Part shown: in pieces, positions 1-64,000 of the stretch | How the letters are laid out: every line of letters begins with the position of its first letter | How positions within the stretch are numbered: position 1 is the first letter of the stretch | Translations under genes and position numbers: made by a program | DNA from: Pavona decussata | Lineage: Eukaryota | Direction of reading: 5' to 3' | Assembly: GCA_977016875.1 (NCBI GenBank) | Contig: CDRNST010000037.1 | Coordinates: forward strand, 744,001 to 808,000 | Length of the DNA: 64,000 nt | The notes under the pieces: model-generated | Seen by the model: only the letters and a program-made list of their open reading frames with translations | Databases searched by the model: none | What the model was told of the DNA's origin: nothing

Positions 1-222
1 TATTCAGCATTATGTTACAATGTTACAAGTACTAACACTAATTACATTACTGCTGCATTTACAACAGTTCACAACTCTACACCTGGACTGCTAACAGTTA
101 CAGTACGGCGCATTAAGCACAATTTACAACAATACGTAAAATGCATATAAGCTTTTACATGTTCGTTACTACTGTTCATTATAATTAATAAACAAAAGTA
201 AAATCTGACATATCCAAAGAAT

Positions 223-245
223 TATTTAACAATTATTCCACGAGC

Positions 246-277
<32 letters not shown>

Positions 278-522
278 TTGGCGCTACGCGCCTCGTTAGC
301 TATACTCATCTCATATCCAACAAGCGTGAGTGGAATAATTGTTTTAGTAAAAACAATCAAGAAAAATTGCTAGATTTTGCTGATTTCGTTTTGCAAGAAC
401 AATTACAACACAATTTAATGGTCTCTATTTCTAGGGCATGGTATAATGGCTCATATACCATGGCCGCTAAGCCAATCAAATCGCTCGAATTGCATTATAT
501 AATGATCAAGTTTTTAATAATA
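223..522. mobile_element. Non-autonomous MITE-like repeat with internal palindromic segments
   Basis: Internal inverted segments (GTTGGATATGAGATGATAG vs CTCATCTCATATCCAAC) and AT-rich termini; ORF 262..561 is incidental. Confidence 0.55.
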
Positions 523-699
523 TACATTATACTAGTATGGATAATTCCAAATGAATCTTAATATACACTTTTACTTTTAAGACTTATTTTAACCGTCTTT
601 TTGTCTAATTTCATATAATTTAATTCAGTCTGCTTATCTTTGGTGAAAGAGAGAAATAACGAGCATAAAAAACAAAAGTCAATTATACTGCTTATAGAA

Positions 700-2187
700 A
701 CAAGATATCACCAGCAGTGTAAGGCAAACTGTAGATAGAAGAAGAGGTAACGCGACATGAGACTTAAACGTGGCTATGTAGCATTAAAGGAAAAGTTGCC
801 ATTTTTTCAAGAAAGCACTAGATTTGTAGTCACTACTTACAGAAATACAATAATTTAAATCTGATTTGCAACATTAACAATACTTTTTTCTACCAACATT
901 ACTTTCTATATTTACAATACTGACTGTATTTCATTCTTAATAATACTCACAATACCTGGCCTACTCACAATCGGTTACACTACTAACAGTATTTCCAATA
1001 CAATACAGTCTTTCTACAAGTCTTACTATACAACTTAATTACTTGCAAAACAAACAAGAATCTACCTGTTTTACGCCAATTTTGTAGAGAAAGTCATTGG
1101 TAGCTATTCGCTGTGGAGAAACTTACACTGGAAAGCTCTTGGTTTTGTTTCAGTTGTGCACAGAAAAGGAAGACGATAACTATTTTCCCAATTAATCTCC
1201 AGATTTCTAATAACCTCACCTTCCGAGGGCCATTTTCCTACACTTTTACAGAGGTTCATGCTTTTTTCTCAATACGGCATTTAATTTGTAAACCGCTTTA
1301 CAAACGTTCAAAGATAATAGACGCTTCCAGCTGTTTTTTTTTTTGTTTTGTTTTGTTTTGCATTATGGTTATTGAGGCCAGAACACTTTTTTCTAAAGTG
1401 TTTTAAGACTGATACCACTTTATAGCACTCTAGATAGTTAGTCTGAATTTTGTACTAAGCCTTGAAGGTAGCGTAGCTCATGAAATTCTGGTCTGCATCG
1501 AGTAAGTGCCTAACTTCTTTTACTCCTGCCTTAAACCACGATTTATAAAAGGACGGCCTGTTGTCAATCCTTATCAGGGAGTTGTGCCAAATTTGAATAG
1601 AATTGACATTTAAGTTCTCATCTCTATAATTTAAAGTGCTCCAGTATTCTATTGTCTCGATCAGGAATGGGTCAAAAAGATTGAGCAATGGAACATCTTG
1701 TAGTCTGAAATTGCCTAAGAAAACTAATTTGCCACCATGCTTTTCAAGATAATAGTCAAAAAATTATTTCCATTTTCCATGATTAGTATCGTCTAAATAT
1801 CCTTTAATCCATTTCATCATTAAGGATTGATTAAAGCTTTGGAAGTCGATCATTCTTAGCCCTCCTTTGTTATTAATCATTTCTGTTCTCTTGATTTTAT
1901 CTCTTTTACCATCCAAAAGGAAGTTGTATAGTAGTGAGTTTACTTCGTTGATAACTCCTCGTGGTGTTGCAAGAGAAGACAAGACATAAACTATTTTTGA
2001 TACAGCAAGGGACTTGAGGACTGCAATTTTACCCAGTGGAGTTAGTTTCCTAGCTGACCAGCTGCCTATAATTTTTTTGATTTTTTCAATTTTGCCAGCA
2101 AAATGTTAGTCAATGTCATTGACTCCTAGAGTCGAAAACCAAACGACCAGGGCATAGACTTTCCTCTCCGCCCAAGATATCGGCTTG
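700..2187 (-). mobile_element. Decayed L1/Tx1-like LINE ORF2 3' fragment
   Basis: ORF pieces 1764..1982 (LLYNFLLDGKRDKIKR..GGLRMID..WIK) and 1455..1688 (IWHNSLIRIDNRP.FYKSWFKAGV) match the post-RT region of L1/Tx1 ORF2; interrupted by stops and frameshifts; ends approximate. Confidence 0.75.
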
Positions 2188-2376
2188 TTTAATTAGTTAC
2201 AACACAGATGTTTATATAAATGGCATTAATTTTTATCAGTGAATTCAACTCTAGCCTTGCAGACACCTCGCTATTACAGACACCCCGATAATGGGACAGC
2301 AACTAAATTCCCAGAAAAATTAAATTACAGACGTTAACTGACATATGTTCCCGCTATTACGGACTCTCGCTATTAA

Positions 2377-2731
2377 GGACGGTGCCTAATAATAAAGAAG
2401 TATTTTTGTGCGGTTTATGACTATGCGAGAAAAGCAGATCTTAGCAAGGCCTATTGGAATCCAAAAAGAAAATTGGGGGTAACCAAGCATTTTTCAGAGA
2501 TAATTAAGCAACAATATTTCTAAAAAGTGCCAAAATATAAAGCAATGTATGGGAATTTTTTCAAAACTGAAGCTTTATCATCTCTGAAAAATGCATGGTT
2601 ACCCCCAGTTTTCATTTGGGATACAAACAGCACATGCTACGTTCTGTTTTCTCCTTATAGTTTTAAACCGCGCAAAAATGTTCCTGTATTAGCAGGCACC
2701 ACCCATAGGAAACCCGAGTATCTTGAGATGT

Positions 2732-2769
<38 letters not shown>
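2377..2769. mobile_element. TTAA-target MITE (Kolobok/piggyBac-type), nested in an older MITE (~2260-2825)
   Basis: TTAA at 2373-2376 and 2770-2773; terminal inverted repeat GGACGGTGCCTA...TAGGCACCGTCC; second copy at 7292..7689. Confidence 0.85.
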
Positions 2770-2773
<4 letters not shown>

Positions 2774-2850
2774 GGACACTAACTCGTAGTCCCGAAGGTG
2801 TCCACAATAAAGGAAGTTAACTGTTTTTCTAAACCAGTGTCTAAACGTAT

Positions 2851-2856
2851 TTTATT
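2851..2856 (-). promoter_or_regulatory. Candidate polyadenylation signal (AATAAA) of the RTK gene
   Basis: TTTATT on + strand about 70 nt downstream of the TAG stop at 2924-2926. Confidence 0.45.
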
Positions 2857-2923
2857 ATAATTACTTTTAATTTAACAACCGACTCGACCAGCGCCGGCTA
2901 GAGGTTGAAAACTGTAGTTTCTT

Positions 2924-5816
2924 CTAGTTTCGAACACTGGACCATTTTCTCCTGGTGGATACGTGTTTCCGTGGCTCAGTGGCTGGCTTTTCATTTTCAG
3001 CAGCTACTTCACCGACATCCTCAACTTTTGAATACTTAGCTGCATCGTACGCCGACATGTCCATCAGGTCCAGATACATCTGAAACATCAATAAGTGATG
3101 ATTTAGCCTTGATATTGAAATTTCTCTGAATCGCTCTGATTGGGCATTCTTTGTGTTAGAAATGAAGTTTCATATTTACTTTGTGATCTGAGGGCTCGAA
3201 TTCGCTATGCACGAAGCCTCGCTTTCATAACGAGGTTCAAAGCAACTCGGAAATTGCCTATTTTGTTTTTCCCATATTCATATGACAACTTTATTGCAAT
3301 TACTTGTATATTAATATGTCTTGATCATTCGGAGTAAGGAGTGGCGTATATTCACCTTAACCGTTCTCGAGAAACTGCCAAATTTTAGTAAGAAGAACTG
3401 TTAGATTGATTAGAAAACTACGTATCGGGTTTCATTTATTCCACACTGGCTCTCATGCCTTGTATGAAAATTGTTATTATTTCCTCCCTTACTCACAAAC
3501 CTTTTTTTCAATGTATGTTTGCATTCTCTGCCGAATGTTTTCAAAATGCGGGCGGAAGACTGGGTTCCAGCTCCAACATCTTTCCATCAAATGATACCTA
3601 AAAATAAATAGTTTGAATTCAGCAGCAGTTTGGTTGTAAGGTTTTCATTTCCTTCACAAATTTTTAAAGAACCATTAATCAATCTAATTACCAGGGGCTC
3701 TCGGCACTTCTTCTTACTTTCTGAAGCAAGAGAAGAGGGAACCTCGTTCCCAGGGTCTCTCCTCTTCACGTTTCGCCTGGGACGTAAAGAGGAGAGACCC
3801 TGGGAACGAGGTTGGAGAAGAGGAGAGGAAGAGAGTATTGATGGGCTGGTCATGTGGATCCCAGAGTATTGGAAATCACAAAAAATGATGCGAGGGAGGA
3901 GGCCGAGGACGGAAATTTGGAACAAACAAATGACTCTCCAAGGTTCGGGACAGAGCAGAAAAAAATGTGAATAAATCTACCCCAAAGAAAGATGTTGAGA
4001 GTGCAAATAAAAGTGCAATGTGTTGTAGCTTTGTAAATTACTTAGGGATGTTATGGGCTGTTTGTATGGAGGTTAGGGTAAGGGTCGTTTTTACCGAAAT
4101 AACCGGAATATCATTGAACCATTTGCTTCATCACACTCCGCAGGTACCATGCTACGCGGTTTATTTCTAACATTTGATTCCAAACGGAACAACTGTTTTC
4201 CTTATACAAATAGAAAGCACTCTAGAATTGCACTGTTCCATCTGACGAAAAATTCTCACCGGTTTTTTTCGTACGAATGGAAATCGTTCATTGTCTCTGA
4301 TTGAATCATGCATTTACAAATTGCCGGACAGTTGTAAACTGTGAAACTCACAGGGTGTCGTCGATGTGTGGTGGTTTTGGCATGCGGTAGCCATTTTGTA
4401 TTTCAATCATTGTTTTTCCTTCTGACCAGTTCGGATATGGGATGCCCCCTGTTGATTGTCAAAGACGAGTTACCTTCCTATTTTTTTTTAGCACTCTTGT
4501 CGTCATTCCTGTTCCTAACTTTGTGTCTTTCAAAGACACAAAACCGAACTACAAAACCCTACCTAGTAATACCAAATAGTATTGTTAAAGTTACTGCAAA
4601 ACAAACTTAGAAATAAATTTTATTGTTATATACCTAGACTTTTACTCAACAAAACGAGCACTGTGATCGGTTGAGTTTTGGTCACGTGCCCCTGATCAAA
4701 AACAAATGTTTCTCGACCGGAATACAATTCCACAGTTGTTGCCCTCTCAGTAAATTGCTCGTTTGCTTTGCTGTGATTGTTGAAGGGAAAGTCTAAATAT
4801 ATATTAAAGCACTTAATGTATGGTCCCTCGAAAAAATAGTTAGTTTTGTTTTCCCGAGAGTCCCAATGTTTTCCTCGACTTCGTCTCGGGAAACATCAGG
4901 GCTCTCCGGAAAACAAATTAAAACTGTTTCCCTCGGGACCATTCATTAAGTGTATATTATACTATTAATTAACATTTTCGCTTGTAAAATCATTAAAAGT
5001 TTTGAAGGCCAAAAAAGTATATAAATTGTTATGAAAAGGACTATTCAGTGATCTTCAGGGTGATATTAAAAATAAAATGCAGGCGTCGCTAAAATTATAC
5101 TGCGTTATTCCAAGTAGGAGTAGTTTTGGGATGAAACAGTGTACCTGAGTGTTCAATGAAAGCCATATTTGGCTAATTAGTAGGCCCTCGCGAGGATCTT
5201 GCAGTGTAGTTTAACTTTGCTGTAACTGATTAAGTCGGCATAACTATTTTAATTGGCCATACCAGTAGATGAATCAGTTTCACTACTATATTTTATTTTG
5301 CGATGTAAGTCTTTTTGTGATGCCTAATAAAAAAAAAAACCATCGCCTACCAATGGTGAATATCTCGAAGAGGACGATTCCATATGACCACCTGTGAAGT
5401 AGAAATGCATATGAGGGATTAAACCTTTTCCAGCGCTCCATTCTTATCTTCATACTTATAAAATCATCACTTTGTTTTAACTCTGGAGTGTGACCTTTGA
5501 ACAAGCATTTGGGCCGTACCGTTTGTCTTTGTTACTTTTTATTATACTTTTCAAGGTAGTTCTGTTAGTATGAGTTCAATATAAATCTTAATCTTTTTTT
5601 CCCATTTAGCTTTTGTAGCCTTATAGGGCAAGGCGGACACACCACTCCCAAATCTCCGTAAATCTGAGCGTAAATAAGCTATGACAATGAAACCTGAGGG
5701 GCTGCGATAGTACGACGTGTAACGTTTTGAGGACGCCAACAGGAACTCATGTTGACGTCATAAAAAGTTTAAAATCCGCCATCTTTAATTCTGTTGTTTT
5801 TGTTTGTTGTTGTTGT

Positions 5817-5869
<53 letters not shown>

Positions 5870-7581
5870 TATTCAAAAACTTCAAAAAGCACATAAATGA
5901 AGTGAAAGGAAATTAAAACTAATGAAATATCACGAAAATGTAGTAGTTACAATGAGGCTTGGGGCTGCTCTTCCTCTTGGTAGCTGAATTAATTGTAAGT
6001 CGGTCAGAAGCCCATGACCTATAGCCACTAACTCTACTACTTAGCCTTGGAGTCAACCCTTTCCAGAGAAGATTTATTTTTAGAACGGGTCTCAGGGGAC
6101 CTTTAGAAGCGCCCCCAATTGAAATACCCAATCAAAAAATAGCCGATGACAGTTCAATTGTCATACGTCATACCTTTACACGGGAAAAGCAGTCTAAAAA
6201 TAAATCTACTCTGGAAATGGTTCACTTGAGGCTTGATACAGATAGAGGCTCCTAATCATGGACTCCTGAAGTGGTTTATTTATATATATTAAATTTACAT
6301 ACACATCACTTTTGATGGATAGTTCTGCAGGATTTCCAAAGAGAATCTCAGGTGCTGTCCATTTAATTGGCATACAACCCTACAAGCAGGCAAGCAAGCA
6401 AGCAGCATCTAAGTTATTTTATATACCTGGACTGAAGGTTATAAATAACCTAATTGAAAGTCTTTTCAGGCGTGAATCAACGTTTCATAACTACAACGTT
6501 TTCCATTTGTATTTCCAGTGAAGCGTGGCAATAATTCTTTCAGATATAAAAAGACCGCTTCCATGAAGATAACAGTCTGTTTTTGAAAAATCGGCAGGTT
6601 ATTCAGTGTCATGTAGCAACAGTTCAGACCGCAGTACTGTAAATTTGAAACCTCTACTTTCAAATCGTGTTCAAACATAAGGCAAACAAATTATTTGCTT
6701 TAAGTCCAGTGTACCTTTTTTGCGTTGCCATGTCCATATTTGAAGTTCTGATATGCTAGACCAAAATCTGTCACCTTGCATACAAAGTTTCGATCCAAGA
6801 GGATGTTTCGTGCTGCTAAATCACGGTGGACTATCTACAAAAACAAATATCATAACAAACGAAATTAATTTTGGGAAGAATTTTAAATATTTCTTATATA
6901 TATTTCTCAAGTATATTAAATTTTTATAGAATCTCTAAATGCCCGTTTAAACGGTTTCTACATTTGCCCAACATTCGTCCAACAAAAGTTGAACGGATGT
7001 TGGAAATGTTGGATAAACGGAGTGTTGAGACGGTTTCAACGCCGTTCAACATTTTCATAAACAAAGTTAAAATAAACATACCCCTCTGGATCCAAGAAAT
7101 ACCATTCCAGTAGCAATTTGTTTTGCAAATGAGACCAGATCATATGTTGTCAGCTCTAAGATACCACCCTCTCCAAAATGATACTTGTCAACAATTCCTC
7201 GGCTTTTTCTCAGATAACCAAGCAAATCTCCAGACGCCAGGTACTCCATGATGAGAATTGGGTGAACTGTGAGCAGAAAAGCAGTAGTTAAGGACGGTGC
7301 CTACTATTACAGAGGTATTTTTGCGCAGTTTATTACTATGCGGGAAAAGCAGATCCAAGCAAGGACTATTGGAATCCAAAAAGAAAATTGGGGGGAAACC
7401 ACGCATTTTTAAGAGATAATTAAGAAACAATAATTCTAAAAAGTGATAAAATACAAATCAATGTATGGCATTTTTTTTTATCAAATTGAAACTTTATTAT
7501 CAGTCTGAAAAATGCATCGTCCCCCCCAATTTTCTTTCTAAATACCAAGAGCACTGGCTAAGTTCTACTTTCCCCGCATAG

Positions 7582-7614
<33 letters not shown>

Positions 7615-8823
7615 GGCACCACCCATAGGAAACCCGAGTATCTCGAGATGCGCAGAACGTATGCGCAGTAACAAAAGTAGGCCTCTTCCTTAAATGTTAT
7701 TATACATTGGTGCCCTTACTTGTGTACTTATGAGTTCAAACCGGCACTGCCGGCCTTCAAGACAAAATGCTCGGATAGTGCGGGGTTATGCTGGCCCAGA
7801 ATGCTATTCAAAGCTGGCATGGCACTGTTTAGTTCTTATCTTTTAGTAATGGGCTCCACTGAGTGACTTAAGAACTATTGGAAAGGCTCCGTGGAAGTGG
7901 GCATCTGAGTATACCCCCTAAAAATGCACTCTCGGTCAATAGTCTCATTGCTAACACTTTGGCAAATCTCTGTGAATCGGCTGAGATATATAACAAAAAT
8001 AAAACAGAAAGAAACAAAGAAAGAAGCAAGAACCATTAAAGAAATGCATCTCCTTACGTTGTGTTGTAACACATCCAATAAAATTGATAATGTTTGGCTG
8101 AGGATTTTCTCCAAACATTTTTCCCAACTCGATCTCTCTCATAAGCGCTTTTCTTCCATCCTCTCCAGCAGTGGCTACGAAATAGAAAATAACAGAGTTA
8201 ACTCGGATAGGTAAGATGGCCAATACGTCGCATAGGATGCACCCCAAACAAAAACTGTACCATTATTTTCTCTTTTGTGATGTGTTCGGCGGTGTTGCTT
8301 TGTATTGCGTGCGGTGTGCTGTTGTGTTGTGCTGACGTGTTCTTCTGTATCAACGGAAACTCCAAAAGCAAACACGGTGTACATAGATAATATGAAGGAG
8401 AGTTAGTTCAACAGTCGGATTGTTAAAGGGACTCTAAAAACGTCTGAAGTTCAGGTTAAAAACCAAGAGTAATGCACAGATATCACTAACCACTAACTAA
8501 AAAGGAAAATTAACACACCTGGACAGCACAAGTTAATTAATCGTTAACAATTTTTGTAAGCTTTCTAAATTAAATGAACCTTACGTCATCGATATTACAA
8601 TTAGTTTAGAAATTAAACAGAGCGGTTCTTACGTGTAAAGCACTTCGCTGCAACAATACGTTTTCCGAATCCTCCAGTTGGTTGACTCAAAGTTGCTCGC
8701 CAAACTACTCCATATGCCCCAGAACCTATGACCTCTCGCAGTGCTATACGGTCACGTGAAATCTCCCATTCATCCACTTCACAGTTCCACTCATCCATCT
8801 CGTATCCTTGGTTTTCATTATGC
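2924..8823 (-). CDS. RTK cytoplasmic region: tyrosine kinase domain and C-tail (9 exons)
   Basis: GSGAYG loop, VAAK, LMREIE (alphaC), [27 protein letters not shown] and VTDFGL (6834-6715), [13 protein letters not shown] (6379-6303), [26 protein letters not shown] (4448-4352), LMERCW..PVFRPHF (3597-3501), tail MYLDLMD...SSVRN*. FGFR/RET-like type. Confidence 0.93.
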
Positions 8824-11800
8824 CTTGATGATGTTCAAACAGAAAAGTTCGTACCTTCATCAAAATACTCTGCTGACATTATATGCCTTAATCAGTTGCA
8901 TATTTTATTTTCATCATTCGGATATAGATTAAATTGAATGCATCTGTAGAAACGAAAAATCACTGAAGTGATTTCAAAAGGTTTTCCATGGTCAAGAAAA
9001 GTGCTATTAAACCAATATGAGGAAGGAATTGATTAGTAGTCAAAACAATCATCTTTACTTTTATTATCAGCTTAGCTTGGTACTCCAAACATCTGTCTTT
9101 TGTCCGCCGCGCGTACCCTGTCTGTTCAATGAGCCCGCACGCGGTCGGTTTCATATTCAATGGGCAAATGGAAGAAACCTTTTCATCTGATTCCTTTTCT
9201 TTCAAAACCTCTTCCCTGATAACAAGTGCGTTAATACCACCTACTAAAGGTAATTTCAATAGATAATTGAAAGTCATTTCACTTACTTGATCTCCCGCTT
9301 GGCCTTGCCTGTGTTCCCCGGAATGAAGTGAATCAAATAAAACTAATCAGATACTTGGAAAGGGAGGGTTTGATTTGTCACGAAAAGAAAAACAGCATTT
9401 ATAGGACAGTCCACACTACGGGTGCCTTCTATTCGTCAGAACTGGCCGGCCAGACTAGTCGGTCCGTATATAGATTGTCAGACCAATTTGAAGGATTGTA
9501 GATTCTTCGAATTCTTCAAAATGACATATTCTGGGAGAAGCGAACGCCATTTTGAAGCAATTTAATAAAGTAGTTAATAAACTGTCCTTTAAATGGGTGC
9601 ATTTCGTTTGAGAAATAATCTAACTGGCTGGCCAGGTCTGACAAATGGAAAGCGCCCAACGACTATCGAGATTATTTAATTAAAAACAACCACGGCCACA
9701 TTGGTGGGAGAGTATATTGGAAAGGGATTCGTCTGGCCACTTTGGAGTCCATGTTGATCACTAGACCGAGGAATTGATGGTCAATGTCAATGTACATGTT
9801 TGTTTCCATAATATAAATGCTGGCAGTGCGTAAAACGTGTTTTTCGTTTGGTATTGAACTTGTGATGACTTGCCTTCCTTTCTAGCATTAAATTACATCT
9901 TACTATTGATAATAATGATATTGTAAATTTTAGCTTACATTTTCTGCACATTGCAAATATTTCCTTGTCAATTTTTATTGTAAATGTTTATTGTAAATGT
10001 TAAGTCTATAAAATTTTAACACATTGTAATTAATATAATATGCAAAAATGTGTCTTTTTTGGGGGGGGCTCGGGCTTTCACGGTGGCTTTCGCTGGTTAT
10101 TGCAGCTCTGAAGAGTGGTTTCCATACCTTTCTTTCGACGTTTGCAAATGTACCAGGTGAGTAATGTAAAAACTATCACAGCCAACAAAGGACCAACAAT
10201 GAAGTACCATCCCAGTGTCGTTCCACTCAGGGAAGGAGTATCTATATCTGTAAAGACAAATGACTTGAATTGCAAATGAAATTCAAAAATGACTATTCAC
10301 TTGTCTTCTTAACCAATTTTGATTATATCGAATCTGGTGCTAGCTTTAAGAGCTTGTGGATGAAAACGTACAGTAGGGTAGAGTGTAGAGATGTCTTTTT
10401 CTGAGACACTATAAAAGCTGATCTCAACTTCCCCCACCCCATAGAGCTCGTTACATATCTTTGGTTCCCCAGGGATGCATTGAGAAACTGCCAATGGACT
10501 CAGCGTGTCCAAGGATCTCCTCTGAGGCAACTTTGGTGCCTCCCAAGCGACCACAGGCGAAGCGAAGAAAAAAGCCCTTATAGGTGGGTAGAGAAGGCGG
10601 CTGATAAAAGTACAAATTTACTTGAGTTAGGTCGCTATTTCATAGACGAGTGTGTATAACAATATTCTGACCATCCCATCCTAATGCTTATAATCATCAC
10701 AAAAATCCAGACGAAGAAAGATTTCAACAAACACTGGTTACTGCCCATGTGAACTTTCCGTGGAAATCGCACAATCTATGGACACTTCCACGGATAAAAG
10801 TTCCTGTTGTCATAAAAGCGAAAAAATTATCACATAGATCTTCAAACTCTGGGAAAAGGTTTCCTCCTTACCATTTTCAGATTGAATTACTGGATGTTAA
10901 AAATATTTCATAGCACAAGGAAATTATACATCTGTCTGCCACAATTTACTTTCTAATGAGTCTTTAGTGCAGTGGGATTTAGGGACCTTTCCAGCTTAAA
11001 ATTTCACTTCTTAAGACCTAATTAAACTAAAATGACGAGGAGTACCAGATTTTGCCCTTCCGAAAACGCGCGTTTGAAAAGCTAGTCGATTACTGTTCGC
11101 TCTTGTATGTTAAGCGCCTTACATTGTTTGATTTCCACGTGGTGCTCCTGCTCAACTCTATAAACTTATTAATTACTTGATCATAAATTTAAGTAAAATC
11201 AGGTGATGTAACTGAAAGGGTTACACGTTGCTTCACAACTATAAAGTTAACTTCTCTGAATACCTGCATCGCAGCCATACAGCTCTATCCTCATTCCAAT
11301 ATGAGTCTCCCATTGTACTGGTAGTATCCTGACGTAACGTGTTTTTATTGGTGGGTTTATTCCGTTGTACTCAATATGGTCACTATCTGTATTTCCATCA
11401 AACACCTACATAGAAAATTTCCGATCATTTGCTTATGATCATGACCATGTCTATGNNNNNNNNNNNNNNNNNNNNNNNNNNNNNNNNNNNNNNNNNNNNN
11501 NNNNNNNNNNNNNNNNNNNNNNNNNNNNNNNNNNNNNNNNNNNNNNNNNNNNNNNNNNNNNNNNNNNNNNNNNNNNNNNNNNNNNNNNNNNNNNNNNNNN
11601 NNNNNNNNNNNNNNNNNNNNNNNNNNNNNNNNNNNNNNNNNNNNNNNNNNNNNNNNNNNNNNNNNNNNNNNNNNNNNNNNNNNNNNNNNNNNNNNNNATT
11701 ACGTTGCTAGTGGGAACCAAGCCTTATTAAGCCCACCCTAGAGGAAAGACGATGAGAAGTTGGTTAAGGCTTACAGTAGTTCTATATACAAGACTGGCTA

Positions 11801-14800
11801 GCAGTAATCCCAGACTATAAAGTACGGGAAGCGGAGTTGGTAACTTGGTAAATTAAGGGTTGATGTAGATCCCTAGTGAGATGTAAGCACTTTTTTCACA
11901 CTGTGTTACTGGTTTTAATATTATTAGCTATGTGTATCCATGTCTTAGTTGGTTTTTCCTTGCTGAAAATAGCTACTGGTATACGTAAGTACAACAGAAC
12001 TGTTGATTCACTTTTCACGTGCTTTTCTTTGCGACTCACAACACCGAGGCTTTCCACCGAGAAATGGCGATGTACATCAGCTCACATCTATTTCATGTTG
12101 GCCACTCGTTTCCCAAGACGCAAGGGCCACTGAAATTTCCATTATTCACCTATTTATTACTTATTTAATTATTTCTTATTGTTTCTTTATAATTCATTTA
12201 CCATTTTATTGTTTGTTCGAGTTTTTTGATTTAATGGTTTGCCTTACTTCATTCAGAAAAACCGAAATAAAAAAAGAATTGATAACTCTCTAGTAATGTT
12301 ATTGAACAAAACATGAAAGTATGGCTGAAAGAATGTAAAAATCATATCTACATGCTTGCACACCATAGACGTTCCAAGGCACTTAAAAAAAATAAAATTC
12401 ACTGATAATTTGTGAGTCAGTTTTGAGAGCTTTTGAAGAGGCAACAAATAATGCATTGCTTTGTTTACAAAAGCTCAGTAGCCATACCTGCACTGAATGA
12501 GGAGAACTAGAATGGAATTTTTTGAATGATCGCTATTTGTATCCCTAAAACCCAATAAACAAAGAATTTTTCAACGTGACTCCTTATAAATAGCAATTGG
12601 AAGTTAAACGTTGAATACAACACCTAAAAATCGCTATACCTTTGGCGAATTGTCTATTGTTTCCTTGTAAAAATTAAAGGTCAGTCCATCATCACTGTAC
12701 TGTAGCCAATACTTGGTGACCCACTGATCGGTTTTGTTATCTGGAGTCCCCTGAGTGGCTACGCCTGTCACAGTTGTGAAGCTATCGAGATCGACTTGAA
12801 GCCATTGATTGCTGTCGTTTATCAAGGTCTTCCAACCACGTACACCTTGTCTCTTGAAATTTAGCCTGGCATTTCGTGCAGCATGTTTATCATCCCATTG
12901 TGAAGAGGCGCTAATCTGGGCATCAGAGATTGCTCCATTCTCCATACCAAGAGGTCCAGTACAACCTGATATGACAGCCAGATATAAGAATACAAGGGGC
13001 AAAGATTTTATATCGTATTGCCTGTAGCATTGGCCTCTCTTACAAATAAGCACTTTCTAATTGTAGGATTTTGGGGATAGTAAAGAAATGTCTGAAGTGT
13101 GACCATTCAGTACTTTCCTCACTGCTCAAAGAGATATGTGATCCAAACGTTTTCCAGTATGGATAAAATCCTGACGTGAGGCCATTCAAATGAAAGCTAT
13201 TAATCAGCACCTGCTGGCGGTAATGTTAACTGTGCTGTACAAGTAAACTGACTCCAGCCAATTGTGAACCAGATTTCGCCCGTCCAAAAACGCGAGTTTG
13301 AAAAGTTAGTCGATTACTGTTTGCTTTTGCAAGTTTAGCGCCTTACATTGTTTGATTTCCACCTGGTGCTCCTGCTCAACTCTATAAACTTGTTAAATAC
13401 TTGATCATAAATTTAAGTAAAATCAGGTGATGTAACTGAAAGGGCTACACGTTGCTTTACAACTATGAAGTTAACTTCTCTGAATACCTGCACCGCAGCC
13501 ATACAGCTCTATCCTCATTCCAATATGAGTCTCCCATTGTACTGGTAGTATCCTGACGTAACGTGTTTTTATTGGTGGGTTTATTCTGCTGTACTCAATA
13601 TGGTCACTATCTGTATTTCCATCGAACACCTACAGATTTAAAGATTGTTTGTCCTCAAACATCAGTATCAAGAGTCGTGGAAGGACTATGAAAGTAGCTT
13701 TCACAGTCCACAGTTTACAGCGATATGGCCTCGAACACCCCATTTCTCGAGTTTAAGACGACAGGAGATGACAAGCACGGCCTGGAAACATACATAAAAG
13801 ATTTGACAGATTACTGCATCATGCAAAATTGGTTCGATCCATCAAAAGAAACTGACGCACAGAAATGGACCAAGCCTGACAAAGCTATGGCATGTCTCCG
13901 GGCATCTTTACTGATCTCCCGCAGCAAGAAAGGTTTACAAATACAACTTGAGCCTAGACGAAGCCAGTCAAAAAGAAACCTCATTGTGTTGTCGTCGCGC
14001 TTGGAAAATATTATGGCGCTAGCATTGGAGTGTCAGGGGAAATGCAAAAGTTTCTTCACTTGCTGCAAAACGAAACGATCGCCTCCACTGGGAGACGCGA
14101 TTACGCAAACAAGCAGCACAGTGTGAATATGAAGACTTTGCTAACGAGCTTATGCGGGACCAATTTATTGCCGGTTTAACGTCTGAGGCTCTTCGAGTAA
14201 AACCAATAGGAAAAGGACACAAACACAGAGACACCGCACAAACAAAAGTTACGCTACGTGTAAGTGTTGGCCAATCAACTCATGAAAACTGCTAAGAACA
14301 CACAGCAGGAACAAGTGATATTTACGAGCAAATCAAAATTTGTAAATCCGCGTCAAAACCTGAAGCCAACACAGCAATTGTCACAGTGTTTCTGGTCTGG
14401 CGGCAACCGTCAACAGCCCCGTCAACAGCATTGCCCAGCATTTGGCAAAAGATGTGGAAAGTGTGGGATCAATGGTCATTTCGCGCGTGTCTGTAGAGGT
14501 GGGGCAAGACGACAAGGAAGACAGCAGCTTCGAATTTTTTCGATGATAACAACGATGAAGAAGCGTTTGTGGCGAATTTCGAGACACCCCCACAGCTGGC
14601 AAGGAAACTTTTTTCCCATCTACACCTCATACGTAGAAGGAAAACAAAAGTCGTGAAAGCACAACCGACTCGGCATCCACGTGCAACGCTATACCCAGCA
14701 GTTTACTAAACGAGTTGTTTCCCGACGTAAAGATTTCGAGGACCAAAAGCAAGATTAAGACATACGGAAGCGAAACTATGCGTCCAGAAGGCCAAGTAAC

Positions 14801-17800
14801 CCTGTGCTGTGATAGAAGGGGCAAGATTCACACCTAATCAGAAAGAGCCACTTCTCAGCGGAAGAGATGCACAAGCCCTAGATTATTGAAGGTGTATGCT
14901 GATGAAACAAACGCAGTTGAAGAAGAGATTCCGTGCAATACGCAGTCACTCCCACCACTAGGGAAACTGACAAAGGAAGAAAACTCAAACGTATTTTAGC
15001 CAGGCTGCGGAAATGCTCTTGGAACCCCCTTGCACATCGAACTTGATCCTAATGTTACTCCAGTACACGCCTCAACGCGTCGAGTTCCCGTGGCAAAGTT
15101 TGACAGAGTAAATGACGAATTAAAGAGACTTTGTGATGAAGGCATCATAAGGCCAGTTACACAGCCTACAGACTGGCTCTGGAACATTCTGATAAAAGAG
15201 AAACCGAATGGCAAACTTCGTATTTGCATTGATCCAAGTCAAACCAGTAACAAGGCCATCAGGAGACCCAAGTACACAATACCGACGATTGAAGAAAAGC
15301 TTCCGCAACTGACCAAGGCCAAAGTATTCACAATTCTTGACGTATATGAAGCTTTTTACACCGTCGTGATGGATGAAAAGTCTTCTCTACTTACTACGTT
15401 CCAGGGACCAAACGGTCGCTACAATTATACTCGCATACTATTTGGGATCGCCTCGGGACCGGAGGAGTATCGACGGCGCCAACATGAATTCTTAGACGGC
15501 TTACACGGGGTAATAAACATTGCCGACGACATCTGTGTTTTTGGATGCGGAGATTCAAAAGAGGAAGCTGACATCTATCACGATAAAAATTTCACGACCC
15601 TGTTAGAAAAATGTAGCAACCATGACCTGCGACTCTCGGTGAAAAACTTTTAGTTTAAATCTCCCTCTGTCACTTTCATGGGACGGAAGCTTACCGACAA
15701 AGACGTAGAGCCCAATCCAGCTAAAGTAGCTGCAATTATAGAGATGCCAACGCCCACTGACAAATCTGGGGTGTAGCGTTTTCTTAGCATGTGCCAATAC
15801 TTAAGCAATTCTGCCATAACTTGTCAGAAACAGTTCTTCCATTGAAGGACTTGACCAAGGAGGATTCTGCATTCCTGTGGTCAAACAATCATGAAAATGC
15901 ATTTAACTCGGCAAAGAACCTCATCGCTTCAGCAACCGCATTACGCTACTATGACACAACCCTTCCCGTGACGCTAAAAGTGGATGCATCTGAAGATGCG
16001 ATCGGTGGCGTATTGCTACAAAATGATCAACCTGTTTGTTGTACATCACATACCCTCAAAAGCCCAAATTGAAAAAGAGTGTATTGCGATCGTCTCTTGC
16101 ATGGATAAGTGGCACCAGTACCTACACGGAAAACACGACATAACGGTAGATACAGATCACCAGCCGCTCGAGACAATATTTAAGAATCCTCTCAGCAAAG
16201 CTGCTCGCAGACTGCAAAGGATAATGCTGAAGTTACAAAGATATCAGTTCACTGTCCGAGACATAAAAGGAAAGGAACTCTACGTTGCGGACACTTTGTT
16301 TCGCGCAGCTGTCACTGATCATCCCTCCTCCACTGCCAAGCAAGAAAATGAAGTGTTCCGTCTGCAAATAGCTGAAATGGATCTTAAACCAAAGCAAGTT
16401 ACACCTGACACACTGAAACGAATAAGACAAGGAACCGCCAAAGACCCAGTTCTAGCAGCCCTGCACATGGTGATAATGAATGGGTGGCCTCCAGAAGGAA
16501 AGGAAGCCGTACTAGAATTTCAGAGATGAGATTTCAGTTTATGACGGTGTCCTCTACACATCCCATCAAGTAATCGTCCCAGCCACTCTACGAAACGAGA
16601 TGTTACAGAAAATACACAAAGCGCACCAGGGAGCCGACAGCAGTATAAGACGAGCATGCGAGTCTCTGTTCTGGTCAGGAATGCAGGCAGCAATCAGGGA
16701 GGGAGAAACGTTTATCATGTGGACTTTGTGCCCAGTACCTAAGCGAGCGACTACGAGAACCAATGAAATGCCACGAGATACCTACTAGACCGTGGTCTAA
16801 AATAAGTGCCCACCTTTTTCAGCTGGATGGAAGCAACTACCCCGTTATGTTTGACCATTACAGCGACTTCTTTGAACTAGACCCCCTCGGTGGGAACACA
16901 TTAGCTAACGCAGTCATTCGAGCCATGAAAAGACAATTTGCTCGATTTGGAATTCCAGACAAGTGCATAACCGATAACGGCACACAGTTTGAAAGCTATG
17001 AATATTCACGTTTGCTGGAGAATATGGTTTTATCGTACGCAAATCATCACCATACCACAGCCGAGGGAACGGAAAGGCGGTGTCCGCAGTCAAAATTGCA
17101 AAGAACAATCTGAAAAAAATCCCGCCATGAGGACCCCTATCTGGCCTTTTTAGCGTACCGAAACACATGTACACCCCAGCAGGGATATGATTACTCGCCA
17201 ACGCAACGCCTTATGTCTAGGAGACTACGGGACGTCATCCCCACAGCTCTGCGTCAAGTTGCTCCACATACAGTGTCCCCAAGTCGTATAAAAGAAAACA
17301 TTGAAGAAAGGAGACAGAGATCGAAGGCTCAGTACGACAAGAGGGTGTCGGCGCCGCTTGCCGAGTTCTTGAAAGGAGATAAAGTGTACGTAAAACCTAG
17401 GCCAACGAAAAAACACCAGCCCTGAATCTATGGGGGAGGTAATTTGAAGGCCCGCCCCAAGGTCCTGCCTCGTGAGCACAGCAATGGGACTAGTCCGGCG
17501 AAACCACGCACAAATCAGGGATGCAAGGGCAGAACCAGTCGACAACTATGATGGAAGACTGGACCGATTTGAAACTGCATCCCAACTATCAGAAAGTGGA
17601 CCGATAGAGGAAACGGATCAGCCAGTGGAACAAGAATCTACACCGCCACCTCGCCGTTCAACAAGAGAACGTAGACTTCCCTCAAGATCCAATGACTTTC
17701 TTATGGAATGAATACTCTTGCGAAATTTTGACTAAGCTTAAAGACTTTAACGACTTTGTTTGACCTAGAAAAGCTCAGAGAAATAGCGTTTAAGTTAACA

Positions 17801-20800
17801 ATATAATGGACATTCTCTAAATTCCAAAGGAGAAAGGTGTTACACAATGTAATAATCACTGGCATATTTATCTTCGCCTTAGTTTGTATTAATCATAGAT
17901 ATGCACTTGCACCTTAATTGCACTATACAGCATTGTTACGCACGCATCCAGATAGTGTGTATTTATTACTCGCAGCAACTTAATGTTTCAGTTTTCAACA
18001 TGCTACCGGACAATAGACATCAGTAATCACAGATAAAGAAGTAAGTTAATAACAGTTAAATTAAGGGTCGATCATTATTTATTTATTTATTTATTTATTT
18101 AGCTTCGCCTAACTAAAATACGAACAGAATGGAAACAAACAATAGAAACAAAAAGAAAAATACCAAAGATATAATAGTTAGGCAGGGAAACCACTACAGC
18201 GTAGCCAATTACAGCGGATCCCTTGTTAATTATTTATATAAAAACAAATGCTTAATAACTAAAACTACTAATATGTAAGCATAAAACTAGAGGAGACAAG
18301 GCGGGAGACCAAATTGCTAGAAGCAGCACGTTGGCGAGCATAGGAGAGACCTCGCTGTGTTACACCTAGGACAGATTGTTCTCCAAGTTCTAATGTCGAC
18401 AGCGTCGTACAAGTTCAAAGCCTTTTTATAATATTGAAGTAACAAAGTTTTGAATAAAGTTAAAGAGATGTGACTTGTGCGTAGCTCAGTGGGAAGAACG
18501 TTCCATGTACGGCACGCGCGTATGAAAATTAGATCCCTAGTGAGACAGAACAAGTACATGTAAGCACTTTCTTCACACTGGTTTCCTGGTTTTAATATTA
18601 TTAGCTATGTGCATCCATGTTTTAGTTGGTTTTTCCTTGCTAAGAATAGCTACTGGTAAGTAAAAAAAGACTGTTGCTTCACTTTTCATGTGCTTTTCTT
18701 TGTGACTCACAACACCGAGGCTTCCCGCCGAGAAATGGCGATGCACATCAGCTCACATCTATTTCATGTTGGCCACTCGTTTCCCAAGACGCAAGGGCCA
18801 CTGAAATTTCCATTATTCACCTATTTATTGTTTATTTAATTACTTCTTATTGTTTCTTATTATTCGTTTACCATTTTATTAACTGTTCGAGTTTCTACAT
18901 TCAGCAAAACCGAAAAAAAAAAAGAATTGGTAACTCTCTAGTAATGTTATTGAACAAAACATGAAAGTACAGCTGAAATAATGTGATCATATCTACATGC
19001 TTGCACACCATAGACGTTCCAAGGCACTTAAAAAAATAAAATTCACTGATAATTCGTGGGTAAAGTCAGCTATAAGAGCTCTTTGAAGGGGCAACAGACA
19101 ATGCATTGCTTTGTTTACAGTAGCTTAGTATCCAGACCTGCACTGAATGAAGAGAACTAGAATGGATCGCTATTTGTATCCCTAAAACCTAATAAACAAA
19201 GACATTTCCGAGGTGAATTCTTATACATAGTAGTTGGAAGTTAAACGTTGAATACAACACGTGAAAATCGATATACCTTTGGCGAATTGTCTGTTGTCTC
19301 CTTGTAAGAATTAAAGGTCACTCCATCATCACTGTACTGTAGCCAATACTTGGTGACCCACTGATCGGTTTTGTTATCTGGAGTACCCTGAGCGGCCACG
19401 CCTGTCACAGTTGCGTAGCTATCGAGATCGACTTGAAGCCATTGATTGCTGTCGTTTATCAAGGTCTTCCAACCACGTACACCTTGTCTCTTGAAATTTA
19501 GCCTGGCATTTCGTGCAGCATGTTTATCATCCCATTGTGAAGAGGCGCTAATCTGGGCATCAGAGATTGCTCCATTCTCCATACCAAGAGGTCCAGTACA
19601 ACCTGATATGACAGCCAGATATAAGAATACAAGGTGCAAAGATTTTATATCGTATTGCCTGTAGCATTGGCCTCTCTTATAAATAAGCACTTTATGATTG
19701 TAGGATTTTGGGGATAGTAAAGAAAAGTCTGAAGTGTGACCATTCAGTACTTTCCTCACTGCTCAAAGAGATATGTGATCCAAACGTTTTCCAGTATGGA
19801 TAAAATCCTGACGTGAGGCCATTCAAATGAAAGCTTTTAATCAGTACTCGCTGGTGGTAATGTTAACTGTTCTGTACAAGTAAAGTAACTCCAGCCGATT
19901 ATATGGGTTCTACTGAACATTCATACTTGGAAGTATCACGTACTCCCAGTGCAATCACCGATGACGCAATTGTCAGTTCTGTTTTACACGGCGTAATTGT
20001 GAGATTTGTGATAGATGAATGGTGAAAGTGTTACCAAAACTGCAATGGAAGAACGCTTTGCTTTAGATGACTCACTCTAAAATTAAAGGCGCTCTTATCA
20101 GTCTTATCACGTTGATAATTTTATCACTTCTTCCTTACATGATGTAATTCTTACAGCCGAGTGTAATCTTTGATTTCACAAAAAGGACTTAGCGTTGGAA
20201 CTTGCACTTGGGATAATCAGTCTATTAGGAATAAAAAGGGAGTCTCGCAGATCATTTATCCGCGAAATGGTTCTGGTCTGTCTGATATCTTTTCGACAAG
20301 ACATACAATTCCTTCATTGCTAATAAAAGGGCTGACCCATTTAAAGCCCCCCTGAGTAAAGTTCAGTGTGTAAAGTTTTAAAATCGCTTAGAGCTACACA
20401 AGTTAAATCAACGGTCGAATCCAGAGCGTAAAAGCGTCACAGGTTAAGATCCTTAACATTTATGAGGTACACTTTCTCAGATACCTGGACAACCATAGAG
20501 CTCTATTCTCATTCCAATATATTTCTTCCATTGGAGTGGCAGTATCCTGATGTAGCGTGCTGTGATTGGTGGGCTTATTCTGTTATACACAATGGAATCA
20601 GCGTCTACATTGCCACCAAAATCCTGTATTTAAAGACAAGCAAGCAATAGTTGTTAGATTACGATCGGTCACCAAACAGCATGGTTGTAAGGGGTGAGGC
20701 AGGTATGTGTCTGAAAGTCTATACATTTTTCCTGAACAGCTTTTGCCAGAAGAAAAAGCATGGAGCCTTGTATGCCCATTCTTCCTTTTTGCATTCCGTG

Positions 20801-23800
20801 AAGCCTGCCTCTCTTAAGCCAGAACTCAAGAACCCTCAAATCCCAGCCTTGTTGGCACTCTAATATTGGGGGATAGGAAAACGATAAAAGAGAAAACGCA
20901 GAAGGATACCGAGAAGCTGGGCTCGTGTTAGACAGCTGCTTTTTTGTGCGACCCTTGTAACCTCTGTAACCTGTACGTTGATAACTTAGTTAAAATCAAT
21001 AGCAGGGGTAAGAATCAGCACTTCTGAAAGATTTGAGCATGCAAGGTTATTGTATCCGACTTCCGCTTTTCTGAAGAAAGTAACTATCTGCATTTCCTTC
21101 AGTATACATAATAAGTACGTAAATTATGATCATCCGGGTGATTGAGTCCTAAGAAGGACTTTTGAGGTGACATGGACTGACGTTTCGACCACCTGAGCGG
21201 AAGTCATCTTCAGAGTCAAGTAAATTGTGGAACGTGAGTAGATGGTATACATGTCTCTGGGTGCATTGTTTATCTGATTGGTCAACGAAGTCGAGATGTT
21301 ATTGGTCATTTGTCAGTTAAGGCGTGATGTTATTGGCTGTGAAGACTGTAAAAAGACTGCCTGATCAACTTTACAGCTTTGGTACCCTAAAATCAGTGGC
21401 TGCTATCTTTGAAAAAGGGTTTATACCAAAAGAGTAACTTTATCTTCGTTTCTAAGGGAAATCTTACAACAAGTATACAACTTTTTCTATTGCTCCATAC
21501 TATTACTGCTGTAATGCAAAGTGGTCAACTGAGCCTTGAACGGACGTCCGACATGATAGCTACAAGTCAAATACAGAACGCAAGGTTGATACATTGATAT
21601 ACCTTTGGTGAAGTGCCGTTTGGTGCCTTGTAAATAAAACGGGTCACTCCATCATCGCTGTACTGAAGCCTGTACTTGATTACCCAAATGTCATGAACGT
21701 CGTCTGGACTGCCCTGAGTGGCTACACCTGTCACCGTAGTATTACTACCAAGATCCACTTGAAGCCATTGATAAAAGTCATTAGCTTGAGCTATCCAGCC
21801 CCAGCCTTCCTGTCTCTTGAAATTTAGCCTGGCATTTTTTGCAGGATGTTTATCATTCCATTCTGAAGACGCACTTATCTGGTCATCAGAGATTGATCCA
21901 TTCTCCATACCAAGAGGTACCTTGCAGTCTATTAATTTTCAACCGAAAATATGACAAAATGTAAGAGCAAGTTAGCTACTTGAGAAAATATTCTGCTCGA
22001 CTATAGGAAGAAAATACGCAAGTCTTTCCAAAAAAATGTGCCTAGTTCCAGAAACATTATTTAAATGTGGTCCTACCTTTGAGGCTGTTGCTGATACCAG
22101 GACAACCATAAAGCTCTGTCCTCATTCCAATACGTCTCTGCCATTTAAGCGGCAGTATCCTGATGTAGCGTGCTGTGATTGGTGGGTTTATTCCGTTATA
22201 CTCAATGGAATCAGCGTCTGCATTGCCATCAAAAACCTGTATTTAAAGACAAGCAATTAGTAGTTCTTAGATTGCTCTTGGTCACCAAGCAGCAGCGTTG
22301 TAAGTGGTAAGGAAAAAATATGTCTGGAAGCCTACTTTTTTCCTTAACAGCTTCACAGAATCCAGAAAAATAGCTTGGAGCTCTGCACACCCATTTCTCC
22401 TTTTTCGATTGAGTGAAGCCTGTGTTTCTTAAGCCAGAACCAGGAACCCTCGAATCCCAGCTTTTTCAGCACTCTAATATTAGGGGATAGAAAAATGTAC
22501 AAGAGAAAACGCTTAAATTATAATCCATACCCTTAGGCACTGAGAAAGAATACTGAAAGGCCGGGCCCCTGTTCTGAGAAATCCACTGCTTTTAGCTTCT
22601 TTTGTATAAATAACCCTTTTAACCTGTGTAATCTGTATGTTAATACCTATTTAGAGAAATCAACAAGAGGGGGGAAATTAGCACTTCTGAAGGTTTAAGC
22701 AAGCGAGGTTAATGCAACTGTACCCGACTAACGCTAATCAAGAAAATAACTGTCTGTCTTTTCTCCAGTACTTGTAAAACTAATTTGCTAAACTTTAATT
22801 CCATAAAACCAATTGTTCCTTTTTCATCTTTAACCTAAAATCAGTAGCTGTTATCTTTGAAAAAAGGTCTTTATCGAGACATCCCACAATATGTATACTA
22901 CTTTTTCTGTTGCTCTAAAAATTCAATACTATTACTGCTATAGTGCAAAATGGTCAGCTAGACATTGAACGGACGTCCGACACGATAGCTACAAGTCAAC
23001 TGCAGAACGCAAGGTTGATACATCGACATACCTTCGGTGAAGTGCCCCTTGCTGCGTTGTAATAAAAAAGGGTCACCCCATCATCGCTGTACTGAAGCCT
23101 GTACTTGATTACCCAAATGTCATGAACGTCGTCTGGACTGCCCTGAGTGGCTACACCTGTCACCGTAGTATTACTACCAAGATCCACTTGAAGCCATTGA
23201 TGGAAGTTATTCGTTCGAGTTACCCAGCTCCAGGCCCCCTGTCTCTTGAAATTTAGCCTGGCATTTTGTGCAGCATGCTTATCATTCCATTGTGAAGAGG
23301 CTCTTATCTGGCCATCAGAGATTGCTCTATTCTCCATACCAAGAGGTATCTTGCAATCTATCAACCGACAAAGTGACAAGACGTAAGAGCAAGTTGGCTA
23401 CTTGAGAAAATATGTCTGCTAGACTGCTAGACTGCTGAGTTCGAGAGGCATTATTTTTATGTGGTCCTACCTTTGAGACTGTTGATGAAATCCAAAGTGT
23501 GACCATTCAGAAAAAAAGGCAATTAAGACGCGAAATTGTTAGAACTCTTTTTCTTTTTACCAGGCCGGAAAGTGAGTGTGGGGAAAGTAAGAATAGGTAT
23601 GATGAAGAAGCGATGTCGTTTTCCATTTTTTTATCATTTCCCTAGGGGGGAAGGGAACAAACATGAGGATTAACGGGGCGTAGGTTTCTTCTTTTGGAGG
23701 ACGATGACATCGGCAGAATACTCCCAACACCAACAACGACAAACTAGGCACTCTCTCCATCATACACATGTTAACCTAGCACCGGCTCCATATTTCTCAA

Positions 23801-26800
23801 TAAACAGGCAAACAAAAATGACTTCAACGATTAAAATCGTTCAATAAAGGAGCACTTACCTGAACATCTATCCTCGCAATAGAACGCACTGAATCCGGTG
23901 TAAGAGCCATTCTTATCTGATCTGAATATTACAAACATTTGGTTGGAGGAGGAGAAGATTCCTTCTTTAGATGGAGGGTTACCTCCGTAGAATACTCCCA
24001 AAACCTCCCCAGTGCTATTCTTGCCATCATACACGTATAAAGCGTCCGTGTTATTCTCATTTTGCAAACTGAATTTTGTGAACTTTAACTGAATTTGATG
24101 TCCTGGACTGACCGTGATCCTCCAGGAGCAATACTGGCCATCTGGGTACTTTCCTGGATAGTTTGGTGAATGGAAACTGCCCATGACTCCTGTTAGACTT
24201 TTCTTGCATCCTGCAAAAATACTAATCCTGAACATCCCTCTCTCTCTCTTCTAATATATAAGAAGAATTATAGTACCCTGTAATCCAAAAACTTAATAAG
24301 TCATTCCTAAACTTAATTGTTTCTCAATGTTGTCATCTATTGATTCAAAGTTGTAAGAATACCATGAACGTAGGCCATGTACGTCCAAAAGAGATTATTA
24401 CTACAGGAAGGCAGGGCAGGTACAGTGGTAAAAACAATCACGTCCCACCAATGTGGCCTGAGTTTGATTCCCGTTGGTGACGCTGTATGTGGGTTTTGCT
24501 TCCTCCAAAAAATCAACATTCCCAATTTGACTCTTGAAGGACACCCAGAATTAACGCCGAGTAAGCTTGGTGCTGCTTTCCCTTAATACTACAAGTGTAG
24601 AAGTCTGTGGCAGCTTGTTTGTGAAAAGAGAAACAAAAACGTTCAATAGGATTTCAAACATAAGTAAGGTGGGTATACTATACATAGTTTTCCTTTGCCG
24701 CGGATCATGATGGGTGGTTCCAAGAAAGTGTTTCAATAAAGGTTAGTGTGTGAAGAGCTGCATGTGCACAGACGCAGCGATTACAGAATAGTCACTCACC
24801 ATGATAGTAACAGTAATGAATCTTGTGATCACTGATTCCTGCCCCGTATGGATATGAACCTCCTTTGCCGTCCCTATTACCCGTATCCTCATTATCAAAC
24901 CGAATCCACTCCACACTATTTACCGCCCACTTCACCTGCTGGCATACAGCTGAATCATAAGCCAACAAGAAAAATGGTTTCAGGGTTGGAAGAGAGATGG
25001 GATCCTTTTTATCTCCGTCTGTTCTGCAACAAAACTCAATCCTTGTGTCCATGTTATATACGCCATCAGGAAGTGTCCCCGACATGCTGTTCTGATTGAA
25101 CTTCTCTTCGTCGTCCCATTTGATAAATCCTGATTTCAAATATGTGGGACAGGAGCCACCTTTCTTGTAAATGCAGTATTTACCTGGCAGGTCAGAGATT
25201 AAAAATATGTTAATTGTGTTTTCGTTTCTTATTCTCTTGCTATGATCGATGATAGTCCATGAATATAAATATGGCATTACGCTACCTCGTGGCCAATGTC
25301 TTCGTTTCACGTCTAGCGATGAATCTGTTTTCACACAGAATGATCGGACAATGTCATTCTTGTTCACCGTTGCGTTGAGGTGAAGCTTGTTGGATTTGAA
25401 GTTGTTGGGATTGGTATCTTCCGTGTCCTGGTATCTCCGTCCTGTCAGCCACTGAAAGCCATCAGCATAGGGGCACCCGGATGCTGCTTGTGGTATCCCG
25501 TATGAGCCCTCTGGCCAATAAACGGATTCTGCAAAAGTAATACCAAGTGCTTTTGAGTCAAAACCATGTTGCTTAAACGCGCCTCAAGAAAGTACTGCGC
25601 TTATGACCAAGGTTAAAACCCACTTCAAGACTGCCTTCCCTTTAGCAATGATCACTGCATGTACTTTTAGCGTCACTTTAGAAGTGTGGCGTAATACTCC
25701 CAACACCTCGACAGCCATTAGGCAATTAAATGATCTACCTGTAATATTGTACCACATCAAATTCATGTCATCTCCCAATAAACAATTTGTGATAGATAAT
25801 GCAAAACTACCGTCACGAAATGACTATTGCACAAGCAGAAGACATGAAAGTTTCCCCGAAGTATAAATTGTGATTACGTTCTCAATTCTGGCTTGCATCT
25901 CATAATACGAATATGAAATTGAAAAATGAAAATTTGTGTTTTCCTGTTTCAACCATCTCGACTTTCTTACAGTAACTGAGCTGCTAAAAATATTACTGCT
26001 ACTTAACTAAAGCAAGGAAATACGCAAGTCTTTCCCTAAAATTGTGCTGAGTTTTCAGAGACATTTAATGAGGTTGTAGCTTCGAGCCTGTTGGTGAAAT
26101 CCAAGTCATCGCTTTTCCAAAAAAAATTAGGCCCACAATTAGGGTTTCAGAAATCTTTTGGTTTTACCAGGGTAGAAAGTGATTGTGGGCAATGTAAAAA
26201 TGGGAACCATGGCAAAGCAGCGTCGTCTTCCTTCTTTTTTCTTTCCTTTCACCTTCCTTACTCATAAAACATAAACAGACAATATCCTATTTTCAAGGAC
26301 CATGCAACTCTGAATAATGTATATTACTTAACTAAACCCCTTACACAAGCAATCTACAGCGTTAGAGGAAGTACGTCTATCTGATTTAAACGATACAAAC
26401 ATGAAGATTGACAAGGAGTACATTTCTTCTTTTGAAGGAGCATGACATGGGCAGAATTCTCCAACGCCAACCACGCCCCACCCCAAAGGAGAAATTCTCT
26501 CCATTATTTACAAGTGTGTGTTATCTTCGCTTTTTAAACCAAAAGTAGCTACGTGCCAGTAACTACCACCAAAACTCATTTAATGCCCCATCAAAAGGCA
26601 AACAACGAGAGTGACTTTAACGATTAAAATCGTTCAAAAAAGGAACATTTACCTGAACATCTACCCACGCAGTAGAACGCACTGAATCCGGTGTAAGAGC
26701 CACTCTTATCTGATATGAATATTACAAACATTTGGTTGGAAGAAGAGAAGATTCCCTCTTTTGATGGAGGGTTACCTCCGTAGAATACTCTCAACAACTC

Positions 26801-29800
26801 CCCAGTGCTATTCTTGCCATCATACACGTATAAAGCGTCCGTGTTATTCTCATTTTGCAAACTGAAGTCTGGGAACGTTAAGTGAATTGGTTGCGTTTGG
26901 TTGACCGTGATCGTCCAGGAGCAGTACTGGCCATCTGGATACTTTCCTGGATAGTTTGGTGAATGGAAACTTCCCATGACTCCTGTTAGACTTTTGTTGC
27001 ATCCTAGAAAAAGACATACTATGCACATCTCTCGCTTATTAATATATGAGACGAATTCCAATGCAATCGTATCCAAAGGACCTTAACTGGTCAATCTTAA
27101 ACTTAATCTTGCTCGATGTTACAGTGGAAGTTCTGGTAAGCGGACACCCTGGGTACGCGGAAAAGGTGTCCTTTACTAATGCTGGCCGCTTACAACAATG
27201 GTTCTCGTACGCGGCCACTAGAGATGTGAAGGATATATGGCCAATTACAGGAGCTTGGCCAGTAAATATTGGCGATGCAAAAACGTACCACCGTATTAAA
27301 TGATTTTTGTTGTTGTTGTTGTTGTTGTTGTTGTTATTGTTTTATTGCCTTATTTCATTGCCGCGATAATGGCGATAACTGTAGTCAATGCACTGTAAAA
27401 TCATTGTGACGAACAGCGATGTGAGTTTGATTGATAAAAATAAGATTCAGAGGCTAATGGGATTTACTTACGGGTGTCCGCTTACGGGAGCTTAAAATAA
27501 ATGAAAAAGTCTAAATTGTAACCTCTGTAAGTGTCCGCGTCCGCTTACAGGAATGTCCGTGTAAATACAGAGTTTCTATTAGAGTTCAAACGCGGTGTTG
27601 TGAAGGCGGTTTTAAGTAAGGCTGTCCGCTTACGCGAGTGTCCGTTATGAGGGCTTCCACTGTATTATCTATTTGTTTGAATTCCTACGCATACGTAGAA
27701 CATACGGCAAGTATGTTGAGTAATCAGGGAAGGCGCAGAGGTGAGAGCGCTCGCTTCCCACGAATGTGGCCCCCGTTCCAGGGCTTACTTCAGATTCTCT
27801 TTTTCTTCCTCCAAAAAAAACCAACTCTCACAAAGTCCAATCCTACTCCTGTTGGCCACCATAATAAACCTGGACTTAACTTGGTGCTACCATCTCTTAA
27901 TACTCTTATTTTAGTACAAAGTTTAGAAGTCTGAAGTAGCCTCCCTTAGAAAACAGAAACAAAATAAGTTGTGAATAACTTTAAACATAAGTAACGAGGA
28001 TATAATAGAAACAATTTTCCTTTGCAGTCAATCGCCATGGAAGGTTACAAATATGTGTTTCGCTATAGAATGTTATTGTTTGAAGAGTTGGGCAGACGCA
28101 GCGATCACAAAAAAGTCACTCACCCTGATAGTAACAGTAATGAATCGTGTGATCCCTGATTCCTGCACCATATGGATATGAGCCTCCTTTGCCGTCCCTA
28201 TTACCCGTATCCTCATTGTCAAACCGAATCCACTCAACACTAACTACCGCCCACTTCACCTGCTGGCATACAGCTGAATCATAAGCCAACAAGAAAAATG
28301 GTTTCAGGGTTGGAAGAGAGATGGGATCCTTTTTATCTCCGTCTGTTCTACAGCAATATTCAATCCTTGTGTCCATGTTATATTCGCCATCAGGAACTGT
28401 TCCCGACATGCTGTTCTGATTGAATTTGTTTTCGTCGTCCCATTTGATAAATCCTGATGTCAAATATGTGGGACAGGAGCCACCTTTCTTGTAAATGCAG
28501 TATTTACCTGTCAGGTCAGAGATTAAAAATATGTTACTTGTGCTTAAGTTTCTTATTGTCTCGCTATGATGATAGTCCATGAATATAAATAGGGCATTAC
28601 ACTACCTCGTGGCCAGTGTCCTCGTTTTCCGTCTAGCGATAAATCTGTTTTCACGCAGAATGATCGGTCAATGTCATTCTTGTTCACCCTAGCGCTTAGG
28701 TGGAGCTTGTTGGATTTGTAGTTGTTGGGATTGGTATCTTCCGTGTCCTGGTATCTCCGTCCTGTCAGCCACTGAAAGCCATCAGCATAGGGACACCCGG
28801 ATGCTGCTTGTGGTACCCCGTATGAGCCCTCTGGCCAATAAACGGATTCTGCTAAAGTAATGCCAGGTGGTTTTTAGTCAAAACCATGCTGTTTTGTCTG
28901 CACGACGAAAATACACCTTGAAAGAGAACTGTAGTTATGACCAAGCTTACAAGCCACTCTAACACTGCTTCACCTTCCTCGATGATCACTGCGTTTACTT
29001 TTAGGGTCCGTTAAAAAACGTGGCGCAATACCCCTAACACTTCGACAGCCGTTAGGCAGTTTTTTGCCCTATCCGTGGTATTGTATCACATCAAATTCAT
29101 GTGATCTGCCAATAAACAATCTGAGATAGACGATGCAAAACTACCGTCACGAATGACCATTGCACAACCAGACGCCTTGAACGTTTCCATGAAATACAAT
29201 GCGCGATCAGGATCTCAATTATGACTTGCATGTCATAATAAGAATATGACAATAAAAATCAATTCAAGCTTTCGTTTCTTGTGTCGACCATCTTACAGTA
29301 ACTTAGCTCCTACAAATATTATTGCCTCTTGACTAAAGCAAGGATTGAGCAAGTCTTTCCAAAAAATTGTGCTTAGTTTGCACAGACATTTAATGAGGTC
29401 TTAGCTTCGAGCCTGTTGGTGAAATCCAAAGTATGGCTTTTCAAAAAAAAGAAATTAGGCCCCCAATTAGGGTTTAAGAAATCTTTTCGTTTTACCAGGG
29501 TAGAAAGTGGGTGTGGGCAATGTAAAGATAGGGACATTGACGAAGCGGTGTTGTCGTCCTTTTATTTTTCTTTGCTGTCACCACCCTTACTCATAAAACA
29601 TAAACAGACAATATCCTATTTTTAAGGACCATGCAACCCTGGATAATGTATATTACTCAACTAAACCCCTTACACAAGCAATCTGCAGCATTAGATGGAG
29701 CATTACTATTTGATATCAATTTTACAAACATGAGGATTGACAAGGAGTAGATTTCTCCTTTTGGTAGGGCATAACATGGGCAGAATTCTCCAACGCCAAC

Positions 29801-32800
29801 CACGCCCCACACCAAACGAGAAAGTCTCTCCGTTATATTATACATAGTGTGTGTGTTATTCTCGCTTTTTAAACCAAAAGCTATAATTTAACGTGCTAGT
29901 AACTAGCATCAAAACTCATATAATGCCCCATCAAAAGGCAAACAACGAAAATGACTTCAACTATTAAAATCGTTAATTAAAGGAGCACTTACCTTGACAT
30001 CTACCCACGCAGTACAACGCACTGAATCCGGTGTAAGAGCCACTCTTATCTGATATGAATATTACAAACATTTGGTTGGAGGAGGAGAAGATTCCTTCTT
30101 TAGATGGAGGGTTACCTCCGTAGAATACTCCCAACAACTCCCCAGTGCTATTCTTGCCATCATACACGTATAAAGCGTCCGTGTTATTCTCATTTTGCAA
30201 ACTGAAGTCTGGGAACGTTAAGTGAATTGGCTGTGTTCGGTTGACCGTGATCGTCCAGGAGCAGTACTGGCCATCTGGGTACTTTCCTGGATAGTTTGGT
30301 GAATGGAAACTGCCCATGACTCCTGTTAGACGTTTGTTGCATCCTAGAAAAAGACATACTATGCACATCTCTCGCTTATTAATATATAAAACGAATTCCA
30401 ATGCAATCGTATCCAAAGGACCTTAACTGGTCAGTCTTAAACTTAATCTTGCTCGTTGTTACAGTGGAAGTTCTGGTAAGCGGACGTCTTCGGGATGCGG
30501 AAAAGGTGTCCGTTACTGGAGCTGGCCGCTTACAACAACGGTTCTCGTACGCGGCCACTAGAGATGTAAAATATAGATGGCCACTTACGGCAGCTTGCCC
30601 AGTAAATATTGAAGATGCAAAAACATACCATCGTATTAAATTATTTTTGTTTTTGTTTTTGTTGTTATTCTTTTATTGCCTTATCCAATGCCGCGATAAT
30701 GGCGATAACTGTAATGAATGTACTGTAAAATCATGATGACGAACAGCGATGTGAGGTTCATTGACTAAAGCAAGATTCAGAAGCTAATGGGATTTCCTTT
30801 CGGGTGTCCCCTTACGAGAGCTTAAAATAAAAGGAAAAGTTTAAATCGTAACCTCTTTAAGTGTCCGCGGCCGCTTACGGGAATGTCCGTGTAAATACAG
30901 TTTCTACGGGAGTTCAAAGGGGGTGTTGTGTAGGCGGTCTTACGTAAAGCTATCCGCTTACGAGAGTGTCCGTTATGAGGGCTTCCACTGTATTATCTAT
31001 TGGTTTGAATTCCTACGCATGCGTAGAACATACGGCAAGTATGTTCAATAAATAGGGAAGGCGCAGAGGTGAGAGCACTCGCTTCCCACCAATGTGGCCC
31101 TGGTTCGAGGGCTTTCTTCGGATTTTCTGTTTTTTCTTCCTCCACAAAAACCAACACTCCCAAATACCAATTCGACTCTTGTGGGCCACCATAATTAACC
31201 TGGACTTATCTTGGTGCTACCATCTCTTAATACTATTATTTTAGTACAAAGTTTAGACGTCTGCAGTAGCTTGCCTAAGAAAACAGAAACAAATTATTTT
31301 TAAAAACTTTAACTGACATAAGTAACGCGGGTCTTATAGAAATAATTTTCCTTTGCAGCGAATCGCCATGGAAGGTTACAAATATGCGTTTCACTATCGA
31401 ATGTTATTGTGTGAAGAGTTGCGCAGACGCAGCGATCACAGAAAAGTCACTCACCCTGATAGTAACAGTAATGAATCGTGTGATCCCTGATTCCTGCACC
31501 ATATGGATATGAGCCTCCTTTTCCGTCCCTATTACCCGTATCCTCATTGTCAAACCGAATCCACTCAACACTAACTACCGCCCACTTCACCTGCTGGCAT
31601 ACAGCTGAATCATAAGCCAACAAGAAAAATGGTTTCAGGGTTGGAAGAGAGATGGGATCCTTTTTATCTCCGTCTGTTCTGCAACAAAACTCAATCTTTG
31701 TGTCTTTGTTATATACGCCATCAGGAAGTGTCCCCCACATGCTGTTCCGATTTTGGGTGTTCTCGTCGTCCCATTTGATAAATCCTGATGTCAAATTTGT
31801 GGGACAGGAGCCACCTTTCTTGTAAATGCAGTATTTACCTGGTCAGGTCAGAGATTAAAAATATGTTACTTGTGCTTTAGTTTCTTATTGTCTCGCTATG
31901 ATGATAGTCCATGAATATAAATATGGCATTACACTACCTCGTGGCCAGTGTCCTCGTTTCCCGTCTAGCGATGAACCTGTTTTCACGCAGAATGATCGGT
32001 CAATGTCATTCTTTTTCACCGTTGCGTTAAGGTGAAGCTTGTTGGATTTGTAGTTGTTGGGATGGGTATTTTCCGTGTCCTGGTATCTCCGTCCTGTCAG
32101 CCACTGAAAGCCATCAGCATAGGGGCACCCGGATGCTGCTTGCGGTACACCGTATGAGCCCTCTGGCCAATAAACGGATTCTGCAAAATTAATGCCAGGT
32201 TGTTTTCAGTGAAAAACATGTTGCTTTGTCTACACGACGAAAACATGGGTCGAGAAAGAAGCAGACTTATGACCAAGCGTACAAGCTACTGCAAGACTGC
32301 CTCACCTTCAAAAATGATCACTGCATGCACTTTTAGGTTAAGTTAAAAAACGTGGCGCACTACCCCTAGCACCTAGTTTTTTGCCCTACTGTGGTAAGGT
32401 ATTAATAAAAACAATATAATTTGCTGGCAAAATGGTCTGCCACAGGATGGCACATTTGTAAATTCAGTCCACTAGTAGGAAATTCGACGACAGTTGTTCA
32501 GTAACCCCCATTGATCCTGGCCTTTAATTGAGTTCCCAGTCCCCGAGAGGACATATTCTCTTCGTATCTTCAAGAACATTAAAGGTATCATATGACAGTG
32601 AAGCTTTGCGGGTATATGGAATATCCAAACTGTTTCCTTTGAGATCCGCAAAATTGCATGATGACGAAATATGGATTAGGAAATACGTTATTTACTCGCC
32701 ACCAAGTTTCCGCAACCTCGAATTTTGCGATTTTTCAAACATCTTAGAAATTTATTAGGCGTCCAAGTTAACTTCAAAATAATCAAAAGCAAAGACGAAA

Positions 32801-33239
32801 CGTTACCGTTTTGAAAATTGAAGGATTTATTGAGAGTTTTTCATAGAAAGGTACTGACTTCTTGCCATGGAAAACAGCAGGTCGCGTGTGTTTGAAGAAT
32901 TTTTGCCAGACAAGAAAAGTCAATCACATAATTAGCTACCATCAACCCAGATGGTATGAAAGACATATGCTCTGAGTCAAGACAGTAGCTACTTTGATAA
33001 CGTACATTTCAGAACAAGAATAGCTTGCCAGGCACAGTAGGAATGCTTTCCCTTGCAGGCGATGTAGCCGTCAGTGAGTGTCGGCGAAGGCGCGTACGTA
33101 GATTGCTGGCCTAGCTTAGCGCTTCCGGTGCGCTGACTCTGGAACAGAACTTTATTATTCCTACTTCATACATACCTGATGATGTTGATTCGAAAAAACA
33201 CACAACGGTTAGCAGGCCGAACGTTCGCCACAGTAGCAT
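2924..33239 (-). CDS. Receptor tyrosine kinase, ~2028 aa: SP-(ApeC-CUB)x3-(F5/8C)x4-TM-TK (29 coding exons)
   Basis: Exons in transcript order: 33239-33176; 32180-31938; 31838-31455; 30343-29993; 28848-28606; 28507-28124; 27003-26653; 25528-25286; 25183-24800; 24210-23860; 23357-23032; 22236-22098; 21928-21603; 20623-20485; 19602-19277; 13629-13488; 12965-12640; 11405-11264; 10247-10128; 9308-9287; 8823-8633; 8174-8058; 7266-7082; 6834-6715; 6379-6303; 5391-5351; 4448-4352; 3597-3501; 3079-2924. All introns are GT-AG, phases are compatible, the sum is 6087 nt, and no internal stop was seen. Confidence 0.85.
3740..3814. repeat. Short palindromic MITE-like hairpin
   Basis: AACCTCGTTCCCAGGGTCTCTCCTCTT ... 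AAGAGGAGAGACCCTGGGAACGAGGTT inverted arms. Confidence 0.75.
4800..4960. repeat. Palindromic MITE-like element
   Basis: CACTTAATG..TGGTCCCTCG.. pairs with ..CCCTCGGGACCA..CATTAAGTG; long imperfect inverted repeat. Confidence 0.65.
5792..5868. repeat. (GTT)n microsatellite
   Basis: Direct GTT repeats; similar tracts at ~27308-27340 and ~46060-46100. Confidence 0.9.
7292..7689. mobile_element. TTAA-target MITE, same family as 2377..2769
   Basis: TTAA at 7288-7291 and 7690-7693; colinear with the 2377 copy; about 20 nt from the acceptor of kinase exon 7266-7082. Confidence 0.85.
9287..9308 (-). CDS. 22-nt juxtamembrane micro-exon of the RTK ((G)KAKREI(K))
   Basis: cacag|GCAAGGCCAAGCGGGAGATCAA|gtaagt; converts phase 1 (TM exon) to the phase 2 needed by exon 8823-8633. 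Confidence 0.7.
10128..10247 (-). CDS. RTK transmembrane exon
   Basis: [40 protein letters not shown]: hydrophobic span followed by a basic stop-transfer cluster; phase 1-1. Confidence 0.9.
11264..23357 (-). CDS. RTK ectodomain: four F5/8 type C (discoidin) domains, each split into 326-nt plus 139/142-nt exons
   Basis: [19 protein letters not shown]....ARL...W......QWLQVDL...VTGVATQG...WV.KY.LQYSDDG + VFDGN.D......[13 protein letters not shown]...IGMR.ELYGC. Confidence 0.93.
13635..18054 (+). mobile_element. Decayed Ty3/Gypsy LTR retrotransposon lacking its 5' LTR
   Basis: gag from 13725 with zinc knuckle [21 protein letters not shown]; RT ([16 protein letters not shown]); RNase H (VDAS, TDHQPL); integrase (H..HQG, ITDNG.QF); many stops and frameshifts. 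PPT AAAGGAGAAAGG 17826-17837 is followed by a 3' LTR TGTTA...TAACA at 17838-18054. Confidence 0.92.
18074..18530 (-). mobile_element. 5'-truncated L2/CR1-like LINE 3' end with (TAAA)n tail
   Basis: C-terminal [26 protein letters not shown]; (ATTT)n at 18074-18100; absent from the paralogous intron near 11865. Confidence 0.75.
21125..21355. mobile_element. Penelope-like element terminal (pLTR) fragment
   Basis: GACTGACGTTTCGAC...AAGTCATCTTCAGAGTC motif typical of Penelope termini; absent from the paralogous intron (~22770). Confidence 0.6.
21175..21217 (-). ncRNA. Minimal type I hammerhead ribozyme (Penelope-associated)
   Basis: Minus strand reads GACT-CTGAAGA-T-GAC(ttccgctcaggtg)GTC-GAAA-CGTC-AGTC: core boxes CUGANGA and GAAA, stem I GACU/AGUC, stem II GAC/GUC, vestigial stem III with a GUC cleavage triplet. 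Confidence 0.72.
23600..23770 (-). pseudogene. Decayed CUB pseudo-exon (paralogous relics at ~26330-26510 and ~29660-29845)
   Basis: Reads HVYDGES / [25 protein letters not shown] across a frameshift, versus intact [32 protein letters not shown]. Confidence 0.55.
23860..24210 (-). CDS. RTK CUB domain 3 (single phase 1-1 exon, 351 nt)
   Basis: C...[27 protein letters not shown]...I.LKF..F.L....D.LYVYDG....LGVF.G....[13 protein letters not shown]....GFSAFY. Confidence 0.93.
24410..24585 (+). mobile_element. tRNA-derived SINE relic (paralogues at 27727..27895 and 31055..31225)
   Basis: A-box-like GGCGCAG.GGTGAGAGC, CCCACCAATGTGGCC, B-box-like GGTTCGA in the 31055 copy; same position in all three ApeC-CUB units. 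Confidence 0.65.
24800..25528 (-). CDS. RTK ApeC (apextrin C-terminal) domain 3 (exons 25528-25286, 25183-24800)
   Basis: WPEGSYG.P...SGCP..QDTED..FCVK..WPRG|[47 protein letters not shown]; eight Cys and three DxED-type motifs, the ApeC signature. Confidence 0.88.
26653..27003 (-). CDS. RTK CUB domain 2
   Basis: 351-nt phase 1-1 exon inside ORF 26624..27076; CUB motifs as above. Confidence 0.93.
27122..27662. mobile_element. TA-target Tc1/mariner-type MITE (paralogue at 30462..30990)
   Basis: TA|CAGTGGAAG...CTTCCACTG|TA with internal GTGTCCGCTTACG repeats. Confidence 0.8.
28124..28848 (-). CDS. RTK ApeC domain 2 (exons 28848-28606, 28507-28124)
   Basis: 243 + 384 nt exons with the same ApeC signature; 98-nt GT-AG intron. 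Confidence 0.88.
29993..30343 (-). CDS. RTK CUB domain 1
   Basis: 351-nt phase 1-1 exon inside ORF 29973..30416. Confidence 0.93.
30462..30990. mobile_element. TA-target Tc1/mariner-type MITE
   Basis: TA|CAGTGGAAG...CTTCCACTG|TA; same flanks as the 27122 copy (co-duplicated). Confidence 0.8.
31455..32180 (-). CDS. RTK ApeC domain 1 (exons 32180-31938, 31838-31455)
   Basis: [38 protein letters not shown]...FCVK...WPRG|[12 protein letters not shown]...YCYYQ; 99-nt intron containing an in-frame TGA. Confidence 0.88.
33176..33239 (-). CDS. RTK signal peptide exon
   Basis: [21 protein letters not shown] + G|gtatgt (phase 1); acceptor ttgcag at 33262-33263 just upstream implies an earlier non-coding exon. 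Confidence 0.8.
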
Positions 33240-33948
33240 ATCTCTCAGTTGTTCGAAAAATCTGCAAGCAAAAAGTACATGCAGTTTTGTGACGCTCCAT
33301 ATCAAATGCAGCAGTAATGTATGACGACTCGGAAGCCGCAATTGATTTCTTGTCAATTGAGGGATATATTTTCCTAGTTTGCAGTACATTTTAGGCAAAA
33401 TGCATTTCGTTACTCTTTTTTATTGCAATATGGGTGGTTTGAAACCTTAATTGCCTCGGCCAAACAAAAAGAAAGCTGAACATTCGCATGTCAGAACAAG
33501 AGAATTCAAAACCCAACTCTGAACCAGCGAGATTTTAACGCAATATTCTGGTTAAGGATCGAGGGATAACTAATTAGTCAAAAACAAATTTCATGTAATA
33601 TCCCAAAACCGAGGGCAAGTCCTTCATCAAGGGTTCCAAACACGGAAGAACAGATGAATGGACAAGTTTGAATACCGATTGCTTATATTGTTGTGAGGTG
33701 TTTGGTATCCCTGACGAACTAGACAGCCTGCGTTTTTTACATGACTTCAAAAATATATAGAGAAATATAGACCATTGAAGTGCACCAACGAATCATTTTA
33801 AAAGCTTTCATCCAAGAAACGTCAGCAAATGTGCAAAAAGGCCAGCAAGCATTTTCGGAAAGCTGACAGCAGTTCGTAAATACGAGATAGAAAATATGTT
33901 TTCCTTTCCTATAATTTTCGCAAATTTTAATTTTTAGCTAGAGAGTAC

Positions 33949-36900
33949 CGTAGACCTTTTACAATACAAAACTATTTCGACAAATCTCGACGCGTCTCGA
34001 GTCAAGTTCTAAAGCAGAGAGTCCAAGTTCAACCACGCCGCATGACGTAACATGTGATAATTGTCAGAACGTACATAATGTAACGCAACTCGAAATGTCG
34101 CTAACATTTCTTCCCCTCCCGAATTACAGGGAAGCTGAAATTCGAATACATTTTAACTGAAAATCCTTAGCTCTAGTTCATAGTCCCTCGAATTGTTTTG
34201 TTACATATTAATCTCATTACAGCTCGGTGTTCCGAGTCTCCAGCGGAGAGATTCTAGTTATTGGTCTTGCCATTAAACCGTACGTCCACCCTCGCACAGG
34301 GCCGTCAGGGCCAGGGTACGTCTGCTCGATGCGCCCAACATTCCACTGTTGCCTAACTGTACCGGGATCAATAACAACGATAACAGCTCCAACCTGCGAA
34401 TTGTCGTTATGGAAGTACCATTTCTGCCTTGATCCAATCTGCGGTAAGTATTCTTTCATCCATCCGTTTCACACATGTCTTGTGAGCTCTTGTAGTCTTC
34501 TCCAGCGCTTTCTGGGATTAAATGGCTCGGTGTCGACGCTCTCCAGTACAAAATCACCACCAATTTGCCCAATCAGAAAGTGATTTGGAGTCAAGACGCG
34601 GCCATCGTTAGGGTCGTCACTCACAGTTGTTAAAGGTCTCGAATTCAGGAGACTTTCTACTCCAATGAAGATTGTCTCCAACTCCTCATCATTAACTTCT
34701 GCATCACCGAGTACAGCAAAAATAGCTCGCTTTGCTGACTTAATCATAGATTCAAAGACTCCACTAAAATGTGGCGCTGCAGGTGGGTTCCATTTCCAAT
34801 TCACTCCTTTATTGGAGGTCATTCGTTGTATCTTGTCTTGGTCTATAGCAGAGACTAGGTCTTGCAGTTCCTTAACTTCGATGCACTTACAAAGTTCGTT
34901 CCATTGTCACTTAACATTTGCTGCGGCCATCCTCTCCGCGCAGTGATTCTGACAAAAGCGTTAAGAAATGTATCAGTGTCCAAAGACGACGCCATCTCCA
35001 AGTGGCAACAACGGGTCTTCAAACAGGGAAACAAACACAAATAGCGCTTAGCCCGCACTCTTCCACGTCCTTGCTTAGTAAAGAAAGGTCCTCCAAAGTC
35101 TATTGCACAGCTGTCGAAAGGTCTGGAGGATTACTGCAGTCTAATCTTCGGTAACGGAGCCATTTGCTGGTGAGCTGGCTTTGTTTGAAATCGTCTCGCA
35201 CACTCAAAACATTCTCTCATGACTCTTTTCACTTGTTCACGAACATGGACCACCAAGTATTTCTCCCGTAAATGATTAATCGTATAGTTAAGCCCCATCT
35301 GATGACCCTTTAATTCATGGTAACGATCAGTCCTGTGACATGATTCCTCTTAGGAAGTATGATTGGACACTTCACATCATATGAGAGATCGTCTGCATGC
35401 CGTAGTCTGGTGATGGACTCAAAATGCCAGTATCTAATACTGAATTAGACGGTGCTAATGCACTTCCTTTTAGGATTTCCTTGTTCCTTCTCAACGGCTC
35501 TATCTCTGCTGCGTACACTTTAGACTGAACCTCCCGAAAGATAAATTCCTCCGCGTTTTGAAGCTCCAATGGCTTCAGTTCACCCTTCTCTCTTTGCTCA
35601 GCTGGTTTCCTACAAATGTCTGTAAATCGGCGCACCCACACTGTCACACGAACTAAAGACAATATAACTTCCAGTTCTCCTTTTGTTTTGACTCGATACC
35701 ATTTCGAGTATCTTGAGGGGTCCAATCGCCATACCTCTTCGACACTAGCCGTTTCTTCACCTTCCTCAATTATTTGGTAACTGATAGCATCCTTTGTCCC
35801 TGTTTCCTTTGTTCCTTTAAGTTCAAGGTTCTATGTTGACATTGGCTTGTTAAACTTGCACTCTGGCAGGTCTTGTTTTGGCTTCTTCAGAAATTTGGGC
35901 CCATTCCACCATAAGTCTGCGCTTGCTAACTCTTCTACTGTCAGGCCTTTTGTCCCAAGGTCGGCGGGGCTTACATCCGTAGGAACATAGCGCCACTGAT
36001 TAGGAGCAGAGAACTCATAAATTTCTCCAACACGATGGGCTATGAACGGCTTATACTCTCTACTCTGACCTTGGATCCAGTACCCCACATTCACACTGTC
36101 CACCCAATAGGTCACTCCATTTGTTGGTGTCTTGAGTGCAGAGCGAACTTGTCTTGTTAATCGTAATCAGATGAGTGCACCCAAAAGTTCTAATCTGAGG
36201 ATGCTCAATGCTTTCAATGGTGCCAGCCGAGATTTCGACATAATCATTCGAGCATTGATGTTGCCAACCTCATACACATGACGTGCGTAAACTACAGCTG
36301 TATATGCTTTCTCTGACGCGTCACTGAATGTATAAATTCTCAGCTCGTCCACCTTAAGACTTGGGTCTTTCAAACACCTTCGGATTTTCACAAGTTCAAG
36401 GTCTTCCAACTCTCGGAACCACTTTGTCCATTCTTGCTGATGAGGTATCGGCAACGGTTCATCCCAATCCCGTGCCTCCAGCCATTCCTTTTGTATCAAC
36501 AACAACGACCTGATAACATAAGGTAATAAGAAGCCCAATAGATCGTAAACTGTTGCTGTTCGCCTCAAAACTTTCCTCTCGGTGATTTTAAATCTATCTA
36601 ACTGTAACGATTGTCTAAAGGAAAAATTCGTCCTCTGTGGCGGCCCACAGGAAACCCAGAGTCTTGATTGTTGGAAATTCTTTCTTCTCCAAGTCTATCT
36701 CAGAAGCCCTCTCTTCTTCCGCAACGTCAGTAATTACTTCCGGTTCATTCGATATCCATTTGCGGACATGAAAACCAGCCAAGTCCCCTAGTTTGGTAAG
36801 CTGCTTTCTTGTTTCCTCATCCACCGTAGGTGCGGATGACATCAGATCATCCATGTAACAGTCTTCTAAAACTGCATTAGCTCCCAATGGGTAAGTCTCC

Positions 36901-39693
36901 TTGTGAGGTCTGGCGTGATGTTGCCAAGCAAACGGGACACTAAAAGGGCAGTAACACCCTCCAAAATTAAACCTCTTAAACTCGTAAACCCTTGGTGCAT
37001 CCCCACTGCCCTAGTTCCTGTACAAGAATCTATGCAGGGGCCTGTCCTCTGGTCTGAGAAGTATCTGGTGATACATTTGGCTCACATCACCAGCCAAGGC
37101 AACTGGCTCCTTCCTAAACTTAATTAAAACATCCACAATGCCACTTTGCAACTTAGGACCCGGTGGTGATTCACTGTTCAAACTCTTTCCGTCTTGCTGA
37201 GCTGAGCCGTGGAAAACAACCCGAACTTTGGTTGTGGCCTTCTCTGGCCTTACCACAAGGACATGTGGGAGGAACCATTCTGATGGTGGTTTTGGCTAAT
37301 CCTCTTTGCCAGCTTCTCATCTTGCATTAACTTCTTCTCAACTGTGGGAAAAGACAATTCTCTGCCATCTGTCGGTTTGACGGTAATTCTGGTCTTTCAT
37401 GTTTCCAAGGCACAGCAACTTCATATCTCTCACCATCAAACCTGATTGATTCGTTCACTTCATCAAAGGCTAGTTTCTCTTCGGGGGAAAGTGGTTGCTC
37501 CACCTGCAGTGTAATCCCAATAGCCTCAAGGCTCCAAAATTGTTTCAACAGATAGTTCAAATCTCCATCACTACACTCTGACTGCTGTATGCGATAGGTG
37601 TTCAGGTAACCAGTGTTACTTGCTCCACATCCCTCAGACGTACCAATGGTACAAATTGCTGTCCACCCCAATGGACACAGTCTGGAGCTAGGTTCATTGT
37701 CGCCTCCACGAACCCCTTTCAAAGGAAATAACAGGTTGTAATAGTCTAAACCAATAAGAACATCGATTTTACTACTTTTTCCAAGTTTAGGAAAAGGAAT
37801 GTCCCTCAAATGTTTCCGCTGATCTTTGATTTGCAGCCAGTTGGTGGGTTTCATCCCACCACAGATGTTATTAGACATTAAATTGACCTTCTCTCCATTA
37901 GCAACATTGAAAGTTACTTTCTCCTTCCTACCATCCAACCCCAGTTCCTTTACCACATCCTCACTAACATACGACGTATCACTGCCTTCGTCCAAGAAAC
38001 AATTAACTTGCAAGCGTCTCTCCCCATGTTTCAGAATGACTGGAACGGTACGCAAAGCAATACCCTTCTGTGCACGCTCTTGTATTGTTTCATATGTACT
38101 GGACTTGTTTTCCTCTGTCATGGGTGTGTCAGCCTACCCCGCCATGGACCCAGGAACTACTTTCTCCTCATGAAGTAACCGATGGTGTCTGACTTTGCAT
38201 CCGTCAATTCCACACTCTCTGCTCCAAGTACATGAGTCACCAAGGTGCCCTTGCCTAAAGCAACGGTAACACAGTCCGAGGTTCTTCGCCGTCTCCCACT
38301 TCTTTCTATGTTCCATTCTCTTGAACATGTCACATTTCCAAATTGGGTGTTTTTGGTTGCACACTTTAGAGGGATGATCACGTTTCTCTTCTGGGGTCTC
38401 GAAATAAGACTTAGTTGAGCTCTTTCCTCGTACACTTCCAATACTGGACAGACCATGCTTAATTTCTGATGCTTGCACCTGGTAATCAGCTTCCTCAGCA
38501 ATCCAGTGACGCAGCTCTTCAAGAGACTCCTTGCTTCCCTTTTCATTAATCAATCGGTAGTACTGGCTAAGTAGAACTTGAGGACGTTTTTCCAGCACAA
38601 TTGCATACAATGTTCCTCCTTTCAGGTCAGCAAACTTCTTATTTTCCTTTAAAGAAACCACAGTCCTCTCCACTATGTCGGCAAATCTTTCTAGCTCTTT
38701 TGGATTATCAGCGTTTATTGGCCTCATTTTACGTAGCTCATCGATATGGGCTTGAACCTGTCGCCTGTTTCCCCCATACTTTCAATTCAACCTTGCCTTA
38801 GCCGCTTCGTACGCATGATCCGAGTAACCAAGCCCTTTCACCGTTTCGGCCGCCTCTCCTTCTAAACAACTTTCGAGCTGCAACACTTTAAACTGAGCTG
38901 ACAGACTTGTTTCATTCACACAACTGAAAACGCTGCCCACCACGACTGATATCCTTTCTTGCCGCCCGAAAACTTTGGGATTCGAATCCGCTCGAGCTGT
39001 TTGTTTGCATCTACCACGTGACCATCTTTGCTATGGGCGCTCTTAAATGTGCCGATCTGGCTTGTGTTATTTCCTTCGCTTTCCTTGCTGTTACTTTGCG
39101 ATAAGAAAAGCCGAGCTTCCTTCGTCTCGTTGTCCACACGATCTATCATTTTATCCGCTTCATCACCTGTTGAATCTGCCAGCGACGTATGCTCATTTTC
39201 TCCGTACAAGGTTTGAAGCGAACCCAACAGCTCCAACAATTCATTCCGTCGCTTGTCGATGTCCTGTAGTTTTGACGTGACATTTTCCTTGTTTGGCGTT
39301 TTCGCCGATAAATCCGCCGCTAATTCGTTTAGAAGCTTCGTAATACTTGTCTTGAGGGTTCTTTAACTCTTCTATTTTTCCATCCATAATTCCTCCAGTG
39401 TCAGTTCTCATATAATTCCCGCTAAATGTTTCCAAGTTTTGACGAGTCCCTTGCGAATTCCACAATACTGTTTCCGATTACAGTCCAATTATTACACCAA
39501 TGCGAATATCCGGCTCAGAGGACCAAACCACGACTGTAAACCTTTTACAATACAAAACTATCTCGGCAAATCTCGATGCTTCCCGAGTCAAGTTCCATAG
39601 CAGGGAGTCCGAGTTCAACCACGTCGCACTGACATAACACGTGATAATTGTCAGAACGTAAAAAATGTAACTCAACTCGAAATGTCGTTAACA
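33949..39693 (-). mobile_element. Full-length decayed BEL/Pao LTR retrotransposon
   Basis: LTRs 39535-39693 and 33949-34106; 5-bp TSD AGTAC (33944-33948, 39694-39698); tRNA-Tyr-like PBS TGGTCCTCTGAGCCGGAT (39525-39508); PPT GGAGGGGAAGAAA next to the 3' LTR; gag zinc knuckles (CYRC..GH..SC, CGIDGC..HH.LLH), protease FLDEGS, RT YMDD, Pao RNase H FSDAS, integrase SDNGTNF; many stops. Confidence 0.95.
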
Positions 39694-40231
39694 AGTACAA
39701 ACAGATCAAACTGTGTTAGCTCACACAAAATTGTCTTTCAAAGGCCATAAAATGACGTGAGAACTGGCCGGAAACATAATTATAAACTATTTTGCTTTAA
39801 TATTCTCTAAAGATGTCAGCAATGAACATTTAGTTGCTTGTGATGTCAGTAGCCTTATTTATACTACGCAGGTCCAAAACGTCTCATACTTCTAGTGCAA
39901 ATGCTGGACTAACAAGCCAATACCGGGTTTTGTATAAGAACTACAGAACCTTAAAGCACTATGTACTTAAAAACTTCAAATTGTACTGAGCTGTTGTATG
40001 TTAATCCGTTAATGGAGAAATTACATATGCATATCATCAGATGTGTTTAGTTCAAATTACACATCTCGCATTAACAGTGCTGGTGTTGCGAAAAGAATAA
40101 TTAGTGTACTCACTATTTGAATAAAACTAGTCACGTCAGTAATTCCTCGCGAAGCGCCGGCGAAGGCCCGAGCGTAGCGAGGTTAACACATTTGTCGGGC
40201 CAAAGCCGCGTGAATTCGAGCGAAAAATATA

Positions 40232-40488
40232 CAGCTGTTTCGACAAAGGTTGTCCAAAAAAGCGTAAAAGCGTACGCGACAATGCCAAAAGGTAGTCTGG
40301 AAAATACCCAATAAATTTCAATATACGCTCTGATTGTCCGCCCCCGCCATCTCAAGTCTTCGCTGTACGGTCGAGGCATTATGGATTCTGAGCTTTTATT
40401 GAAATTTATCGGGTATTTCCCAGACTACCTTTCAGCATTTCGCGTAACATTTAACGCTGTTTTTGGACAACCTTTGTCGAAACAGCTG
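40232..40488. mobile_element. Tc1/IS630-type internal-deletion MITE retaining the transposase start
   Basis: TA|CAGCTGTTTCGACAAAGG...CCTTTGTCGAAACAGCTG|TA, inverted arms of about 90 bp; the spacer encodes MPRPYSEDLRWR on the minus strand. Confidence 0.7.
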
Positions 40489-41445
40489 TATTTACAAATA
40501 CATCTTTGAAGGTGTCTGCAATGTTGCTAGCCTCCCGACGCAGTCGTTTTTAGGCGACTCGTATCACCTCCTCCCCATACGATTCCCCCTAAAAACGACT
40601 GCGTGGCAGGCTACAGTGTTGCCTAGCAAAAGTGAAAAACAAAGTATGGATGACGTCAGACAAAGGAAAGGTTGCTAGGCAGCAACAGCTTAGAAGACAA
40701 ACAGGCGTCAGACGCAGTTTGTTGAAGCAAAATTTGCATACATCGCGAAAGTTTTGCGTTTAGTGCCGGATCAAATTTCAACTGCGATGTTCATCAATAT
40801 TCACTTGATGGAAATATCTCTGCAGAATCGTTTCCTTTTCTTCCAGAAATCCTTTTTTTAAAAGATTGCATTGAAGAAATTACACTCTTTGTGGCCGTGG
40901 TAAAATAATTTTCCGTGGGATATAAATTCATCGAACACGACAGCGCTTCACGCCCGTTGTACATTTCGTCGTGTCAGAAATAGATTTCAACCGCAAACTA
41001 GCCTGTGGAACTACGAAAACACCATGCTCATCAAAATAGTTACTATGTTAAGAAACCTTTTAATCTCCTCATTTGATGCTACAACACGAGTAAAGAGGGC
41101 TTTTCCACCCAGCCCTTGCTTCGCGAGCTTTTGCGAGTCACGTATTTCTAGTACTATTAATTTCGTGATATCTGTAGAATCTGTCTGAGACTTCTTCATA
41201 GTCTAAAGAGTAAAAATTTAAGTACACTTTTCAAGTGTATATGTTCGATTCAAAAGATTCAGAGATGTTTCCAATCAGGAAATTCTCTACTCGCTGTAAA
41301 CATATGCCGGGATCAAAAAGAGAGCAAAATCCTTTGTGTAGGTATATATCTTCTAAGTTTTCTCTAAAATAAGAGTCAATTACGAACAAAACTCGACTAA
41401 GTTGAACGTGAGTGCAATACCCAGAGAAAATATAACTTAACTCAC

Positions 41446-41560
41446 CTGATAGAGGATGATCGATTCTCTTTAATGCAGAACGGCTTGAAGCGTAAAGGCG
41501 TTGGCAGAACTGAGTTCACAAACCAACACTAACCACACACTGAAATTAGAGCCCTCCACA
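41446..41560 (-). other. Candidate non-coding first exon of the RTK gene
   Basis: Consensus donor CAG|GTGAGT at 41446/41445, upstream of the signal-peptide exon that starts with an acceptor; 5' end unknown. Confidence 0.4.
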
Positions 41561-42443
41561 GCTGTTGTTTTTAATGATGTCTAAAAGGGAACATCGAATC
41601 GAAAACCGTTTTTAATTCACCTCACGTCGTGTTCAATCGACCGTTAGAAAGTTAAGTTATTCCTTTTATTATTTTACCATTCTTGATGAAATGAAAATAT
41701 ATCCTTTACAAAAATCAGACTTGAAAGAGAGGAATTTTCTCCGATTTTTCATCTCCCCTTGAAAAAAAAAAAAAAGCAGCTCCCGGTAGGTTGTATATTT
41801 CATCTCCAATTGATGACATTTTAATTGATGAGCATTTTTAAATGACTTAAAAAATATAAAAAGAGCGGCCGGGCGCACGCAAACTTTGAAATTTGAAGTT
41901 TGAAGTTTGAAGATTGAAGTTTATTTTGCCTTTCTTTCTAACATATTTACAATTAATTGCATACACTTCGAGGCAGGAACAACGTTTGTACTTTGCCAAT
42001 TTGAGTTTTGTTAAAGCATTTGACTCAGTTAACCCGTAAAGAAGGGACAATTTAAATGTTTATTGTTTTTAGCTTGCTATACAAGCTGGGTTCATGAAAT
42101 TGCATTTGTTTAATCAACAGATGTTTTGTTCATTCTTTAATTAATGTATATAAAAAGGAAAATGTTTTGTATTGTGGCAAACCTTGTCTCTCTTTCTAGT
42201 GTTTTTTGCAAGTTTCACCCCGCATTGATCGCTGGATTGTTTTTGAAGTTTTTGTGACGTTGCTATTAAGAATTTGCTACTCCATCAAGAAAATCGGATA
42301 CCAATACACAGCCAATATGCTGATAATTTTGTTTATTCTCGCCAACGTTACCTGACTACTAAGGGAAGTTTTCTTATTTAGTCGGGCAAATTAAACATCT
42401 TTAGTCTGTGGAATTCGCCCCGTTCCAGACGCCGCTGATACAT

Positions 42444-45400
42444 TTAAGAGATTTGAGCTCAATTTAACATAGAAACACCTTTGTATAGCAGAAAAACACT
42501 AAATTCAACCAAATCGTCTATAAACAAACGTCTCAGGCGCCCATTGCGTTGGTCACTCCAAGGATATAATGATCATCATTGTCTTCTGCTGTATGGATTA
42601 GCGTAGCCTGCAATAGTAGACACCTTTTCCGGCAGGATGAAAACACAAAAAAGTGCTTGAAAAACGTAAACAATTAAAGCTTTCTGCTCGCGCGCGAAGA
42701 TTTTTTACGCAACAAAATCACATTAGCTCTCGATTTTCTGCCAATTTACGCGCGAGCTTGTGCAAGCCAGCTAAACCAGTTGACATCCGGTTAAAAACCG
42801 GAGATTTTTAACTTGTTCGTGTAGGTTTGTTGCACCTGTTTATCCCTGAGCGAATATTTAAGCCGACTTGTAGTCCAAAACTGAAATAAGAAATGCTTAA
42901 CTTTTCAGTGTTTGTTGTCTTCGTCACTCCCTTCGCCAACTCACTTGCCTTTATCATTTGGTCTCAGAGTCACTTTCAGGTTCTGATAGTAGTCTGACAG
43001 CAGAAAATTATTCAAAAAACAAATACATGAAATACTAATCAACATTTTGAAAAAAGAAAATGCTTATCTTACGCCCTCTTCAATTCTTGAAATAATGAAA
43101 AGCTTGTAAATTTCCAACAATCCTGTAATTTCTATCAGCTTGCGAATCCTTTTTGTTTTGTATATTCACTTATATATATGTTTACTACTTATTTAACTTT
43201 TATTTTAGTTGCTGCTGTCAATTTGTAAACACCAAATTTATTTGCATTTCGTTTAGTAGTCATACCTACCCGCCTCGACTAGCTTAAGCTATTTGCGGGT
43301 AGGTATATAACTAACTTGTAACTCTCTGTTTTAATAAAGTGTTGTTGTTGTAACTCGAGAAGTTTCAATGTTCGCTCACCTTTGTTATCTTCACTGTCAT
43401 GGATGTGAATAGGAAAACAAAATTTGTTAATAATCACCACTGACTTCAATATTTTCTAATTCTCATTACTTTCATAATTACAGGCTCCTCTTCTTTCCCT
43501 CTTTTTCCCTCCACCATTCCCTCCTCGTTTTCGTCCCCTCGCACTCTCCTTCGCGCATCTCTCTAGGAGCCTGGAACAGGCTAATGATGTAGTGAAAACA
43601 GCGTTCCGATTCCGCTTACGACTCCGCTTACGACTCCGACTCCGACACCGTCGCTAGTGAAAACCAGCCTTAAGAGATTTGAGCTAGAAACACCTTTGTG
43701 TAGCAGAAAAACACTAAATTAAACCAAATCGTCTATAAACACACGTCTCAGGCACCCATTGCGTTGGTCACTCCAAGGATATAATGATCATCATCGTCTT
43801 CTGCTGTCTGGATTAGCGTAGCCTGCAATAGTAGACACCTTTTCCGGCAGGATGAAAACACAAAAAAGTGCTTGAAAAACGTAAACAATTAAAGCTTTCT
43901 GCTCGCGCGCGAAGATTTTTTACGCAACAAAATCACATTAGCTCTCGATTTTCTGCCAATTTACGCGCGAGCTTGTGCAAGCCAGCTAAACCAGTTGACA
44001 TCCGGTTAAAAACCGGAGATTTTTAACTTGTTCGTGTAGGTTTGTTGCACCTGTTTATCCCTGAGCGAATATTTAAGCCGACTTGTAGTCCAAAACTGAA
44101 ATAAGAAATGCTTAACTTTTCAGTGTTTGTTGTCTTCGTCACTCCCTTCGCCAACTCACTTGCCTTTATCATTTGGTCTCAGAGTCACTCTCAGGTTCTG
44201 ATAGTAGTCTGACAGCAGAAAATTATTCAAAAAACAAATACATGAAATACTAATCAACATTTTAAAAAAAGAAAATGCTTATCTTACGCCTTCTTCAATT
44301 CTTGAAATAATGAAAAGCTTGTAAATTTCCAACAATCCTGTAATTTCTATCAGCTTGCGAATCCTTTTTGTTTTGTATATTCACTTATATATATGTTTAC
44401 TACTTATTTAACTTTTATTTTAGTTGCTGCTGTCAATTTGTAAACACCAAATTTATTTGCATTTCGTTTAGTAGTCATACCTACCCGCCTCGACTAGCTT
44501 AAGCTATTTGCGGGTAGGTATATAACTAACTTGTAACTCTCTGTTTTAATAAAGTGTTGTTGTTGTAACTCGAGAAGTTTCAATGTTCGCTCACCTTTGT
44601 TATCTTCACTGTCATGGATGTGAATAGGAAAACAAAATTTGTTAATAATCACCACTGACTTCAATATTTTCTAATTCTCATTACTTTCATAATTACAGGC
44701 TCCTCTTCTTTCCCTCTTTTTCCCTCCACCATTCCCTCCTCGTTTTCGTCCCCTCGCACTCTCCTTCGCGCATCTCTCTAGGAGCCTGGAACAGGCTAAT
44801 GATGTAGTGAAAACAGCGTTCCGATTCCGCTTACGACTCCGTCGCTTACGTTCCGCTTATGATCTAGTGAAAACCAGATAGTCGGAGTCGGAAGAGGCGG
44901 GAGGGTCTGGGACCCTGCATTGTGATTGGTTTATTCTACCGCTTCTGCTTCCGACTCCGACAATCTGGTTTTCACTACATGATAAGCGGAACGTAAGCGA
45001 CGGAGTCGTAAGGGGAGTCGGAAGAAAACGGAAACGTTCTGATTCTTCTGACTCCGATTCCGTCGCGCTTATGACTCCGCTTATGACTCCGATTTTTGAT
45101 TTTCACTAGGTCATAAGCGCTCTTACGACTCCGCTTACGACTCCGACTCCGACTCCGTCGCTAGTGAAAACCAGCCTTAAGAGATTTGAGCTAGAAACAC
45201 CTTTGTGTAGCAGAAAAACACTAAATTAAACCAAATCGTCTATAAACACACGTCTCAGGCACCCATTGCGTTGGTCACTCCAAGGATTTAATGATCATCA
45301 TTGTCTTCTGCTGTATGGATAAGCTAGCCTGCAATAGAAGACACCTCTTCCGGCAGGATAAAAACACGAAAAAGTGCTTGAAAAACGTAAACAATTAAAG

Positions 45401-46225
45401 CTTTCTGCTCGCGCGCGAAGATTTTTTACGCAACAAAATCACATTAGCTCTCGATTTTCTGCCAGTTTACGCGCGAGCTTGTGCAAGCCAGCTAAACCAG
45501 TTGACATCCGGTTAAAAACCGGAGATTTTTAACTTGTTCGTGTAGGTTTGTTGCACCTGTTTACCCCTGAGCGAATATTTGAGCCGACTTGTAGTCCAAA
45601 ACTGAAATAAGAAATGCTTAACTTTTCAGTGTTTGTTGTCTTCGTTACTCCCTTCGCCAACTCACTTGCCCTTATCATTTGGTCTCAGAGTCACTTTCAG
45701 GTTCTGATAGTAGTCTGACAGCAGAAAATTATTCAAAAAACAAATACATGAAATACTAATCAACATTTTAAAAAAAGAAAATGCTTATCTTACGCCCTCT
45801 TCAATTCTTGAAATAATGAAAAGCTTGTAAATTTCCAACAATCCTGTAATTTCTATCAGCTTGCGAATCCTTTTTGTTTTGTATATTCACTTATATGTTT
45901 ACTACTTATTTAACTTTTATTTTAGTTGCTGCTGTCAATTTGTAAACACCAAATTTATTTGCATTTAGTTTAGTATAGTCAGACCTACCCGCCTCAACTA
46001 GCTTTAGCTATTTGCGGGTAGGTATATAACTAACTTGTAACCCTCTGTTTAAATAAAGTGTTGTTGTTGCCGTTGTTGTTGTTGTTGTTGTTGTTGTTGT
46101 AACTCGAGAAGTTTCAGTGTTCGCTCACCTTTGTTACCTTTACTGTCATGGATGTGAATAGGAAAACAAAATTTGTTAATAATCGCCACTGACTTCACTA
46201 TTTTCTAATTCTCATTACTCTCATA
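42444..46225. repeat. Tandem triplication of a non-coding unit (starts 42444, 43670, 45177)
   Basis: Three near-identical copies beginning TTAAGAGATTTGAGCT; unit lengths 1226 and 1507 nt, third copy truncated at about 46225. Confidence 0.92.
44803..45176. mobile_element. MITE with GACTCCGCTTAC subrepeats ending ..TAGTGAAAACCAGCC|TTAA (internally deleted copy at 43588..43669)
   Basis: Repeated TAGTGAAAAC/GTTTTCACTA and GACTCCG/CGGAGTC inverted motifs; TTAA at the right end. Confidence 0.7.
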
Positions 46226-47110
46226 GAATTCATTCTCGTAAGCGACCATGCAGCTCCAGTTACGACCACTTTTTTCAATTCCCGAGGCGGCCGCTTACGA
46301 GTTTTCGTCCGTCAATATCGTCATCATCGTGTATTTCTTCTTCTTTTTTTAATTACTGTACTCTACTTGTTTTAGGTGGTTCGGTATGGTCTTTCATATC
46401 TTGCTCCAAATCTAGAGAATGAGCCTAGCCTAGCCTAGCCCTAGCCTCGAGTTGTCAACTTTTGATACTAGGGGAGAAAAACGCCAAGATTCATCGAGCA
46501 GATCGCGGGGAGTGCTTTGGGCTTTAAGTCAGAAAATCGGCTTGCGTCAAGGAATGTCCTAGCTCTTTCTCTCGTGAAAGGAAACTGCCTAAAGCAATTG
46601 CATGTTATTATATCCATTAACAAGAGAAAATACCATGAAATGGGAAAGAACCATTTGATTTTTGTGAATCGTATTGACAGGCTGAACTACCCCCCTTACC
46701 ACCCTTTGTAAAATAAAATGCTGTTTGAACGCTGATTCCACTAGTAAGATTTTATCCTCACAAAACCTGAAATTCATTATCATAATTCGGAGAATTACAG
46801 GTTCATCAAATAAAATTTCAATGGAATAACTCTGTACATTGGAGAATTGGAATTTCAAACCTTTTTACCAGTCGCCAATTTTCTCAAAATAATCCACCGT
46901 AACACGGTTTGGTATAGTTCAGGTCTGGTTATTATAGTCTCAGCACCACTGATAAATGATTCAAAATTTAAAAATTGTTGAAGCAACCAGAATAATTAAG
47001 GTTGGTTTTATGCGCCTTTGTAAGTGCTGTCTGCACTGTCGAAGTTACTCCAACCTTATCAATTCAGTGACAATTGCCGTTTGACGTCGGTAGTGGGGCT
47101 TTCATATTTT

Positions 47111-47388
47111 GATAATTTTGAAGAAGAGCTCCCCAAACCGACTGTCGGCCGACTGTTGACCGACAATCATAACACGTAAGCTTAGATACCATAAAATGTG
47201 TTCGGTTCGTGGACTGTTCAAATAGACTTTTAATAATCTTACTTATATTGCATGGTGGAATTGATCTGTCGGTAGCCTGTCGGTTAGGCACTGTCAGGTG
47301 TCGGTAAACTGTTGGTTAGCTGTTGGTCCACTGTCGGCGGACAATTTACCGACAGTCGGTTTGGGGAGCTCTTCTTCAAAATTACCCA
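47111..47388. mobile_element. MITE
   Basis: TIR TAATTTTGAAGAAGAGCTCCCCAAACCGACTGTCGG ... CCGACAGTCGGTTTGGGGAGCTCTTCTTCAAAATTA. Confidence 0.85.
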
Positions 47389-47830
47389 TATTTTCGTGTA
47401 AGAAAAAACAACAAGCAAACAAAGATTCTTTAGCTCTTTTCGATAAGCTTTCTATTCAGAGCTTTCTTTTGCGAAGTCATGTCAAAAACTCGAGCTTCAT
47501 CAGGGATCCCAAACACCTGGAAACGATAAAAGTTATCGGCCATTTCATCTGTTTGATAATCCTAAGCTTTAAACAGCCTTCTCCATTTGACATGTCAATA
47601 TTTTTTTGTCAAAAGAATCCACGTATTACTAAGGACCTATTCCATGCTAATGACAGTTGGATACAGATCTAAACACCAAGCACTTAACCTTGTAATGGAT
47701 ACCCCTATACATTCTTAAACGGAAATGTCATACGCTATAATCTAAGAATATTCACAACAATATTTTCAGCCTAGCATCGGGAGAAAAATAAGAATATTCA
47801 ACCTGGGCCAAAAAAACAATATTTTTATAT

Positions 47831-62107: not shown

Positions 62108-62222
62108 ATTTAACAGTTATTCGCCTCAGGCTCAGTAAATATTAGTGAATATTCCCCGAGACAAAGGCGAGGGAAATATTCACCAATATTTACTGAGCCT
62201 AAGGCGAATAATAAATTGTTGT
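62108..62222. repeat. Palindromic MITE-like end
   Basis: TTATTCGCCT.AGGCTCAGTAAATATT.GTGAATATT pairs with AATATTCAC.AATATTTACTGAGCCT.AGGCGAATAA. Confidence 0.7.
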
Positions 62223-62623
62223 TTAGTATAATCACTCAGGTGATTATCAGAGAAAAACAAGAACCATCCAAAAAATGTCAATTTTGTTTGTTTGTTTCAA
62301 ATTGTCACACATCTTTGTTTCAAATTGTCATGTCATCAACGAACAGACGTGCAGTCTGCCGATCACATGCTCAAATTTTTGATAAACTGCATGCACATTG
62401 CCCTCAAGCAGAATGTTAGTATTCTTTAATTGCTGCTTCATTGAGATAAAGCATTGACTTCTGCAAATGTAAGTTGGGTTTCTCCGACCCGTTTACCAAA
62501 ATAGATAGAGATGAATCAAGCTGTTTGGTGTAAAACTCAAGGATCACTTGAAAGTGTTTGTGATAGCACTTTATCGCACAATTTCTTGTTGATGGCTTTG
62601 CCAGTTAACAGACTTTTATAAAT

Positions 62624-63977
62624 TGTGTGGTTCCAAAAAATATCCACACCCCACCCACAGAAGGGATTTTTCATATGGCCCCCCTCCCCAAAATTAGCCC
62701 ACAAAATATACCTCCCCCCCCCCCTCAGGAAATTCCAATTTTTCCGCACACCCCCTGGAAATAATTCTATTTCTAGTAAAAGCAAGAAATAAGCTTATTT
62801 ATTGTTCAAGAGGCAGAATTTTGATGCTTACGTGTGTTTTCTAGTAAATTAGGGTATACTGTGACCAGCATATGAGCAGAAGTCGCGTGGTAACGTACTT
62901 ATCAAAAATGCATATCTTCATTACAACCAATTCCGCTTCATTATCCTGACAAAACAGCAACTGTTCAATATAAACAAACAGATATCAAAATGCAAGTTCA
63001 CATTCAAGGGCACTGGGGAAAGAAACCCTTTTTAATACACTGCACCAGTAAAAACAAAACAATCAAAACAGTATCAAATTTCCACGCCAAATATTTACGT
63101 ATTTCCGAAAGAGCATGGTGTCTCAAATTACATGGAAAATATAATCTTTCTTGGCCTTTCACGAAGATTCCTCTGTTTTTAATGCTTTCCAATGAGATAA
63201 GGTTCTCCAACCTGTTCTTTTATAGTAACTGTTATTTTTGTGTCGCGACATAAACCTTCGATCTTTGATCTTGTCGGAGTTGCATACAGTGTAATTCAAT
63301 CTTTTCCCGCGACAATATTTAGCGTCCTCTGAGGGTCAAAATTTGACATGTCACCGATTTCGGAACTTGCATATATTAAGTTTTCTTTCATTTATGACTG
63401 TTTGACTATAGTAAACTGCCTACTCTGGAGAACTGGAAAGGCTAGAAAATCTTTACTTTACACTAGATTGTTTTCATTTAAAGTTTAGCCAAAAATGACA
63501 TTGCAAGCAGCACGCCTGCGTTCGAAAAGATTTCAGCACACACGCTGGAATGTTCCGTAAACCAAATTGTGTGAATAATGGTTTGTGTTACACAGTTGCC
63601 TGTGACTTTCTTGGGAGGCCTTTTGTAAATTATATGCAAATGTGATGATTTAATTATTAATACAACGTGATTTACCATGGGTATTGAAGAAATTTTTCCT
63701 ATCTGTTATGCGTTAAATATATTTAACGTTTCGAGTTAAAATTCATGAAGCCTGTTGTGAAGCAACAAGACGCTGTTTATTTAACTGATTTATATCGCAC
63801 GCGGCTTGTTAATTTTTTGACGAAAATTGAACATACCGGTCGGTCTGGAAAAAACAAATATATTATTGAACCCCCCCTCTCCCCCTCAGGAATTTCCTGG
63901 ACCCTTGACCCCCCCACCCCTCTGGAATTTCCAATCCCTTCCGTGGGGGAGGTATGGATATTTTCTGGAACCACACA
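62624..63977. mobile_element. Non-autonomous TIR element (~1.35 kb)
   Basis: TGTGTGGTTCCA.AAAATATCCA.ACC ... GGTATGGATATTTTCTGGAACCACACA with C-rich GGAA.TTCC subterminal repeats. Confidence 0.75.
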
Positions 63978-64000
63978 TTGCCCTTGGAGATAAGCTGCTT

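Follow-up and report, generated by a model that had tools for sequence, protein, structure and literature searches.

On the minus strand of the window (the whole stretch of 64,000 nucleotides that was analysed), positions 2924-33239 very probably hold one expressed coral gene for a type-I membrane receptor tyrosine kinase (RTK) of about 2035 amino acids. The gene model has 29 exons with a coding sequence of 6108 nt and encodes, in order, a putative signal peptide, three ApeC-CUB units, four F5/8C domains, a transmembrane (TM) exon, a 22-nt juxtamembrane micro-exon and a complete tyrosine kinase. A preliminary description of this DNA had proposed a single gene with a signal peptide, the same ectodomain modules, a TM span and an intact kinase; all of these elements were located on the minus strand, and its bounds coincide exactly with the ATG at 33239 and the stop codon at 2926-2924. 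It had also regarded the joining of ApeC to an RTK as new, and no match came to light: the kinase family is absent from all 79 annotated ApeC-CUB relatives listed by protein searches, a kinase is absent from the 20 nearest ApeC-CUB representatives (20/20 by Pfam scan), and no description of an ApeC RTK was found in the accessible literature. Since this combination was found in no published or annotated protein, the product makes a good candidate cell-surface sensor. The best explanation of the whole, to which we give a probability of roughly 0.55, is an active RTK with a lectin-like ectodomain whose most likely ligand would be microbial or symbiont-derived.

The exon model was verified exon by exon, on exons that were not joined. 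All 29 exons have GT-AG boundaries and consistent phases, and internal stops are absent (Table 1). The N-terminus encoded by exon 1 resembles a signal peptide, judging by its hydrophobic core. Modules with phase-1 intron boundaries make up the ectodomain, first the three ApeC-CUB units and then the four F5/8C domains. Pfam supports the domains exon by exon, and the search for an ApeC profile that had been suggested earlier returned strong matches to all three copies (E 1e-25 to 1e-76). Each ApeC domain is interrupted by one intron of 98-102 nt; that of ApeC-3 (102 nt) stays open in frame, and the ORF track therefore shows a single 263-aa ORF there. Every ApeC domain has eight Cys residues; the DxE[DN] motif occurs three times in each of ApeC-1 and ApeC-2 and twice in ApeC-3. 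The three CUB domains are matched at E of about 1e-26, and each of the four F5_F8_type_C domains consists of two exons (profile positions 1-82 and 86-127). The kinase exons, with the exception of K2, cover positions 2-257 of the PK_Tyr_Ser-Thr profile in order.

Table 1. Exons of the gene model and other features of the locus, with the evidence for each.
Feature	Position	Strand	Evidence and remarks
Exon 1, start codon and N-terminus resembling a signal peptide (21-residue stretch)	33176..33239	-	phase out 1; donor CAG/GTATGT
ApeC-1 first exon, phase 1>1	31938..32180	-	Pfam ApeC E 7e-25, profile 1-79
ApeC-1 second exon, phase 1>1	31455..31838	-	Pfam ApeC E 2.4e-52, profile 77-208
CUB-1 exon, phase 1>1	29993..30343	-	Pfam CUB E 1.4e-26, full length 1-110
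ApeC-2 first exon	28606..28848	-	Pfam ApeC E 3.7e-25
ApeC-2 second exon	28124..28507	-	Pfam ApeC E 3.2e-51
CUB-2 exon	26653..27003	-	Pfam CUB E 1.5e-25
ApeC-3 first exon	25286..25528	-	Pfam ApeC E 2.5e-76 on read-through ORF, 2 stretches
ApeC-3 second exon	24800..25183	-	RNA joint to CUB-3, 24800>24210 (runs X1, X3, X8)
CUB-3 exon	23860..24210	-	Pfam CUB E 1.2e-27; RNA joints at both sides
F5/8C-1 first exon (F1a), phase 1>0	23032..23357	-	Pfam F5_F8_type_C E 4.9e-16; RNA joint 23860>23357 (X1, X3)
F5/8C-1 second exon (F1b), phase 0>1	22077..22236	-	Pfam E 3.3e-07, profile 86-127; RNA joints 23032>22236, 22077>21928
F5/8C-2 first exon (F2a)	21603..21928	-	Pfam E 1.2e-16; RNA joints
F5/8C-2 second exon (F2b)	20485..20623	-	Pfam E 7.6e-08; RNA joints 21603>20623, 20485>19602
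F5/8C-3 first exon (3a)	19277..19602	-	Pfam E 2.2e-16; RNA contig from 19275 into 3b/4b-type exon
F5/8C-3 second exon (3b)	13488..13629	-	Pfam E 2.4e-07; one RNA contig variant matches with one mismatch
Degenerate Ty3/gypsy-type retroelement in F5/8C-3 intron, antisense to gene	13700..17900 (approximate)	+	RVT_1, RT_RNaseH, rve matches
F5/8C-4 first exon (4a)	12640..12965	-	Pfam E 2.2e-16; against 3a 94% aa identity, dS 0.045
Assembly gap (N) in intron between 4a and 4b	11456..11697	.	4b acceptor 51 nt away, in read sequence
F5/8C-4 second exon (4b)	11264..11405	-	Pfam E 2.4e-07; first 28 nt match an RNA contig variant exactly
TM exon (23 residues, then KRRKK), phase 1>1	10128..10247	-	sequence reading
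22-nt juxtamembrane micro-exon, phase 1>2	9287..9308	-	conserved AG/22 nt/GTAAGT pattern
Kinase exon K1 (GSGAYG loop, VAAK lysine), phase 2>1	8633..8823	-	Pfam PK_Tyr_Ser-Thr profile 2-40
Kinase exon K2 (alpha-C helix region)	8058..8174	-	no Pfam match of its own; fills profile 41-73; 66-80% identity in paralogues
Kinase exon K3	7082..7266	-	Pfam E 1.1e-07, profile 74-122
Kinase exon K4 (HRDLAARN catalytic loop, DFG)	6715..6834	-	Pfam E 4.8e-11, profile 123-152; matches Eph, EGFR, MET chains
Kinase exon K5 (PIKWTAPE)	6303..6379	-	sequence reading, Pfam
Kinase exon K6 (13-residue stretch)	5351..5391	-	sequence reading, Pfam
Kinase exon K7	4352..4448	-	92-97% identity in paralogues
Kinase exon K8 (kinase domain end)	3501..3597	-	Pfam profile 234-257
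Last exon, C-terminal tail and stop codon	2924..3079	-	tail conserved in paralogues, 60-78% identity

Spliced RNA contigs from runs of three studies join ApeC3b, CUB3, F1a, F1b, F2a, F2b and F3a in that order. Some of them are about 99% identical to the window. Their introns have CT..AC ends on the plus strand, which corresponds to GT..AG on the minus strand, and six splice junctions were confirmed exactly. It had been considered at the outset that the ApeC-CUB and F5/8C blocks might belong to separate genes; RNA contigs from two studies show the two blocks spliced together at 23860>23357. The continuation from F5/8C through the TM exon to the kinase is predicted from the conserved order, the matching phases and a micro-exon conserved in 8-9 related loci. 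Insertion of the 22-nt exon between TM and K1 resolves the phase mismatch between them. Direct splicing of the TM exon to K1 is open too, but the conserved micro-exon (9308-9287) is favoured. Its AG/22 nt/GTAAGT pattern is free of indels in four paralogues of this genome and five loci of other assemblies, and the TM donor AAG/GTATG after KRRKK is kept in 3/3 paralogues where the scan found a TM exon.

The RNA joints known here lie between ApeC3b and F3a, upstream of the TM and kinase part, and would agree with a locus that makes two products: a short-tail ApeC-CUB-F5/8C membrane protein and a kinase transcript with a start of its own, with the complete fusion rare or absent. Many coral ApeC-CUB proteins are membrane proteins without a kinase, an in-frame ATG is present at the start of K1 (MDEW...), and read-through of the TM-exon donor reaches a stop 16 codons on, so that a kinase-less short-tail isoform is possible. 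However, the phases of the TM exon, micro-exon and K1 are compatible (1>1, 1>2, 2>1), with splice sites conserved in paralogues and in loci of two other assemblies, and a 22-nt exon would be useless other than as a link. The protein sequence of K1 upstream of its ATG is conserved in distant homologues, the introns measure only 0.8 kb and 0.46 kb, and no first exon for a separate kinase gene was recognised between these exons. Two separate products are thus improbable.

It is shown or strongly supported by the comparisons between units that the ApeC-CUB units and the F5/8C repeats arose via duplication within the gene. The dS values are 0.10-0.15 for the ApeC-CUB units, 0.11 for F1 vs F2 and 0.03-0.05 for F3 vs F4. 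The dN/dS ratios of the ApeC exon pairs are 0.25-0.52, all below 1, which is consistent with purifying selection after duplication. Constraint is relaxed in some module pairs (dN/dS 1.7 for CUB1 vs CUB3 and 0.9 for F1a vs F2a). Two retroelements lie in and beside the gene. The intron of F5/8C-3 is 5647 nt long, compared with 1234 nt in the duplicate unit, because a Ty3/gypsy-type retroelement lies inside it. The assembly gap is intronic, given that 4a ends at 12640 and 4b starts at 11405, and therefore leaves the frame unbroken; both of its flanks are collinear with the duplicated F5/8C-3 unit. If further F5/8C copies lie hidden in the gap, the true count would exceed four.

The position of this gap in a recently duplicated unit, the two retroelements and a mutation (GAAG to GAAC) at the K1 acceptor preferred in the paralogues could also point to a decaying or mis-assembled copy, that is, a pseudogene or a chimera produced by a mis-join at the gap or by collapsed repeats, with a fortuitous long ORF. 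This is very unlikely. The reading frame stays open through all 29 exons, whose splice sites are canonical, identity between the duplicated units is 90-95% rather than 100%, so that they are not assembly copies, the copy-specific exon variants 3b and 4b are both found among the spliced RNA contigs, and dN/dS is mostly below 1. At K1 a substitute AG 9 nt downstream of the mutated acceptor preserves the phase; the acceptor was placed on the basis of an upstream [DN]EE.GYEM sequence that is conserved in homologous ORFs.

All catalytic motifs of the kinase are intact, and the domain follows a single TM helix and a short juxtamembrane region. On these motifs the kinase should, with good probability, be catalytically active. 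The gene does not stand alone but belongs to an RTK family that has expanded and shuffled its ectodomains. This genome contains at least 18 kinase paralogues, and ApeC lies within 15 kb of only 3 of the 18 close ones. The order ApeC-CUB-F5/8C-TM-kinase recurs on one strand at C241:99-123 kb and C232:235-258 kb in this genome and also at three loci of the coral assembly ERZ26692694.

By analogy, the receptor could plausibly sense microbes or glycans. In amphioxus and molluscs ApeC binds peptidoglycan and agglutinates bacteria (PMC8361754, PMC9585378), which is the reason for proposing such sensing here, and in Stylophora ApeC proteins serve as markers of an immune cell type (PMC8162421). RTKs are ligand-controlled oligomers (PMC2680970). 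The lectin-like ectodomain would bind a multivalent, probably glycan-bearing ligand, and binding would cluster or re-orient the receptor chains. The kinase domains could then cross-phosphorylate activation-loop tyrosines (in a 10-residue stretch), and phosphotyrosine signaling would start as in other RTKs. The peptidoglycan binding of ApeC in amphioxus and molluscs suggests, tentatively, that carbohydrates on microbial or symbiont surfaces, peptidoglycan for example, may be the likeliest ligand class. An endogenous ligand, in the matrix or on a cell surface, is only slightly less likely. Orthology among ApeC proteins does not extend across phyla (PMC9585378), so that function is not simply transferable.

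With the same gene and the same kinase mechanism, a neuropilin/DCBLD-like CUB-F5/8C core fused to an FGFR/PDGFR/VEGFR-type kinase might instead sense a secreted growth factor, extracellular matrix, or an adjacent cell in adhesion, allorecognition or settlement, with ApeC as one more adhesive module. Most family members have no ApeC, the shared core being CUB-F5/8C(n)-TM-kinase. A family member in another assembly (L021) has Ig domains instead. The solved chains nearest to exon K3 are CSF1R, KIT, RET and FGFR1, and for the first apextrin, a protein of the extracellular matrix, a part in cell adhesion was proposed (PMC8361754). Such a receptor for an endogenous ligand is nevertheless somewhat unlikely. 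All ApeC domains assayed to date bind peptidoglycan or microbes (PMC8361754, PMC9585378), the intragenic tripling of ApeC-CUB suggests that avidity for a repetitive surface was selected, and fast-changing tandem ectodomains next to a conserved kinase are what families of recognition receptors typically show.

Among known systems, DDR1 and DDR2 are likewise single-pass RTKs whose ectodomain includes an F5/8C (discoidin) domain. However, DDRs have one discoidin and one discoidin-like domain, a very long juxtamembrane region and neither CUB nor ApeC, whereas the coral gene has four F5/8C, three CUB and three ApeC domains and a juxtamembrane of roughly 45 residues. A DDR-like kinase was rejected, as the exons best match CSF1R, KIT, RET, FGFR, Eph and MET chains and DDR is absent among the matches listed. 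DDR has been placed as a bilaterian innovation (PMC8662651), and with the different ectodomain and the kinase matches to other RTKs this makes the likeness convergent. Neuropilins and DCBLD/ESDN share the CUB and F5/8C domains followed by one TM helix, an ectodomain plan that takes protein ligands. They lack a kinase and ApeC, and neuropilins signal via a separate VEGFR or plexin partner; the coral gene in turn lacks MAM and LCCL domains.

The ApeC domains themselves resemble those of the ApeC-containing proteins, or ACPs (apextrins, amphioxus ACP1/2/3/5, mollusc CgACP1/BgACP1 and coral ApeC-CUB membrane proteins), which also have a full-length ApeC with eight cysteines and DxED-type motifs. 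The same ApeC-CUB module occurs in coral proteins such as Acropora palmata LOC141866665 (64% identical to ApeC-3) and in amphioxus ACP5. Known ACPs are secreted or are membrane proteins without an enzymatic tail, and F5/8C, like the kinase family, is absent in the 79 listed relatives and the 20 Pfam-scanned representatives. Plant lectin and LysM receptor kinases follow the same logic of a carbohydrate-binding ectodomain and a cytoplasmic kinase in the perception of microbes or symbionts (PMC7758398). The likeness is one of analogy only, as their ectodomain folds are unrelated and their kinases are Ser/Thr (RLK/Pelle) enzymes, in contrast to the animal tyrosine kinase. The nearest precedent for the idea is a hydrozoan (cnidarian) RTK with repeated lectin-type ectodomain modules (as cited in PMC2680970), which have the CTLD fold where the coral gene has ApeC and F5/8C.

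The gene on the minus strand of the window is a probable receptor tyrosine kinase with a new ectodomain. The window is eukaryotic DNA with a GC content of ~40%, and the nearest proteins are those of stony corals such as Acropora and Montipora. RNA runs in which its exons occur bear the label coral metagenome or have a single coded organism label in common. Between 33239 and 2924 the minus strand carries collinear domain pieces in stop-to-stop frames. Pfam scans, which were done one exon at a time, returned ApeC, CUB, F5_F8_type_C and PK_Tyr_Ser-Thr matches in the order given by the preliminary description. What that description had observed was confirmed and refined in two respects: the model gains a micro-exon, and the assembly gap is intronic.

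Features of the window and of related loci (C, contigs of the same genome; L, fetched loci)
Feature	Position	Strand	Content
Coding sequence	start 33239, stop 2926-2924	-	29 exons
ApeC (PF16977)		-	3 copies, two exons each; first halves E about 1e-25, second halves E about 1e-52
CUB		-	3 copies, single exon each; Pfam E about 1e-26, full length
F5_F8_type_C		-	4 copies, exon pair each; profile 1-82 and 86-127
N run	11456-11697		intron of F5/8C-4
TM exon	10247-10128	-	23-residue hydrophobic stretch, then KRRKK
Micro-exon	9308-9287	-	AG/22 nt/GTAAGT
Conserved intron	9126-9286	-	just after micro-exon
PK_Tyr_Ser-Thr		-	1 copy, eight exons (K1-K8); profile 2-40, 74-122, 123-152, 166-188, 188-203, 199-232, 234-257, in order
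Ty3/gypsy-type retroelement, degenerate	13700-17900	+	RVT_1, RT_RNaseH, rve; separate broken ORFs
BEL/Pao-type retroelement	34200-39400	-	Peptidase_A17, DUF1759, aspartyl protease
Open frame	58014-58460	-	von Willebrand factor A domain (Pfam E 4e-12)
Paralogue (exon mapping)	C241:99-123 kb		(CUB-F5/8C-)ApeC-CUB-F5/8C-TM-kinase
Paralogue (exon mapping)	C232:235-258 kb		CUB-ApeC-CUB-F5/8C-TM-kinase
Paralogue (exon mapping)	C232:345-360 kb		CUB-F5/8C x3-TM-kinase, no ApeC
Ig-domain member (ENA ERZ25071802)	L021:91-2732		three immunoglobulin-domain ORFs
ApeC-exon clusters	C133:24000-217000; C105:293000-357000	one strand	same two-exon structure
Pox_VLTF3 and Pox_A32 ORFs (ERZ26692694 ctg14849)	L018:15147-19555		adjoin 871-aa ORF

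Exons were chosen as frame-keeping GT/AG pairs, selected by RNA joints, Pfam limits and homology between the repeat units. All exons of the resulting model are bounded by GT..AG and none has an internal stop (exon-by-exon check, split codons apart); the coding sequence is 6108 nt, or about 2035 aa. The ectodomain modules are all flanked by phase-1 introns, with ApeC and CUB exons of the 1>1 type and each F5/8C domain formed by a 1>0 and 0>1 pair. Modules between phase-1 introns are the classic exon-shuffling layout.

All three ApeC domains have summed Pfam scores far over the 26.5-bit cut-off, and ApeC-3, whose 102-nt intron stays open in frame, reaches E 2.5e-76. Each of the three has eight Cys. 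There are three DxE[DN] motifs in both ApeC-1 and ApeC-2, and two plus a DDEE variant in ApeC-3; the forms are DTE[ND], DDEN (DDEE in unit 3) and DNED. The Pfam ApeC domain is about 200 aa long, and eight conserved Cys together with DXED motifs are its published hallmarks (PMC8361754). In the kinase, exon K2 has no Pfam match by itself but fills PF07714 profile positions 41-73, and exons K1-K8 together span 2-257. The sequence itself shows several kinase motifs (the GSGAYG loop, the VAAK lysine and [19 protein letters not shown]) and those of tyrosine-kinase catalysis ([11 protein letters not shown] and P-I/V-K/R-W-x-APE). The catalytic motifs are intact and the domain order along the locus is established. 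The N-terminal sequence [21 protein letters not shown] resembles a signal peptide, and a putative single TM helix lies between ectodomain and kinase; the product would be a type-I membrane protein.

Do the ApeC-CUB and F5/8C blocks belong to one gene? RNA contigs from four runs of four studies were examined over 19200-25199, the stretch that holds the junction of the two blocks. Joints bounded by CT..AC, which is GT..AG when read on the minus strand, are present in three of the four runs, X1, X3 and X8, and coincide exactly with predicted splice sites. Joints 24800>24210 (ApeC3 to CUB3) and 22077>21928 were found in all three of these runs, joint 23860>23357 (CUB3 to F5/8C-1) in X1 and X3, and joints 23032>22236, 21603>20623 and 20485>19602 are likewise present in RNA contigs; together they cover ApeC3 through F5/8C-3. 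Several contigs have only 0-3 differences from the window, whereas the paralogues are 60-90% alike in those exons, and the contigs therefore come from the window locus. This part of the ectodomain is expressed and spliced. Separate transcripts for the two blocks had been named beforehand as the finding that would overturn the single-gene reading; the joint 23860>23357 in X1 and X3 places both on one transcript.

The N run separates the first exon of F5/8C-4 (4a, ending at 12640) from the second (4b, starting at 11405). The 4b acceptor and the 51 nt before it are present in read sequence, and the gap flanks match the F5/8C-3 unit in the same order and orientation (11044-11410 against 13268-13634, 94.6%; 11881-13263 against 18558-19900, 90.2%). 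Because they are 90-95% identical, the F5/8C-3 and F5/8C-4 units represent a genuine duplication of fairly recent date rather than a copy made in assembly. Both b-exon variants occur in RNA contigs, each spliced to an a-type exon; one contig equals 4b exactly across the first 28 nt and another equals 3b with a single mismatch. As the gap is intronic, with the acceptor read, the flanks collinear and both variants in RNA, it breaks no frame. Given the gap, the count of four F5/8C domains is provisional.

The link from F5/8C through TM to kinase is argued from comparison of loci, since the stretch examined for RNA joints covers ApeC3 through F5/8C-3. The TM exon has a phase-1 donor, AAG/GTATG, that is kept in the paralogues, and K1 at its well-formed acceptor requires phase 2. 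The 22-nt micro-exon resolves this mismatch. All four paralogues examined have it with no indel, as do five loci from two further assemblies. Homologous ORFs keep [DN]EE.GYEM upstream of an alternative phase-1 K1 acceptor. A direct splice from the TM exon to K1 (10128>8806) is also in frame, so the path is open either way, but its acceptor is poor and homologues keep protein sequence upstream of it. Two other solutions were rejected. The ORF 9346-8963, considered as a juxtamembrane exon, is conserved as DNA but has stops and 1-nt indels in four of four paralogues, and donor 10082 with acceptor 8823 (phase 2) works in the window copy alone and is unconserved. The longer conserved block downstream of the micro-exon has a broken frame in every paralogue and is thus non-coding. 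Spliced transcript fragments with the TM-to-K1 joint were sought through the K1 ORF, and all 33 matches were unspliced genomic ORFs. The conserved order, phases and micro-exon in eight related loci suggest that ectodomain and kinase share one transcript. The structural interpretation of the preliminary description, one ApeC-CUB-F5/8C-TM-kinase gene, is supported in this way, with its F5/8C-to-kinase part drawn from comparison.

The intron just after the micro-exon is as conserved as coding exons in five paralogues, with 60-83% of columns identical in gapless alignment bins, although the paralogues have no open frame there. Possibly it contains an element that controls splicing of the micro-exon.

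The ApeC-CUB units have 84-92% DNA identity, introns included, with dS 0.10-0.15 and dN/dS 0.25-0.52 for ApeC. Since their duplication the ApeC copies seem to have been under constraint, and this speaks against decay. F1 and F2 are 76-80% identical in amino acids (dS about 0.11-0.18, dN/dS 0.66-0.91) and F3 and F4 94% (dS 0.03-0.05, dN/dS 0.53-0.80); F1 or F2 compared with F3 gives 66-67%, dS 0.8-0.9 and dN/dS 0.22-0.26. The Ty3/gypsy-type element lies antisense in the F5/8C-3 intron, which is therefore 5.6 kb against 1.2 kb in the duplicate unit. The BEL/Pao-type element lies within about 1 kb upstream of exon 1, so the promoter region is short or partly transposon-derived. The von Willebrand factor A frame is probably an exon of another gene.

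The window gene is one of several of its kind in the genome. At 76% identity or more, 18 relatives of the K3 exon occur there, and in a genome-wide ApeC scan 3 of the 18 K3 loci (the window gene, C241 and C232) have same-strand ApeC upstream, at a distance of up to 15 kb. Paralogue identity is 80-97% in kinase exons and 56-87% in ectodomain exons. One 1.48-Mb contig of ENA ERZ26692694 holds three further loci, two ApeC-CUB-TM-kinase and one ApeC-CUB-F5/8C-TM-kinase, and one of its ApeC-kinase loci is complete within 15.5 kb. Their DNA identity to any fetched locus of the Pavona genome is only 76-80%; thus they are not copies of the five loci compared. L013, L014 and L017 show, within 10-kb flanks, F5/8C-TM-kinase, kinase alone or ApeC-CUB repeats alone, and bear neither way on the fusion. 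In L021, a kinase of this type is preceded instead by three immunoglobulin-domain ORFs, a hint of an ancestor resembling FGFR/VEGFR. This member and the family layouts fit a kinase derived from the FGFR/PDGFR/VEGFR group, which has been dated to cnidarians (PMC8662651).

On seven other contigs of the genome (C198, C7, C351, C217, C282, C100 and C109), tyrosine-kinase exons more distant from K3 (41-62% identity) form large tandem arrays, with as many as about a dozen on a single contig; this coral seems to have a strongly expanded tyrosine kinome. The dense ApeC-exon clusters on C133 and C105 are probably tandem ApeC-CUB genes and may have supplied the module that entered the kinase gene. At L018, an ApeC-CUB-TM-kinase locus, the Pox ORFs lie 5-9 kb downstream of K1, past the last mapped kinase exon, and look like a giant-virus-like insertion in that coral assembly.

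The ApeC proteins described in the literature are secreted or membrane-bound, and their architectures number more than twenty. Among the closest ApeC representatives in a library of 1.84 billion proteins, 20 of the best 150 were Pfam-scanned and were ApeC, ApeC-CUB(-TM), MACPF-ApeC or astacin-ApeC proteins. Two word-index searches with ApeC-CUB carriers, spanning lengths of 299-2940 aa, listed 79 relatives, most from stony corals (Acropora, Montipora, Porites, Stylophora, Pocillopora, Oculina, Desmophyllum and others) and the remainder more distant CUB proteins of other animals. PF07714 or PF00754 was found in none of these 79 relatives and 20 representatives. A kinase is unmentioned in the ApeC-protein literature covered, which leaves aside the survey of Li et al. 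2021 (Mol Phylogenet Evol 155:107009), which could list one, and the coral literature searched contained nothing relevant linking ApeC or F5_F8_type_C to a tyrosine kinase. The suggested query for an ApeC-kinase architecture has thus returned no annotated or published match in these relatives, scans and literature, the main survey aside. Long repeat-rich loci may be split in public annotation.

How might such a receptor work? A multivalent ligand would cluster receptor chains and the clustered kinases would phosphorylate each other. The weakest step is the ligand class. Sensing of microbes or glycans is tentatively favoured by analogy, because in two other phyla, represented by proteins of amphioxus and molluscs, ApeC binds peptidoglycan or microbes (PMC8361754, PMC9585378), and because a coral immune cell type is marked by ApeC proteins (PMC8162421). 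An endogenous ligand is almost equally probable; CUB with F5/8C is the neuropilin plan, which has protein ligands, and ApeC is absent in most family members. The microbial reading leads to the proposal, to which we give a probability of roughly 0.3, of a coral pattern-recognition receptor kinase family in which insertion of phase-1 exons joined ApeC-CUB, in other settings a secreted binder of peptidoglycan, to an FGFR/PDGFR-type kinase by shuffling, and bacterial or symbiont contact is read directly as tyrosine phosphorylation. The sensor function in the preliminary description is kept as a candidate role.

For corals, the way in which pathogens are distinguished from beneficial microbes and from algal symbionts is an open question. 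The known candidates (TLRs, NLRs, lectins and scavenger receptors) are mostly without direct catalytic output. If the proposal is true, a module that binds bacterial cell wall, tied straight to a tyrosine kinase, would be a simple, testable and undescribed signalling route in cnidarian immunity and symbiosis, open to standard receptor-kinase methods (phospho-specific assays, kinase inhibitors and chimeric receptors, for example). Should either the link to the kinase or the ligand proposal prove wrong, the gene would be an uncharacterised lineage-specific receptor kinase, mainly of interest for kinome evolution. The locus also illustrates domain shuffling cleanly, with phase-1-bounded modules, intragenic duplication and presence or absence among paralogues with a nearly identical kinase. 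Its interest for coral immunity and kinome evolution can be considered moderate to high.

Assignment to a receptor subfamily from single exons was dropped, as PDB searches with K3 (CSF1R, KIT, RET and FGFR chains) and K4 (Eph, EGFR and MET chains) disagree; no DDR chain was listed in these searches, a weak test with such short exons. Discoidin domain receptors have one discoidin and one discoidin-like domain and a long juxtamembrane region, whereas the window gene has four F5/8C, three CUB and three ApeC domains and a short juxtamembrane region. Neuropilin and DCBLD combine CUB and F5/8C with MAM or LCCL and have no catalytic tail; the window gene, in contrast, has a kinase and is without Pfam MAM or LCCL matches. 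With ApeC-containing proteins it shares the PF16977 domain, the eight Cys and the DXED-type motifs. The proposed coral family, if true, would be an animal counterpart of the plant lectin and LysM receptor kinases.
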